The notes under the pieces were generated by a model, which saw nothing but the letters and a program-made list of their open reading frames with translations, searched no databases and had not been told where the DNA came from. 64,000 bases of DNA from Vicinamibacterales bacterium (GTDB lineage Bacteria; Acidobacteriota; Vicinamibacteria; Vicinamibacterales; UBA2999). A program made the position numbers and the translations under genes. The DNA lies in contig DASYQV010000020.1 in assembly GCA_036005125.1 (NCBI GenBank), forward strand, positions 8,492 through 72,491. Direction: 5' to 3'. Within the stretch, counting starts at the first letter, position 1; the number at the start of each line of letters is the position of its first letter. Shown in pieces: positions 1 to 64,000 of this stretch.

Positions 1-731
1 ACCTCTATCTCCGCTTCGATCACCGACATGTCGGCAATCGTCAGCAGCACCGTGCCGGGATTGTTCATCGTCCCGACGACGACGTTCTCGCCCTCCTCGA
101 TGTTGCGACGGGTCACGATGCCATCCATCGGGGCGGAGATGATGATCTGGCTCAGGTTGTAGCGCGTGGTCTCGAGTTGAGCCTGCTCCTGCAGGATTTG
201 CTGCTCGCGCGTCTGAATGTCCTGCACGCGTGACTGGTATTCAGTGTCCCGCACGTTGAGATCGTTCTGGGCTCGCTCGAGCGCCTCGCGCGTGGTCAGC
301 CCTTCCTTCCAGAGATCCTCCTGACGCTTGAGATTCATCCGTGCCAAATCGACGTTGGCTTTTGCCTGCTCGACCAGCGTGCGCGCCTGGAGGAGCGATG
401 ACCGTGCTGCGGCGACGCTCGCCTCGCCGCGCTGCAGCTGTCCCGCCAGCGACCGCGGATCGATCTCGAGCAGGAACTGGCCGGCCTTCACCCGCTGGCC
501 CTCCTCCACTGACAGCCGCGTCACACGGCCCATGGTGTTCGAGCTGATGTTGATCTGTCTCTTCGGCCGGATCTTGCCCGACGCCGACACGATCGCCTCG
601 AGGTCCCGTTTGCGCAGGGCCTCGGCGTTCACGGTTATCACATCGTGACGGCGGAACCAGAGGTTCGCGCCCACGAGGGCGCCGGCGACGAGCACGATGC
701 CGAGGCCGATCAGTACTTTTCTTCCAGTCAC
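1..731 (-). CDS. HlyD/MacA-type efflux periplasmic adaptor, N-terminal ~243 codons (3' end runs off window)
   Basis: The minus frame is open to position 1. GTG at 731-729 overlaps the upstream stop (GTGA). The translation VTGRKVLIGLGIVLVAG... gives a TM anchor, then ...GRVTRLSVEEGQRVKAGQFLLEID..., a long coiled coil, and ...ISAPMDGIVTRRNIEEGENVV. This is the membrane-fusion-protein layout. Confidence 0.75.
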   Translation of the reverse strand, partial: MTGRKVLIGLGIVLVAGALVGANLWFRRHDVITVNAEALRKRDLEAIVSASGKIRPKRQINISSNTMGRVTRLSVEEGQRVKAGQFLLEIDPRSLAGQLQRGEASVAAARSSLLQARTLVEQAKANVDLARMNLKRQEDLWKEGLTTREALERAQNDLNVRDTEYQSRVQDIQTREQQILQEQAQLETTRYNLSQIIISAPMDGIVTRRNIEEGENVVVGTMNNPGTVLLTIADMSVIEAEIE

Positions 732-1486
732 ACCGTTCTCCCGAACATTGTCATCAGCCCGGCCAATATCAGCGCAATCACCACGTAGGTGAAGAGAAAA
801 CCAAGCGCGATGGGCTGCGTCCGGCGGCGGTACAGCACCGACATGCCGATCGCGAGCACGATCACCCACCAGATCAAGAACACGTCGATGAAGCCGAGGA
901 ACTGCGCCGCCGGCGACGCGTCGTCAAGCATTGGAAAGAAGACGCCAAGCGTGGTCGGGCTCGCGAACGACTCGCGTGCGTAATTCAGCGGCGTTGCGAA
1001 CAGCGATCGTACGGTCAGAATTACGCCAGCGTGCGCCACGATGGCGAACACCTGACGGTACGACGCCTGTCCATCGAAGCCGACGTTGAAGACGCCAAGC
1101 AGCAGGCCCGCAAGTCCCGCAACACTGACAAGGCCCCCGATGAGCGTTCCGACCGCCATCAGCATGACGCCGCGCTCGCTTATGCGCTCCAACTGGGCGT
1201 ACTGCGCGTCGCTGACCGTGTAGCCGTATGCTTCGGCGTTCCGGACCATCATGTCGACGAACGCCTGGCGACCGGCGTCGGTTGGCATCAGCGCCATCAC
1301 GGATGCAGAGCTTAGAGCCAGGGTGAGGACCAGGACCCCCAGCCACCGCGGGTGGGCGGCGACGGCCGCGAACGTTGGACCTGGAGAATGGATCACGCCG
1401 AGCGAACGGGCGAGCAGTGACCGAGGAGCCGTTCGTGCAGCGCCCGACCCGGGCGCACTGGTCGAGGTGAGAGTCGTCACTGACAC
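728..1486 (-). CDS. Yip1-domain family integral membrane protein
   Basis: 252-aa ORF with about 5 hydrophobic helices and a soluble loop after TM1. The overall pattern resembles the Yip1/DUF1282 family. It is translationally coupled to the adaptor gene. Confidence 0.55.
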   Translation of the reverse strand: MSVTTLTSTSAPGSGAARTAPRSLLARSLGVIHSPGPTFAAVAAHPRWLGVLVLTLALSSASVMALMPTDAGRQAFVDMMVRNAEAYGYTVSDAQYAQLERISERGVMLMAVGTLIGGLVSVAGLAGLLLGVFNVGFDGQASYRQVFAIVAHAGVILTVRSLFATPLNYARESFASPTTLGVFFPMLDDASPAAQFLGFIDVFLIWWVIVLAIGMSVLYRRRTQPIALGFLFTYVVIALILAGLMTMFGRTV

Positions 1487-1591
1487 TCCTGATACGATGC
1501 CGGGTCAATAGTGTTCGATGGGGGGAAGGGCCACGACCGGAATGAAGCCGCGTGCCACGACGCCGAATTTTTATCAATCAAAGTACAAAAT

Positions 1592-2611
1592 ATGACCGGT
1601 GTAAAACTCAAGCGTGTCGCGTTTCTTCTCGTCGTCTATTTTCCTACGGCGTCGTCGGCGTTCGCGCAGGTTATTGAAATTGTCGGCTCCCGCGCTCTTG
1701 GGATGGGTGGGGCCTTCGTCGCCGTGGCGTCCGACAGCAGCGCCACCTGGTGGAATCCGGCGGGTCTGGCGACTGGTCCGTACATTGACGTCGCGGTGGC
1801 CCGCGCGCTCACGGAACAGCCCGGCGAGCTTCCGGCCCGACGCGGTACCGCCTCCTGGTTTGCCCTGGGAACCCCGCCGATCGGCGTCAGTTATTACCGC
1901 CTTCGCCTCACAGATGTACGACCCCTTCCTACAGATCTCGCTGCGGGCAGCCGACAAGACGATCAGGGTGGAGCGGCGATCCGGTCGCTGACAGCAAGCC
2001 AACTCGGCGTGACGCTCGTCCAGACCATCGTAGAAGGCGTTCACGTCGGCACCACAGTGAAATACCTCCGCGGCACGCTCCGGGTCGGACGCGACGATAG
2101 CCTGCTGCCTCCGTCGGAGCTGCTCGACCGCGGCGGCGACCTCGAGGGTGGCGAGGCCGAGTCGAAATTCGACCTGGACATCGGCGTGCTGGCGGAGGCA
2201 GAAGCAGTACGCCTGGGCCTTCTCGTGAAAAACGTCGTCGAGCCCGAGTTCTCGCATCCGAGCGGCAGCTCCGTGATGTTTCCTCGTCAGTTCCGTCTTG
2301 GGTTCGCGGTCGATGCCTCCAAAGCCGGGGGGATCCCCTTGACGGCTGCCGTTGACCTGGATCTGCGGACGGTGACCTCAATGTCCGGGGAGCGCCGGAA
2401 CTTGGCACTCGGTGTGGAACAGTGGTTTGGCAAGCACAAGGTGGCCCTGCGGGGAGGCGGACGCTTCAATATGGCCGGATCGAAAGATCGCGCCGCCACT
2501 GCTGGCGGCAGCCTGGCGCTCAGAGCGGGCCTGTTTATCGACGGTTACCTGGTGCGGGGTGGCTCGACCGATGAGCGCGGGTGGGGTGTGGCCTCGCGAG
2601 TCTCCTTTTGA
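1592..2611 (+). CDS. FadL/PorV-like outer-membrane beta-barrel protein
   Basis: The ATG at 1592 gives a signal peptide ending ASSAFAQ. The N-terminal motif is GSRALGMGGAFVAVASDSSATWWNPAGLA (G-x-G...NPAxL, as in FadL/TodX/PorV-type barrels). Beta-strand patterns alternate, and the C-terminal residue is Phe (SRVSF). Confidence 0.55.
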   Translation: MTGVKLKRVAFLLVVYFPTASSAFAQVIEIVGSRALGMGGAFVAVASDSSATWWNPAGLATGPYIDVAVARALTEQPGELPARRGTASWFALGTPPIGVSYYRLRLTDVRPLPTDLAAGSRQDDQGGAAIRSLTASQLGVTLVQTIVEGVHVGTTVKYLRGTLRVGRDDSLLPPSELLDRGGDLEGGEAESKFDLDIGVLAEAEAVRLGLLVKNVVEPEFSHPSGSSVMFPRQFRLGFAVDASKAGGIPLTAAVDLDLRTVTSMSGERRNLALGVEQWFGKHKVALRGGGRFNMAGSKDRAATAGGSLALRAGLFIDGYLVRGGSTDERGWGVASRVSF

Positions 2612-2636
2612 CAAAAATTGTCAATCGTTTATAGTT
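2608..2636 (+). promoter_or_regulatory. sigma70-type promoter candidate for pilB with palindromic operator
   Basis: TTGACA (2608-2613), a 16-nt spacer, then TATAGT (2630-2635). The -35 box is half of the perfect inverted repeat TTGACA-aaaat-TGTCAA (2608-2624). Confidence 0.5.
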
Positions 2637-2737
2637 TCACACTCTTACGCGGGCTTTTTCCGGGCGTTTGCATCAGCTTTCCCGGAGTCCTCTGAGCGTT
2701 GAGCAGGATATCAAGGGCCTCGGCCGCTTACTGATAA

Positions 2738-4486
2738 ATGGCAGTCCGGATCGGCGAATTGCTTCTCAAGGAGAAGCGGATCACAGCGGAACAGTTGCAG
2801 GAGGCGTTGAACTATCAGCGCCAGCACGGGGGGAAGCTCGGCTACAACCTGATCAAACTCGGACTCATCAAAGACGAGGAAATCACCGCGCTGCTCAGTA
2901 AGCAGTACGGCGTTCCGTCGATTGCGCTGGGCCAGTTCGAGATCGATCCTGGCGTCGTCAAGCTGGTCCCGGCCGAGACCGCGCAGAAATATCAGATCGT
3001 CCCGCTCTCCCGCTCCGGCGCGACGTTGACGATCGCGATGACCGACCCGACCAATGTCTTCGCCATGGACGACATCAAGTTCATGACGGGGTACAACGTC
3101 GAGCCGGTCGTGGCGTCCGAGACGGCGGTCATCGAAGCGATTCAGAAGTATTACGGCGTGAAGCCGGGCGGCGGCGCGGCAACGGCGAGCGCGCTCGAGG
3201 TGGCCTCGAAGGCCATCGAGGAGATGCCGATGCTCGCCACGGAAGGCGGCGACGTCGAGGTCCTCGAGGAATTCGAGGAGATCAGCGTCGAGGCACTCGC
3301 CAAGCAGGGCGAGGAAGCCCCGGTCATCAAGCTGGTGAACGTCATCCTGATGTCGGCGATCCAGAAGGGCGCGAGCGACATCCACATCGAGCCCTACGAG
3401 AAGGAGCTCCGGGTCCGTTACCGCATCGACGGCATTCTCTACAACATCATGCAGCCGCCGATGAAGTTCCGCGATGCGATCACCTCGCGCATCAAGATCA
3501 TGTCGAAGCTCGACATCGCGGAGAAGCGCCTCCCGCAGGACGGCCGCATCAAGATCCGGTTCCAGGACAACGGCCAGAACAAGGACATCGACTTCCGCGT
3601 GTCGTGTCTGCCGACGCTCTTCGGCGAGAAGATCGTCATGCGTCTGCTCGACAAAGAGAAGCTGATGCTCGACATGACGAAGCTCGGGTTCGAGCCCGAG
3701 TCGCTGGCGAAGTTCGAGGTCGCCATCCAGAAGCCGTGGGGCATGGTGCTCGTGACGGGGCCGACCGGCAGCGGCAAGACGAACACGCTCTATTCGTCGA
3801 TCGCGCGCATCAACACGCCCGAGACCAACATCATGACCGCGGAGGACCCGGTCGAGTTCAACCTGGTCGGCATCAACCAGGTGCAGGTGCGCGAGAGCAT
3901 CGGCCTGAACTTCGCCGCGGCACTGCGCAGCTTCCTTCGTCAGGATCCGAACATCATCCTCGTGGGCGAGATCCGGGATTTCGAAACGGCGGAAATCTCG
4001 GTCAAGGCGGCGTTGACCGGACACCTCGTGCTCTCCACGCTCCACACCAACGATGCGCCGAGCACGGTCAACCGCCTGATGAACATGGGCATCGAGCCCT
4101 TCCTGGTGGCGAGCTCGCTGAACCTGGTATGCGCCCAGCGGCTCGTGCGCCGTCTCTGCGCGAACTGCAAGGAACCGCACCCGACCCCGGCTCCGGCCCT
4201 CGTCCAGGCGGGCTTCAGCCCCGAGGACGCGAAGAACGTCGTGCCCAATCGTGGCCGTGGCTGCGAGAAGTGCAACAACACCGGCTACAAGGGACGCGTG
4301 GGACTCTACGAGGTGATGGAAGTCACCGAGGAGCTGCGCGAGCTGATTCTCGTCGGCGCCTCGGGGCTCGAATTGCGGCGCAAGGCGGTCGAGGAGGGCA
4401 TGCTCACGCTTCGAACGAGCGGTCTGCGCAAGGTGAAGGAAGGCGTCACGTCGATCGACGAGGTGGTCAGGGAGACAGTGAAATAA
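2738..4486 (+). CDS. pilB: type IV pilus assembly (extension) ATPase PilB
   Basis: 582 aa with an N-terminal GspE_N/MshEN-like domain, Walker A GPTGSGKT and a tetracysteine motif CANC...CEKC. Confidence 0.93.
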   Translation: MAVRIGELLLKEKRITAEQLQEALNYQRQHGGKLGYNLIKLGLIKDEEITALLSKQYGVPSIALGQFEIDPGVVKLVPAETAQKYQIVPLSRSGATLTIAMTDPTNVFAMDDIKFMTGYNVEPVVASETAVIEAIQKYYGVKPGGGAATASALEVASKAIEEMPMLATEGGDVEVLEEFEEISVEALAKQGEEAPVIKLVNVILMSAIQKGASDIHIEPYEKELRVRYRIDGILYNIMQPPMKFRDAITSRIKIMSKLDIAEKRLPQDGRIKIRFQDNGQNKDIDFRVSCLPTLFGEKIVMRLLDKEKLMLDMTKLGFEPESLAKFEVAIQKPWGMVLVTGPTGSGKTNTLYSSIARINTPETNIMTAEDPVEFNLVGINQVQVRESIGLNFAAALRSFLRQDPNIILVGEIRDFETAEISVKAALTGHLVLSTLHTNDAPSTVNRLMNMGIEPFLVASSLNLVCAQRLVRRLCANCKEPHPTPAPALVQAGFSPEDAKNVVPNRGRGCEKCNNTGYKGRVGLYEVMEVTEELRELILVGASGLELRRKAVEEGMLTLRTSGLRKVKEGVTSIDEVVRETVK

Positions 4487-4641
4487 GGGCTTAAGGCTTA
4501 GGGCTTAGGGGGACTTAGGGCGACTTGGCGGCTTCCGGTCGGCGACTTGCGTTTCGGGGTTCCAGTGGGGTCGTGCGTTGCCGATTAGTACCCGGATCCA
4601 CTGAAGTCCTGGCCTAAGCCTTAAGCCCTAAGCCTTAAGCC
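4487..4641. repeat. word-hairpin (word GGCTTAR) between pilB and pilT
   Basis: gggcttaaggcttagggcttagggggacttaggg ... aagtcctggcctaagccttaagccctaagccttaagcc. Inner stems are ggactt/aagtcc and ccagtgg/ccactg. Confidence 0.85.
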
Positions 4642-4673
4642 GACAGCGAAGCCCCAAGCCATCGAGAGTACAG

Positions 4674-5798
4674 ATGACACTGCCCGAACTGCTGAAGAAG
4701 ACCGTCGAGCTGGACGGTTCCGACCTCCACCTGACGACCAATACTCCGCCGCAAGTACGTGTGCACGGTCACCTGCAGCGGCTGGAGGGTGCGGACCTGA
4801 CGCCCGCCGAGACCAAGCAGCTCGCCTACAGCGTGCTGACCGATGCGCAGAAGAAGCGGTTCGAGGAGCACCTCGAGCTCGACTTCTCGTTCGGCCTGAA
4901 AGGGCTGGCGCGCTTCCGCTGCAACATGTTCAACCAGCGCGGCTCCGTGGCAGCGGTGTACCGGCTGATCCCGGAGAAGATCCGCAGCTTCCAGGAGCTG
5001 AACCTGCCGGCGGTGCTGGCAACGCTCGCCGAACGGCCCCGCGGTCTCGTGCTCGTCACCGGGCCGACCGGCAGCGGAAAGTCGACGACGCTTGCCGCGA
5101 TGATCGACAAGATCAACAAGGAGCGGCACGATCACATCCTCACCATCGAGGATCCGATCGAGTTCGTCCATCAGCACCAGAGCTGCCTGGTGAACCAGCG
5201 CGAGGTGCACAGCGACACCGAGACCTTCTCCAACGCGCTGCGCGCTGCGCTCCGCGAGGACCCGGACATCGTCCTGATCGGCGAGATGCGCGATCTCGAA
5301 ACGGTGGAGTCCGCGCTGCGCATCGCGGAGACGGGCCACCTCACATTCGGCACGCTCCACACGAACTCGGCGGCCCAGACGATCAACCGGATCATCGATA
5401 TTTTTCCGGCGCACCAGCAGAGCCAGATCCGGACGCAGCTCTCGCTCGTGCTGGAAGGGATCGTGTGTCAGGCGCTGCTGCCGAAGATCGGCGGCGGCCG
5501 GGTGGTCTCGCTCGAGATCATGATTCCAACCCCCGCGATTCGAAACCTGATCCGCGAGGACAAGATCCATCAGATTTATTCCGCCATGCAGACCGGCCAG
5601 GAGAAGCTCGGAATGCAGACGATGAACCAGTCGCTGGCGACACTGCAGCAGCGGCGTCTGGTGACGCTCGAGACCGCGATCGCCGCGTCCTCGAACCGTG
5701 AAGAGCTGCAGGACTTGATCAACCGCGGCGTCGGCGTCGTTGCCGGTGCGGGGCTGAACCGCCCCGGCATGCACCCGAGGCAGGCGGTAGTACGGTAA
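4674..5798 (+). CDS. pilT: twitching motility (retraction) ATPase PilT
   Basis: 374 aa with Walker A GPTGSGKST and the PilT-specific AIRNLIRE motif. Confidence 0.93.
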   Translation: MTLPELLKKTVELDGSDLHLTTNTPPQVRVHGHLQRLEGADLTPAETKQLAYSVLTDAQKKRFEEHLELDFSFGLKGLARFRCNMFNQRGSVAAVYRLIPEKIRSFQELNLPAVLATLAERPRGLVLVTGPTGSGKSTTLAAMIDKINKERHDHILTIEDPIEFVHQHQSCLVNQREVHSDTETFSNALRAALREDPDIVLIGEMRDLETVESALRIAETGHLTFGTLHTNSAAQTINRIIDIFPAHQQSQIRTQLSLVLEGIVCQALLPKIGGGRVVSLEIMIPTPAIRNLIREDKIHQIYSAMQTGQEKLGMQTMNQSLATLQQRRLVTLETAIAASSNREELQDLINRGVGVVAGAGLNRPGMHPRQAVVR

Positions 5799-5825
5799 CC
5801 GCGAAGCTCGCGTGAGTTGGCATTC

Positions 5826-5880
5826 GTAGGCCGGGTCTTCAGACCCGGCGCACGGCGCCGCATCTGAAGATGCGGCCTAC
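5826..5880. repeat. REP doublet (P-type + Q-type, heads outward)
   Basis: GTAGGCCGGGTCTTCAGACCCGGC-gcacggc-GCCGCATCTGAAGATGCGGCCTAC. It is nested in an outer inverted repeat, cgcgtgagttgg against ccagctcacgtg. Confidence 0.9.
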
Positions 5881-5928
5881 GAAAAGCGCCCTGCGCCAGC
5901 TCACGTGAGCCCTTGATTGGTTCGTAAC

Positions 5929-7146
<1,218 letters not shown>

Positions 7147-7148
7147 CG

Positions 7149-8828
7149 ATGGATCTCCGGGCGCGGCTCTCGACGCTCATCGCGGTTCGCCTCGTCGTCA
7201 GTACGCTGCTGCTCGGTTCGGCGATATTCGTTCTGGTCAATCGTCCGGCGACGTTCCAGGCCAACCCGTTCTTCTTTCTGATCGGGCTGACCTATGCGCT
7301 GAGCGTCGTCTATCTCGGGACGCTGAAGTATGCCCACCGCCGCCCGTGGCTGGTCGATATGCAGCTCGCGGGCGACGCGCTCGTCATCTCGGCGTTCATC
7401 GCGGTGACCGGCGGCATCACGAGCTATTTCTCGTCGCTCTATCTGCTGCCGATCATCGCGGCAAGCGTGTTTCGCTTCCGCCGCGGCGCCCTGCAGGTGG
7501 CGACGCTCAGCGCGGTCCTGTACCTCGGTCTGGTTGCCGCCCAGTACCTGGACGTCGACTACCTCTCGGGGACGTGGCTCGCGGTCGCGCCCTCGGATCT
7601 CCCGACGCCGCGCTTCGCGCAGTACACCGTCGCCATCAACCTCTTCGGGTTCTTCGCCGTCGCGTACCTCAGCGGGTCGCTGGCCGAAGGGCTTCGCTCG
7701 GCCGGCGTCCGCCTCGAGCGGGCGTCCCATCAGATGGCCGACCTCCGCGCGTTCAACGAATACGTCATCGACAGCCTGCTGAGCGGTCTCGCGACCACGG
7801 ACGAAAATCTCCGCGTCCTGACCTTCAATCGCGCGGCCTCGACGATCACGGCGCTTCCGGCAGAGGCCGTGGTCGGCCGGGACATCGTGCCGATGTTGCA
7901 GTTGCCGCCAAACGTGCGCGCCAGCCTCGCCACCTTGTCCGAGTCCCGCAGCCTGCGTCTCGATCGCGAGTACCGCAGGGCCGACAACCGGACGATCGAT
8001 CTCGGACTGACAGCGACGACGCTGCCCTTTCCGGATGGGCGTATCGGATATCTGTTTACCTTCCAGGACGTGACCGATCTGCGGCGGCTCGAACGGAACG
8101 CCCGCCTCCAGCAGCGCCTCGCGGCCGTCGGCGAGATGGCGGCCGGCATCGCACACGAGATCCGCAATCCACTCGCGTCCATGTCCGGATCGATTCAGGT
8201 GCTCAGGCAGGAATTGCCGCTCAACGCCGAGCAGGCGCAGCTGATGGACATCGTGCTGCGCGAGTCCGAACGTCTCAACGACACGATCCGGTCGTTCCTG
8301 GCATACGCAAGGCCGCAGCGGTTTGCCGTGTCGCGGCTCGACGTCCGGAAGACGCTGCAGGACACGGCCATGCTGATCCGCCACGGATCGGACGCCCGGG
8401 AGGATCACGTCATCGAGGTCGACGTGCCGGCCGAGCCGGTCTGGTACGAAGCCGATGAGAACCAGATCCGCCAGGTCGTGTGGAACCTCGCCACGAACGG
8501 GTTGCGGGCGATGGCGCGCGGTGGCCGGTTGCGTCTGGCCGTCGTCGCGACGCCCGCGGAAGTGGAGTTGATCGTCGAGGATCAGGGGCGCGGCATCCCG
8601 GAAGAGGAGCTCGACGAGATCTTCCAACCGTTCCACAGCTCGTTCGAGAAGGGCACGGGGCTCGGGCTGCCGATCGTCCATCGCATCGTCACCGACTACG
8701 GCGGCACGATCCAGGTCTCGTCGCGTGTGGCCCTCGGGACGATGTTCCGCGTGAAGCTGCCGCTCCGTGCGGCCGGACATGGAATTCCAGTTGCGCCGCG
8801 CGCCGACGCCGAACGATTACGTCGATGA
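7149..8828 (+). CDS. pilS: PilS-type sensor histidine kinase
   Basis: Six N-terminal TM helices, a PAS domain, a HisKA H-box AHEIRNPL and an HATPase_c domain. It lies next to pilR with an ATGA overlap. Confidence 0.8.
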   Translation: MDLRARLSTLIAVRLVVSTLLLGSAIFVLVNRPATFQANPFFFLIGLTYALSVVYLGTLKYAHRRPWLVDMQLAGDALVISAFIAVTGGITSYFSSLYLLPIIAASVFRFRRGALQVATLSAVLYLGLVAAQYLDVDYLSGTWLAVAPSDLPTPRFAQYTVAINLFGFFAVAYLSGSLAEGLRSAGVRLERASHQMADLRAFNEYVIDSLLSGLATTDENLRVLTFNRAASTITALPAEAVVGRDIVPMLQLPPNVRASLATLSESRSLRLDREYRRADNRTIDLGLTATTLPFPDGRIGYLFTFQDVTDLRRLERNARLQQRLAAVGEMAAGIAHEIRNPLASMSGSIQVLRQELPLNAEQAQLMDIVLRESERLNDTIRSFLAYARPQRFAVSRLDVRKTLQDTAMLIRHGSDAREDHVIEVDVPAEPVWYEADENQIRQVVWNLATNGLRAMARGGRLRLAVVATPAEVELIVEDQGRGIPEEELDEIFQPFHSSFEKGTGLGLPIVHRIVTDYGGTIQVSSRVALGTMFRVKLPLRAAGHGIPVAPRADAERLRR

Positions 8829-10246
8829 AGGACGCAGCCAAAACGGTCGAGGCGCCGCCGACGCCCGTCTCGGAACCGAAAATTCTCGTCGTCGATGACG
8901 AGGCGTCGATGCGCGAGATGTTGCGCATTGTGCTGCGTCGCGATGGCTACCAGGTGATCGTGGCGCAGAGCGGGAAGGAGGCGATCGAGCTTCTCCAGCG
9001 GCAGCCCGTGGACCTGCTGCTCTCCGACATCCGGATGCCGGACGTCAGCGGGGTTGACGTCCTCCGTGCAGCCAAGGCGGTCAATCGCGACATCGTCGCG
9101 TTCATGATGACGGCCTATGCATCGACCGACACGGCGGTCGAGGCGATGCGCCTCGGCGCGGTCGACTACTTCACCAAGCCCTTCAACATGGACGAGCTGC
9201 GTCTCAAGGTCCGGCGCCACCTCGAGTCGCACAAGCTGCGCGAGGAGAACGTCCTCCTGAAGAAGGCCCTCGGCACCGCCTACGAGTTCTCCAACATCAT
9301 CGGCCAGAGCCGCGCGATGCTCGAGGTGTTCAAGATGGTCGAGACCATCGCGAAAACCAACAGCACCGTGCTCATCACGGGCGAGTCCGGCACCGGCAAG
9401 GATCTCATCGCGCGGGCCATCCACTTCAACTCTCTCCGCCGCGATCAGCCGTTCGTGGCGTTGAACTGCGGCGCCATTCCGGAGACGCTGCTCGAGTCCG
9501 AGCTCTTCGGTCACATGAAGGGCGCCTTCACGGGCGCCGACTCCAACAAGAAAGGCCTGATCGAGGTTTCCGAGCGGGGAACCATCTTTCTCGACGAGAT
9601 CGGCGAGATGAACGCGACGATGCAGGTCAAGCTGCTACGCGTGCTGCAGGACCGCCGGTTCCGCCGGCTTGGCGGGACCGAGGAGGTGCAGGCAGACATC
9701 CGCGTGATTGCCGCGACGAACCAGGATCTGCAGAAGCGGGTGGCCGAGGGAAAGTTCCGCGAGGACCTCTTCTATCGCATCAACGTGCTTCCAGTGCACC
9801 TGCCGCCGCTGCGCGAGCGCCGGGAGGACATTCCGCTCATCGCCGAGCACTTTCTCGCGAGGTTCGCGGAACAGATGCAGAAACCGGTGCGCAGCATCTC
9901 GCGCGACGCCATGGACCTGCTGCAGGCCTTCGCGTGGCCCGGCAACGTTCGCGAGCTCGAGAACGTCATGGAGCGCGCCGTCGCGCTCGAACAAACGCCG
10001 TCGGTCCTGCCGGAGACCTTGCCCGAGCCCGTGCGGCGCGGCGTGTCGCCGGCGTCGGGACAGGCGCTGCCGGCCGAATTGCCCGAGAACGGCATCGACC
10101 TCGAGGCGCATGTCGAAGAGATTTACCGCGACCACATGGTCCAGGCGCTCAAACGCGCCGGGGGCGTCCAGGCCAAGGCTGCGGAGATGCTCGGCATGAG
10201 CTTCCGGTCCTTCAGGTATTACGCGAAAAAACTGAATATCCGATGA
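8825..10246 (+). CDS. pilR: PilR-type sigma54-dependent response regulator
   Basis: The start ATG 8825 overlaps the pilS stop. Domains are REC (ILVVDDE...), an AAA+ domain with GESGTGK and GAFTGA, and a C-terminal Fis-type HTH. Confidence 0.87.
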   Translation: MKDAAKTVEAPPTPVSEPKILVVDDEASMREMLRIVLRRDGYQVIVAQSGKEAIELLQRQPVDLLLSDIRMPDVSGVDVLRAAKAVNRDIVAFMMTAYASTDTAVEAMRLGAVDYFTKPFNMDELRLKVRRHLESHKLREENVLLKKALGTAYEFSNIIGQSRAMLEVFKMVETIAKTNSTVLITGESGTGKDLIARAIHFNSLRRDQPFVALNCGAIPETLLESELFGHMKGAFTGADSNKKGLIEVSERGTIFLDEIGEMNATMQVKLLRVLQDRRFRRLGGTEEVQADIRVIAATNQDLQKRVAEGKFREDLFYRINVLPVHLPPLRERREDIPLIAEHFLARFAEQMQKPVRSISRDAMDLLQAFAWPGNVRELENVMERAVALEQTPSVLPETLPEPVRRGVSPASGQALPAELPENGIDLEAHVEEIYRDHMVQALKRAGGVQAKAAEMLGMSFRSFRYYAKKLNIR

Positions 10247-10377
10247 CCTCTGAGAGCTGACGATTTTTGGTGGTCCATGACCATTTCGTCAATGGCTCAG
10301 GCGCGTCTGCTCTGCGATGCTTCCATTAAGTTTCTGCAGACGTGTCGGATACGCACGCCGATGTCATCGGTCGAGAT

Positions 10378-10394
10378 GGGCATTCATGTTGCTC
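10378..10394 (+). promoter_or_regulatory. sigma54 (-24/-12) promoter of pilin 1
   Basis: gGGCAT-tcatg-TTGCT with GG-N10-GC spacing, 44 nt upstream of the pilin start. An AAGGAG RBS lies at 10422-10427. Confidence 0.7.
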
Positions 10395-10435
10395 CGTGAG
10401 ACCCATTCACCCGGGACAACCAAGGAGCAAACCTC

Positions 10436-10975
10436 TTGAGGACGAGACGTCACGACGACGGGTTTACGCTGATCGAGCTTCTGATTGTGGTCGCCATCAT
10501 CGGCATCATCGCGGCGATCGCGGTCCCGGGGCTGCTGCGCGCCCGCATGTCGGGCAACGAGGCGTCAGCGATCGGCTCGCTTCGAGCGATCAACACCGCG
10601 CAGCAGAACTTCTCGCAGTTCTGCAACGGCTACGCGGACGCGCTGACCGACCTTGCGATGCGTCCCGGCGGACAGCAGCCGTACCTCTCGCCTGACATGA
10701 CGGCCGGCGCGACCGTCGACAAGAGTGGGTATCGAACGACGATGGCTGCCGGCGCGAGGGGCGTCCCGGTGCTCGCGGCCAACACGAACGCGATGTGCGC
10801 GGCCGTGGGCGTGACCAACGGCTATTACGCGACGGCCGTTGCAATCAATTGGGGATTAACCGGTGCGCGCGCGTTTGCGACCGACGAGCTCGGGACGATT
10901 TTCCAGGACGCCTCCCAGAACGTTCCGCCGCCGCAGCCGCTGACGCCGGGCGGTAACGTCCAGCCTATCCAGTAA
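10436..10975 (+). CDS. pilA: type IVa major pilin, paralog 1
   Basis: TTG start after AAGGAG. The leader is MRTRRHDDG, cleaved before FTLIELLIVVAIIG with Glu at +5. 179 aa, 2 Cys. Confidence 0.9.
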   Translation: MRTRRHDDGFTLIELLIVVAIIGIIAAIAVPGLLRARMSGNEASAIGSLRAINTAQQNFSQFCNGYADALTDLAMRPGGQQPYLSPDMTAGATVDKSGYRTTMAAGARGVPVLAANTNAMCAAVGVTNGYYATAVAINWGLTGARAFATDELGTIFQDASQNVPPPQPLTPGGNVQPIQ

Positions 10976-10982
10976 TCGAGAT

Positions 10983-11111
10983 AACGGAGGTTACGGAGGG
11001 CACGGGATCACACAGAGAAACCGAGGAACGGAGACGGGTTCTGAGGCGTTCTTATTCCGTTCCTCCGTTTCTCTGTGTTTGACCGTTCCCTCCGTCCCCT
11101 TGTTGCCTCCC
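10983..11111. repeat. word-hairpin (word ACGGAGG) after pilin 1
   Basis: Left arm is aacggaggttacggagggcacgg...cacagagaaaccgaggaacggag. Right arm is ttccgttcctccgtttctctgtg...ccgttccctccgt. It is followed by aattttt. Confidence 0.8.
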
Positions 11112-11245
11112 GACAATTTTTGCCACTTCAGGTTGACCCTTTTTGTCAGTGGCCTTAATCTAATGGAGCCCTCCACGGTTCGTCGCTACCCATAACTTGT
11201 TGCAGAGCTATGAGATAGTGCGTGTGCCGGTGATATCGTCCGGGC

Positions 11246-11261
11246 TGGCACCGCCGTTGCT
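11246..11261 (+). promoter_or_regulatory. sigma54 (-24/-12) promoter of pilin 2
   Basis: TGGCAC-cgccg-TTGCT is a perfect consensus. It lies about 130 nt upstream of the GTG start. Confidence 0.8.
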
Positions 11262-11389
11262 CATAGCTGGACCGTGGGCCGTTCGACTAGGCTTGGGCGA
11301 CCGAGCACGTCGAAGGCCACGAGGCGCCGAGTCGGAAGCGCCAGTTCGGATCCACGGGCCCTCCGGCCCGGCTCTCAAGGAGTGACCTA

Positions 11390-11929
11390 GTGAAGAAGAT
11401 GCGCCAGAACGAAGGCTTTACCCTGATCGAGTTGCTGATCGTGGTGGCCATTATCGGGATCATCGCCGCGATCGCGGTTCCAGGGCTGCTGCGTGCCCGT
11501 ATGTCGGGCAACGAGGCGTCGGCGATCGGCTCGCTGCGCGCCATCAACACCGCGCAGCAGAACTTCTCGCAGTTCTGCAATGGCTACGCGGACGCGTTGA
11601 CGGACCTGGCGATTCGTCCAGGGGGTCAGCAGCCGTTCCTCTCGCCCGACCTGACGAGCGGAGCCGCGGTTGACAAGAGCGGCTACACGACCGTGCTGGC
11701 GCCCGGCGCCAACGGTCAGCCGGTTCTCGCGGCCAACACGAACGCGATGTGCGCTGGCGTTGGCGTGACCACGGGATACTACGCGACGGCGGCTGCCATC
11801 AACTGGGGTTCGACCGGAACGCGCGCGTTCGCCACGGACGAGGCCGGCACGATCTTCCAGAACACGGGCAACAACACGCCTCCGCCGCAGCCGCTCACGA
11901 CCGGTGGCGACATCCGCCCGATCCAGTAA
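11390..11929 (+). CDS. pilA: type IVa major pilin, paralog 2
   Basis: GTG start after AAGGAG. The leader is MKKMRQNEG, cleaved before FTLIELLIVV.... 179 aa. The first 65 mature residues are identical to paralog 1. Confidence 0.9.
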   Translation: MKKMRQNEGFTLIELLIVVAIIGIIAAIAVPGLLRARMSGNEASAIGSLRAINTAQQNFSQFCNGYADALTDLAIRPGGQQPFLSPDLTSGAAVDKSGYTTVLAPGANGQPVLAANTNAMCAGVGVTTGYYATAAAINWGSTGTRAFATDEAGTIFQNTGNNTPPPQPLTTGGDIRPIQ

Positions 11930-11951
11930 GACGATCGCATCGCAACACCCC

Positions 11952-11981
11952 GGGGCTGGTTCGCACGCGCGGGCCAGCCCC
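11952..11981 (+). terminator. GC-rich hairpin after pilin 2 (terminator candidate)
   Basis: ggggctgg-ttcgcacgcgcggg-ccagcccc followed by ttgtccgtt. The U-tract is weak. Confidence 0.4.
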
Positions 11982-12260
11982 TTGTCCGTTATGCGGGCTC
12001 CCAGCGAGAATTTGTCCCTACTGCAGGGCCGCATGACGGACCGGGCGCGCGAAGCGCGCCAAGAGACACTGCAACAAGGCAAGGGCTCTGACGTGATATC
12101 GAGGTCAGCGCCCGTGCTTGTCCGTTATGCGGGCTCCCAGCGAGAATTTGTCGCTACTGCAGGGCCGCATGACGGACCCGGCGCGCGAAGCGCGCCAAGA
12201 GACGCTGCAACAAGGCAAGGGCTCTGACGTGATATCGAGGTCAGAGCCCTTGACTTGTTG
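11981..12260. repeat. tandem 2 x 136-bp structured repeat
   Basis: Copy 1 spans 11981-12116 and copy 2 spans 12117-12260. They differ by 3 substitutions/indels. Each copy contains a 13-bp stem, a GC hairpin and a terminal hairpin of about 20 bp. Confidence 0.85.
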
Positions 12261-12290
12261 TACGATTGCCGATCGGAGCACTTTCCGGCC

Positions 12291-13583
12291 ATGACGAAAC
12301 GCCACGTTCGCGCGACGCTGATTGCGCTGTGCGTGCTCGGCCTTGTCGCCTCCGCAACCTCGACCTACGTGCACTACCGGCTGATGCACGATGCCTCCTA
12401 CACGAGCTTCTGCGATATCAGCGAGGCCGTGAACTGCGAGACCGTCTACCGCAGCGCGTACGGCACGGTGGCGGGTATTCCTGTCGCGCTTGGCGGTGTG
12501 ATCTGGTTCAGCCTGGCGCTGCTCCTCACGTTCGTCTCCGAACCATCGGCGCCGCCGGCCAGACCATCGCAGGCCCGTCGCGCGGAAACGGCTGACGCCT
12601 CCGAGTCGTCGGTATCGGGCTATCTCTTCGCGCTCTCGACCGTGGCCCTGGCCGTTGTCTTGTATCTCGCATACGCCTCATTTTTCGTGCTGAAGACAAT
12701 GTGCATCCTCTGCGTGCTGACCTACGTGGCGGTGGTTGGAATCTTTATCGTGTCGGGCGCGTCGAGTCCGGCGCGGCTGGGGTCGCTGCCGCGCTTTGCG
12801 GCGCGCGATCTGCGCCGCCTTGCCCGCTACCCGGTGGCCCTGGTCATCGCGATTCTCTACCTGGCGGGCGCCGCGTCGGCGATTGCTTTCTTCCCTCGCG
12901 ACGCGGTGTCAGCGGCCGCTGCCGCGACCCCCTCGTCCCCTTCGTCCACCTCGGCCAGCGCCGCACCGGCTGCGCCGGCCCCCGCGGCCCAGCTCGATCA
13001 GGTCGCCGGGTTCGAGCAGTGGCTGGATATGCAGCCTCGGGTGCCGCTGGCGGTGCCCAGTGACGGCGCCAAGGTGGTTATCGTCAAGTTCAACGACTAC
13101 CAGTGCCCGCCATGCAAGCAGACATTTCTGCAGTACAAGCCGATCCTGCAGAAGTTCGAGAACTCGCATCCCGGACAGGTGAAGTTCATCACGAAAGACT
13201 TTCCGCTCGAGCCGGAGTGCAACGGAGGCGGCGGTCACACGGCAGCCTGCGAGGCCGCGGCCGCGGTTCGGATGGCGCGGGCGAAGGGACGCGCCGAGGC
13301 GCTCGAGGACTGGTTGTTCGACAACCAGCCGGCGATGTCGCCCGAGCTGGTGAAGAAAGGCGCGCGCGAGGTCGCCCAGGTGACGGACTTCGATGCCCAG
13401 TATCCGCGCGTGCTCGAGCAGGTGAAGGCGGACACCGCGTACGGCCGGCAGCTCGGCGTGAACCGGACGCCGACTTTTTTCATCAATGGCATCAAGATCG
13501 AAGGCGGCCTGCTCCCGAACTTCTTCGAAGCCGCCATCGCACATGAGCTGAAGCGGGCGCAGGGTTCCGCCAGCAAACCGTGA
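12291..13583 (+). CDS. VKOR-domain / DsbA-like thioredoxin fusion (disulfide oxidoreductase)
   Basis: The N-terminal polytopic domain has loop cysteines (FCDISEAVNCE) and a CILC active site. An Ala/Pro/Ser linker follows. The C-terminal thioredoxin fold has CPPC. Confidence 0.8.
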   Translation: MTKRHVRATLIALCVLGLVASATSTYVHYRLMHDASYTSFCDISEAVNCETVYRSAYGTVAGIPVALGGVIWFSLALLLTFVSEPSAPPARPSQARRAETADASESSVSGYLFALSTVALAVVLYLAYASFFVLKTMCILCVLTYVAVVGIFIVSGASSPARLGSLPRFAARDLRRLARYPVALVIAILYLAGAASAIAFFPRDAVSAAAAATPSSPSSTSASAAPAAPAPAAQLDQVAGFEQWLDMQPRVPLAVPSDGAKVVIVKFNDYQCPPCKQTFLQYKPILQKFENSHPGQVKFITKDFPLEPECNGGGGHTAACEAAAAVRMARAKGRAEALEDWLFDNQPAMSPELVKKGAREVAQVTDFDAQYPRVLEQVKADTAYGRQLGVNRTPTFFINGIKIEGGLLPNFFEAAIAHELKRAQGSASKP

Positions 13584-13587
13584 GGAG

Positions 13588-14538
13588 ATGCACGCAATAA
13601 AGACCGAGGGTCTGACCAAGCACTACACGGTTGGATTCTGGCGGCCACGACCCTACGTGGCGCTCGACGGTCTCTCCCTCGAGGTCGCCCCGGCTGAGAT
13701 CTTCGGATTTCTCGGTCCCAACGGCGCAGGCAAGACGACGACGCTGAAGCTGCTGATGCAGCTCGTCTATCCGACGAGCGGCGCCGCCTGGATTCTCGGC
13801 AAGCCGGTCGGTGATCTCGAGGTCAAACGGCGCATCGGCTACCTCCCTGAGAACCCGTACTTCTACGACTATCTCACCGCGAACGAGCTCCTGACCTACT
13901 TCGCCAGCCTGTTCGGCTACCGCGGCGAGGAGCGGCGGCGGCGCGTCGCGGACGTGCTCGACCAGGTCGGGATTGGTGCCGAACGCCGGATGCAGCTTCG
14001 GCAATTCTCGAAGGGCATGATCCAGCGTGTCGGCATCGCGCAGGCGATTCTCAACCAGCCGGAGGTCGTGTTCTTGGACGAGCCGATGTCGGGTCTCGAT
14101 CCGCTCGGCCGGCGCGACATGCGTCAGCTGATGATGCGGCTCCGCGATTCCGGCTGCACGGTTTTCTTCAGCTCGCACATCCTCGCTGACGCCGAGTCGT
14201 TGTGCAGCCGGGTGGCGATTCTGGCCGGCGGCCGGCTCGTCACGACCGGACGCCTTACGGACATGGTCGGGTTCGAGCTGCGTGGGTGGGAACTGATCGT
14301 GTCGGATGTGTCGCGGGAGAAGCTGGCGGCGCTCGGCACGCGTGTGACGCGCATCGTGCCGCTCGCGCATGGCCGATTCTCGTTGGAGCTCCCGCCGGAT
14401 CCGCCGGAAGCCCTCATCGCCGAGCTGGCACGACATGGCGGCCGGATACTCTCGCTCAACCCTGTGCGCGACACGCTCGAGGATCTCTTCGTGCGCCAGA
14501 TTGCCGCGTCGAAGCCGCGCGAGCCGGTCGGAGCCTGA
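13588..14538 (+). CDS. ABC transporter ATP-binding protein (PilH/GldA-like)
   Basis: Walker A GPNGAGKT, a signature-like FSKGMIQR and Walker B VVFLDEP. A GGAG RBS lies 4 nt after the upstream stop. Confidence 0.9.
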   Translation: MHAIKTEGLTKHYTVGFWRPRPYVALDGLSLEVAPAEIFGFLGPNGAGKTTTLKLLMQLVYPTSGAAWILGKPVGDLEVKRRIGYLPENPYFYDYLTANELLTYFASLFGYRGEERRRRVADVLDQVGIGAERRMQLRQFSKGMIQRVGIAQAILNQPEVVFLDEPMSGLDPLGRRDMRQLMMRLRDSGCTVFFSSHILADAESLCSRVAILAGGRLVTTGRLTDMVGFELRGWELIVSDVSREKLAALGTRVTRIVPLAHGRFSLELPPDPPEALIAELARHGGRILSLNPVRDTLEDLFVRQIAASKPREPVGA

Positions 14539-14541
14539 TAC

Positions 14542-15348
14542 ATGCGTCAGATCTGGCTCGTCGCCGGCAGCGTCTTCAAGGAGTCGGTGCGCGACCGGGT
14601 GCCGTACAGCCTCGTTGCATTCGCGGTCCTGCTGATGGCCGCCTCATACCTGATCAGCCAGCTGACCGCCGGTCAGGACCTCAAGATCATCAAGGACCTC
14701 GGGCTTGCGGCCATCGCGACGATCGGTCTGCTGATTGCAATCTTCATCGGCATCGGCCTCGTGTCGAAGGAGGTCGAGCGGAGGAGCATCTACAGCCTGC
14801 TCGCGAAGCCGATATCGCGGGCCAGCTTCATCATCGGCAAATTTTTCGGGCTCGTGTTGACGCTTGCGGTGAACGTCGGCGCAATGACGATTGCCTACTA
14901 TGCCGTGCTGGCGTACATGAACTGGATGGCGGAGCCGGGGGTGCGGCAATCGTGGCCCGCTCCGGCAACTGATGTCCGGCTCGCCGTGCCGATCGTCCTC
15001 ATCCTCGCGCAGCTCACGGTGGTCACGGCCATCGCGCTGTTCTTCTCGACGTTTTCGAGCCCGCTGCTGTCGGCCCTGCTCACGCTCGGCATATGGACGG
15101 CGGGCCATTTCAACGCGGACCTCCGGAACTTCCAGGCAGTCGTCGATTCACCTCCGGCTGTCTATACGGCGCGCACGCTGTACTACCTGCTGCCCAATTT
15201 TGCCTCGTTCGACGTCAAGACGCAGGTCGTCCACGGCGATGCCGTGCCGCCTGCCGACGTCGCCCTGACGCTTGCATATGCCGTCGTGTACGTGGCCGCG
15301 CTGCTCGTGGCGGCGGTGGCAGTCTTCCGGCGGCGTGACTTCAAGTAG
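14542..15348 (+). CDS. ABC-2 type permease (PilI/NosY/GldF-like)
   Basis: 268 aa with about 6 TM segments. It sits directly after the ATPase. Confidence 0.75.
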   Translation: MRQIWLVAGSVFKESVRDRVPYSLVAFAVLLMAASYLISQLTAGQDLKIIKDLGLAAIATIGLLIAIFIGIGLVSKEVERRSIYSLLAKPISRASFIIGKFFGLVLTLAVNVGAMTIAYYAVLAYMNWMAEPGVRQSWPAPATDVRLAVPIVLILAQLTVVTAIALFFSTFSSPLLSALLTLGIWTAGHFNADLRNFQAVVDSPPAVYTARTLYYLLPNFASFDVKTQVVHGDAVPPADVALTLAYAVVYVAALLVAAVAVFRRRDFK

Positions 15349-15391
15349 ATGATGGGCTGCAGGCTACGGACTCCGGGCTACGGGCGAAGTT

Positions 15392-15473
15392 GTAGGCGCG
15401 GGTCTTCAGACCTGACGTACGTAGGCCGGGTCTTTCGACCCGGCACTGCGCCGCATCTAAAGATGCGGCCTAC
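15392..15473. repeat. REP cluster (degenerate P-type REP plus a full P+Q doublet)
   Basis: gtaggcgcgggtcttcagacctgac, then GTAGGCCGGGTCTTTCGACCCGGC-actgc-GCCGCATCTAAAGATGCGGCCTAC. Confidence 0.85.
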
Positions 15474-15482
15474 GACCCAGGG

Positions 15483-16388
15483 ATGACCCACGCCTACCCT
15501 CGTCCCATCGGCGCCATGGCCGCGCTCGTCCTGCTCCTGGCAACGGCGGCGGGACTACAGATGATCCGCGAGCGGCTCGTGCCCGAACCGCCGGCCGAGC
15601 TGCCGATGCTCTGGCTGCATTCGCCCGCTCTCCTCGATCGCATGTCGCTCGAATTCGATGCGCTCGCAGCCGATATCTACTGGATTCGCGCAGTCGTCTA
15701 CTACGGCTCCGTGCGCCGTTCCGGCGAGCCAGAGAAGAACTACGACCTGCTCTATCCGCTGCTCGACATCACGACCACGCTCGACCCGCAGTTCCTTGTC
15801 GCGTATCGGATGGGGGCCATCTTCCTGAGCGAGGGATATCCCGGGGGTCCGGGCCGGCCGGATCTCGCCGTGGCGTTGCTCGAGAAGGGACTGAATCACG
15901 ATCCGAATCGCTGGCAGCTGTTGCACGACATCGGGTTCGTCTACTTCTGGACGATTCACGATTACAAGACCGCGGCGGCGTGGTTCGAGCGCGCCAGCGA
16001 AGTTCCGGGTGCGCCGGTCTGGCTGAAGCCGGTGGCCGCGGGCATGAGCGCCCGGGGGGGCGACCGTCGAACCGCCCGGCTGATGTGGCAGGAGCTGCTC
16101 AAGTCCGACGCCGATTTTCTCGCCGACACCGCGCGTCAGCGGCTCGCGCAGCTCGACGCGCTGGATCAGATCGACGCGCTCCACTCCCTCATTGCCCGCG
16201 TCACGCTCGCCACAGGCCGGCGGCCCACGGCCTGGAGCGATCTGGTGGTCGGGGGATGGCTGCGCGGCGAACCGCGCGATCCTTCGGGGTTTCCGTACGT
16301 GATGGATCCGGCTACGGCGCGGGTGACAGTTTCCCACGAGTCGCGGCTGTTTCCGCTGCCGACCGACCTCGCGATTCCGCACTCCTGA
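15483..16388 (+). CDS. membrane-anchored helical-repeat (TPR-like) protein
   Basis: 301 aa with one N-terminal TM segment and helical-repeat-like segments. It lies between the ABC permease and pilD. Confidence 0.45.
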   Translation: MTHAYPRPIGAMAALVLLLATAAGLQMIRERLVPEPPAELPMLWLHSPALLDRMSLEFDALAADIYWIRAVVYYGSVRRSGEPEKNYDLLYPLLDITTTLDPQFLVAYRMGAIFLSEGYPGGPGRPDLAVALLEKGLNHDPNRWQLLHDIGFVYFWTIHDYKTAAAWFERASEVPGAPVWLKPVAAGMSARGGDRRTARLMWQELLKSDADFLADTARQRLAQLDALDQIDALHSLIARVTLATGRRPTAWSDLVVGGWLRGEPRDPSGFPYVMDPATARVTVSHESRLFPLPTDLAIPHS

Positions 16389-16389
16389 G

Positions 16390-17166
16390 ATGTCGACGCT
16401 TCTCGCAGAGCTGCCCGCGCTCGTTGTTGCCGCCCTGGTCGGCCTCATCGTCGGCAGTTTTCTCAACGTCTGCATTCATCGTCTGCCGCGGAAGGAGTCG
16501 GTGGCCTGGCCAGGTTCCCACTGTCCTCAGTGCGGCCATGCGATCGCCTGGTACGACAACATGCCCGTACTCAGCTATCTCTGGCTGCGCGGGCGCTGCC
16601 GTCACTGTCGTGCCGGCATTCCCGTGAGGTACCTCCTCGTCGAGATTGCAACGGCGGCGCTCTTCGTGGCGGCGGTGCACCTCTACCCGCCCGGCCTCCT
16701 CCTGGCGAGCCGGCTTGTCTTCGGTTGCGCGCTCATCGTGCTGTTTGTTGTCGATCTGGATCACCGGATCCTGCCGAACGTGATCACGGTTCCCGGAATT
16801 GCCGTCGGGTTCGTGTTCGCCGCGCTGTCGGAGCCGGGATGGCGTTCGGCGCTCATCGGCATCGTGGCCGGTGGCGGCATTCCGCTGGCGATCGCATGGC
16901 TGTACGAGAAAGTCCGCGGCCACGAAGGTCTGGGGATGGGCGACGTCAAGATGCTCGCGATGATCGGCGCGTTCCTCGGCTGGCAGCACATGCTGCTGAC
17001 GCTGGTGCTCAGCTCGTTCATCGGGTCGATCATCGGCGTGGCTTTCATCGTGGCGGGAAAGGGGGCGCGGTACGCGCTTCCGTTCGGAACCTTCCTCGCG
17101 GTCGGCGCGCTCGCCACGATCGTCGTGGGCGACAGCTTCCTGTCCTGGTACCTCTCGCAATTCTGA
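16390..17166 (+). CDS. pilD: prepilin peptidase / N-methyltransferase PilD (A24 family)
   Basis: Cys-rich N-terminal motif CPQCG...CRHC, polytopic, with conserved Asp contexts (VVDLDHRILP, GMGDVK). Confidence 0.92.
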   Translation: MSTLLAELPALVVAALVGLIVGSFLNVCIHRLPRKESVAWPGSHCPQCGHAIAWYDNMPVLSYLWLRGRCRHCRAGIPVRYLLVEIATAALFVAAVHLYPPGLLLASRLVFGCALIVLFVVDLDHRILPNVITVPGIAVGFVFAALSEPGWRSALIGIVAGGGIPLAIAWLYEKVRGHEGLGMGDVKMLAMIGAFLGWQHMLLTLVLSSFIGSIIGVAFIVAGKGARYALPFGTFLAVGALATIVVGDSFLSWYLSQF

Positions 17167-18455
17167 TGACGCAGTACGGCTATGCGCTCGTTGGCCTCAC
17201 GGTGCTCGTGGCCGTACTCGTCGGCGTCCTGATGTTTGCCGTACTCCGATTCATGTCGGCCGCACGCGACACCAAACGGCATCTGCGCGACGGCGGCGGC
17301 GGCTCCGAGACGGCGTTCCTGGCTGCGTCGCTTCAGGACGCGATTGCCAGGCTCAAGGCGCAGGAGCGCGCGATGAGCGCGCGTGCGGAGGCTTCGGAGC
17401 GACTGAGCGGGGAGATCGTCTCGAGCCTGACCGCCGGACTGCTCGTTGTCTCGACCGAAGGGCGCGTGCAGATCCTCAACCGCGCCGGCCATCGGCTGCT
17501 GGGACTCCCCGACGGCGTACAGCCGGACAGTTATCGCGAGCTCCTGATGAGCGCCGCGCCGCTGGCGGCAGCGATCGACGAGTGCCTGTTAACTGGCCGG
17601 GCCATCGTGCGGCGGGCCCTGGAGATGCCGCCATCGAGCCGGGCGACGCACTTTGGTGTAACGGTGTCACCACTTGCGAGCGAAGAGGGCGCGCAGCAAG
17701 GCGCGATTTGCCTTTTCTCCGACTTGACGGCGGTTGTCGATCTCGAGGAACAGCTTCGGCTGAAGGATACGCTCGCACGTCTCGGTGAGCTGACGGCCGG
17801 CATCGCCCACGAGTTTCGGAACGGCCTCGCGACGATTCACGGCTACAGCCGGCTCATCGATCTCCAACAGCTGCCCGACGGCTATCGCCCGTACATCGAA
17901 GGTATCCGGCAGGAGACGGAGGCGCTGGGGAAAATCGTGACGAACTTTCTGAACTTCGCCAAGCCCGAACAAGCCGTGCTCCAGCCGGTGGATCTCGGCT
18001 CGATCGTGCAAAGCGCGGCCGAAGACGTCAGTCACGACCTCGTAAGAGGGCGGGCGTTGTCGCTCGAAGGGACCTTTGGCACCGTCCAGGGTGACGATGT
18101 CCTCCTGCGGCAGGTGTTCAGCAATCTGGTGCGCAACGCGGTCGAGGCGTGTGAAGGTGCCGGCGTGGCGCCTCGGGTAACTATTGTTGGCGATGTCGAT
18201 CAGGTCCAGGGACTGGTACGCGTCTCGGTCAACGACAACGGACCCGGGATCGCGGCGGCCGTCGGCGATCGCGTGTTCCGTCCGTTCTTTACGACCAAAG
18301 CGCACGGGACGGGCCTGGGCCTGGCCATCGTCCAGAAAATCGTCGTGACACACAATGGCCGCGTTGCCCTAGGCGCGTCTCCCGAGGGCGGTGCCAGCGT
18401 TCAGGTGACGCTGCCGGTTTACAGGGGCGCCAATCATGTGATTCGCGACTTGTGA
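17166..18455 (+). CDS. sensor histidine kinase (1 TM, PAS, HisKA, HATPase; NtrB/PilS2-like)
   Basis: The ATG at 17166 overlaps the pilD stop. The H-box is AHEFRNGL, with G-boxes NDNGPGI and GTGLGLAIV. Confidence 0.85.
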   Translation: MTQYGYALVGLTVLVAVLVGVLMFAVLRFMSAARDTKRHLRDGGGGSETAFLAASLQDAIARLKAQERAMSARAEASERLSGEIVSSLTAGLLVVSTEGRVQILNRAGHRLLGLPDGVQPDSYRELLMSAAPLAAAIDECLLTGRAIVRRALEMPPSSRATHFGVTVSPLASEEGAQQGAICLFSDLTAVVDLEEQLRLKDTLARLGELTAGIAHEFRNGLATIHGYSRLIDLQQLPDGYRPYIEGIRQETEALGKIVTNFLNFAKPEQAVLQPVDLGSIVQSAAEDVSHDLVRGRALSLEGTFGTVQGDDVLLRQVFSNLVRNAVEACEGAGVAPRVTIVGDVDQVQGLVRVSVNDNGPGIAAAVGDRVFRPFFTTKAHGTGLGLAIVQKIVVTHNGRVALGASPEGGASVQVTLPVYRGANHVIRDL

Positions 18456-18533
18456 TTTGCGATTGAAGCCGCGAATCACCAATCACAAATCACGAATCAA
18501 AATCACAAAATCACAAATCACGAATCGCAAATG
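18431..18533. repeat. word-hairpin (word GATTYGY / ACAAATC)
   Basis: The left arm aatcatgtgattcgcgacttgtgatttgcgattg includes the last 8 kinase codons. The right arm is gaatcaccaatcacaaatcacgaatcaaaatcacaaaatcacaaatcacgaatcgcaaatg. Confidence 0.85.
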
Positions 18534-18538
18534 AAGAC

Positions 18539-18554
18539 TGGCCCGCTGATTGCT
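18539..18554 (+). promoter_or_regulatory. sigma54-type promoter candidate for the minor-pilin operon
   Basis: TGGCCC-gctga-TTGCT has one mismatch to TGGCAC-N5-TTGCW. The GC of the -12 box lies 13 nt before the GTG start at 18566. Confidence 0.5.
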
Positions 18555-18565
18555 CATCGGCGGGC

Positions 18566-19036
18566 GTGTCGATCACATCCCGAATCGCGTCGACGGCCGG
18601 CATCTCGCTGGTGGAGGTGATTGTTGCGACGGCGCTCCTCGCGACCTCGATTATCGGCGTGGCACAACTCTTCGCCGTCGCCATCGGCTCCAATATCGCG
18701 TCGCAGACCGTGACGTGTACGACCGTGCTCGCCGCGCAGAAGTTGGAACACCTGCGGAGCGACACGCGACTGACGCCATCTCCGCCCCGTGCGCTGGAGG
18801 AGGACACGCCGGGCCATGTCGATTATGTCGATGCGTGGGGGAGTGTTCTGGACGAACGCGGCCCTCCGGATGGCGCCCGGTACGTTCGCCGCTGGTCGGT
18901 GCGGCCGTCGCCTGCCGATCCCGAAAACACGTTCATCCTTCAAGTGCGTGTGGCGCGGGTCGGCCCTCCGGCCAGCCGCGAGCGATTGCCGGGCGAGGCC
19001 TGGCTGGTCACCGTGAGGACGAAGGTGGCGCCATGA
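18566..19036 (+). CDS. PilV-like minor (pseudo)pilin
   Basis: The leader is MSITSRIASTAG, cleaved before ISLVEVIVATALLA with Glu at +5. 156 aa. Confidence 0.7.
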   Translation: MSITSRIASTAGISLVEVIVATALLATSIIGVAQLFAVAIGSNIASQTVTCTTVLAAQKLEHLRSDTRLTPSPPRALEEDTPGHVDYVDAWGSVLDERGPPDGARYVRRWSVRPSPADPENTFILQVRVARVGPPASRERLPGEAWLVTVRTKVAP

Positions 19037-20193
19037 TGATCGAGCTGTTGATATCCACCGCGATCATGATGCTGATCACGGGCGTCATGCTCACGCTGAT
19101 GGGGCCGGTGCAGGGGATCTTCCAGGCGCAGCCCGAGGTATCCGACATGCAGCAGCGATTGCGCGTCGGCGTGGATGCGCTGGCGAAGGATCTGATCATG
19201 GCGGGAGCCGGGACGTATGTCGGGCCCTCGGCCGCCGCGCTGAACAGCGTGTTTGCACCCGTGCTGCCGTACCGCGTTGGCGATGTCAACGACGATCGCG
19301 CGCGGAACGTGCTGTATCGGCCCGACACCATCAGCATTATGTACGTTCCTCCGAGTCCTTCTCAGACAACGACGGCCGACGCGATGACCACAACGGCGAC
19401 GCAGGTGAGGCTGACCGCGCAATCCAGCTGTCCTCCCGGCACACCTCGTTCGCTGTGCGAAATCAGAGCGGGAATGCGGCTGCTGATCTTCGAGAGCCAC
19501 GGTCGCCGCGATCTGCTGACGGTGACGCGCGTGGAGGACGACTCGCTTCATTTCGAGCACGACGGCGCGCTGTCGGTGCCTTACGCGCAGGGCTCCTCTG
19601 TCGCCCGGATATCGATGCACACCTACTACGTGAAGTCTGACGTGTCCACCAGGACGTTCCAGTTGATGCACTACGACGGCATCGAGACCGACGTGCCGGT
19701 GACGGACCACATCGTCGATGTGACGTTTCAGTACTTCGGGGATCCGGTCCCCCCGATGCGTCTTTCGGAGAGGCCGCTCGACGGCAAGGGTCCCTGGACG
19801 ACGTACGGCCCGAAACCGCCGGATCCTGCCGAGGACAACGCACCGTGGCCGTCCGGGGAGAACTGCGTGTTCGTCTTCGACCCGGCGACGGGTGCGCACG
19901 CGCCACGCCTGCCGGTGCTCGGTGCTGGCGGGAGCGTTCCGCTCACCGAGGCGATGCTGACGGATGGGCCGTGGTGCCCGGACGCGATGGCTCGCGATCG
20001 GTTCGACGCCGATCTGCTCCGCATCAGGCGCATCCGCGTCAAGTTGCGCGTGCAGGTGGCGCAGGAGTCGCTGCGAGGCCCGGCAGGACCGCTGTTCGCC
20101 CGCGGCGGCACGTTCAATGGCGCCACGCGCTTGGTGCCGGACCAGCAGATTCAGTTCGATATCGCGCCGCGGAACATGAATCTGACGAGGTGA
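19033..20193 (+). CDS. PilW-like minor pilin lacking a canonical prepilin leader
   Basis: The ATG at 19033 overlaps the upstream stop (ATGA). The N-terminus is MMIELLISTAIMMLITG. 386 aa with a PilW-like C-terminal region (...LRIRRIRVKLRVQV...). Confidence 0.65.
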   Translation: MMIELLISTAIMMLITGVMLTLMGPVQGIFQAQPEVSDMQQRLRVGVDALAKDLIMAGAGTYVGPSAAALNSVFAPVLPYRVGDVNDDRARNVLYRPDTISIMYVPPSPSQTTTADAMTTTATQVRLTAQSSCPPGTPRSLCEIRAGMRLLIFESHGRRDLLTVTRVEDDSLHFEHDGALSVPYAQGSSVARISMHTYYVKSDVSTRTFQLMHYDGIETDVPVTDHIVDVTFQYFGDPVPPMRLSERPLDGKGPWTTYGPKPPDPAEDNAPWPSGENCVFVFDPATGAHAPRLPVLGAGGSVPLTEAMLTDGPWCPDAMARDRFDADLLRIRRIRVKLRVQVAQESLRGPAGPLFARGGTFNGATRLVPDQQIQFDIAPRNMNLTR

Positions 20194-20243
20194 TGAACCT
20201 CTGTGTCTCTGTGGCCCGTCACAGTTGAATCACGAGAGTCACC

Positions 20244-20942
20244 GTGAGCCGCTTCCCCGACGAACAAGGCCTCGCTCTTCTCGTGGCTCTCATGACGCTG
20301 TTGATGCTGAGCGCCCTTGGCATGGCGCTCACGATGACGACAATGAGCGAGACGGCGGGTGCGCGCAACTATCGCGACGGCATCGAGGCTCTTTATGCCG
20401 CCGATGGGGCGATTGAGCGTGTCATCCAGGATCTGAGGGCCGCGCCCGATTGGAACCGCCTGCTCGCGGGCGCGATGACCTCGGCATTCATCGACGGCCC
20501 GCCATTCGGCGTGCGTGAGACGGTGGCGGGACGGCTCAACCTCACGGAGGCGACGAACATGCTGCGGTGCGGCAAGACGACCACCTGCAGCGAGGCCGAC
20601 ATGACCGAGCGTACCGACGATCGACCGTGGGGTCCGAACAATCCGCGCTGGCAGTTGTTCGCCTCCGGCTCGATGGCCGACATGCTCCCCGGTGTCCTCG
20701 CCTCATGGATATATGTTGTCGTCTGGATTGGCGACGACCCGGCGGACAACGATAACGACCCACTGCTCGACGGCGGGCCGCCACCCGACGGCACGGAACC
20801 GGAAGAGAATCCGGGGCTTGATGTGCTCGCCTTGCAGGCGCACGCATACGGTCCAGGTGGGGTGCGGCGGGCGGTCGAGGTCACGGTCGGCCGGACCCCG
20901 GGGAACGGCGTCCGCATAATGTCGTGGCGCGAGCTCAGGTAA
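20244..20942 (+). CDS. PilX-like minor pilin (PilX_N-type N-terminus)
   Basis: GTG start. The N-terminus is MSRFPDEQG then LALLVALMTLLMLSALGMAL...SETAGARNY...ALYAADGAIE. Confidence 0.65.
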   Translation: MSRFPDEQGLALLVALMTLLMLSALGMALTMTTMSETAGARNYRDGIEALYAADGAIERVIQDLRAAPDWNRLLAGAMTSAFIDGPPFGVRETVAGRLNLTEATNMLRCGKTTTCSEADMTERTDDRPWGPNNPRWQLFASGSMADMLPGVLASWIYVVVWIGDDPADNDNDPLLDGGPPPDGTEPEENPGLDVLALQAHAYGPGGVRRAVEVTVGRTPGNGVRIMSWRELR

Positions 20943-21001
20943 CTCCGGCGCTGGCCCACTCCGGGCTGGCGTCGAAAGGCCCTGGAGCCGATAATTCGAC
21001 T

Positions 21002-21592
21002 ATGAGGTATGTCTGCAGTGCGGCCACGGTCCTTGTCCTTTCTCTGCTGGCCCTGTCGCCGGCGTGGGCACAGTCGCTTGGCGACGTCGCCCGGAAGGAA
21101 GAGGAACGCCGAAAGGCTATGAAGACGGCCGGGAAGGTCTACACAAACGACACCCTGCGGAAGGAACCCGAGGCCGCCCCGCCATCAACGCCGGCGGCGC
21201 CCTCGTCGAGCGCGCCTGCGGCGGCCGCTCCCGCTCCGTCGAGCTCGCAGCCTCAGGCACAGAGCAAGACCGGGGAACCGGCAGCCACACCTCAGCCGGA
21301 CCAGAAGAAAAAGGATGAGACTTTCTGGCGCGGCCGCATCACCGAGGCTCGGCAGAACCTGGCTCGTGCCCAGGTGTTTCAGGACGCCCTCCAGAGCCGC
21401 ATCAACGCGTTGACCACCGATTTCGTCAATCGCGACGATCCGGCCCAGCGCCGCGTGATCGAGGCGGATCGACTGAAGGCCCTTGCCGAGCTCGATCGCG
21501 TGAAGAAGGAAATCGCGCAGTTCAAGAAGGCCATCGCCGACATCGAAGAAGAAGCGCGCCGCGCCGCCGTTCCCCCCGGCTGGCTCCGCTAG
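21002..21592 (+). CDS. secreted coiled-coil protein with Pro/Ala/Ser linker
   Basis: The signal peptide ends ...LALSPAWA then QS. A low-complexity PAPSSS linker is followed by C-terminal heptad-like helices. I recognise no family. Confidence 0.5.
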   Translation: MRYVCSAATVLVLSLLALSPAWAQSLGDVARKEEERRKAMKTAGKVYTNDTLRKEPEAAPPSTPAAPSSSAPAAAAPAPSSSQPQAQSKTGEPAATPQPDQKKKDETFWRGRITEARQNLARAQVFQDALQSRINALTTDFVNRDDPAQRRVIEADRLKALAELDRVKKEIAQFKKAIADIEEEARRAAVPPGWLR

Positions 21593-21687
21593 CCATTTGT
21601 GATTTCTGATTTGTGATTGGTGAGCGATGGGTCCAATCACGAATCACAGCTCGAAAGCACAAATCGCAAATCGCACATCGCAAATGG
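21593..21687. repeat. word-hairpin (word GATTTSY / RCAAATC)
   Basis: ccatttgtgatttctgatttgtgattgg - loop - ccaatcacgaatcacagc...cacaaatcgcaaatcgcacatcgcaaatgg. Confidence 0.85.
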
Positions 21688-21688
21688 C

Positions 21689-23089
21689 GTGACCTCCTTT
21701 CCCGTTCTCCTCGTCGAAGACAAAGACTCGCTCCGCGCAATGCTGCGGCACGCGCTGGAAGCGCAAGGCCACGCCGTTGTCGAGGCGCGGGATCAAGCGG
21801 AGGCCGTGCAGGCGATCCAGCAGGCGCGGCCGGCTCTCGTGCTGAGCGATCTGCGGCTGCCTTCAGGCGACGGATTCGGGGTGCTCCGGGCGGCCAAAGA
21901 GCTCGATCCCGAGCTCCCTGTCATCGTGATGACCGCCTATGGCAGTATCCAGGACGCGGTGACCGCGATGAAAGAGGGGGCACTCGATTTCCTCGCCAAG
22001 CCGATCGATCCCGACCACCTGCTGCTGATGGTCGCGCGCGCGATCGCGCAGCGCCGGATTCTGACCGAGTACTTCCTCCTGAAAGAGGAGATGGCCGAGC
22101 GCCGCGGCGCACCGCGGATCATTGGCGATGATCCGAAGCTGCGGCAGGTCACGCAGCAGCTTCACCGCGCGGCCGGCAGCGACGCGACGGTGCTCCTCGA
22201 AGGCGAGAGCGGCACCGGCAAGGAGCTCTTCGCGCGCGCGCTGCATGCGCTCAGCCCTCGCGCCGAGGGGCCGTTTGTCGCCATCAACTGCGCGGCAATT
22301 CCGGACACGTTGCTCGAAACGGAGCTCTTCGGCCACGAAAAGGGCGCGTTCACCGGGGCGTCGGTCCGCAAGCCCGGGAAGTTCGAGGTTGCGCACCAGG
22401 GGACGATATTCCTGGACGAAATCGGGGAGATGCCGCTCCCGCTGCAGGCCAAAATCCTGCGCGCGCTCGAGGAGCGGAAATTCGAGCGCGTCGGCGGCAC
22501 GGCGTTGCTTCACGTGGACGTGCGCGTGGTGGCGGCGACCAACCGGAATCTGAAAGCGGGTGTCGCCGCGCGAACGTTCCGCGAGGATCTCTATTTCCGG
22601 CTCTCGGTCTTTCCGATCACGATCCCGCCGCTGCGCGAACGCACGGACGACATCGGCATCCTGACCCGACACTTCATCGAGAAGTTCTGTCGCGATCTGA
22701 ACAAAACGCCGCTGACCCTGTCACCGGAGGCGCTCGATCAGCTCCAGGCGTACCCGTGGCCGGGCAACGTGCGCGAGCTCCAGAACTGCATCGAGCGTGC
22801 CGTGATCCTCGCGGACGCCGACGTCCTCCAGCCGCGGCACCTCAACCTGACGTTTCCCCAGATCCCGTCGGCGCCGGTGCCGCCGTCGAGCCCGTGGGAC
22901 GACGTCGATCTCTCCGGCACGATGTCCGACGCGCTGCGCCGCGTGACCACGGAAGTCGAGCGCCGGAAGATCGCGCAGGCGCTCGCCGCGACCAGCAGCC
23001 GCCAGCGCGCCGCCGAGACGCTGCAGATCACGTTCAAATCGCTCGTCGCCAAGATGAAGGAATACGGACTGGCGTCTGAAGACCAGTAG
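21689..23089 (+). CDS. sigma54-dependent response regulator (NtrC/PilR2-like)
   Basis: The GTG at 21689 ([13 protein letters not shown]...) is preferred, because the longer ORF from 21617 starts inside the hairpin. Domains are REC, an AAA+ domain with GESGTGK and GAFTGA, and a Fis-type HTH. Confidence 0.88.
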
Positions 23090-23212
23090 GCATCAGGTAT
23101 CAGGCATCGGGCATCAGGGCTGTCTGAGGCTTCAGTCGGCATACCTGAACCCTAATGCCTAATGCCTGATCCCTGAGACAGCCCTGATGCCCGATACCCG
23201 ATGCCTGATGCC
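23089..23212. repeat. word-hairpin (word GGCATCA) between convergent genes
   Basis: ggcatcaggtatcaggcatcgggcatcagggctgtctgagg ... cctgagacagccctgatgcccgatacccgatgcctgatgcc. Confidence 0.85.
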
Positions 23213-23224
23213 TGCGGTGAATCC

Positions 23225-24307
23225 TCAATCCTTCAATCCAAGTCGCTTGAGCGTCGCAGCGAGCTCCGCCTCTGTGACGTCGTCGATGATCGTCGTCGCG
23301 CCGATCGCGATGGAGATCACGAAATGAAGGCGTCCCTCCACCACTTTCTTGTCGCGGCGCACCGCCTCGAGCGCGCGGGCGGCCGAGAGATCGCTGACCG
23401 CTGGAAGCGGGCCGAGCTTGGCGATGAGGCGCGCGAGTGCCTGCCGCTCGCGGTCGTTCAAAGCGCCGCGCGCCACGGCGAGATCGGCCGCCGCCAGCAT
23501 GCCGTAGGCAATCGCTTCGCCGTGACGGAAGCGCCGGTACTTCGTGATCGCCTCGAGCGCGTGACCGACCGTGTGACCGAAGTTGAGCACCCGACGCAGC
23601 CCCGATTCGCGTTCGTCGGCTGACACGACATCCGCCTTGATCCGGCACGATTCGATGATGACCGGCAACAGCACGGCCGGATCCCGGGCGAAGAGCGCCT
23701 TCGTATCGCACATCACCCGGTCGAAGAGATCGCGGCTCGCGATCATGCCGTACTTGACCACCTCGTAAAGCCCCGACCGGAACTCGCGTCGTTTGAGGGT
23801 GCCGAGCAACTGCGGATCGGTCACGACCACTGCGGGCTGGTGGAAGGAGCCGATCAGATTCTTTCCGAGCTGGTGGTTGACTCCAACCTTGCCGCCGATC
23901 GAGCTGTCGACCTGCGCGAGCAGTGTCGTGGGAACGTGCGCGAGCGCGATGCCACGTAGATAGGTGGCCGCCGCAAAACCCGCGACGTCGCCGACGACGC
24001 CGCCGCCGGCCGCGATGAGCGCGCTGCCGCGATCCGCCTGGGCGCGGATCAGCGACTCGTAAATGCGTGCGACCGTCTGCAGGTTCTTGTATCGCTCTCC
24101 GTCCGGGATCAACGTGACGTTGCCGGTGGCTGCCGGCTCGAGGGCGGGGCCGTGGAGCTTCCAGACCACCGGGTTCGACACGAGGAAGCGCCGAGCGCCG
24201 AGCCGCGCGGCGTCGAGGAACCCGGACAGCCGCGCGCTGATCCCATCTCCAATCCAGATCGTCGACGTGCACGATCCCGCGCGCACGTCGACTCGCACCG
24301 GTTCCAT
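23225..24307 (-). CDS. aroB: 3-dehydroquinate synthase
   Basis: 360 aa with the GGGVVGDVAGFAAATYLRGI nucleotide-binding motif and the metal ligands of the DHQS fold. Confidence 0.9.
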   Translation of the reverse strand: MEPVRVDVRAGSCTSTIWIGDGISARLSGFLDAARLGARRFLVSNPVVWKLHGPALEPAATGNVTLIPDGERYKNLQTVARIYESLIRAQADRGSALIAAGGGVVGDVAGFAAATYLRGIALAHVPTTLLAQVDSSIGGKVGVNHQLGKNLIGSFHQPAVVVTDPQLLGTLKRREFRSGLYEVVKYGMIASRDLFDRVMCDTKALFARDPAVLLPVIIESCRIKADVVSADERESGLRRVLNFGHTVGHALEAITKYRRFRHGEAIAYGMLAAADLAVARGALNDRERQALARLIAKLGPLPAVSDLSAARALEAVRRDKKVVEGRLHFVISIAIGATTIIDDVTEAELAATLKRLGLKD

Positions 24308-24330
24308 CAGGTCGGGTAGGATAGCACCCG

Positions 24331-25884
24331 GTGAACGTGCGCGGCGACTTCGTGGTCATCGGCAGCGGCATTGCCGGTCTGCGCGCCGCCGTCTCGCTCG
24401 CTGAGGCCGGCGACGTCATGGTCCTCACGAAGGCCGATCCTGCTGAAAGCAACACGGGTTACGCGCAAGGCGGCATTGCGGCCGCCATAGGTCCGGACGA
24501 CTCGCCGGAGCTGCACGCGCGCGACACGGTCAAGGCCGGCGACGGCCTCTGCGATCCCGAGGCGGTCGACGTGCTCGTGCACAACGGCGCGCGCTACGTG
24601 CACGAGCTGCTCGAGTGGGGCGCCGCCTTCGACCGCGACGCGGACGGGCGGCCCGCGCTCGGACGCGAGGGCGCCCACAGCGTGCGGCGCGTGCTGCACG
24701 CCCGCGATGCGACCGGACGCGAGATCGCCCGCGTGCTGTGGGCTCGCGTCGCCCCGAATCCGCGCATCCGCGTGCTCGATGGCACGCTCGGCACGGACCT
24801 CATCGTGCGCGACGGCGTGTGTGTGGGTGCCGAGTACGTCGATCAGGCGGGGGGCCGGCACCTCGTCAACGCGCGCGCGACGCTCCTGGCAACGGGCGGC
24901 GCAGGACAGGTCTTCCGCGAGACGACAAACCCCGCAATTGCGACGGGCGATGGTGTCGCGATGGCGTTCAGGGCCGGCGCCCGCGTGACCGATCTCGAGT
25001 TCGTCCAGTTCCATCCAACGGTGATGAACGTCGCCGGGGCGCCGCGCTTTCTGCTGTCCGAAGCGCTGCGGGGCGAGGGCGCGCGGCTCGTGAACGCGGC
25101 GGGCGAGCGCTTCGTGCAGCGGTACGAGCCCGCGGGTGATCTGGCGTCGCGCGACCTGGTCTCGCGCGCGATGGTGCGCGAGGCCGAGCGGACAGGCGCT
25201 CCGGTCTACCTCACGATGGCGCATCTCGACCCGGCGTTCGTGCGCGAGCGATTTCCGACCATCGCTCAGGTGTGCCGGAATGCGGGGCTGGACCTGGCCA
25301 CCGACCGCATCCCGGTCAGTCCCGCGGCGCATTACGTGATGGGTGGCGTCGAGACCGACCTCGATGGACGGACGTCGCTCGCGGGACTCTTCGCCGCGGG
25401 CGAGGTCGCGTGCACCGGCGTCCATGGAGCGAACCGGCTCGCAAGCAATTCGCTGCTCGAAGGATTGGTCTTCGGTGCGCGGGCCGCGGAGGCAATGGTT
25501 GGCGGTCCAGAGGAGCCTGCCACACGGCACATCGAGTGCGTTGTGAGCGTCGAGGCCCCACACGGCCACGACGGCGTGATCCCCTCCGTGTCCGAGGTGC
25601 GTGATCTCATGTGGAAGAATGTAGGATTGCTGCGCTCGCGCGCCGGCCTGGAGTCCGCCGTCGCCCGGCTGGCCGGCTGGTGGACGGCCATCGATCGGCG
25701 TGCGCCGGCCATGCCGGAGGACCTCGAATTCAGGCGCCTCACCAGCATCGTCACGGTTGGTTCTCTCATCGCGCACGCCGCGCTGCGGCGCGAGGAGAGT
25801 CGCGGCGGCCACTTTCGATCGGATTTCCCCGAGCACGACGATCTACACTGGAAACGACACGTCTCGGATCGGCTTAAGGCTTAA
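24331..25884 (+). CDS. nadB: L-aspartate oxidase
   Basis: GTG start. The FAD motif is VVIGSGIAGL, plus fumarate reductase/succinate dehydrogenase flavoprotein-like domains. 517 aa. Confidence 0.9.
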   Translation: MNVRGDFVVIGSGIAGLRAAVSLAEAGDVMVLTKADPAESNTGYAQGGIAAAIGPDDSPELHARDTVKAGDGLCDPEAVDVLVHNGARYVHELLEWGAAFDRDADGRPALGREGAHSVRRVLHARDATGREIARVLWARVAPNPRIRVLDGTLGTDLIVRDGVCVGAEYVDQAGGRHLVNARATLLATGGAGQVFRETTNPAIATGDGVAMAFRAGARVTDLEFVQFHPTVMNVAGAPRFLLSEALRGEGARLVNAAGERFVQRYEPAGDLASRDLVSRAMVREAERTGAPVYLTMAHLDPAFVRERFPTIAQVCRNAGLDLATDRIPVSPAAHYVMGGVETDLDGRTSLAGLFAAGEVACTGVHGANRLASNSLLEGLVFGARAAEAMVGGPEEPATRHIECVVSVEAPHGHDGVIPSVSEVRDLMWKNVGLLRSRAGLESAVARLAGWWTAIDRRAPAMPEDLEFRRLTSIVTVGSLIAHAALRREESRGGHFRSDFPEHDDLHWKRHVSDRLKA

Positions 25885-25938
25885 GTCTCAGGGCGTAAGG
25901 GGCTCAGGACTCAAGCCTCTCGAAGCCTTAACTAAGCC
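25871..25938. repeat. word-hairpin (word GGCTTAA)
   Basis: ggcttaaggcttaagtctcaggg ... cctctcgaagccttaactaagcc. The left arm supplies the last nadB codons (RLKA-stop). Confidence 0.7.
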
Positions 25939-25944
25939 ATTCAG

Positions 25945-27405
25945 ATGTCCAAAGAAACTGAAATTCCAGATCTGCCAACTGAGATCACTCCGCAGTCGCA
26001 GGACTTCGGCCGCTGGTATATCGATGTCGTCCGGCGCGCTGAGCTCGCAGACTACTCGCCGGTCAAAGGCTGCATGGTCATCCGCCCGTACGGCTACGCG
26101 ATCTGGGAGTTGATGCAGCAGGGGCTCGATCGCCGTTTCAAGGCGACCGGTCATGTGAACGCGTACTTCCCCCTGTTCATCCCCGAGAGCCTGTTGATGA
26201 AAGAGGCCGACCACGTCAAAGGGTTCGCGCCGCAGGTCGCGTGGGTCACCCGCGGAGGCACCGAGGATCTCGAGGAGCGCCTCGTCGTCCGGCCGACGTC
26301 GGAGACGATCATCGGGACGATGTACGCCAAGTGGGTCCAGTCGTGGCGCGATCTGCCGATTCTCATCAATCAGTGGGCGAACGTCGTGCGGTGGGAGAAG
26401 GTGACGCGGCTGTTTCTGCGCACGACCGAGTTCCTCTGGCAGGAGGGACACACCGCACACGAGACGGCAGAGGAAGCGCAGGAGGAGACGCTGCGGATGC
26501 TCGGCGTCTACAAGGACTTCGCGCAAACCGATCTCGCCATGCCCGTGATCGACGGCCAGAAGACGGAGAGCGAGAAGTTCGCCGGCGCCGAGCGCACCTA
26601 TTCCATCGAGGCGTTGATGCGCGATGGCCGGGCGCTCCAGACGGGAACCTCGCACAATCTCGGGCAGAACTTCGCGAAGGTGTTCGACATCACATTCCAG
26701 GCTCGCGACAAGTCCGTGCAGTACGTGCACGGCACGTCGTGGGGCGTGTCCACCCGGATGATTGGCGGCGTCATCATGACGCACGGAGACGAGGGAGGGC
26801 TGATCCTGCCGCCGGGGGTCGCGCCGTATCAAGTCGTCATCGTGCCGATCCCGCGTGGGAATTGGAAGGAGACCGTCCTACCGAAGGCGCACGCGATCCG
26901 CGACAGCCTGACCGCCCGCGGTATCCGCGTGATGGTCGACGACCGCGACACGCAGACGCCCGGCTGGAAGTTCAACGAGTGGGAGCTGCGCGGCGTGCCG
27001 CTGCGCCTCGAGATCGGCCCGAAAGACATCGAGAAGTCTCAGGTCGTGCTGGCGCGCCGCGATACGCGCGAGAAGTCGTTCGCGGCGATGGACGGGCTCG
27101 CGGGCAGCGTGGAGGAGATGTTGAAGGCCATCCAGCAGGCGCTCTTCGAGCGTGCGCTGAAGTTCCGCGAGGAGCACACGTCCTCGACCGACTCGTACGA
27201 CGAGTTCAAGGAGATCATGGACGGTCGTCCCGGCTTCGTCGTGTCGCCCTGGTGCGGCTCGGCGGAGTGCGAGGCGCAAATCAAGGCGGAGACGCAGGCG
27301 ACGATCCGGAACATTCCCTTCAACAGCCAGAAGCCGGTCGGCAAACAGTGCATCAAGTGCGGCGGGCCGGCGGTGTCGACCGCCTGGTTTGCGAAAGCGT
27401 ACTGA
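25945..27405 (+). CDS. proS: prolyl-tRNA synthetase (short archaeal/eukaryote-like type, no INS editing domain)
   Basis: 486 aa with a class II core, an anticodon-binding domain and a C-terminal zinc-binding-like domain (CIKCG). Confidence 0.92.
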   Translation: MSKETEIPDLPTEITPQSQDFGRWYIDVVRRAELADYSPVKGCMVIRPYGYAIWELMQQGLDRRFKATGHVNAYFPLFIPESLLMKEADHVKGFAPQVAWVTRGGTEDLEERLVVRPTSETIIGTMYAKWVQSWRDLPILINQWANVVRWEKVTRLFLRTTEFLWQEGHTAHETAEEAQEETLRMLGVYKDFAQTDLAMPVIDGQKTESEKFAGAERTYSIEALMRDGRALQTGTSHNLGQNFAKVFDITFQARDKSVQYVHGTSWGVSTRMIGGVIMTHGDEGGLILPPGVAPYQVVIVPIPRGNWKETVLPKAHAIRDSLTARGIRVMVDDRDTQTPGWKFNEWELRGVPLRLEIGPKDIEKSQVVLARRDTREKSFAAMDGLAGSVEEMLKAIQQALFERALKFREEHTSSTDSYDEFKEIMDGRPGFVVSPWCGSAECEAQIKAETQATIRNIPFNSQKPVGKQCIKCGGPAVSTAWFAKAY

Positions 27406-27488
27406 AAGTGGAAAGTTGAAAAGTGGAAAGTAAAAAGTAACTGGAAAGTGCCCTACTTTCCACTTTGCACTTTCCACCTTTTACTTTG
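27404..27488. repeat. word-hairpin (word GGAAAGT) between convergent genes
   Basis: gaaagtggaaagttgaaaagtggaaagtaaaaagtaactggaaagtg-ccc-tactttccactttgcactttccaccttttactttg. Confidence 0.85.
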
Positions 27489-28436
27489 AGTGAATTCCGG
27501 GTACGTGTTCTTGAGCCGCCTCATGACGGCGTGACGACTGGTCAGCTTTTCGTGCGCCGCGATCTCGCGCGCGGCCCTGGCCAGATGGTCGCGCCACCAG
27601 CGGTCGTCGTCTGTCGCGGCCCAGGCCCGGGCCAGCGGCTCGAGGCAGGTGGCGTCGCCGATTTCAGCGACAGCCTTCAGGAAGTCGAGCGGCAGCGGAG
27701 CCTTCGCGGCATCGAACGTTTCGCGCAGATCGTACAAGGCAACTCGACTGCCTCGTCGCGCGAGCACCGCATGCGCGGCTCCGCGTGCCGTCCGCCACTC
27801 CTGCTGCCGCGACCCCGGCGGCTCGTGCCGTTCGCGTTCGCGAATCTCGACGATGCAATCGTGAATTTCGGAGAGCGGGGCGCTGATGCCGTGATCCGCC
27901 AGCCACGTACGCATATCCGCAGGATGACCTGACGCGCGCCCATCGCCCGCGCGGTCCGTGCCGACCTGCGCGGCCATTCCTGGATCTCCCGCCGCAACCC
28001 GCAGGAGCACGGGCTGGACGATGCCGGAAGGGAGCTCTGCCAGCGCGTCGAGCGCCGCGAGACGAGCCGAGGCAGGCCGTGCGCGGTCGAGCGCGAGCGC
28101 GGTGAGGGCGTCAAGCGCGCGTGCGTCAGGCTCCGACGGCACCCACCTGCGCGCCGCCGCCGCCGCGGCGGTCGCGACGTTCACGTCGGCATCGCTCAGC
28201 GCATCGATCGCGGCGCCACGCGCGCGCGGGTCGTCGATCCCTTCGAGCGTCCTCAACGCGGCCGCGCGTGCAACGGGATCCGCACCTGATCCTGCCAGCG
28301 CCACGAGCCGATCGACGGCACGTGCCCCAATGACGCGAAGTCGCGCGATGGCGGCCTCCCGTTCGACCGGCGAGCCGCGGGTGAGCGTCGTCACGAGCCT
28401 GTCGACTTCGCGCGCCAATGACGACCGGATGACCAT
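27453..28436 (-). CDS. HEAT/armadillo-like repeat protein
   Basis: 327 aa, Ala/Arg/Leu-rich, with repeated helical pairs (...RAAALRTLEGIDDPRA...AIDALSDAD...). The family is not firmly recognised. Confidence 0.5.
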   Translation of the reverse strand: MVIRSSLAREVDRLVTTLTRGSPVEREAAIARLRVIGARAVDRLVALAGSGADPVARAAALRTLEGIDDPRARGAAIDALSDADVNVATAAAAAARRWVPSEPDARALDALTALALDRARPASARLAALDALAELPSGIVQPVLLRVAAGDPGMAAQVGTDRAGDGRASGHPADMRTWLADHGISAPLSEIHDCIVEIRERERHEPPGSRQQEWRTARGAAHAVLARRGSRVALYDLRETFDAAKAPLPLDFLKAVAEIGDATCLEPLARAWAATDDDRWWRDHLARAAREIAAHEKLTSRHAVMRRLKNTYPEFTQSKRWKVQSGK

Positions 28437-28440
28437 CGAA

Positions 28441-28515
28441 CGATTTGCGATTTGCGAGTTGCGATTTGTGATTGTTCGGTGATGTGCGATTTGTGATTGG
28501 CGATTTCAATTACGA
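28441..28515. repeat. one-armed word array (GATTTGC heptamers)
   Basis: cgatttgcgatttgcgagttgcgatttgtgattgttcggtgatgtgcgatttgtgattggcgatttca. No long opposing arm is present. Confidence 0.75.
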
Positions 28516-28516
28516 A

Positions 28517-28554
28517 TCGGGAATGTCACTCTCCTTCGGGAATGTCACTCTCCT
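28517..28554. repeat. perfect 19-bp tandem duplication across the tatC stop codon
   Basis: tcgggaatgtcactctcct occurs at 28517-28535 and again at 28536-28554. Confidence 0.9.
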
Positions 28555-29371
28555 CAACGGCCCTCTTCCTCCCGAAGGCCCAAGCGAGTCCGATGCTGAG
28601 AATATAGAGGAGGATGACCGGCCCGCCCATCGCGAGCATCCCGACGCCGCCGCCGTCGGGTGAGAGCACGGCCGCTGCGATGGTGATGAGCAGCACCGCG
28701 TACTTGAAGTTGCGGATCATGAACCGCGGGGTCACCATGCCCATCCGGGCGAGGAACAGTACCAGCGTCGGAAGCTGGAACGTGATGCCCAGCGCGAGGA
28801 TCAGCCTGAGGTACATGGAGAACGCCGGCTCCACGCGCGGCATGAACGTGAGGATGTCCGTCGTGAAGCCGACGAAGAATCTCCACGTGATCGGAAACAC
28901 CACGTAGTGCGAGAAGGCGGCGCCGAGAACGAAGAAGACCGAGGACATCGCCACGAACGGAATGGCCAGTTTTTTCTCGTGCACAAAAAGTCCCGGCGCG
29001 ACAAACAGCCATACCTGCGCGAAGACGAGCGGCGATGCGATGATCAGTCCCGAGATCAGCGCGATCTTGATCATCAGCATGAACGCTTCAGAAGGGTCGG
29101 TATACACGAGCGTTCCACCCGGCGGCAGCAGCTGCTGCATCGGCCGCATGATGAAGTCGAAGATGTTGTAGACGAAGAAGAGCGCGATCAGGAACCCGAC
29201 GAGCACCGAGACAAGGGCCCAGATGATCCGCCGGCGAAGCTCGTCGAGGTGCTCCAGAAACGACATCCGGCCACCAGCTTCGAGCTCGCCATCCTCGGCT
29301 TCACGGCGGTCTAGATCGTCATCGTCCTCTTTTCGATCGGACCCTGGCGTGGGGAACGGGACGAGCGCCAT
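28526..29371 (-). CDS. tatC: twin-arginine translocase subunit TatC
   Basis: 281 aa with 6 TM segments and a conserved SFLEHLDELRRR N-terminal motif. Confidence 0.9.
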   Translation of the reverse strand: MALVPFPTPGSDRKEDDDDLDRREAEDGELEAGGRMSFLEHLDELRRRIIWALVSVLVGFLIALFFVYNIFDFIMRPMQQLLPPGGTLVYTDPSEAFMLMIKIALISGLIIASPLVFAQVWLFVAPGLFVHEKKLAIPFVAMSSVFFVLGAAFSHYVVFPITWRFFVGFTTDILTFMPRVEPAFSMYLRLILALGITFQLPTLVLFLARMGMVTPRFMIRNFKYAVLLITIAAAVLSPDGGGVGMLAMGGPVILLYILSIGLAWAFGRKRAVEESDIPEGE

Positions 29372-29380
29372 TGCGGCGGA

Positions 29381-29677
29381 TCAGGCCCCGGTTCCGTGGG
29401 TCCGGCCTACGGGCGTCGGCTCCGCGACGGGAGGCGGCGGGGTCGGTGACGGGGTCGGTGACGGGGGCGTCGCGGCGGCGGGTGTGGCGCGCTCGCGCTG
29501 CTCCTCGATTCGGATCTCTTCTTCGAGCGTCGAACGAAGCTCGTTGGATGCCCGCTTGAACTCGCCAATGCTCTTGCCCAGCGAACGGCCCAGCTCGGGC
29601 AGCTTGCGCGGCCCGAAAATGATCAACGCGATCACCAGGATGATGATCAGCTCCGGCATCCCGATGGAACCAAACAT
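29381..29677 (-). CDS. tatA: twin-arginine translocase subunit TatA/E
   Basis: MFGSIGMPELIIILVIALIIFGPRKLPELGRSLGKSIGEFKRA followed by a Pro-rich tail. Confidence 0.87.
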   Translation of the reverse strand: MFGSIGMPELIIILVIALIIFGPRKLPELGRSLGKSIGEFKRASNELRSTLEEEIRIEEQRERATPAAATPPSPTPSPTPPPPVAEPTPVGRTHGTGA

Positions 29678-29873
29678 AAGTCGTGCTCCAGCCGGCCCCG
29701 GGCCGGCATTGACGTCTGAACGGTGAATCGCCGCAAGTCGTTCATCGGATTATAGAAAGCCCTTCCGGGCGGGTCAAGGCAGCGTTCGTCGAGCCCCGCG
29801 GGCGGCCGCCGGCCGCGGTCCCGGCCGCGAAGTCTCTGTCGCACCTCGGGTTATTTCCTGTTAGAGTCGGACT

Positions 29874-31508
29874 ATGCGCAGCTATCGGTCTATTTCTGCC
29901 GTCGTGTTCGCGGTCATTTTTTGCGCCGTCGCCGGGGGGGTCTTCGGGCGGAGCGCTCTTGCGCTCCAGGACCAGGTTCCCGAGCAGTACAAGGTCTTCA
30001 CGGCTGCGCTGAGCGCGATCGACGCCAATTATGTTGGCTCGGTCGAGTCGGATCGGCTGGTGTACAGCGCCATCACCGGCATGCTTCAGACGTTGGACCC
30101 TCATTCGAGCTTCATGGATCCGCGCACCTACGCGCAGATGCGGGAAAGACAAGAAGGACGGTATTACGGGCTCGGCATCACGATCGCGGTCGTCGATGGC
30201 GAAATCACCGTGCTCTCGCTGTTCGAGGGATCGCCCGCCTATCAGAAGGGCGTGCGCCGCGGTGACGTGATTGCCAAGATTGGTGACGAGGACACCAAGG
30301 GCTGGACGAGCGACCAGGCGGTGCGGAAGCTGCGCGGCCCGAAGGGAACGCCTGTTGACATCTCGTTGAGGCGCGGCGGTTACGAGAAGCTGATCCCCCT
30401 GCAGGTGACGCGGGACGAAATCCACATTCCAACCATTCCTGCCGCGTTCATGATCGACAACACGACCGGTTATGTGCGCCTGCAGGACTTCGCCGAGAAC
30501 ACCGACCAGGAGCTCGGGACCTCGCTGCGCGATCTCTCCAGCAAGGGTATGCAGCGCCTGCTGCTCGACCTGCGCAACAATCCGGGCGGACCGCTCGATC
30601 AGGCGATTCGCGTCTCGAATCGCTTCCTGCCGCGTGGTGATCTAATCGTGTACACGCGCGGCCGTGTGCCGAATTCCGATCAGGACTATCGCGCGACCGA
30701 ACACAGCGACTATCTCAGGCTGCCAATGGTCGTGGTCGTGAACCGGAACAGCGCGAGCGCGTCCGAGATCGTCACGGGCGCGCTGCAGGATCACGACCGG
30801 GCGCTGGTGGTCGGCGAGACGACGTTCGGCAAGGCACTCGTGCAGTCGGTTTATCGTGTGAGCCAGGGCGCAGGCGTCGCGGTGACGACGGCGAGGTACT
30901 ACACGCCGAGCGGCCGGTTGATCCAGCGGCCGTGGGATGGCAGCTTCGACGAGTACCTCACCTATACGTTGCGAGATCAGGAGCCCGACAAGCGTACGCG
31001 TTCCTCGGCAGACCTCAAGCTCACCGACGCCGGCCGCAAGGTGTACGGTGGCGGTGGCGTCGAGCCCGATCAGCGATTTGACGGGCCGATCGATGGCTTC
31101 AATCCGACGCGCTTCGGCCGCATGATCTACAACCGGAACCTCCCGGACAGCTTCGCGCAGCGCTTTTCGCGAAGGGGCGACACCCGCATCGCGCCGAGCA
31201 CCAGTGGCACGGCCCGCCCGCTCGGTACCGACTTTGTCGTCGATGACGCGATGATGAAGGAGTTCAAGGAGTTCCTGCAGAAGCTGCGCGTGAAGATCGA
31301 TGAAGCGGCGTGGCAGAAAGACCAGGAGTTCCTGCGCGCGATCGTTCGCTACGAGATCGATCTGGATCTGTTCGGCGTCGCTCAGGCGCGACGGAACCTG
31401 TCGCAGCACGATCCGCAGCTGCAGTTCGCGCTCCAGCAGTTTCCCGAAGCCGAGAAGCTGGCCGCGTTGAGCCGGAACAAGATGACGAACCGGGGAGACC
31501 GCAGGTAG
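29874..31508 (+). CDS. carboxy-terminal processing (S41) peptidase
   Basis: Signal/TM segment, a PDZ domain (GLGITIAVVDGEITV...) and an S41 catalytic region NRNSASASEI...TFGKALVQ. Confidence 0.88.
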   Translation: MRSYRSISAVVFAVIFCAVAGGVFGRSALALQDQVPEQYKVFTAALSAIDANYVGSVESDRLVYSAITGMLQTLDPHSSFMDPRTYAQMRERQEGRYYGLGITIAVVDGEITVLSLFEGSPAYQKGVRRGDVIAKIGDEDTKGWTSDQAVRKLRGPKGTPVDISLRRGGYEKLIPLQVTRDEIHIPTIPAAFMIDNTTGYVRLQDFAENTDQELGTSLRDLSSKGMQRLLLDLRNNPGGPLDQAIRVSNRFLPRGDLIVYTRGRVPNSDQDYRATEHSDYLRLPMVVVVNRNSASASEIVTGALQDHDRALVVGETTFGKALVQSVYRVSQGAGVAVTTARYYTPSGRLIQRPWDGSFDEYLTYTLRDQEPDKRTRSSADLKLTDAGRKVYGGGGVEPDQRFDGPIDGFNPTRFGRMIYNRNLPDSFAQRFSRRGDTRIAPSTSGTARPLGTDFVVDDAMMKEFKEFLQKLRVKIDEAAWQKDQEFLRAIVRYEIDLDLFGVAQARRNLSQHDPQLQFALQQFPEAEKLAALSRNKMTNRGDRR

Positions 31509-31592
31509 TCGATTCTCGATTCTTGATTCTTGATTCATGATTGGGTGGTCGATTCCGGAATCAAGAATCAACAATCATGAATCAAGAATGAG
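31508..31592. repeat. word-hairpin (word GATTCTT / AAGAATC)
   Basis: gtcgattctcgattcttgattcttgattcatgattgg - loop - gaatcaagaatcaacaatcatgaatcaagaatgag. Confidence 0.85.
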
Positions 31593-31821
31593 TAACACCA
31601 TCCCTCCGTTGGGGTCCCAGCCCCAAAATATTGTGGTGTCACTTTAGTCTTGCCCCAATGGCTTGGCGTTGTTAGACTGAGCGGCGGTTTCACGCAGCGT
31701 CGACGAGCCGGCTGTTCCCAGCAGCACGTCGTTGACGGCTGACAGTTCTCGACTTCCAGCCGGGGGTGGAGAACGCAGGTCTTTCACATACTCGCCACCG
31801 CAACCGCGACCGAGGATCGGA

Positions 31822-34800
31822 ATGCGTCTCGAACGCCTCGAAATCTCCGGTTTCAAATCGTTCTCCGACCGCGCCGAGCTCGCGTTCGACCAGGGCGTCA
31901 CTGCCATCGTCGGGCCGAACGGGTGCGGCAAGAGCAACCTCGCCGATGCGATCACGTGGGTGCTCGGAGAGCAGAGCGCCAAGAGCCTGCGCGGCGACAG
32001 GATGGAGGACGTGATCTTCAACGGCAGCGACGGTCGGAGGGCCGGCGCCACCGCCGAAGTCCGCCTGCGCTTGTCCGGCCTCGCCGCGCCGTCGAAAGCC
32101 GCGAGCGAGGCGCTCGGCGCATCCGACGCGCGTAGTCTGGTGCCGTTCGCGCCGGCCGATGGCAACGGCAACGGCCATCATCCTGACGCCGATCCGCACG
32201 GCAACGGGAACGGTCATCGCGACGGCCGTCTCTCGGAGGTGATCGAGGCGCTTACACGAGACGTCGAGGTCACGCGGCGTCTCTACCGGTCCGGCGAAAG
32301 TGAATACCTGATCGACGGAGAGGTGTGCCGGCTGAGGGATGTTCACGAGCTGCTGATGGACACGGGCCTCGGCGCCAAGGCCTACGCGATCATCGAGCAG
32401 GGGAAGATCGGCATGATTCTCAGCTCCCGACCTGCCGATCGGCGGCAGCTCGTCGAGGAGGCCGCGGGGATCACGAAATACCGGTCGCGTCGCCGGGCGG
32501 CCGAGCTGAAGCTCGAGGCGGCGCAGCAGAACCTGGTTCGCATCGACGACATCGTCTTCGAGGTCGAAAAGCAGCGGGGCGCACTGAAGCGGCAGGCGGC
32601 GAAGGCGCGGCGTTACAAACGGCTGCACGACGAGTGGCGCCGCTGGGAGAAAGTTCTCTTTGCACGGCGTTATCGCGAGCTCGCTGCGAGCATCGAGGCC
32701 GCACGCGCGCGTCTCGCCGAGGCGCGGCAGCGCGAAGCCGCGGCGGCAGCCGGACTCGCCGCCGCCGAAGCGGCGCTTGCCCGGCTGCGGATCGAGCAGG
32801 CGGAGGCCGACAACCGCGCGGCCGCCGAGCGTGAAGATGCGCACGGTCGCGAGCTCGATATCAACCGGCGTCAGCAGCAGCTCGAATTCAACCGGCAGCA
32901 CGCTGAAACGCTGGCTGCGCGCGCCGAGAACATCGAGGCTGAACTCCGGGATCTGGGTGCTCGCCGGGCGCCGGCGCGCCTTCTGATCGAGTCGCGCCAG
33001 CGCGCTGCGGCCGAGGCGGAGCGCGCGCGCGACCAGGCGGCGGCCCTGCTGGCCGAGGCCAACGAGGCGTACAGCGCGGCGCAGCGTCAGATCGAGGGGC
33101 TGGATGCGGACGTGGAAGCCGCTCGAAGCGAGGTCTTCGCCGTGATCAACACGGCCACCGCCCTGCGGCACGCAATGGACCACGCCGCCGCGCAGAAGGA
33201 GCGTGTCGGCGAGACGCTCTCGAAGCTCGATGTCGAGCTGGCTGACGTACGCGTCGAGACGGAGAGGGTCGAAGGGGAGCGCGTGGCGGCGGCGGGTGCC
33301 CTGTCGTGCGCCCAGCGAGCGCTCGAGGCGGTCCAGGTCGATCGTGCCGCGCGTGAGTCGGAGCTGGTACGCGCGCGCGCCGAGCACGAGGCGCGTGTAC
33401 GCGGCGTTCGCTCGCGCGAGCAGGAGCTCGCCGGACTCGGTGCGCGGCTGGCGTCGCTCGAAGAGCTCGAGGCGAGCCGCGCTGGATTCGGCGACGCGGC
33501 GCGGATGGTGCTGATGGGAGCCAACGGCCAGGTGGGCCAGCGTGGCGCCGTGGCCGATTACCTCGAGGTCGAGAGCCGCTATGAGCGAGCCGCGGAAGCG
33601 TGCCTCGGCGACCTGCTGGAACACGTCATTGTCGATGACCACGGCCACGCCGCAGCGGGGCTCGCGCTCGTGCGGGAACACGACGCGGGTCGTTGCGGCT
33701 TCGTCGTCATCGAGGGGTTGTCCGACGACGGGAATCACCCGCCGAACGTGATTCGTATGCCGGGCGTGGTGCCGTTATATGACGTCGTGCGTCTGTCCGG
33801 ACCCTACGCCTCGACCCTTCAGAAGGTGCTGCCCGAGGCATACATCGTGGACAACTTCGAACGGGCCGTCGGCGTGGCGCGCGAGACGTCGGCATTCGTC
33901 GCCACGCTCGAGGGCGACGTCTTTCGAGGTCCACACCAGCTCGCGGGCGGCGCAAAGGCCGAAGCGCGTGGGATTCTGCAGACCAAGCGCGAGATCAAGG
34001 AGCTCCGTGAGCGCGCGGCGCGCGGGCGCGAGACGCTCGCCCGGCTCATTGACGAGACTTCTGCCCTCGAGCTCCGCATCGCGCAGTCGATCGAGGCGAT
34101 CGCGACGCTGACATCCGAGCAGCATCGTCAGGAAAAAGCGATGGTCGGTCATGAGGCGCAGCTCGCGCGAAGCGCTGAAGACGCCGTTCGTCTCGGCCGG
34201 AAAACCGGGATCATCGCGCTCGAGCGGCGTCGCGCGGAGGAAGAGCGGACGGCGCTTGAAGCCCGATGTGCGGAGGTCGAGGTTTCCATCGAGCAGTTGG
34301 CGGAGGCGCAGCGCCTGGCTGACATGCAGCTGACAGGGGCTCAGCGGCGTCTTTATCAGGCCAGGGAGACCGTTGACGGACTGGGCCAGCGGGCCGCCGA
34401 GGCGCGCGCCACGTACGCCGGGCTGGTGGAACGGGCGGCGGCGCTCGCTGCCGAGGTCGCGCGACTCGAGGAGGGATCCCGTGAGCTCGAGGAGCGGGTG
34501 GCCGCGAAAGCATCGGAGCTCGGGCAGATTCGCGACCGCCGCGCGGGACTGCTGGACGCCGTTGTCGAAGCCGGACGTATGCTGGACCAGGACGTGCTCG
34601 CGCTCGAAGGGCTCCGCGAGAACCTGAGGGCAGCCGATGCCCATGCCGCGACGATGCGGGAGCGGGTGGACGCGCAGGATGCATTGATCCGGGACGCGCG
34701 ACGCCGGCTCGAGGACGTGCGCGCACAGGCAGCCGACCTGGAAGTCGCCCGCGCAACCGAGGAAAGCGATCTATCCCACCTCGCGCAGCGGTGCGTCGAC

Positions 34801-35631
34801 GCGGTCCAGTGCCCGCTGGACGAGGTGCTGGCTGACGTCGCGCACATGGAGCAGTCCGGCGACTCCGTCCGGGAGGTCGAGGTGATCGCCGCCGAGGAGG
34901 CAGATCCGGAAGGATACGGCGAGCCCGCAGAGGCTTCCGGTGGTGCAGAGGCTGTGGCGGGCTCGCCGGCCGAAACGTCCTCGTCACCCACGACCCCTGA
35001 AGAGGCGATTGCGCAACTCAAAGCGAAGATCGATCGCCTTGGCCCCGTCAACATGATGGCCATCGAGCAGTTCGACGAGCTCGAGACGCGCCACGCGTTT
35101 CTGACGACACAGCGGAAGGACCTGGTCGACTCGATCGCGCACACCACCGAGGTGATCACGCGGATCGACGAAACGACCAGGGCGCGCTTCCGTGAGGCGT
35201 TCACGGCCATTCAGTACAATTTCCAGAAGACGTTCACGACGCTGTTCGGCGGTGGACGTGCCGGGCTGACGCTGCTCGACGAGAACGATCCGCTCGAGAG
35301 CGGCATCGACATCGTCGCCTCGCCGCCCGGGAAACGGCTGCAGAACGTGCAGCTGTTGTCGGGTGGCGAGAAGGCGTTAACGGCAATCGCGCTCATGTTC
35401 GCGATCTTCGAGTACAAGCCGAGCCCCTTCTGTGTGCTCGACGAAATCGACGCGCCGCTCGATGACGCCAACGTCGGCCGGTTCGTGGAGATGCTGCGCG
35501 GCATGCTCGGCCGGACGCAGTTCATCCTGATTACGCACAATCGCCGAACGATGGAGATTGCGAACCGGCTCTACGGGGTCACGATGGAAGAGCCGGGTGT
35601 CTCCAAACTCATTTCGGTGCGGCTGAACTAA
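31822..35631 (+). CDS. smc: chromosome partition protein Smc
   Basis: The ATG at 31822 gives MRLERLEISGFKSF. Features are Walker A GPNGCGKSN, long coiled coils, a hinge, the signature LSGGEKALTAIAL and Walker B VLDEIDAPLD. Confidence 0.93.
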   Translation: MRLERLEISGFKSFSDRAELAFDQGVTAIVGPNGCGKSNLADAITWVLGEQSAKSLRGDRMEDVIFNGSDGRRAGATAEVRLRLSGLAAPSKAASEALGASDARSLVPFAPADGNGNGHHPDADPHGNGNGHRDGRLSEVIEALTRDVEVTRRLYRSGESEYLIDGEVCRLRDVHELLMDTGLGAKAYAIIEQGKIGMILSSRPADRRQLVEEAAGITKYRSRRRAAELKLEAAQQNLVRIDDIVFEVEKQRGALKRQAAKARRYKRLHDEWRRWEKVLFARRYRELAASIEAARARLAEARQREAAAAAGLAAAEAALARLRIEQAEADNRAAAEREDAHGRELDINRRQQQLEFNRQHAETLAARAENIEAELRDLGARRAPARLLIESRQRAAAEAERARDQAAALLAEANEAYSAAQRQIEGLDADVEAARSEVFAVINTATALRHAMDHAAAQKERVGETLSKLDVELADVRVETERVEGERVAAAGALSCAQRALEAVQVDRAARESELVRARAEHEARVRGVRSREQELAGLGARLASLEELEASRAGFGDAARMVLMGANGQVGQRGAVADYLEVESRYERAAEACLGDLLEHVIVDDHGHAAAGLALVREHDAGRCGFVVIEGLSDDGNHPPNVIRMPGVVPLYDVVRLSGPYASTLQKVLPEAYIVDNFERAVGVARETSAFVATLEGDVFRGPHQLAGGAKAEARGILQTKREIKELRERAARGRETLARLIDETSALELRIAQSIEAIATLTSEQHRQEKAMVGHEAQLARSAEDAVRLGRKTGIIALERRRAEEERTALEARCAEVEVSIEQLAEAQRLADMQLTGAQRRLYQARETVDGLGQRAAEARATYAGLVERAAALAAEVARLEEGSRELEERVAAKASELGQIRDRRAGLLDAVVEAGRMLDQDVLALEGLRENLRAADAHAATMRERVDAQDALIRDARRRLEDVRAQAADLEVARATEESDLSHLAQRCVDAVQCPLDEVLADVAHMEQSGDSVREVEVIAAEEADPEGYGEPAEASGGAEAVAGSPAETSSSPTTPEEAIAQLKAKIDRLGPVNMMAIEQFDELETRHAFLTTQRKDLVDSIAHTTEVITRIDETTRARFREAFTAIQYNFQKTFTTLFGGGRAGLTLLDENDPLESGIDIVASPPGKRLQNVQLLSGGEKALTAIALMFAIFEYKPSPFCVLDEIDAPLDDANVGRFVEMLRGMLGRTQFILITHNRRTMEIANRLYGVTMEEPGVSKLISVRLN

Positions 35632-35755
35632 GGCTAGGGCTCGGGACTTGGGGCTCGGGGCTCGAGTCGTGAGTCTCAAGTCTGCTCGCGAAGCCGCTCG
35701 ATCGAATGCATGAGAATCGGGACCCGAGCCTCGAGCCCCGAGTTCCGGGCCTGAG
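35632..35755. repeat. word-hairpin (word GCTCGGG)
   Basis: ggctagggctcgggacttggggctcggggctcgag ... cgggacccgagcctcgagccccgagttccgggcctgag. Confidence 0.8.
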
Positions 35756-35810
35756 ACCACTGAACTTTCTCTTCTTCCGTCCGTAAAATCACCTGTTGGA
35801 GGATTCTCCG

Positions 35811-36632
35811 ATGAGCCACCCGCAGGTCCGCCGGGTATCGCACGCCGCCGTGTGTGCGTTGTTCCTTGGAGTCATCGCCGCAGGATGTGACATCTCCGTC
35901 GGTGACGGCGGGTTCTCGCTCGGGCTGGCCACCGGCAAGGCGACCGACGAGTGGACGCGCACTTATACAATTGCCCCCGGCGGGAGCTTCCAGATCGAGA
36001 ACGACAATGGCGTCGTCGAGGCGTCACCTGCCGATGGAACCAATGTCGAAGTCAGGGCCGAGCGGATCGTGAAGGCCTCGAGCGACGAGGCTGCGCAGGA
36101 GCTCCTCAAGAGCCTGGAGCTGCGCGAAGAGATCTCGCCGACGCGGGTGCGGATCGTCACCACACGGCCGGGCCGTCGGTCCAGCCACGAAGTGCGATAT
36201 CACGTAAAGGTGCCGAAAGGGATCGCCGTCCAGTTCGAAACCGTCAATGGTGGCGTGAGGCTTCACGACCTCGCGGGTCAAGTGACGGCATCCACGACCA
36301 ACGGCGGCGTCGTGGGCCGTGGTCTCTCCGGCCCGGTCAAGGCGAGGACGACCAACGGCGGGCTGCGGATCGAGATGGCGTCGTTGAGCGGCGAGGTCGA
36401 GCTGGAGACGGTCAACGGCGGCATCCGGTTGCAACTTCCCGCTGACGCCAGGGCAAATCTCGAGGCGAGCGTCACGAATGGAGGTATCGCCATGACCGAC
36501 CTTCCATTCCAGGGCGAGCAATCCCGGCGCCGGGTGTCAGGCACGGTCAACGGCGGCGGCACGCGGGTGGTTGCGGGGACCGTCAACGGCGGCATCAAGA
36601 TTTCGGCCGGATCGCGCGCCGAATCACATTGA
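35811..36632 (+). CDS. DUF4097-like beta-helical lipoprotein (putative adhesin fold)
   Basis: A GGAGG RBS precedes the ATG at 35811. There is a lipobox ...IAAGC, and repeated T/VNGG-x strands occur more than 7 times. Confidence 0.55.
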   Translation: MSHPQVRRVSHAAVCALFLGVIAAGCDISVGDGGFSLGLATGKATDEWTRTYTIAPGGSFQIENDNGVVEASPADGTNVEVRAERIVKASSDEAAQELLKSLELREEISPTRVRIVTTRPGRRSSHEVRYHVKVPKGIAVQFETVNGGVRLHDLAGQVTASTTNGGVVGRGLSGPVKARTTNGGLRIEMASLSGEVELETVNGGIRLQLPADARANLEASVTNGGIAMTDLPFQGEQSRRRVSGTVNGGGTRVVAGTVNGGIKISAGSRAESH

Positions 36633-36698
36633 ACGAGCGCGCGTCGCGCGGACTCGCGAACCGACCCGCCGTATGGCTTGTGCGGCCCAGGCGACATT

Positions 36699-36766
36699 CG
36701 CCGGGTCTGAAGACCCGGCTACGTACGTCCGTTTTGGTACGTAGGCCGCATCTTCAGATGCGGCGC
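36699..36766. repeat. REP doublet in heads-inward arrangement
   Basis: GCCGGGTCTGAAGACCCGGCTAC-gtacgtccgttttggtac-GTAGGCCGCATCTTCAGATGCGGC. Confidence 0.85.
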
Positions 36767-36803
36767 GGTGTCATCAACCGACCTCCGGAGTTAGACTCTC
36801 GGT

Positions 36804-37922
36804 GTGGCCAACGAGGACAAGGCCAGCCGTTATCATCGTCTCCGGCGCGGCGCGGGGCTCGCGGGCACGGCCCTGAGCGGCCTCTTGCTGGTAGTCCTGC
36901 TTGTGAGTGGCGGCTCAGCCGCGCTGCGCGACACCGCCAGCTCCCTCTCTCGCGGCTCCTTCACGCTCACGGTTGTTTTGTACGTTGTGTTCGTCGGTCT
37001 GCTGAGCGAGGCGGTGGGGCTGCCATTGTCGTTCTACACTGGCGTGACGCTCGAGCGCCGGTACGATCTTTCCACTCAAACGGCTCGCGCCTGGTGGTTC
37101 GATCATCTCAAGGCGGGTCTCATTGCGTTGATGTTCGGAGCGGCGGCCGCCGTCTTCGTCTGGCATCTCTTACGGTGGCGGCCGGACGACTGGTGGCTCA
37201 TCGCAGCCGTTGCATTTTCGGCGGTCACAATCGTCCTCGCGCAGCTCGCGCCGGTCGTGCTGCTGCCGATTTTCTATGAGTTCAAGCCGCTGGACCGACC
37301 GGGGCTGCGCGACCGTCTCGTAGCGCTCGCGGAGCGAGCCGGAGCGCGGGTGCTGGGCGTCTTCGAGTGGCGGCTGAGCGACCGCACGCGCAAGTCGAAC
37401 GCGGCGCTCACGGGCCTCGGGCGGACGCGTCGCATCCTGCTGTCCGACACGCTGCTGGCCGATCACTCCGACGACGAGATCGAGGTCATCCTCGCGCACG
37501 AGCTCGCGCATCACGTGTATCGCGACATGTGGACCGGGATTGCGGTTGAAACGGCGCTCATGATGCTCGGCTTCTTTCTTGCCGATCGCGTACTGTCCGC
37601 GGGCGTCGGCCATTTCGGCATAACGGGCAAGGCGGATGTCGCTGCGATGCCCCTCCTCGTGCTCGCGGGCAGCGCGGCGTCAATTGCGTCGAGCCCGCTC
37701 GCCAACGCGCTGTCACGGGCACACGAGCGGCGCGCGGATCGCTACGCGCTCGAGATGACGCGCAACGTGGCGGCCTTCGTCACCGCCATGAAGCGGCTCG
37801 GCGCGCGCAACCTGGCCGAGGAACATCCATCGAGGTTCGTCGAGCTCCTGTTCTACACGCATCCGCCTCTTGCCGCCCGAATCGAAGCGGCACAACGATG
37901 GGCACAGGCACATACGCCCTGA
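36804..37922 (+). CDS. M48 family (Ste24/HtpX-like) zinc metallopeptidase
   Basis: GTG start, multiple TM segments, and a HELAHH zinc motif with a downstream Glu. Confidence 0.8.
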
Positions 37923-38791
37923 TGATGGCCGCGGTACTCGTGGCCCTCCTGTCCGGTCAAGGAGCGAACATGCGAAAGACGGTGGTCGCTCACCGCGGCG
38001 CCTCTGCGTACGCGCCCGAGCATACGCTGGCGAGCTACCGCCTCGCGCTGGCGCAAGGCGCCGATTATGTGGAGCAGGACCTGGCAATCACCAGGGACGG
38101 CGTGCTGATCTGTCTGCACGATGAGACACTCGAACGGACGACCGACGTCGAGCGCGTCTTTCCGGACCGCCGGCCGTGGCTGGCGAACGATTTCACGCTG
38201 GCCGAGATCAAACGGCTCGACGCTGGCTCGTGGTTCGACCCGAAGTTCTCGAGCGAACGGATTCCGACCTTTCAGGAGGCGATCGACCTGGTCAAAGGGA
38301 AAGCGGGCATCTATCCCGAGCTGAAGGCGCCCGAGCTGTACGCCGGCCGGCACATCGACTTCGAAAACATGGTCGCCGAGATCCTCACGAGGAACGGACT
38401 CGTGGGCGTCAACGCGGAGCCGAACACGCCGGTCATCCTCCAGACATTCAGCGAGTCGAGCCTGAAGAAGCTCGCGACGCTCAAGCTCGGACTGCCTGTG
38501 GTGCTGCTGCTCGAGGCGCGCGACGCGGACGAGTGGGGGAATCGTGAGCGGGTTGTTGCCGCCAAAACGGCCGGCGCGACTGGCCTCGGGCCTGCCAAGG
38601 CAATCATCGAGCGGCACCCGGAGCTGGTGATCTGGGCGCATGAGCTGGGTCTGACCGTCACGCCCTACACGTTCCGATCGAGCAACACCGGACGTTTCCC
38701 CTCCGTCCGCGACGAGATGGCATACTTTCTCTACGAACGGGACGTGGATGCGCTGTTCACCGACAACCCGGATCAGTTCCCTCGACGGTGA
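37922..38791 (+). CDS. glycerophosphodiester phosphodiesterase
   Basis: The ATG at 37922 (TGATG overlap) gives a signal peptide [12 protein letters not shown]. An alternative ATG lies at 37898. GDPD motifs are [12 protein letters not shown] and EQDL...DGVLICLHD. Confidence 0.85.
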
Positions 38792-38792
38792 T

Positions 38793-38905
38793 GGGGTCAG
38801 ACCGAGGTCAGAACGGGGTCAGAACGGGGTCAGAACGGGGTCTGACCCTGGTGATGAGTCGACTCAAGGCATTGAGTCGAGTCGACTGAGGGTTTGAGTC
38901 GATCG
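38793..38905. repeat. tandem 11-mer array (GGGGTCAGAAC) plus GAGTCGA palindromic words
   Basis: ggggtcagaccgaggtcagaacggggtcagaacggggtcagaacggggtctgaccc, then tgagtcgactcaaggcattgagtcgagtcgactgagggtttgagtcgatcg. Confidence 0.85.
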
Positions 38906-38925
38906 CATCGGCCGATCCGTCTTAC

Positions 38926-40467
38926 ATGTCGATGTTCCGAAAAATCCTCAAGGTGGCGGCGTTCGGCATCGCCGCGCTGTTCATCGCGATAGCCGTTACA
39001 GGCGTGCTCTATCTGTTCTTCGGCCTCCGAGTCGAGCTCGATGGCGGCGGTAGGCCCCATCTCATGTTCGTCGAATCGGCAGCATCTCGCGCCGCGACCA
39101 TCGCCCACCATCGTGAGGCCCAGCGAGCACAGTTCAGCGCGGCCAGTTCGCCGCAGGCAGCGGAGCCCGAGCCGGTACCGCCTCCCGCCGACCAGGCGCC
39201 CCCACCGGAAAGCGACGAGCCTGCGCCCAAGCGGACCGTATCCGCCAGGCCAAGGCCGTACTGGACCGACTTCCGCGGCCCGAGCCGGGATGGCCACTAC
39301 CGCGAACGTCCCGTGCGCACGGATTGGCCGGCGGGCGGGCTCACACCGCTCTGGAAGCAACCCATTGGAGCCGGCTACGCGTCGTTTGTCGTCGCGCGCG
39401 GGCGCGCGTTTACCATCGAGCAGCGCGGATCCGACGAGGTGGTCGCCGCCTACGACGTTCCAACGGGCCGCGAGCTCTGGACCAACTCGTGGCGCGCGAC
39501 TTTCAGCGAAACGCTGGGCGGCGATGGCCCGCGCGCCACGCCCACCTGGGCCGACGGCCGTGTCTACGCGCTCGGCGGACAGGGCGAATTGCGCTGCCTC
39601 GACGAAGCCGACGGCCGCGTCGTGTGGCGCACCAACATCCTCGAGGAGAACGGCGCCACGAATCTGCAGTGGGGCATGGCAGCTTCGCCGCTCGTCGTCG
39701 ACGACACGCTCATCCTCTTGCCGGGCGGACCCAACGGCCGCTCGGTGGTTGCCTACGACCGGCGCACCGGAAGCATCGCGTGGTCGGCGCTTGGCGATCA
39801 ACAGGCCTACTCCTCGCCGATGCTGGTCACGCTGGCGGGCGTACGCCAGCTGCTCGTCTTCAGCAGCTCGCGCCTGATGGGCCTCACGCCCGACCGCGGC
39901 GAGCTCCTCTGGGAATATTCATGGACGACCCAGTTCGGCGTCCATGCCGGCCAGCCGCTGGTCCTGGGAGACAACCGGGTGTTCCTGTCTTCCGGCTATG
40001 GGACCGGCGCAGCAGTCATCGAGCTCACACCGGAGGGGAATCGCTTCTCGGTGCGCGAGGTCTGGCGCAACAACCGGATGAAGAATCAGTTCACGAGCTC
40101 GGTGCTGCACGAGGGCTTCATCTACGGGCTCGACGAGTCAATCCTGGCGTGTCTCGACGCGAACACGGGCGAGCTCAAATGGAAGGGAGGACGATACGGA
40201 TACGGCCAGGCGCTGCTCGCGGACGGTCACCTGATCGTCCTCACCGAGGACGGCGACCTCGCCCTGGTCCGCGCGACGCCGGAGCGCCATCAGGAAATCA
40301 CCCGCTTCAAGGTGTTGAGCGGGAAGACCTGGAACCACCCGGCCATGGCCGATGGCTATCTCTGGGTGCGAAACGGGTCCGAGATGGCGGCGTTCGATCT
40401 GCGGACGGCCGCCACGAAGGCCACGAGGGAATTAGCCACGAAGGATACGAAGACCACTAAAAATTAG
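38926..40467 (+). CDS. membrane-anchored PQQ-like beta-propeller (BamB-like repeat) protein
   Basis: N-terminal TM segment and a Pro-rich linker, then repeated ...G.L.ALD..TG...W... blades. The last 18 codons lie inside a repeat arm. Confidence 0.7.
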   Translation: MSMFRKILKVAAFGIAALFIAIAVTGVLYLFFGLRVELDGGGRPHLMFVESAASRAATIAHHREAQRAQFSAASSPQAAEPEPVPPPADQAPPPESDEPAPKRTVSARPRPYWTDFRGPSRDGHYRERPVRTDWPAGGLTPLWKQPIGAGYASFVVARGRAFTIEQRGSDEVVAAYDVPTGRELWTNSWRATFSETLGGDGPRATPTWADGRVYALGGQGELRCLDEADGRVVWRTNILEENGATNLQWGMAASPLVVDDTLILLPGGPNGRSVVAYDRRTGSIAWSALGDQQAYSSPMLVTLAGVRQLLVFSSSRLMGLTPDRGELLWEYSWTTQFGVHAGQPLVLGDNRVFLSSGYGTGAAVIELTPEGNRFSVREVWRNNRMKNQFTSSVLHEGFIYGLDESILACLDANTGELKWKGGRYGYGQALLADGHLIVLTEDGDLALVRATPERHQEITRFKVLSGKTWNHPAMADGYLWVRNGSEMAAFDLRTAATKATRELATKDTKTTKN

Positions 40468-40560
40468 CCACGAAGGGACACGAAGGTCACGAAGGATTCT
40501 CTGGGTTTTCTTCGTGGCCTTCGTGAGCTTCGTGGCTTATTTCGTCGTGGCCTTCGTGGC
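40411..40560. repeat. word-hairpin (9-mer word nnCACGAAG)
   Basis: gccacgaaggccacgagg...gccacgaaggatacgaag...gccacgaagggacacgaaggtcacgaagg - loop - tcttcgtggccttcgtgagcttcgtggc...cgtcgtggccttcgtggc. Confidence 0.85.
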
Positions 40561-40562
40561 AG

Positions 40563-41003
40563 CTACCGGCGGGGCGCAACCACCAGCTCACCGCGCATGT
40601 GGCGGTGGCCTTCGGCGCTCGTCATCCCGCAATAGAACGGAAAGGTGCCGGTCCGATCGGCGCGGAACTCGAACGTGGTCGACGCTTTTGCAGGAACGCG
40701 CTTCAGAATCCGGTATTCGTCGATTGTAAAACTATGCGGCTCGTCCTCGCTCCGCACGGTGATCTTCACGAGGTCATCCTGCATGACCTCGATACGGGTC
40801 GGGAAGAATTGATAGTTGCGCGCCGTGATGGTGAATTCGCGTCGGTTTGGTGCCTGATCCTGCCCGATCGAAGCCCGGGGGGGCAGCCCCGGCTTTGGTG
40901 CGGGATGCGCGAACAGGCGAGCCACGGCGGGCCCGACGAGCACGCATGCACCCGCGCCCAACGCGAGCAAACCAACAGTTCGGCGGGTGGCTTTCATGTT
41001 CAT
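40563..41003 (-). CDS. cupredoxin-like (plastocyanin/azurin fold) protein
   Basis: The ATG at 41003 gives MNMKATRRTVGLLALGAGA, a Tat/Sec-like signal. The C-terminal copper-ligand pattern is H...C..M.....H..M (PHSF...FYCGMTSAEGHRHM). Confidence 0.6.
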   Translation of the reverse strand: MNMKATRRTVGLLALGAGACVLVGPAVARLFAHPAPKPGLPPRASIGQDQAPNRREFTITARNYQFFPTRIEVMQDDLVKITVRSEDEPHSFTIDEYRILKRVPAKASTTFEFRADRTGTFPFYCGMTSAEGHRHMRGELVVAPRR

Positions 41004-41283
41004 GTTAGACGAGTCCAGAGGCCGGAAGGGCCGTGACCTCTGAAAGCATAAGCAATACCGGTGCCCAACGAATCCGGACGGTCGGCGTAGCCCCCGCTCG
41101 AAAGGAGCCCAAAGCGCAAGCGCCGGTACGGAAACCTGAAGCGGGATCCAATCCGAAGGCCTACCGGCCTCGCCAATCCCGGTCACCGCGAACTGACGAA
41201 CCGATGTTGATGCGGCGGATCGCCCGTGCGGGCGGTCCGCCGAACCCTTCGTGGGGGGCCGAAACGTCTCGCAGGCCGGCCGG

Positions 41284-43428
<2,145 letters not shown>

Positions 43429-43594
43429 AGGACGTCGTTGAAAGTGTGGGAATGGAGAACGGGAACAGAGGACCGCGAAGGCCAGGGGACTCGCGCAATG
43501 TGGCGCGCGTGAGGGGCGGGATCGTCAAGGTCGATCGTCACTTCCCACCGCGCTTTCCATTGAGCGGTTCCACGTTTCGCTGTCCACGTGCGAC

Positions 43595-43864
43595 TTATTT
43601 GCGGATGCCGAGCCGCCGAATGAGCTCGGTGTAACGCTCCGAATCCTTGCTTTTGAGGTAGTCGAGCAGGCGCCTGCGCTGGCCCACGAGCTTCAGCAGG
43701 CCTCGTCTGGAATGATGATCCTTCGCGTGCACCTTGAAGTGCTCGGTCAGGTAATTGATCCGCTCGCTCAGGAGCGCCACCTGGACTTCGGGTGACCCGG
43801 TATCGGTGTCGTGGGTCCGGTAGTTTCCAATGATGCCAGTCTTGCGGTCCTTGCTCAACACCAC
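43595..43864 (-). CDS. rpsO: 30S ribosomal protein S15
   Basis: The GTG at 43864 lies 7 nt after GGAGGG. The sequence contains ...[50 protein letters not shown].... Confidence 0.92.
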
Positions 43865-44019
43865 GAGCGTTCCCTCCACGAGCGGCCCAGACACCCCGGG
43901 TCGGCACTCGGAGCCCGTAGAAGGTCGTACTCGACCCCTGAACGACCCTGTGGGGACCCCGCCCGGGCACCAAACCGTCGTACTGTTGCTAACTTCTCTT
44001 TACCAAAAGACTTAGTATT

Positions 44020-44904
44020 CTAGATCAGGACCACGGACGGGTGCAAAGAACCCGGCCGTGCCGAACGGGCTCCGATCGCGAGGAGCGCGCCTTCGGTGCT
44101 CATGAGGCGCACCCACGCCGAGTCACCCGGTGCGGCCTCCAGGACGTGCGACGGTCCGAGCTCCCTCCCGTGGGACACCCTGTCGTGGCCCTCGGCCGTA
44201 ACGGTCACCCTGGGCATCTGCCACAACAGCCGCTCCATCGGAACGACGGCGGACGCAGCATCCCCTGGAGCTCTCTGCAGGGTCAGCACACTCACCGCCT
44301 GAGCGAGCGTGAACTCCCCGCTGCGGGTTCGCCGGAGCGCTTCGAGACACGCGCCCGTCCCCACCAGCATGCCGAGTGAATGCGCAAAGGACCGGACGTA
44401 AAAACCCGCGGAGCACGTGAGCCGGACCGTTGCCGTGATGTCGTCGAATGTCACGAGCGCCACGCGCCTCACCGCGACCATGACCGGCGTCGGCTCGACG
44501 GCATGTGCCGCGCGCGCCAGCTCGTACGCGCGGCGGCCTCCGATCTTCTTGGCCGAATAGGCAGGCGGCGCCTGCAGGTATTCTCCGGTGAGCGTGCCGA
44601 GGGCGGCCTCGACTGCTGCGCGCGGCGGGATGGCGCCCGACGTCGCGACCTCCTGCCCCGTCACGTCGTACGTGTCCGTGGTCAGCCCGAACCGGATGCG
44701 CGCCTCGTACTCTTTCTCCGATGCCATGAGGAACTGCACCAGCCGCGTCGCGCGTCCCGAGGCGAGAGGCAGGACCCCTGTGGCCAGCGGGTCCAGCGTC
44801 CCCGTGTGGCCCAGGCGTGTTTCGCCGAGCGCCCGACGTGCGAGCGCCACAACGTCGTGCGAGGTGAGCCCCTGTGGCTTGTCGACGACGAGGACTCCGT
44901 CCAT
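44020..44904 (-). CDS. truB: tRNA pseudouridine(55) synthase TruB
   Basis: MDGVLVVDKPQGLTSHDVV...HTGTLDPLATGVLPL, which includes the catalytic Asp motif. Confidence 0.9.
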   Translation of the reverse strand: MDGVLVVDKPQGLTSHDVVALARRALGETRLGHTGTLDPLATGVLPLASGRATRLVQFLMASEKEYEARIRFGLTTDTYDVTGQEVATSGAIPPRAAVEAALGTLTGEYLQAPPAYSAKKIGGRRAYELARAAHAVEPTPVMVAVRRVALVTFDDITATVRLTCSAGFYVRSFAHSLGMLVGTGACLEALRRTRSGEFTLAQAVSVLTLQRAPGDAASAVVPMERLLWQMPRVTVTAEGHDRVSHGRELGPSHVLEAAPGDSAWVRLMSTEGALLAIGARSARPGSLHPSVVLI

Positions 44905-44915
44905 CGGTGTTGTAT

Positions 44916-45047
44916 GTAGGCCGGCTCTTTAGAGCCGGCGCAGTGGACCGCATCTGACGATGCGGCCTACGTACGATAGATGCGGCGGGTTTCGCCGAGC
45001 CGCATCTGAAGATGCGGCCTACGTACGTAGATGCGGCCTACGTACGT
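44916..45047. repeat. REP cluster (variant P-type plus three Q-type units)
   Basis: GTAGGCCGGCTCTTTAGAGCCGGC..CCGCATCTGACGATGCGGCCTAC..CCGCATCTGAAGATGCGGCCTACgtacgtAGATGCGGCCTACgtacgta. It overlaps the last codons of the DHH gene. Confidence 0.85.
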
Positions 45048-46033
45048 AAAGGTGCCGCCTTGTCGATCTGCTCGATGATCTTCCGGCGGAAGAGCGCCGT
45101 CAGCTCGTCGAACGTGCCCTGTGCCGAGCAGCCGGCGGCGTTCTTGTGGCCGCCGCCGCCGAACTCCGCTGCCACGCTGTTGATGTCGACCGCGCCCTTG
45201 GACCGCATGCTGATGCGCCATTCGTCAGGACCCAGCTCTTTGAAGAAGACGACGGCCTGGATCTCCTTCACCGTCAGCGGCAGGTTGATCAACCCCTCGG
45301 TGTCCTCGTAGGTGCCCCCGCAGTCACGAGCGAGCGCCCGGTCCACCCAGACGGTCGCGAGGCGGCCGGTCGGGTCCAGCTCCATCTTGCTGAGCACCGC
45401 TCCAAACAGCTTCAGGCGGCCGAGATTGTTGCTGTCGAAAATGCTCCGCGCTACCGCGGGCGGATCCACGCCCGCCTCGACGCACTGACGGCAGATGTCG
45501 AACGTACGCGACGAGATGCTCGAATAGTGGAACGATCCGGTGTCGGTCAGGATGGCAATGTAGATGTGCGTCGCGATCTCGGGCGTCAGTCGGACGCCGA
45601 GCGCCTGGGTCAGATCGAACACCATCTCGCCGCACGCCGCAGCCGACAGGTCGAACCAGTTCACCGCGCCGTACATCGTGTTGCCGACGTGGTGATCGAT
45701 GTTGATCACGAACCCGCGATCCAGGCCGGCCACGCCGGTCCTGGCGAAATCGCCGCACTCCATGATGATGACCGCGTCGCCCGGATCGTCGACGCGCTCC
45801 GCCACTTCGATCTCTGACACACCGGGAAACACCAGCATGGGGAATGGCGGCACGTCGCTGTTGACGACGCGAACGGTCTTGCCGAGCTGACGAAGCGCGA
45901 ACGCCATGGCGAGCTGCGAGCCGATGGCATCGCCGTCGGGCCGGACGTGGGACGAGATGACGAAGCGACGGCGCTGTCGAATCTCCTCCGTGATGCGGTC
46001 ACGAACGGACGTATCACTCGTGGTCGTCGTCAT
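45038..46033 (-). CDS. DHH/DHHA1 phosphoesterase (NrnA-like bifunctional oligoribonuclease/pAp phosphatase)
   Basis: The ATG at 46033 gives MTTTTSDTSV.... Motifs are SHVRPDGDAIGS, NIDHHVGN and GGGGHKNAAG. Confidence 0.8.
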   Translation of the reverse strand: MTTTTSDTSVRDRITEEIRQRRRFVISSHVRPDGDAIGSQLAMAFALRQLGKTVRVVNSDVPPFPMLVFPGVSEIEVAERVDDPGDAVIIMECGDFARTGVAGLDRGFVINIDHHVGNTMYGAVNWFDLSAAACGEMVFDLTQALGVRLTPEIATHIYIAILTDTGSFHYSSISSRTFDICRQCVEAGVDPPAVARSIFDSNNLGRLKLFGAVLSKMELDPTGRLATVWVDRALARDCGGTYEDTEGLINLPLTVKEIQAVVFFKELGPDEWRISMRSKGAVDINSVAAEFGGGGHKNAAGCSAQGTFDELTALFRRKIIEQIDKAAPLRT

Positions 46034-46397
46034 CCGGTGTCGTCGCGGGGGATTCGTTGGCATGAAGGTCGCGCAGGATCTGCTCGATCCGGTCCTGGCT
46101 CTCGACCGACTGGTCGAACCGGAATTCGAACTCCGGAACGCGGCGCAACCGCAGGCGCCCGCCGATGTGCCGCCGCATGAACGGCGTGGCGCGATCCAGC
46201 GCCCGCGCCGTCTCCCTGCGCGATTTCTCATCGCCGAGCGTCGTGTAGTAGATGCGCGCGAGCTGCAAGTCGGCCGTCACCGCCACGCGGGTGAGCGTGA
46301 TGAAGCCGATGCCGGGATCGTGGACCGCGCCGCGGCTCAGCAGCTCGCCCAGCTCGTGGCGTATCTCTTCACCGACGCGGTTGGGACGGTGGCCCAT
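46014..46397 (-). CDS. rbfA: ribosome-binding factor A
   Basis: The ATG at 46397 gives MGHRPNRVGEEIRHELGELL...ITLTRVAVTADLQLARIYY... The ORF-track start at 46430 lies inside the upstream hairpin. Confidence 0.88.
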   Translation of the reverse strand: MGHRPNRVGEEIRHELGELLSRGAVHDPGIGFITLTRVAVTADLQLARIYYTTLGDEKSRRETARALDRATPFMRRHIGGRLRLRRVPEFEFRFDQSVESQDRIEQILRDLHANESPATTPDDDDHE

Positions 46398-46401
46398 AGG
46401 T

Positions 46402-46479
46402 CTAACGAGGCCCTGCCTGAGACCGAGCATGTGGTGTGTCGAGCCCGCTGCCCCTCGGTCTGAGGCAGGGCCTCGTTAG
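46402..46479. repeat. 26-bp inverted repeat (25/26 match) with 26-nt loop, 4 nt upstream of rbfA ATG
   Basis: ctaacgaggccctgcctgagaccgag (46402-46427) pairs with ctcggtctgaggcagggcctcgttag (46454-46479). Confidence 0.9.
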
Positions 46480-46484
46480 GCACA

Positions 46485-46575
46485 GTGTTGCTTTGCCCCG
46501 CTCCGCGGGGCGAGGCGTTGCTTTGCCCCGCTCCGGGGGGCGAGGCGTTGCTTTGCCCCGCTCCGCGGGGCGAGG
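46485..46575. repeat. 3 x 30-bp tandem repeat, each unit a 7-bp GC hairpin
   Basis: The unit gcgttgctttgccccgctccgcggggcgag repeats with period 30 (starts 46487, 46517, 46547). The hairpin is gccccgc-tcc-gcggggc. Confidence 0.9.
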
Positions 46576-46658
46576 CGCCTCGACAGGCCCGCTGAAAACA
46601 TGACTCATGTGTATGAGTCCCGGCCTGTCAAGGCGTCTGGGCGGTCCGGTCGCGCGCG

Positions 46659-46940
46659 TCATGTCAGGAATTCAATTTCCGTGCGCGTGATCAAACCGGG
46701 CTCCACACGCTCAATCTCGTCCGCGGCTGCCGCAAGCTCCCGTTCGGCATGCTCGGTCGTGGTCGAGATGGCAACGATGCCGAGGCCGGCACGCTGCCAC
46801 AGATCCTGATGCTCGACCTCGGCGACCGCCACATTGAACTTCTTCAGGCGGTCCTTCACAGACCGCAGCACCATCCGCTTGTCCTTGAGAGACTGCGAGT
46901 GCGGGATGTACAACTCGACGGAAAGGAGCGCAACGACCAC
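46659..46940 (-). CDS. DUF503 (YlxP-like) protein
   Basis: The GTG at 46940 gives VVVALLSVELYIPHSQSLKDKRMVLRSVKDRL.... It occupies the conserved position between infB and rbfA. Confidence 0.7.
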   Translation of the reverse strand: MVVALLSVELYIPHSQSLKDKRMVLRSVKDRLKKFNVAVAEVEHQDLWQRAGLGIVAISTTTEHAERELAAAADEIERVEPGLITRTEIEFLT

Positions 46941-46944
46941 GGTT

Positions 46945-47060
46945 CCATTTGTGGTTTGCGATTTGCGCTTTGTGATTGATCCGGCCGGATCCAAATCACA
47001 AACCGCCAATCACCAATCACAAACCAATCGCCAATCACAAATCGCAAAAATCACGAATGG
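46945..47060. repeat. word-hairpin (word GRTTTGY / RCAAAYC)
   Basis: ccatttgtggtttgcgatttgcgctttgtgattgatccgg | ccggatccaaatcacaaaccgccaatcaccaatcacaaaccaatcgccaatcacaaatcgcaaaaatcacgaatgg. Confidence 0.85.
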
Positions 47061-50000
47061 ACCGGCGTTCCCACCCGCTCCATCGTGAAGACCTCGATCA
47101 CGTCGCCAACCTTGATGTCGTTGAAGCGCTCGAGGCCGATACCGCATTCGAACCCGGACTTCACCTCGCTGACATCGTCTTTGAAGCGGCGCAGCGAGGC
47201 AATCTTGCCCTCGAAGACCACCACGTTGTCACGCAGCAGCCGTGCCTGCGTCTCGCCCGCACGGGTCACGCGGCCGTCGGTGACCATGCAGCCGGCGACG
47301 GCGCCCACCTTCGGCACCTTGAAGACCTCGCGCACCTCGGCGGTCCCGAGCCGCACTTCCTTGAACGTCGGCTCGAGGAGGCCCTCCATGCCCTTCTTGA
47401 TTTCGTCGGTCACGTTATAGATCACCGAGTGCAGGCGGATGTCGACCTGTTCGCGCTCCGCCGTGTCCGACGCGTTGCGGTCGGGCCGCACGTTGAAGCC
47501 GACGATGATCGCGTTCGACGCCGACGCCAGCAGCACGTCGGACTCGTTGATGGCGCCGACACCCGAACGGATGATGCGGATCTTGACCTTCTCGTCCGAC
47601 AGCTTCGTGAGCGTGTCGGCCAGGACTTCGGCCGAGCCCTGCACGTCGGCCTTGACGATGATCGGCAGCTCCTTGACGCCGCCCTCGGCAATGTGTTCCT
47701 TGAGCGACTCGAGCGTGAGCCGGCCACCCTTGGCGCCGAGCGCACGTTCTTTGGCCTGCGCCTGGCGGAACGTTGCGATCTGCCGGGCCTTGGCCGGGTC
47801 CGCGACCGTCTGGAACGGATCGCCAGGCTGCGGCAGGCTCGTGAGCCCGAGCACCTCCACCGGCGTCGCGGGACCGGCCGTCTTCACCTGACGTCCGCGA
47901 TCGTCGATGAGCGCGCGGACTCTCCCGACGACCGGGCCCGCGATGAAGTTGTCGCCGACGGTGAGCGTGCCGTCCTGGACGAGCACCGTCGCCACCGGGC
48001 CGCGGCCGCGATCGAGCTTGGCCTCGAGCACCGTGCCCGACGCGGGCCGCTTCGGATTCGCTTTGAGCTCCAGGATGTCGCTCGAGAGCAGGATCATCTC
48101 GAGGAGTTGATCCAGGTTCTGCCGCTTTTTGGCCGAGACCGGCACCATGACGGTCTGTCCGCCCCAGTCCTCCGGCACGAGGTTGAGCTCGGCGAGCTCC
48201 CGCTTGACGTTGTCGGGATTCGCGCCGGCCTTGTCGATCTTGTTGATCGCGACGACGATGGGCACGTTGGCCGCGCGGGCGTGGTCGATGGCTTCCCTCG
48301 TCTGCGGCATCACGCCGTCGTCGGCGGCGACGACGAGGACGACGACGTCGGTGACCTTCGCGCCGCGGGCGCGCATGAGCGTGAACGCCTCGTGGCCGGG
48401 CGTGTCGAGGAACACGACGCTGCGGCCGCCCACGTCGACGTTGTACGCGCCGATGTGCTGCGTGATGCCACCCGCTTCACGCTCGGCGACGTGCGTCTCG
48501 CGGATGCCGTCGAGGAGCGACGTCTTGCCATGGTCGACGTGGCCCATCACGGTCACGACCGGCGCGCGGTTCTTGACGTCCTCGGGCCTGGCGTCTTCGG
48601 CTTCGGCCTCGAGCAGCTCCTCCTCGAAGCTGCGCATCTCGATGTCGGCGCCGAATTCGCGCGCGATGTCGCGCGCCGTGTTCATGTCGAGCGTGCTGTT
48701 GATGGTCATCATCATGCGCTTCATCAACAGCTTCGCCAGGACGTCCTTGACGCGCACGTCGAGCTTGTCCGCGAGGTCCTTCACCGTCATGCCCTCGGCG
48801 AGCGTGATGGTGCGGGTGACGGGTGGTGGCGCCGCGGGCGACGCTGGAGCTCCTCCGTGAGCAGGACGGTCGCGGCGCATCTGGGCGGCCGGACGCCCCG
48901 CGCCCGGTCGCTGCCCGACAGCAGGTCGCGCGCCCGGGAAGCTCGGACGCGCCGCGGGCATCCCCGGACGCGCCTGCTGCGGCTGCTGCGTGCGCACGGG
49001 CTGCGAAGGCAACGGACGCGGACCGCCGATCATGCCGGGCGTCGTCGGACGCGGCGGCGGTGGATACGCCGGTCGTGGCGGAGCGCCTGGCGTTGCGGGC
49101 CGTGGCGGCGCGGCAGACGGCGCAGCCGGACGCGCTGCGGCCGGCTGCTGTGCGCCGGGACGCGGCGCGGCCGGCGACGGCACGGCCGGACGTGCCGCAG
49201 CCGGCGGTGCCGCGCCGGCACGCGCAGGTGCTGGCGGCGGTGTCGCTGGACGTGCCGCCGCCGGCGACGGAGAAGCTGGCTGTGCGGCCGCTGGGGTCGG
49301 CGGCGCTGGCGGTGGTTGCACCATGCGCGGCTGCGTGACCGGCGGACGCTTGGCCGGCGCCAGCGGCCGCGTTTGCTGCGGTGTCTGCCCCGGTTCCTCG
49401 ATACGCAGGCGCAACGTCGGGGGCACGAAGCGGCCATGCGGAGGTGGCGGTAGGGGCTCGACGGGAACTTCCGCGACACCCGTGGGTGCGGCGGCGAACG
49501 GCGCTTCTACCTCCGGCGCCGGTTCAATTATTTCCTCGGGCGCTTCGACGACCTCCGCGATTGCCGGGGCAGCCGGTTCTTCAGGTGGCGCCTCGAGTGC
49601 CGGCGGGGCCGCGGCAACAGGAGATGGAACCTCGACGGGTGCCGGCATCACGACTTCCGGCTCCTGCCCTTCCACAATGGCAACGGGCGCGGGAGCGGGA
49701 GGCGGCGCCGCGACAGCAGGCGGCGGGGGTGCCGCCGGGGCGGGAGCAGGCGCAGGCGGCGTCAGCGGCTTGATCGTCTTTACGAGACGCGGCGGACCGA
49801 GAACCGGAGCGGTGGGCTTTGCCGGCTCGGGCTTCTTTGCCGCAGCGGGCTTCTTCCCGCTCTTGGCCGCCGCCGGGGTATCGGCGAACAGGTCGCCGCT
49901 AGGCAGGGCGATATTCCGCTGCCGCGCGAGCCGTTCGACGAACTGGCGCGCAACCACCTCTTCGATCGTGCTGGACGCGCTCTTCAACTCGATGCCGTGA

Positions 50001-50080
50001 TCGCGCTTCAACAGCGCGAGCACTTCCTGGCTCGTCGTGCCCAGCAGTTCCGCGACCTTGTAAATCCGGACGGTTGCCAA
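47051..50080 (-). CDS. infB: translation initiation factor IF-2
   Basis: 1009 aa with a long Pro/Ala-rich N-terminal region and the G-domain motifs [20 protein letters not shown] and NKID. Confidence 0.95.
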
Positions 50081-50104
50081 ATGGAAATTCCTCTAAAGCC
50101 CTCG

Positions 50105-51310
<1,206 letters not shown>

Positions 51311-51322
51311 AACTTTCGCTGT

Positions 51323-51415
51323 ATTCATGATTCTTGATTCATGATTGCTGACGTTGATTCTGGTGTCCTTTCTGCAATCAAGAATCAAGAATCATGAATC
51401 ATGAATCAAGAATCC
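51323..51415. repeat. word-hairpin (word GATTCWT / AWGAATC)
   Basis: attcatgattcttgattcatgattg ... aatcaagaatcaagaatcatgaatcatgaatcaagaatcc. It shares the 24-nt string attcatgattcttgattcatgatt with 58406-58429. Confidence 0.85.
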
Positions 51416-51897
51416 TAGAATTCCACCTCGAGCCGGCCCCGCGTGATCCGACCGAGCGGCAGGCGGTGCATCCGGCCGTTGGATGCCTCCAGCAGCACGG
51501 TCCGGGTGGCGTCGTCGACGCCGCGCAGTCGTCCCTCGAACGCTTTCTGATTGTCGACCGGCTCGGCCACCACAATCTTCGCCAGACGGCCGGCGAACCG
51601 CCGATAGTCGTCCTCGCTGCGCAGCGGCCGGTCGAGCCCGGGCGAGGAAACCTCCAAGGTGTAGGTGAACGGCAGCGGGTCCTCGACGTCGAGGATGGTG
51701 CCCATCTCGCGACTGACGTGTTCGCAGTCCTCGATGCTCACACTCTCCTCGGCCGTGTTGGCAGGGCCGGGGCGATCGATGAAGACACGCACCACCTGCC
51801 CCGATGGCTCTCGCCGGCTCTGCACGTCCCAGATCTCCAGGCCGCGCGACCTCGCCACGCGCTCGGCAATGCCGCGAATCTGATCCAGCGGCTGCAT
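51415..51897 (-). CDS. rimP: ribosome maturation factor RimP
   Basis: The ATG at 51897 gives MQPLDQIRGIAERVARSRGLEIWDV...VFIDRP...LEVSSPGLDRPL. Confidence 0.88.
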   Translation of the reverse strand: MQPLDQIRGIAERVARSRGLEIWDVQSRREPSGQVVRVFIDRPGPANTAEESVSIEDCEHVSREMGTILDVEDPLPFTYTLEVSSPGLDRPLRSEDDYRRFAGRLAKIVVAEPVDNQKAFEGRLRGVDDATRTVLLEASNGRMHRLPLGRITRGRLEVEF

Positions 51898-51901
51898 GAC
51901 C

Positions 51902-51931
51902 ACAAACAAAAAAAGTGGGCATGAGCCCACT
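51902..51931 (-). terminator. canonical intrinsic terminator after rimO
   Basis: The minus strand reads AGTGGGC-tcat-GCCCACT followed by TTTTTTTGTTTG. The U-tract ends about 5 nt before the rimP ATG. Confidence 0.65.
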
Positions 51932-51982
51932 CTGGGGTCTTACTCCATCTAGGCGACTCTCAAATTTATCACACGCCAGCGG

Positions 51983-53344
51983 TTAGGACAATGGACGGGC
52001 CACGAGATCGTAGGCCCGGCTGCCCGTCACCTCCACCTCGACGAACTGCCCGGGCGAGAGGGACTCAGGGTCGCACTCGGTCAAGTACACCATCGGGTCG
52101 ATGTCGGGAGCCTGACCCGACAGCCGGCCCCGGAGAACCAGCTCATGCTCGGCGGAGGGGCCGTCGACCAGGAGCCTGACCCGCTGGCCGATGCGGCGCC
52201 GTTGTGCCCGGGTGACGATGCGGCGCTGGGTGGCCATCAAACTCGACTGACGCCGGCGCTTGGTCTGCGGCGGGACGTCGTCTGGAAGCTCAAAGGCCGT
52301 GGTGCCGTCCTCGTGCGAATAGGTAAATACGCCGACATGGTCGAACTCGACCGCGCGGACGAAGGCCTCGAGCGCCGCGAAGTCGTCCCGGCTCTCTCCT
52401 GGAAACCCGACGATGAACGTGGTGCGGAGCGTGACGCCCGGCAGGCGCCTCCGGATACGGTCGAGGAGCCTCTCGTAGCTCGCGCGCGTCCCGGGCCGTT
52501 TCATCCGCTGAAGGACCCGGTCGGAGGCATGCTGCAGCGGCAGGTCGATGTACTTGCAGACCTTCTCACTGTCGGCCATGGCGTCGAGCAGGTCGTCGCC
52601 GATCGTCGTGGGATAGAGATAAAGGAGACGGATCCATTCGAGGCCATCGACGAGGTTCAACTCGCGGAGCAGGCGTGCCAGAGCGCCCCGTTCGTGACGA
52701 TCGACCCCGTAAAAGCTCGTGTCCTGTGAAATCAGGAGCAGCTCCTTCACGCCGCGCTCCGCGAGCGTGCGCGCTTCGCGCAGGATGGAGTCGATCGGGC
52801 GGCTGCGGTAATGGCCGCGCAGCGTGGGAATGATGCAGAAGGCGCACTTGTAGTCGCAGCCTTCGGCAATCTTCACGTAGGCGTAATGCCGCGGCGTCGC
52901 GAGCAACCGGGGCGTCTCCGCGTCGTAGATGTAGGTCGGCAACGCTCGGGCTCCGACAGGCTCGCCATTCGATCGCAGCAGCGGTATCAATCTCGGCGAC
53001 CCGCCGCCAAGCGCGTCCACGATCTGCTCGACCTCGCCGGTGCCGAGCACGGCGTCGATCTCCGGGATCTGCGCGCGCAGCTCGTCGCGGTAGCGCTCGG
53101 CCATGCAGCCGGTCACCACGAGCCTCCGGCACGCGCCGGTCTTCTTGTGCTCGGCCATCTCGAGGATGGTGTCGATCGACTCCTGCTTGGCCTTGTCGAT
53201 GAACGCGCAGGTGTTGACGACGAGCACGTCGGCGTCGTCCGCGTCGCGCGTGAGCTCGTGCCCGGCCCGTTGCGCGAGGCCCAGCATCACCTCGGAGTCG
53301 ACGAGATTCTTCGGGCAGCCGAGCGAGATGAGGCCTATTTTCAT
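51983..53344 (-). CDS. rimO: ribosomal protein S12 methylthiotransferase RimO
   Basis: N-terminal MTTase domain (ISLGCPKN), a radical-SAM motif CDYKCAFC and a C-terminal TRAM domain. Confidence 0.92.
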   Translation of the reverse strand: MKIGLISLGCPKNLVDSEVMLGLAQRAGHELTRDADDADVLVVNTCAFIDKAKQESIDTILEMAEHKKTGACRRLVVTGCMAERYRDELRAQIPEIDAVLGTGEVEQIVDALGGGSPRLIPLLRSNGEPVGARALPTYIYDAETPRLLATPRHYAYVKIAEGCDYKCAFCIIPTLRGHYRSRPIDSILREARTLAERGVKELLLISQDTSFYGVDRHERGALARLLRELNLVDGLEWIRLLYLYPTTIGDDLLDAMADSEKVCKYIDLPLQHASDRVLQRMKRPGTRASYERLLDRIRRRLPGVTLRTTFIVGFPGESRDDFAALEAFVRAVEFDHVGVFTYSHEDGTTAFELPDDVPPQTKRRRQSSLMATQRRIVTRAQRRRIGQRVRLLVDGPSAEHELVLRGRLSGQAPDIDPMVYLTECDPESLSPGQFVEVEVTGSRAYDLVARPLS

Positions 53345-53468
53345 CTGCGATTCGTGATTGGTGATTTGTGATTGGATTGTGATTTGTGATTGGTGATTCG
53401 TGATTCCAATTCGTGATCGAACCTGAACAAAAATCGCAAATCGCCAATCGCAAAATCACAAATCCCGA

Positions 53469-53474
<6 letters not shown>
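53345..53474. repeat. word-hairpin (word GATTNGT / ACNAATC)
   Basis: ctgcgattcgtgattggtgatttgtgattggattgtgatttgtgattggtgattcgtgattccaattcgtgatcg - loop - aatcgcaaatcgccaatcgcaaaatcacaaatcccgatcacgg. Confidence 0.85.
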
Positions 53475-54761
<1,287 letters not shown>

Positions 54762-54766
54762 AGCGG

Positions 54767-55690
54767 TCAGAAGGTCACGAACATTTTCTCGAGCCGTTCG
54801 CGGGCGGCCGCGGCCCGGCTCAGCACCTCGATCGGATTGCCGGTATCCGCCACCTCGAACATGAGCGGTCCGTCGTAGCCGATCTTCTGAGTTGCCATCA
54901 TCGCGACATCCCAGTCGATCGATCCCGCGAACGGAACGAGGTGCTCGTCGCGCGCGCGCCGGTTGTCGTGCACGTGCGTGGAGAGCACATGTCCAGATAT
55001 CGTTTCCACGGCCTCGGCGAGATCGCCGAGCAGGTGCGCGTGGCCGTAGTCGAGGCACACGCCGGCGTCCACCCCTTCCAACTCGTCCTCGATCAGCCTC
55101 GTGAGCGCGAGGGGGGTGCAAAGCGCGTTGGGAATCACCTCCAGCGCGACGCGGACGCCAACCGCTGCCGCAAGCGATGCGATCTCCTCGACGCTCCGCC
55201 GCGCCGCCGCAGGATGGTTATCGCTTGCCGGCGGCCGCTCCGCGTCCGGGATCCCGAGGTGCACGACCAGATAGCGATAGGGCACGATACGCGCCACCTC
55301 CAGCGCGGCGTGCGTTTCCTCGATCGCTGCCTTCCGACGCGTCTCATCACCCGAGGCGTTCGAGAAAGGCCCGACCCATTGGCCACGCTTCATTGCCTCG
55401 ACGATTGGCGCGTGCATCGAATGGAACTCCAGCCGGGTGTCCGCCAGCCACTCGCCCAGCTCGCGGATGGCGGCAGCGTCGCGGTAGTCGAAATGTGAGC
55501 GTGTCGCGAAGACCTCCACCGCCTCGAACCCGTGCGCCGCGATGTCCACCAGGTGCTCGCGGACGAGCCGGTGGTCGTGGAAGAGATGCGTGGAAATGCC
55601 GAAGCGCCGATCGCTCAACTGGTCCTCTGGGAGCAGGCCAATTGAGCATTCTAGCAGGTCGAGCTCCGGGCTCCGGATCGCGGCCGGCAC
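54767..55690 (-). CDS. sugar phosphate isomerase/epimerase (xylose isomerase-like TIM barrel)
   Basis: AP-endonuclease-2/TIM-barrel pattern: ...GFEAVEVF..., ...YLVVHLG..., ...LALEVIPN..., ...HVHDN.... The start codon is uncertain. Confidence 0.7.
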
Positions 55691-55704
55691 TGGGCCGCGT
55701 CGAT

Positions 55705-55724
55705 GGGGCCTACGACCCAGGGGG
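55705..55724. repeat. REP tail remnant
   Basis: ggggcctacgacccaggggg matches the ...GCGGCCTACGACCCARRG tails at 15465-15482 and 61512-61529. Confidence 0.5.
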
Positions 55725-55738
55725 TGTCCGCCTCCGGA

Positions 55739-56779
55739 TCAGTTCAGCTCTTCGAGGTGCTCCCCCAGCAGAGCGCGTAACGCCGAGAAGCGAGGGTACT
55801 TCGCGAGATTGGCCCGCACGTAGCTGAGCGTTCGGGGAATGTACTGGATGTAGACGGGGTTGCCTCGCGACGTGGTCTGGAAGCCGAATGTGCCGAGGGC
55901 CTTGAGGTTGCGCTGCAGGGCCATCATGTCGAAGCGGCGCCGGAATTCCTGGTGGTCGGCCGCGCTGTCCGACCTGCCGGTGTAGGCGCCGCGCATCGCC
56001 AGGAAGAACGCGATGAGCTCCTCGACCTGCGCCTCGGTGAAGTCCGCGTAAGAATCGCGGAGCAGCGAGACGAGATCGTAGGTGTCGGGTCCAAGCCGCG
56101 CGTCCTGGAAGTCGATGATGTACAGGCTTCCATCGTGCAGCATCAGGTTGCGGCTGTGGTAGTCGCGATGACAGAGCACCCGCGGCTCGGCTGCGAGCTC
56201 CTCGACGATGCTGGAGTATTCGCGCGCCAGCGCCTCGCGCTCGGCGTCCGACAGCGTGACGCCGCGATAGGCTTCGAGAAAGTGCTTGGTGAAGAACTGG
56301 AGCTCCCAGCTGAGTTTCTCGACGTCGAACGCGACGCCATACGGGACGTATTCATGCGAAGCGAGCTCCGCACCGCGGCGCTGCAGCACCTCGATGAAGC
56401 TGACCGCCTGCCGGTAGAGCGCAGCATGCTCGGCGGGTGAGGCCGTGCCGAGATGTGCTTGAAGCGTGACGTCCCCGAGGTCCTGGAGCGCGATGATGCC
56501 GAGCGCGTCCGAGTGCGCCAGAACCCGCGGCACCGGCACCGGCATCTGCTGCAGCAGACGTCCGACGTTGACGAAGGGGAGCTTGTCGAACTCGATGGCG
56601 GTCGTGTGCAGCGCGAGCACCTGCGACGGTCCGTTGCGCACCAGCACGCGGAAGTAGCGGCGGTCCGAAGCGTCGCCGGTGAGCGGCAGGATTTTCGCCC
56701 GCTCGAGGAGACCCGTCTCGCCTAGAAACTGATTGAGCCGCTTGCGCGCGTCGTCAGGGTGGCGACGGTCTGAGATCAT
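55739..56779 (-). CDS. APH-fold phosphotransferase (AmgK-like sugar kinase candidate)
   Basis: Kinase motifs are LCHRDYHSRNLM and IIDFQDARLGP. The ATG at 56779 is preferred over the one at 56797, which lies inside a REP hairpin. Confidence 0.65.
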   Translation of the reverse strand: MISDRRHPDDARKRLNQFLGETGLLERAKILPLTGDASDRRYFRVLVRNGPSQVLALHTTAIEFDKLPFVNVGRLLQQMPVPVPRVLAHSDALGIIALQDLGDVTLQAHLGTASPAEHAALYRQAVSFIEVLQRRGAELASHEYVPYGVAFDVEKLSWELQFFTKHFLEAYRGVTLSDAEREALAREYSSIVEELAAEPRVLCHRDYHSRNLMLHDGSLYIIDFQDARLGPDTYDLVSLLRDSYADFTEAQVEELIAFFLAMRGAYTGRSDSAADHQEFRRRFDMMALQRNLKALGTFGFQTTSRGNPVYIQYIPRTLSYVRANLAKYPRFSALRALLGEHLEELN

Positions 56780-56790
56780 GGTTTTCGGAG

Positions 56791-56878
56791 GTCGCATCTT
56801 TAGATGCGGCGCGCGCCGGGTCTAAACCCGGATTCATCACGAATCAAGGAATTGAGGGTCTACGAGACCCGGCCTACG
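56791..56878. repeat. REP cluster with an embedded GATTCAT-type word
   Basis: gtcGCATCTTTAGATGCggc-gcgcg-CCGGGTCTAAACCCGG-attcatcacgaatcaaggaattga-GGGTCTACGAGACCCGGCCTAC. Confidence 0.8.
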
Positions 56879-57830
56879 TACTCATCGGCGCGACCGCCAG
56901 CCCGTGGCGGATGCTTTCTTTCGGTTCGAGATCGCCCGTTGGAACGCGAATCGTGAGATCGGACCAGTCGGTGCCCGATGGAATCCGCACCCCATCCGCC
57001 ACGACGCAGCGCTCCACGCGGGCGCCTGCGCCAACAGCTACATCGTCCCACAGAACCGTATCGGTGAGCCGCGCCGATGACTCGACGCGCGTGCCTCGGC
57101 CCGCCGAAACTGACGGCCGTCCTTCGCGCGCGGCGAGCCGCAGCGACGTCTGCAGGTAGTCAGCCGGCGTGCCGATGTCGAGGAACTCAGCCGTCTCCGA
57201 GATGAACGCGCGAATGGAGCCCGGCCGACTACGAATCAACTCGGGATACAACGTGCGGACCGACTCGTGCGGCGTGTGATCCGGCAGCGATTCGAACGCG
57301 GTGCTCTGTGCCACCTGAACACCGATGAAGTGATACGACCGCTCGCCGGCCCCGCGGCGCGTAAAGGCGGTTACCGCGCCATTGCCGTCGACGAGCGCCC
57401 CGCCGTACTTGTCCGGTTCCGTATTCGGCACGAGCGCCATGGTGACGAGAGCGCCCGACGCCCGATGCGCTTCGAGCACCTCGGCGACGTTGACATCGGT
57501 GAGCGTGTCCCCGTTCACGATGAGGAACTCGCCGGACCCCAGCAGCGGCAGCGCGTGCCGCGGACCACCGGCCGATCCGAGCACCGGTGTCTCCCATGAG
57601 TATCGGACGCGGACACCAAGTCCGGCGCCGTCGCCGATGAGTCCGGTGATCGTTTCGGGAAGATGGTGCAGATTGAGCACGAACTCTTCGACGCCTGCCG
57701 CGGCAAGCCAGCGCAGGATCCGCTCGACGAGCGGCTCGCCGGCAACCGGCAGGGCAGCTTTGGCGCGAACGCGTGAAAGCGGTCGGAGCCGCGTGGCAAG
57801 ACCGGCGGTCAGCACGAGCGCGGGGATCAT
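56874..57830 (-). CDS. sugar-phosphate nucleotidyltransferase with C-terminal left-handed beta-helix
   Basis: N-terminal motif LTAGLATRLRPLS (as in G-x-G-T-R-L-x-P-L-T NTP transferases) and C-terminal hexapeptide-like repeats. The ATG overlaps the CYTH stop (ATGA). Confidence 0.72.
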   Translation of the reverse strand: MIPALVLTAGLATRLRPLSRVRAKAALPVAGEPLVERILRWLAAAGVEEFVLNLHHLPETITGLIGDGAGLGVRVRYSWETPVLGSAGGPRHALPLLGSGEFLIVNGDTLTDVNVAEVLEAHRASGALVTMALVPNTEPDKYGGALVDGNGAVTAFTRRGAGERSYHFIGVQVAQSTAFESLPDHTPHESVRTLYPELIRSRPGSIRAFISETAEFLDIGTPADYLQTSLRLAAREGRPSVSAGRGTRVESSARLTDTVLWDDVAVGAGARVERCVVADGVRIPSGTDWSDLTIRVPTGDLEPKESIRHGLAVAPMST

Positions 57831-58384
57831 TCAGCGTCGAAGAGCATGTCGTTTGCGGTGAGGCCGTTCCGTTCCCGGTGCGCGATGAAGAGCCCGCGGT
57901 AGGAATCGAGGATGAAATCTGCGGGCAACCGTCCGAGCGCCTGCGTCATGCTGAGAATGCCGCGCTCGCCCCCTTCGATCTCGACATAGGTGCCAAGCGG
58001 TGTCTCGTCGAGCGCGATCGTCACCTCCTCGGCCGCGTATTCCTCTCGATATTTCTCGTATCGGAACCACACGTGCAGCCCGAGCTCCTGCAGGACGCGG
58101 AGCAGCACGGTGCCATCGGCCACGATCGTTTCGTACTCCTCGCGCAGCTTCATGCTCGACGGCTGGACCGGCCCCTTGAACGTGAGCAGGCTCTTCCCCG
58201 ATTCGATCCGCACGCGCAGCACGCAGCGGCGGCGGCGCAGCAGCTCGTCCTCGGTATCGAGCAGCGCGTCCTCCTGCAGACGACGGCTGCGGAGCGGCGT
58301 GGCGCCCGCGGCCAGAATCGCCCGCCGGGCCTCGTCGGGACTGTCGAACCGGAGCTTGACTTCGCGCTCGAGCATCAGCGCCAT
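57827..58384 (-). CDS. CYTH-domain protein (class IV adenylate cyclase / triphosphate tunnel metalloenzyme)
   Basis: The ATG at 58384 gives MALMLEREVKLRF with the ExExK signature. It is about 185 aa. Longer ORF starts lie in the upstream hairpin. Confidence 0.72.
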   Translation of the reverse strand: MALMLEREVKLRFDSPDEARRAILAAGATPLRSRRLQEDALLDTEDELLRRRRCVLRVRIESGKSLLTFKGPVQPSSMKLREEYETIVADGTVLLRVLQELGLHVWFRYEKYREEYAAEEVTIALDETPLGTYVEIEGGERGILSMTQALGRLPADFILDSYRGLFIAHRERNGLTANDMLFDAE

Positions 58385-58402
58385 TTCGGCCTCCGCGGCC
58401 TT

Positions 58403-58495
58403 GTGATTCATGATTCTTGATTCATGATTCACGATTTCGCGGTGACGGCGAGGCAGCCCAATCCAGAATCATGAATCCTGAATCATGAATGAATT
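58403..58495. repeat. word-hairpin (word GATTCWT / AWGAATC)
   Basis: gtgattcatgattcttgattcatgattcacgatt - loop - aatccagaatcatgaatcctgaatcatgaatgaatt. Confidence 0.85.
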
Positions 58496-58510
58496 GCGGG
58501 GGCATGGCAA

Positions 58511-59689
58511 TCACGTTAACCGGGATGGTCCCGACAACCCTCGAAGCGGGGCGCCCTGGACCTGCTTGCCGAACACCAGAACCTTGTGCGTGCTGCCAAG
58601 GCCGCCGGGCAGGATCAGCGTCTTGAGCGCCAACCTGCGGCGAGTGGCGGCAACCGACGACCCGACCGTCGCCAGCTCGTCGGCCAGACCGAGCGCCAGC
58701 AGAAAGTAGCCCTGGTCGAGCACGCCGAGCGTCGTGCACCCGAATTGCTCTGCAGCGCGTTGCACCGATGTGAGGTCCACGTGCGACGTGATGTCGCGCG
58801 TGCCAGGCTCTTCGAGCCATGCTGGTCCCTCCGCGGATGGATTGGCCACATGGCGCGCGAACGTCGTCAACGTGCCGCCTGCGTGCGTGGCGGAGTAGAT
58901 CTCCTCGGCAGCGTGACCGTAGTCGACGAGCAGCAGAAAGCCTCGATGAAGAGCGCGGCACGCGCGAGCCGTCCATGCGAGAGCCGCCAGGTTGATCTCC
59001 GCGCGCCATCCAGGCCGCAGGGCCACGTTCGCTGCGCGAAGGTATTCCTCGAGCGCCTGCGTCGACGGCTGACCGACGCGTTCGACGAGTCGATCGCCGT
59101 CCAGATCGACGTAGTGCTCGCGCAGACCGTGCCCGGTCATCACGACGCTGTGGACCGGCAGCGCGTCGAGCAACTCGTTGGCGTAGATGACGCCGTGGAC
59201 GGCATCGGGAAGTGTCACGCCGGAGCTTGCGACCTTCGCCGCGTGCGGTGCGAGCATCTCCTGCTGTGCGGCGCGCGCAACCGGACTGGCATCCACCAGA
59301 TGAAGGCGAATGGCCGAGTAGAACTCCGGATCCGTCGCGCGAGCCGCGTCGAGCACGTCGCGCGCCAGCTGGCCGTTGGAGGCACCCGCCTCGACGAGAT
59401 CGATGCCCTCTCCGCTCAGGACAGCCGTCCCGTCGGGCTCGAGCCGCCGCCACATTTCCGCGAACTGTCTCGCGAGCATCGCGCCGAAGGCGGGCCCGAC
59501 GTCGACGCTGGTGAAGAAATCGCCGTTGCGCCCGGTGCGCCGCGCGGCGCGCGCGTAGTAGCCGTGCTCGGGATGATAGAGCGCGATCGACATGAACTCG
59601 GCCACCGTGAGGGGACCGCGTTCACGGATGCGCTGGACGATCAGATCTCGGGCGGTCACGAAAGAAAGAGGTGCGGCGGGAGGCTCCAT
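58511..59689 (-). CDS. class I SAM-dependent methyltransferase, MidA/DUF185 (NDUFAF7-like) family
   Basis: 392 aa containing ...HPEHGYYA...GDFFTS...LVEAGASNGQLARD...ANELLDALP.... Confidence 0.75.
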   Translation of the reverse strand: MEPPAAPLSFVTARDLIVQRIRERGPLTVAEFMSIALYHPEHGYYARAARRTGRNGDFFTSVDVGPAFGAMLARQFAEMWRRLEPDGTAVLSGEGIDLVEAGASNGQLARDVLDAARATDPEFYSAIRLHLVDASPVARAAQQEMLAPHAAKVASSGVTLPDAVHGVIYANELLDALPVHSVVMTGHGLREHYVDLDGDRLVERVGQPSTQALEEYLRAANVALRPGWRAEINLAALAWTARACRALHRGFLLLVDYGHAAEEIYSATHAGGTLTTFARHVANPSAEGPAWLEEPGTRDITSHVDLTSVQRAAEQFGCTTLGVLDQGYFLLALGLADELATVGSSVAATRRRLALKTLILPGGLGSTHKVLVFGKQVQGAPLRGLSGPSRLT

Positions 59690-59832
59690 TTGATCATCGG
59701 GCTATATCAGATTTGATCATCGATTGGTTCATCGCCACAGTTGATCAGCGGCGATTTGATCAGCGATCGATGACTCAATCGTCAGATGATCAGATTCAAT
59801 GATCAAATCTGCTATAGCCGATGTTCAAATGT
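59687..59832. repeat. TGATCA-rich inverted repeat element
   Basis: The terminal inverted repeat of about 37 nt is catttgatcatcgggctatatcagatttgatcat against atgatcaaatctgctatagccgatgttcaaatg. Six TGATCA hexamers lie within 146 bp. Confidence 0.85.
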
Positions 59833-59838
59833 ACCCGT

Positions 59839-61410
59839 CTACTCCTTCCTGACGGTGAGGAAGGTCTCCTGGCCGCCGCGCTGCACCAGCAGGAACGCGG
59901 TGCTTCCCGACGCCACCTTGGAGAGTTCCCGGCTCGCTTCGGCGGCCGAGCTCACCGGGTGGCGATTGACCTGGACGATCACGTCGCCCGGCGTGATACC
60001 CGCGCGGGCAGCGGTGCTTTGCGGCTCGACTTCCACGACCACCGCGCCTCGCGTGCTCGGATCGAGACGCAGGCGGCGAGCTACGTCCGGGGTCACGTTG
60101 CTGAGCGTGATGCCGAAGCCGCTGCTGGTGTCCTGATCCTGATCGCCGGGCTGGTTCCGCGACGACCGATTGGCCTCCTGCTCGAGATCGAGCTCGTCCA
60201 CGGTGACGTTCAGCGTGCGCTCCTGCTTGTCACGAAGCACCCGGATGGGCACCGTCGTGCCGGGCCTGGTCGCGACCACCATCTGCACCAGCTGATCGCG
60301 GTTCGCCACGGGCTTGCCGTTGAACGCCAGGATCACATCGCCAGGCTGGACGCCAGCTCTCGCCGCCGCACTGCCCGAAACCACCGTGGCGACGAGAGCG
60401 CCTTTACGCTCCTTGAGGCCGAACTCGTCGAGCGCGTCCGCCGGGATGATACCGACCGACACGCCAATCTTGCCGCGCGTGATCTTGCCCGAGCGAAGCT
60501 GGGGGAGCAGCTCGCGGACGGTGTTGATTGGAATGGCGAACCCGATGCCGATGTTGCCCGATTGACGCGCGTCGCTGTAGATAGCGGTATTGATCCCAAT
60601 CACCTCGCCGCGTACGTTCAGCAGCGGCCCGCCTGAGTTGCCCGGGTTGATCGCGGCGTCGGTCTGCAGCACCTGCGCGCTGCGTCCTTCGGACACGGGG
60701 AACGGACGCTCCAGCGCGCTGATGACCCCGACGCTCACGGTGTGCGCGAGGCCGAACGGGTTGCCGATCGCCATCACCCAGTCGCCGGGCTGCATCACGC
60801 TCGAGTCGCCGAACTTTGCCTCGGGCAGCGTGTGCTTCGGCTTCTCCGTCAACTGAATGAGGGCGCTGTCGGTGAGCGGGTCGCGGCCGACGACCTTTGC
60901 GTCATAGGTCTGGTCGGGGTCCTCGCCGTACAGCGACACCTGGATCTTGGTCGCGCCCTCGACGACGTGGTTGTTGGTCAGGATGAAGCCGGCCTTGTCG
61001 ATGATGAAGCCGGTGCCGGCCGCCACCGCCACCTGCTCGCGCGGGCGGCCGCGGCGCTGCTGCCCCTGCCCTTGCCCCTGCCCCTGCCCCTGTCCCTGCC
61101 CCTGCGGGTCACCGAAGAAGCGATGGAACAGATCGTCGCCGCCTCCGAAGAACTCGGTGAGATCCTGCATCCGCTGGCGGGACTCGGTGCGGATGTTCAC
61201 AACAGCCGGAGACGCGGCTTTCGCGATATCGCGGAACGTCGTCGCGGACAGCGGGCCGGTAATGGGCGCGCTGTTCATCGGCGGCGCGTTGACCGACTGG
61301 GCCGCTGTCGGCGGCGACAGATCGAGTCTCGACGCGATTACCATCCCGACGGCCAGCGATGCGATGGCAATCAGCAGCGCATAGAACAGCGTGGTCTTGC
61401 GATTGTGCAT
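59839..61410 (-). CDS. htrA: HtrA/DegP-family periplasmic serine protease with two PDZ domains
   Basis: N-terminal anchor and catalytic triad contexts TNNHVV, D, GNSGGPLL. There are two PDZ domains and a (QG)n LA-loop. Confidence 0.92.
   Translation of the reverse strand: MHNRKTTLFYALLIAIASLAVGMVIASRLDLSPPTAAQSVNAPPMNSAPITGPLSATTFRDIAKAASPAVVNIRTESRQRMQDLTEFFGGGDDLFHRFFGDPQGQGQGQGQGQGQGQQRRGRPREQVAVAAGTGFIIDKAGFILTNNHVVEGATKIQVSLYGEDPDQTYDAKVVGRDPLTDSALIQLTEKPKHTLPEAKFGDSSVMQPGDWVMAIGNPFGLAHTVSVGVISALERPFPVSEGRSAQVLQTDAAINPGNSGGPLLNVRGEVIGINTAIYSDARQSGNIGIGFAIPINTVRELLPQLRSGKITRGKIGVSVGIIPADALDEFGLKERKGALVATVVSGSAAARAGVQPGDVILAFNGKPVANRDQLVQMVVATRPGTTVPIRVLRDKQERTLNVTVDELDLEQEANRSSRNQPGDQDQDTSSGFGITLSNVTPDVARRLRLDPSTRGAVVVEVEPQSTAARAGITPGDVIVQVNRHPVSSAAEASRELSKVASGSTAFLLVQRGGQETFLTVRKE
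61058..61106. repeat. hexanucleotide microsatellite (TGCCCC)n inside htrA
   Basis: ctgcccctgcccttgcccctgcccctgcccctgtccctgcccctg encodes QGQGQGQGQGQGQGQ on the minus strand. Confidence 0.9.
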
Positions 61411-61467
61411 GGTGCCTCCAACTCGACCTGAGGACCGCGGTACCCGCGGCTACATCAGCCAACGTAC

Positions 61468-61520
61468 GTAGGCCGGGTCTTCAGACCCGGCACCGCGCCG
61501 CATCTGAAGATGCGGCCTAC
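61468..61520. repeat. REP doublet (P-type + Q-type, heads outward)
   Basis: GTAGGCCGGGTCTTCAGACCCGGC-accgc-GCCGCATCTGAAGATGCGGCCTAC. Confidence 0.9.
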
Positions 61521-61565
61521 GACCCAAAGATGTGGGCGCGAATCTCTGACCCGCGCCGTTCGTGT

Positions 61566-62747
61566 TCATGACAGCGTGACGACCTCGCGCTGGCGGGGGC
61601 CGGTCACCGTCGCGTCCCGCTCACCGCGAAACATATTGATCTCCGACCTGACGCCGAACGTGTCGAAATACAGCCCCGGTTCAATCGTGAAACCAGTACC
61701 CGGCAGAATGCGCCTGTCGTCGTGGGTCTCGTAATCGTCGAGATGTACGCCGTCACCGTGGACCGACTCGCCAAGGCTGTGTCCGGTGCGGTGAAGGATG
61801 TGGTCTCCGAAGCCGGCCTCGTGAAGCACGGCTCGCGCTGCGCGGTCGACTTCCCATCCGCGCACATCCCGGCCGCTGCGGGCCGCCTCTTCAACGAGCG
61901 TCACCGCGGTGTCCCGGGCCCGCGCAACCGCCGCAAACGCGCGCGCACACAGGTCCGGTACCTGCGATCCGGTATAGCCGACCCACGTGATGTCAGCAAA
62001 CACCGCGCCCGGCTCGGTACGCTTGCCCCAGAGGTCCAGCAGGACGATTTGATCGCTGGCGATCGGCTGTGACTGCCGGGCTGCAGGGAGGTAGTGAGGG
62101 TTGCCCGCGTTTGCGCCCACCGAGACCTGCGGTGCGGAGTCGCTGACGAGCCCCTCGTCCTCGAACCATCCGACCATCCGTTGCTGGACGTCGTACTCCG
62201 TCGTTTGCGTACCGTCGCGAAGACACCGTGCTACCGTATCGAACGCGCGATCCTTGATCCGATAGAGCGCGTCCGACGCGGCCTGGTGCGAGGCAAGCTG
62301 AGTCGGCGTCCACGTGGCTTCGAACTGCTGCACGAGGTCGCCTGACGATCGGATCTCGACGCCGCGCGAGCGAACGGCCTCGGCGGTTCCGGCGTCGACG
62401 CGCGACAGGTACGGTATCGCGCACGACGGCGAGTACTCCATGGCCACTTGACGGGTGCCCCGCAACAGCGCGGTCAGGCCGGCGTCGAGCTGCTCGCGAC
62501 CGGCGTACACGATCTTCTCGCCCGGAAGCCGGTCCAGATTATGCCGCTCGATGGCGTGGACGAGCGCACGCGGTTCGCCCTGGGCGGGAATCAGATAGTA
62601 CCAGCGCCGCGTGGCCATGTGCGCGCCGTTGGTCTGTCCCGCGAGCCGTGCAGCGATAGGGTTGGAGCCGTGGAAATCGTAAAGCAGCCAGCCGTCGAGG
62701 CCATCGACCCGGAGCGCCTTCTGGATGGCGGCCACGTCAAGCGCCAT
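61566..62747 (-). CDS. M24 family metallopeptidase (Xaa-Pro aminopeptidase/dipeptidase-like)
   Basis: 393 aa with a creatinase-like N-domain and pita-bread C-domain motifs DLWG, HRTGHSLG and EPGLY. Confidence 0.85.
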   Translation of the reverse strand: MALDVAAIQKALRVDGLDGWLLYDFHGSNPIAARLAGQTNGAHMATRRWYYLIPAQGEPRALVHAIERHNLDRLPGEKIVYAGREQLDAGLTALLRGTRQVAMEYSPSCAIPYLSRVDAGTAEAVRSRGVEIRSSGDLVQQFEATWTPTQLASHQAASDALYRIKDRAFDTVARCLRDGTQTTEYDVQQRMVGWFEDEGLVSDSAPQVSVGANAGNPHYLPAARQSQPIASDQIVLLDLWGKRTEPGAVFADITWVGYTGSQVPDLCARAFAAVARARDTAVTLVEEAARSGRDVRGWEVDRAARAVLHEAGFGDHILHRTGHSLGESVHGDGVHLDDYETHDDRRILPGTGFTIEPGLYFDTFGVRSEINMFRGERDATVTGPRQREVVTLS

Positions 62748-62892
62748 AAGTAATCAGTATATAGACGGCATGCTGGTCCTTACGAGATTTTATGGTGTGC
62801 TGCCACGGATGACTCGCGGCCGGACGTCACGCCCTGGTACAGCCCTTGAGTGGTTGGACGGGCCGCGCCGGCGAAGTCGGCCACCACCCATA

Positions 62893-63309
62893 ATGCATGA
62901 ATTCTTCGATCATACCGGGGACATCGGCGTCCGGATCCGGGCGGCGGACCCGCCGGCCCTGTTCGAAGCTGCCGCCGTGGCGATGACCGATGCCATGACC
63001 TCGGCCACGGTCGAGCCGCGACAGACCGACCAGATCGCATTGGAGGCGACCGATCTCGATCTCCTGCTGGTCGACTGGCTGAGCGAGCTGCTGTATCGGT
63101 TCGAGACCCGCGCCTTCCTCGTGGCGCGGGCGCATGTCGACCTCGCGCTCGCAGATGGATCGCACCAGCTTCGCGCCCGTATCGAAGGCGAGCCGTTCGA
63201 CGCCCGGCGTCACCCGCTGAAGGTGCTCTTGAAGGCGGTTACGTATCACGCGCTCGATATCAGGCAGCACGCCGAGGGATGGACGGCGACAGTGATTTTC
63301 GACATCTGA
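62893..63309 (+). CDS. archease (RtcB activator)
   Basis: The ATG at 62893 gives MHEFFDHTGDIGVRI.... About 138 aa, ending ...KAVTYHALDI...ATVIFDI. It lies directly upstream of rtcB. Confidence 0.8.
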   Translation: MHEFFDHTGDIGVRIRAADPPALFEAAAVAMTDAMTSATVEPRQTDQIALEATDLDLLLVDWLSELLYRFETRAFLVARAHVDLALADGSHQLRARIEGEPFDARRHPLKVLLKAVTYHALDIRQHAEGWTATVIFDI

Positions 63310-63318
63310 GCAACGACC

Positions 63319-64000
63319 ATGGAGCTCCAGCAGATTGACGACTACCGATGGCGCATCCCGCGACACGGCGGCATGCTCGTGGACGGGATCGTGTATGCCG
63401 ATGCGCTGCTGATGGAAGAGATCCGCAGCGACCCGTGCCTGCAGCAGGTCGCCAATGTGGCCCATCTTCCCGGCATCGTGTCCGCTGCTCTCGCCATGCC
63501 GGACATTCACTGGGGATACGGGTTTCCGATCGGCGGCGTCGCCGCCACCGACGCCGAGGACGGCGTCATCTCGCCGGGCGGTGTCGGGTACGACATCAAT
63601 TGCGGCGTCCGGTTGTTGCGCTCGGATCTGACGCGCGCGGAGGTCACGCCCCGCCTCAAACAGATCGTCGCGCAGATGTACAACCGCGTCCCGACCGGTG
63701 TCGGCGCGCATCGCAGCGATCTGAGGCTCACGCACCAGGACCTCCGCGGCGTCCTCGAGGATGGTGCCGGCTGGGCAATCCGGAAGGGCTTCGGCCGACA
63801 GGACGATCTCGAACGCATCGAGGAGCGGGGACGGCTGCCCGGCGCGGACCCCGGCCTCGTGTCCGAGCGCGCGTTCGAGCGTGGGCACGCTCAGCTTGGA
63901 ACGCTCGGATCCGGGAACCATTTCGCCGAGCTGCAGTACGTCGCCGAGATCTATGACGAGCGGGCGGCCGCTGCCTTCGGGCTGTTCCAGGATCACGTCA
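63319..64000 (+). CDS. rtcB: RNA 3'-phosphate ligase RtcB (5' part; runs off window)
   Basis: The ATG at 63319 gives MELQQIDDYRWRIPRHGGM...LPGIVSAALAMPDIHWGYGFPIGGVAATD.... The frame is open to position 64000. Confidence 0.9.
   Translation, partial: MELQQIDDYRWRIPRHGGMLVDGIVYADALLMEEIRSDPCLQQVANVAHLPGIVSAALAMPDIHWGYGFPIGGVAATDAEDGVISPGGVGYDINCGVRLLRSDLTRAEVTPRLKQIVAQMYNRVPTGVGAHRSDLRLTHQDLRGVLEDGAGWAIRKGFGRQDDLERIEERGRLPGADPGLVSERAFERGHAQLGTLGSGNHFAELQYVAEIYDERAAAAFGLFQDHV

Follow-up and report, generated by a model that had tools for sequence, protein, structure and literature searches.

Inverted arrays of heptamers, a little-studied type of repeat, are known from Xanthomonas campestris and X. 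axonopodis, whose GGGAATC repeats are arranged as convergent inverted pairs, 70-75 of them in each genome (Rehm et al. 2015, PMC4692102). These repeats are mostly intergenic, overlap the stop of the upstream ORF or lie very near it, are found mainly between co-directional or convergent genes, and vary in length and presence between sister species (PMC4692102). Among the long simple-sequence repeats of bacteria, heptamers are the most frequent (Mrazek 2007, as cited in PMC4679880), and long repeats of 5-11-nt units are intergenic and have been ascribed to polymerase slippage (Mrazek et al. 2007, via PMC4679880 and PMC4692102). Among palindromic elements, the small, non-coding, intergenic MITEs (Correia, ERIC, RUP) fold via inverted repeats and possess conserved terminal inverted repeats, a conserved interior and target-site duplications. 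REP, BIME and REPIN sequences are RAYT-associated extragenic palindromes: hairpin-forming, lineage-specific and abundant, they occupy the 3' spacers of co-directional or convergent genes, often beside the stop.

The window analysed here, a 64-kb stretch from the chromosome of a soil acidobacterium (Vicinamibacterales, Acidobacteriota), has about half of its post-gene gaps filled by long hairpins in which a 7-base word is repeated along one arm and its complement along the other. By manual count, about 33 of the spacers downstream of a gene 3' end measure 40 nt or more; 17-18 of them contain a word element and six a REP doublet, and the three divergent spacers have neither. The nearest described parallel is found in the inverted GGGAATC arrays of Xanthomonas (PMC4692102), and the impression in the first-pass annotation that no such element class had been described is therefore wrong. 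Both systems feature a heptamer whose core is conserved and whose other positions are free, inverted pairs, a mostly intergenic position at the stop codon, chiefly between co-directional or convergent genes, and variability between species. However, Xanthomonas has one G-rich word, read as G-quadruplex-forming, whereas the window, from another phylum and with a higher density (about one element per 3.5 kb), contains two or more core families besides singletons, and its main family (TGATT) is incapable of forming a quadruplex. The repeats of Mrazek likewise are tandem, intergenic heptamers linked to slippage, but they are direct arrays, and as relayed by PMC4679880 and PMC4692102 they show neither an array-complement hairpin nor anchoring at stop codons. 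REPs, of which a genuine family with 0-2 mismatches between copies is present in six other spacers of the window, keep their family sequence, carry a 5' tetranucleotide of the GTAG type next to a short GC stem, and are not tandem arrays with unit-indel variation. The hallmarks of MITEs (conserved termini, conserved internal sequence and target-site duplications) were not seen in the word hairpins, whose loops and flanks are unrelated between loci, in agreement with the earlier view that they are not a single MITE family.

The 17 loci listed previously as word-hairpins are for the most part what they were taken for. Tandem Repeats Finder (TRF) reports arrays at 16 of the 17, three of them with a period of 9 or 11 and the others with a period of 7, and with RNA folding parameters 15 of the 17 spans reach z-scores of -3.3 to -12.4, with none of 200 dinucleotide shuffles folding equally well. 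About 12 are clean two-arm word hairpins; as set out below, the remainder includes a weak hairpin (25871), a mostly unique palindrome (10983), two separate arrays (38793) and a locus without a tandem array (59687). A strict detector, demanding an array and an array of the reverse-complement unit at most 150 nt away, finds 10 loci in the window and three in about 2.2 Mb of other loci, a count that leaves out matches in five contigs belonging to the strain of the window itself; complement-paired period-7 arrays are about 100-fold denser in the window than in those other loci. A sensitive detector finds a reverse-complement partner for 22 arrays, and for two when the array is only reversed as a control. 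Independent assemblies of the same strain reproduce the pilB-pilT hairpin (five assemblies, agreeing except for one base) and the pilin hairpin (two, identical bar one base), so that these two are not assembly artefacts.

The words are not locus-specific. Among 73 period-7 arrays in the genus-level clade, 42 have a (T)GATT core and 18 a GGCT core, together 60 of 73, and the earlier statement that classes share nothing beyond their architecture was overstated. The supposed GATTNGT and GATTCWT classes are one family, because a single arm in the related contig L168 (such contigs are numbered L166 to L179 here) mixes GATTCTT and GATTTGT units; likewise, GGCTTAR and GCTCGGG have the GGCT core in common. 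A core of 4-5 nt is conserved, with 2-3 free positions, at strict 7-nt spacing, which suggests constraint or dispersal. Chirality is uniform: the 5' arm is G/T-rich, with a GC skew of zero or above in 16 of 16 loci. The arms are unequal in copy number (TRF), and versions with shuffled unit order fold as well as most of the hairpins; together with the one-arm strain indels described below, this leaves hairpin-templated symmetrisation of the arms unsupported. Regularity is greatest in the outer stem of the element (periodicity of outer arm halves 0.66, of inner halves 0.50, p = 3e-4, in a test that is influenced in part by where the limits of the spans were set).

Members of the TGATT family (coordinates are without strand unless stated) lie after a histidine-kinase ORF that terminates at a TGA within the 5' arm (18431-18533, z -3.7, arms of about 4 and 8.4 units); before an NtrC-like gene, occupying the entire spacer from a TAG stop (ending at 21592) to the probable GTG start at about 21689 (21593-21687, z -3.4); immediately 3' of the ctpA stop (31508-31592, GATTCTT, z -3.3); between the infB stop and the DUF503 start, with the infB TGA included in the first unit (46945-47060, z -3.8); between rimP and nusA (51323-51415, z -5.8); between a class II aminoacyl-tRNA synthetase gene (asnS-like) and a miaB-like gene, filling the spacer with arms of 10.4 and 4.7 units (53345-53474, z -6.3); and between a methyltransferase and a CYTH gene (58403-58495, z -5.5). 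A 24-mer is common to 51323 and 58406, as had been noted. In the tatC-HEAT spacer (28441-28515) one arm has decayed and the array, correctly described before as one-armed, does not fold into a hairpin (z +1.3); both arms are present in L166, L167 and L173. GGCT-core hairpins fill the pilB-pilT spacer (4487-4641, GGGCTTA/TAAGCCC, z -5.0), where the first unit is the pilB TAA stop, follow the smc stop immediately (35632-35755, GGGCTCG, z -7.0) and occur in weak form between nadB and proS (25871-25938, GGCTTAA, z -1.75). A one-arm GGCT-core array of 4.6 GGGCTAC units, absent from the earlier list, lies beside a REP doublet on the plus strand (15354-15385).

Other words are found between convergent genes: GGCATCA between the NtrC-like gene and aroB (23089-23212, z -12.4); GGAAAGT between proS and a HEAT-repeat gene, where one arm codes for about 12 additional C-terminal residues of the HEAT protein (27404-27488, z -6.0); and the 9-mer CACGAAGGN between a BamB-like and a cupredoxin gene, where the 5' arm lies within the ORF and the period of 9 keeps the reading frame (40411-40560, z -11.9). 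Three loci are atypical. The long hairpin 3' of the pilin gene (10983-11111, z -7.5) has weak periodicity, with only 2-3 copies of ACGGAGG(N2) at the outer stem of a mostly unique palindrome. At 38793-38905 (z -4.2) an 11-mer array (GGGGTCAGAAC x4.5) precedes a palindromic 22-mer array, and no word arm stands opposite a complement arm. The long hairpin upstream of the methyltransferase gene (59687-59832, z -9.9) contains irregularly spaced TGATCA copies and GATT motifs, and TRF reports no tandem array there.

All 17 elements begin between 57 nt of overlap with the upstream gene and 15 nt past its stop, eight of them within 2 nt of the stop, and at six junctions the downstream start codon is 0-12 nt from the 3' base of the hairpin.

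In more distant members of the order the same junctions are spacers of just 2-40 nt; judged by this comparison, the elements are additions particular to one genus-level clade of Vicinamibacterales. Once there, an element stays at its site: sister species retain orthologous hairpins that differ in unit number and variants, and the element is kept with changed units at rimP-nusA, asnS-miaB, methyltransferase-CYTH (orthologs in L168 and L171), infB-DUF503 (in L168 built from different units), tatC-HEAT, and, with orthologs in L173, at ctpA and in front of the NtrC-like gene. The architecture thus persists across orthologous spacers while the units change. At three loci the difference between near-identical strains is precisely a single 7-nt unit, confined to one arm: a TGATTCA unit at rimP-nusA (L168 versus L171, with L169 like L171), an AATCAAG unit in the 3' arm at asnS-miaB (L168 versus L171), and, among strains of the window's own species, a CAAATCG unit at tatC-HEAT (L177 and L178 versus the window, L176 and L179). 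Slippage, as suggested previously, is thus directly visible and ongoing, and the arms change independently; whole units are gained and lost in each arm by slipped-strand mispairing, and the hairpin survives such indels because periodic arms pair in any register.

On balance, we regard the elements as palindromic heptamer microsatellites that ride at gene 3' ends as passengers of a REP-like class. Tandem units such as TGATTNN or GGCTNNN make up the 5' arm of each, and complementary units make up the 3' arm beyond the loop. An element may be born from a short palindrome at a stop codon, either native, as GGCTAAGCC at nadB-proS might be, or delivered otherwise. The polymerase would then stall at the stem base, and units could be added until coding or initiation signals halt the growth, with the preference for 7 nt probably reflecting the general slippage bias of bacteria (Mrazek). 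Hairpin-stabilised expansion of triplet repeats, in which self-pairing favours slipped intermediates, offers an analogy. Tolerance could be explained if the insert loops out, so that the upstream stop and the downstream start adjoin at the stem base; besides, most words contain a stop triplet, which a 7-nt period would present in all three frames. Structure-bridged translation (the CaMV ribosome shunt, coupling via stem unwinding) is comparable by analogy in that the stem base would join stop and start, but these analogies come from eukaryotic or viral systems.

The arrays at nadB-proS start in native Arg-Leu CGG CTN codons of nadB, both in the window and in L173; L173 and L174 have GGGCTCG there, and L175 has only the mini-palindrome GGCTAAGCC without a hairpin, which could have been lost rather than never present. 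However, the GGCATCA hairpin is missing from L173 (16-nt spacer) and from more distant relatives, and no seed is visible at its site in L173. Two cores (42 and 18 of 73) are far above the expectation for random local seeds, and all members share one chirality. Moreover, sister lineages have different families at the same site: at proS/HEAT, GGAAAGT in the window, (GATTCTT)x4 in L173, a mini hairpin in L166 and no spacer in L167; in the spacer upstream of the methyltransferase gene (59687), two different GGCT-core hairpins in L171 and L168. New insertion explains this more easily than growth in place. Two or more families of very small palindromes resembling REPs or MITEs, mobilised in trans by a transposase of the RAYT/HUH type or another kind, might have inserted beside stop codons, with slippage only inflating them later. 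The gain of elements into tiny spacers would fit, as would the near repetition of the mini-hairpin GATTC-GTGA(T)-GAATC at unrelated sites (proS/HEAT of L166 and a REP at 56798-56873 of the window) and the true REP family, which shares the niche and differs in presence between the window and L168/L171. We nevertheless consider this joint scenario rather unlikely: the termini, interior and target-site duplications expected of it were not seen, no transposase or RAYT gene was found in the 64 kb or the examined related contigs, and the first nadB-proS unit is native coding sequence.

It is improbable that the arrays are selected cis-regulatory RNA (or single-stranded DNA) whose conserved core is read in 7-nt phase by a cold-shock-domain, OB-fold or HutP-like protein, so that binding of the 5' arm decides hairpin formation and thereby adjusts termination, decay or coupling. 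HutP, for its part, recognises triplets that recur every 7 nt. The strictly spaced core with its free positions, the uniform chirality and the siting at stop codons suit such a reader, and CspB, which favours T-rich sequence, binds heptamer units, one protein each (as cited in PMC4679880). Tuned regulation is a poor match, however, for copy numbers, unit variants and even presence that vary among sister strains and species, for several unrelated words with one architecture, and for housekeeping genes of all kinds.

That the elements serve mainly as terminators lacking a U-tract, a role proposed before, or as structures that assist Rho at the ends of genes is still harder to uphold. Stable stems do lie immediately 3' of stops of co-directional and convergent genes, and in Xanthomonas repeats able to form G4 coincided with the start or stop of an assembled transcript more often than control repeats did (PMC4692102). 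Yet elements sit in the rimP-nusA gap and directly 3' of infB, within the conserved rimP-nusA-infB operon, and several adjoin the next start codon; no U-tracts were found at the elements, terminator-like sites are no commoner than in shuffles, and the terminators of the organism include at least one of the canonical hairpin-plus-U-tract kind, which lies upstream of rimP and is also conserved in L168. That the elements act as G-quadruplexes or other non-B DNA, as proposed for the Xanthomonas GGGAATC repeats, is scarcely credible despite GGG runs in some GGCT-core arms and G-rich 5' arms, since the dominant TGATT family is without any G-runs and a duplex with the complementary arm is far more stable.

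Returning to palindromic heptamer microsatellites, strain-level unit indels and the juxtaposition of stop and start are documented here but not in the Xanthomonas work. Everything on function is what we infer: at the RNA level the elements may, like REPs, form a barrier to 3' exonucleases and are likely substrates of RNase III, and downstream initiation could be coupled to unwinding by the terminating ribosome. For this lineage of Vicinamibacterales, the hairpins are most likely REP-like passengers rather than new machinery.

The word hairpins, spacer structures in which tandem copies of a short word face copies of its reverse complement, had been reported at 17 loci in a first-pass annotation made from the sequence alone, and tandem-repeat detection, folding and two array detectors bear that observation out. 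TRF returned period-7 arrays at nearly all of these loci, with 2.9-10.4 copies per arm, the period being 9 at two loci (10983, 40411) and 11 at 38793; the short units lie head to tail in tandem, as in microsatellites. In 15 of the 17 spans the folding z-score lies between -3.3 and -12.4 and none of 200 dinucleotide shuffles folds as well. A strict detector, in which an array has to be accompanied by an array of the reverse-complement unit no more than 150 nt away, recovered 10 loci in the 64 kb versus three in about 2.2 Mb of other loci, besides five contigs of the same strain. It misses real hairpins in three of the comparison loci (L090, L166, L167), because their TRF consensus units differ by more than one base. 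A more sensitive detector, which searches the flanks of each array by alignment with its reverse complement, found 22 partnered arrays, as against 2 in a control in which the array was merely reversed. Among the individual loci, 28441 has a single arm, the hairpin at 25871 is weak, the periodicity at 10983 is weak, 38793 consists of two neighbouring arrays and has no word arm opposite its complement arm, and 59687 forms a long hairpin with non-tandem TGATCA motifs. An origin as assembly artefacts is rejected, since the same hairpins recur in independent assemblies: that between pilB and pilT in all five same-strain contigs, identical except for one base, and the pilin hairpin in two of the five.

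The surroundings of these elements are those of an ordinary chromosomal segment of a Vicinamibacterales bacterium (Acidobacteriota). The window has a G+C content of about 65%, its ProRS matches that of a Vicinamibacterales MAG at 89% identity, with the next matches in the same order, and its housekeeping genes (pilBTC-pilSR, pilin genes, aroB, nadB, proS, tatAC, ctpA, smc) and the cluster rimP-nusA-infB-DUF503-rbfA-nrnA-truB-rpsO-pnp follow a gene order that is kept across the Vicinamibacterales. By manual tally, 17-18 of the approximately 33 spacers that follow the 3' end of a gene contain a word element and six further ones a classical REP doublet, and neither occurs in the three divergent spacers of the window. 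Across the clade the density is about one element per 3.5 kb.

The words themselves had been taken to be specific to each locus, a view that does not hold. Units of the GATTNGT and GATTCWT classes both read GATT-[C/T/G]-N-[mostly T] at 7-nt spacing, and because a single arm in L168, a locus from a sister species, mixes GATTCTT with GATTTGT units, the two classes form one (T)GATT family. A GGCT core spans several loci as well, being common to GGCTTAR, GCTCGGG and a previously unlisted GGGCTAC array. Of 73 period-7 arrays in the window and its close relatives, 42 possess the GATT core and 18 the GGCT core; the remainder is made up largely of coding repeats that are short and GC-rich, and of the two singleton hairpins, GGCATCA and GGAAAGT. 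GANTC methylation sites do not account for the words, as GANTC is present in only about half of the TGATT units, and neither do Shine-Dalgarno-like motifs, as the duplex of the 5' arm with the 3' tail of 16S rRNA (-8.1 kcal/mol) is that of random 40-mers (-8.3).

The upstream stop codon is the anchor point of all 17 elements, whose positions range from an overlap of 57 nt to 15 nt past the stop. Eight lie within 2 nt of it and five overlap the end of the ORF by 6-57 nt, and the first unit often includes the stop triplet itself, e.g. TAA-GGGC TTAAGGC (pilB), cg-TGATT (infB) and TGAAAGT GGAAAGT (proS). At six co-directional junctions (those preceding the NtrC-like gene, proS, the HEAT gene, DUF503, the miaB-like gene and nusA) the 3' base of the stem and the downstream start are 0-12 nt apart, and the stem therefore places stop and next start side by side at its base. 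The arms are unequal, for example at 18431 (4 versus 8.4 units) and at 53345 (10.4 versus 4.7), and in the 5' arm the frequency of G is at least that of C at 16 of 16 two-arm loci. The outer stem is the most regular part: periodicity averages 0.66 in outer and 0.50 in inner arm halves (24 versus 7 arms; p = 3e-4), a difference to which the delimitation of the spans may contribute.

Coding sequences extend into the elements at several sites, so that ORF calls are inflated by them. The HEAT-repeat protein gene ends inside an arm (27453-27490, minus strand) and gains about 12 C-terminal residues relative to its homologues, and nadB (25871-25884), the histidine kinase gene (18431-18455) and the gene of the BamB-like protein (40411-40467) end inside arrays. 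NadB, too, has a C-terminal extension: in the window its ORF stops within the second GGCTTAA unit, and nadB of the sister-species locus L173 reads through four GGGCTCG units. In a mechanical ORF list, the starts of the NtrC-like gene, nusA, DUF503 and the methyltransferase gene were over-extended into 3' arms. A 99-nt tRNA-Val(CAC) called by ARAGORN at 24678-24776 on the minus strand, within the nadB coding region, is probably a false positive.

Comparison with relatives demonstrates that the elements are clade-specific additions which persist at a site once present. More distant Vicinamibacterales have the same junctions with spacers of 2-40 nt and no hairpin, hence the elements were added within one genus-level clade. 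In the sister species (L168 and L171, RimP 93% identical; L173, NadB 91%; L166 and L167, HEAT protein 85% and 83%), TGATT hairpins occupy the same seven junctions (rimP-nusA, asnS-miaB, MT-CYTH, infB-DUF503, tatC-HEAT, ctpA and the spacer before the NtrC-like gene); unit variants, copy numbers and loops differ, and this persistence of the hairpin under varying units is what the first-pass annotation had proposed to look for in orthologous spacers. Other sites record gains and replacements. The GGCATCA element of the window corresponds to a 16-nt spacer in L173, the flanks having diverged; between proS and the HEAT gene the window has GGAAAGT, L173 (GATTCTT)x4, L166 the mini hairpin cGATTCgtgaGAATCg and L167 overlapping stops; and the spacer 5' of the methyltransferase gene contains three different hairpins in three genomes. 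Word hairpins built from other words occur sporadically in six cases from other lineages (CAACTCC in L002; a 9-mer at the same nadB-proS junction in L090; GGAATCC in L030; GTGTCAG directly 3' of proS in L136; an 8-mer in L151; and one in a Chitinophaga, L061), so the architecture is general but rare, and greatly amplified in this clade. The nadB-proS spacer of another relative (L088, 965-1111) has a purine-rich, SD-like direct array (CAGGAGA/TCAGGAGG) with no complementary arm. The L168 contig begins inside a word hairpin (positions 1-60), and most contigs recovered from the closest relatives (L166, L167, L169, L170, L172) measure just 1-2.6 kb; word hairpins may fragment short-read assemblies of this clade.

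Among close strains, whole units are gained or lost in single arms. Between the near-identical L168 and L171, the 5' arm at rimP-nusA and the 3' arm at asnS-miaB each differ in length by exactly one unit. Among same-species relatives (L176-L179, HEAT protein 99% identical), the tatC-HEAT array of L177 and L178 is one CAAATCG unit apart from that of the window, L176 and L179, with a few substitutions in addition. Such whole-unit copy-number polymorphism, found at three loci, is typical of microsatellites, and together with a perfect (GATTTGT)x5 in one arm of L167 that is unmirrored in the other it indicates that slippage is ongoing and that the arms change independently. The interpretation of the first-pass annotation is thus partly supported: its suggestion of slippage is upheld by the one-unit differences, its locus-specific words are not. 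A unit-by-unit matching of the arms, whether through inverted duplication or compensatory selection, is rejected: when the 7-nt units within one arm were shuffled, the resulting versions folded as well as the native hairpin in most TGATT cases. The test is confounded by unique inner stems in those hairpins that do outperform their shuffled versions. Pairing is independent of register: an array pairs with its complement array in any register, and the stem is therefore robust to insertions and deletions of units.

The most informative site is the nadB-proS junction, where the first unit is native sequence. NadB has a conserved C-terminus ...DRL, encoded by GAT CGG CTN, and the GGCTTAA array of the window begins in these DRL codons, as does the GGGCTCG array of L173 and L174. 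The related locus L175 (87%) has no hairpin here and reads GATCGGCTAAGCC, a palindrome of 9 nt; its two halves correspond to the outermost half-unit of each arm. An AAGCC followed by 6-7 nt ahead of the proS ATG is kept in the window, L173, L174 and L175. To judge from these alignments, the array looks like one that grew in place from a native palindrome, although a precise deletion of a hairpin in L175, instead of a site that was never filled, is conceivable.

Several known classes of repeats and structures have to be considered. Integron attC sites, which follow mobile promoterless cassettes and have conserved R''/L'' and L'/R' cores, are rejected, because the flanks are syntenic housekeeping genes (proS, smc, infB, nusA); no RYYYAAC/GTTRRRY cores were seen on reading the sequences by eye. 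The hairpins are not canonical intrinsic terminators either: no T-runs follow their 3' arms, terminator-like matches (9 and 12) are not in excess over shuffles (10.5 and 11.7), and word elements lie inside a conserved operon, in the rimP/nusA spacer and 3' of infB. The organism does use U-tract terminators, as a canonical terminator or attenuator with a GC stem and T-run is located just upstream of rimP (51912-51933, minus strand) and kept in L168 and L171. Rfam gave no match in the 64 kb at the gathering threshold. That the elements are not one MITE family, as had been supposed, is confirmed by loops that are unshared and by the absence of common termini and target-site duplications at the junctions inspected by eye.

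Word hairpins resemble REP/REPIN elements in being extragenic, hairpin-forming and located at the 3' ends of genes. However, they share only a core of 4-5 nt, with different loops and unit variants, whereas the window has a REP family of its own that conserves its sequence. This family is built of GCCGGGTCTnnAGACCCGGC and GCCGCATCTnnAGATGCGGC, arranged as doublets whose ends are GTAGG/CCTAC, has 12 matches with 0-2 mismatches versus 0.05-0.13 expected by chance, and occupies six post-gene spacers (5823-5883, 15400-15475, 36700-36765, 44912-45048, 56790-56880, 61465-61525). In the nusA-infB and NTP-transferase-APH spacers a REP doublet is present in one lineage each, either the window or L168/L171. 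The REP doublets are a sequence-conserving mobile family in this genome, and the word hairpins behave differently. No RAYT (IS200/IS605-like TnpA) gene was seen in the 64 kb and the short related contigs. At 56798-56873 a mini TGATT hairpin, TTGATTCGTGATGAATCC, interrupts one hairpin of a REP doublet. It is nearly the same as that in the proS/HEAT spacer of L166 and may represent either a proto-element or what an insertion has left behind. The divergent aroB/nadB spacer, 23 nt long in the window, holds a 131-nt insert of GC-rich REP-like hairpins in L173 (3676-3806), so REP-type elements can enter divergent spacers too. Repeats of another type than the word hairpins are found in the DUF503-rbfA spacer (46402-46479 and 46487-46577), which holds an inverted repeat of 26 nt, near-perfect, followed in the list by 30-mers (GTTGCTTTGCCCCGCTCCGCGGGGCGAGGC) in three tandem copies that each form a GC hairpin; in L168 the spacer measures 28 nt. 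Between the second pilin gene and the VKOR-DsbA gene (11981-12258), a 136-bp unit is tandemly duplicated with 95% identity.

The closest precedent comes from Xanthomonas, where each of two genomes contains about 185 arrays of GGGAATC-type heptamers with conserved positions 1-4 and 6, including 70-75 convergent inverted pairs per genome (Rehm et al. 2015; PMC4692102). These arrays are about 90% intergenic, lie at a mean of 28 nt from the upstream ORF, often overlapping its end, and mainly between co-directional or convergent genes, and are unconserved between the two species (PMC4692102). The elements of the window likewise combine two close, convergent arrays of one heptamer near or over the stop codon of the upstream ORF. 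In contrast, the G-quadruplex motifs that Rehm et al. read in the Xanthomonas arrays (PMC4692102) do not apply here, since TGATTNN units lack G-runs and GGG is present in only some GGCT-core units. Mrazek et al. (2007), as cited in PMC4679880 and PMC4692102, report that heptamers are the most abundant long simple repeats in most genomes and suggest that 7 nt is the length of DNA interacting with the polymerase. Our literature search returned no description from Acidobacteria, no named class for word-array hairpins and nothing beyond Rehm et al. 2015. The elements, for which the first-pass annotation knew of no described class, are a multi-family acidobacterial variant of an already known, unexplained repeat type.

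As the most likely mechanism, we propose that a short palindrome at a stop codon acts as a seed, giving rise to two complementary microsatellites, each of which would slip like any slippage-prone array. Stalling at the base of the stem would favour the addition of units there until coding or initiation signals are reached. The architecture suggests a simple reason for the tolerance of such inserts: looping out would preserve the ancestral stop-start geometry, keeping stop and start adjacent, and most words hold TGA, TAA or TAG, a triplet that the 7-nt period would show in all three frames. At the RNA level, 3' exonucleases would be stopped by stems of 25-55 bp, which are also plausible substrates of RNase III. 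A terminating ribosome could unwind the stem base and expose the adjacent start region, and downstream translation would thereby be coupled to upstream translation.

Growth in place leaves unexplained why two cores dominate, why their chirality is uniform and why a site can exchange one family for another. For these reasons, dispersal of a tiny mobile palindrome or a factor reading the core are live alternatives. A bolder and, in our estimation, improbable reading is that a dedicated trans-acting system has left its mark in the TGATT/GGCT cores, their strict 7-nt phase and their uniform chirality. On the one hand, an enzyme, e.g. a HUH/RAYT-like nuclease or a specialised polymerase, might seed and extend palindromic arrays at stop codons, which would amount to selfish DNA that is 'growing' and not 'jumping'. 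On the other hand, a phase-reading single-strand binding protein might gate hairpin formation and hence operon-wide translational coupling and mRNA decay. If such a system exists, the elements would be a new functional class, and the heptamer arrays of Xanthomonas and cyanobacteria might be explained too.

Self-pairing microsatellites can occupy about half of the post-gene spacers of a genome, essential operons included. Testable predictions follow on translational coupling, RNase III processing and slippage at the stem base. With several word families, single-unit differences between strains and sites with and without elements, the clade constitutes a dense natural experiment, and its main value is as a tractable system for understanding why heptamer arrays exist and how operons tolerate palindromic microsatellites.
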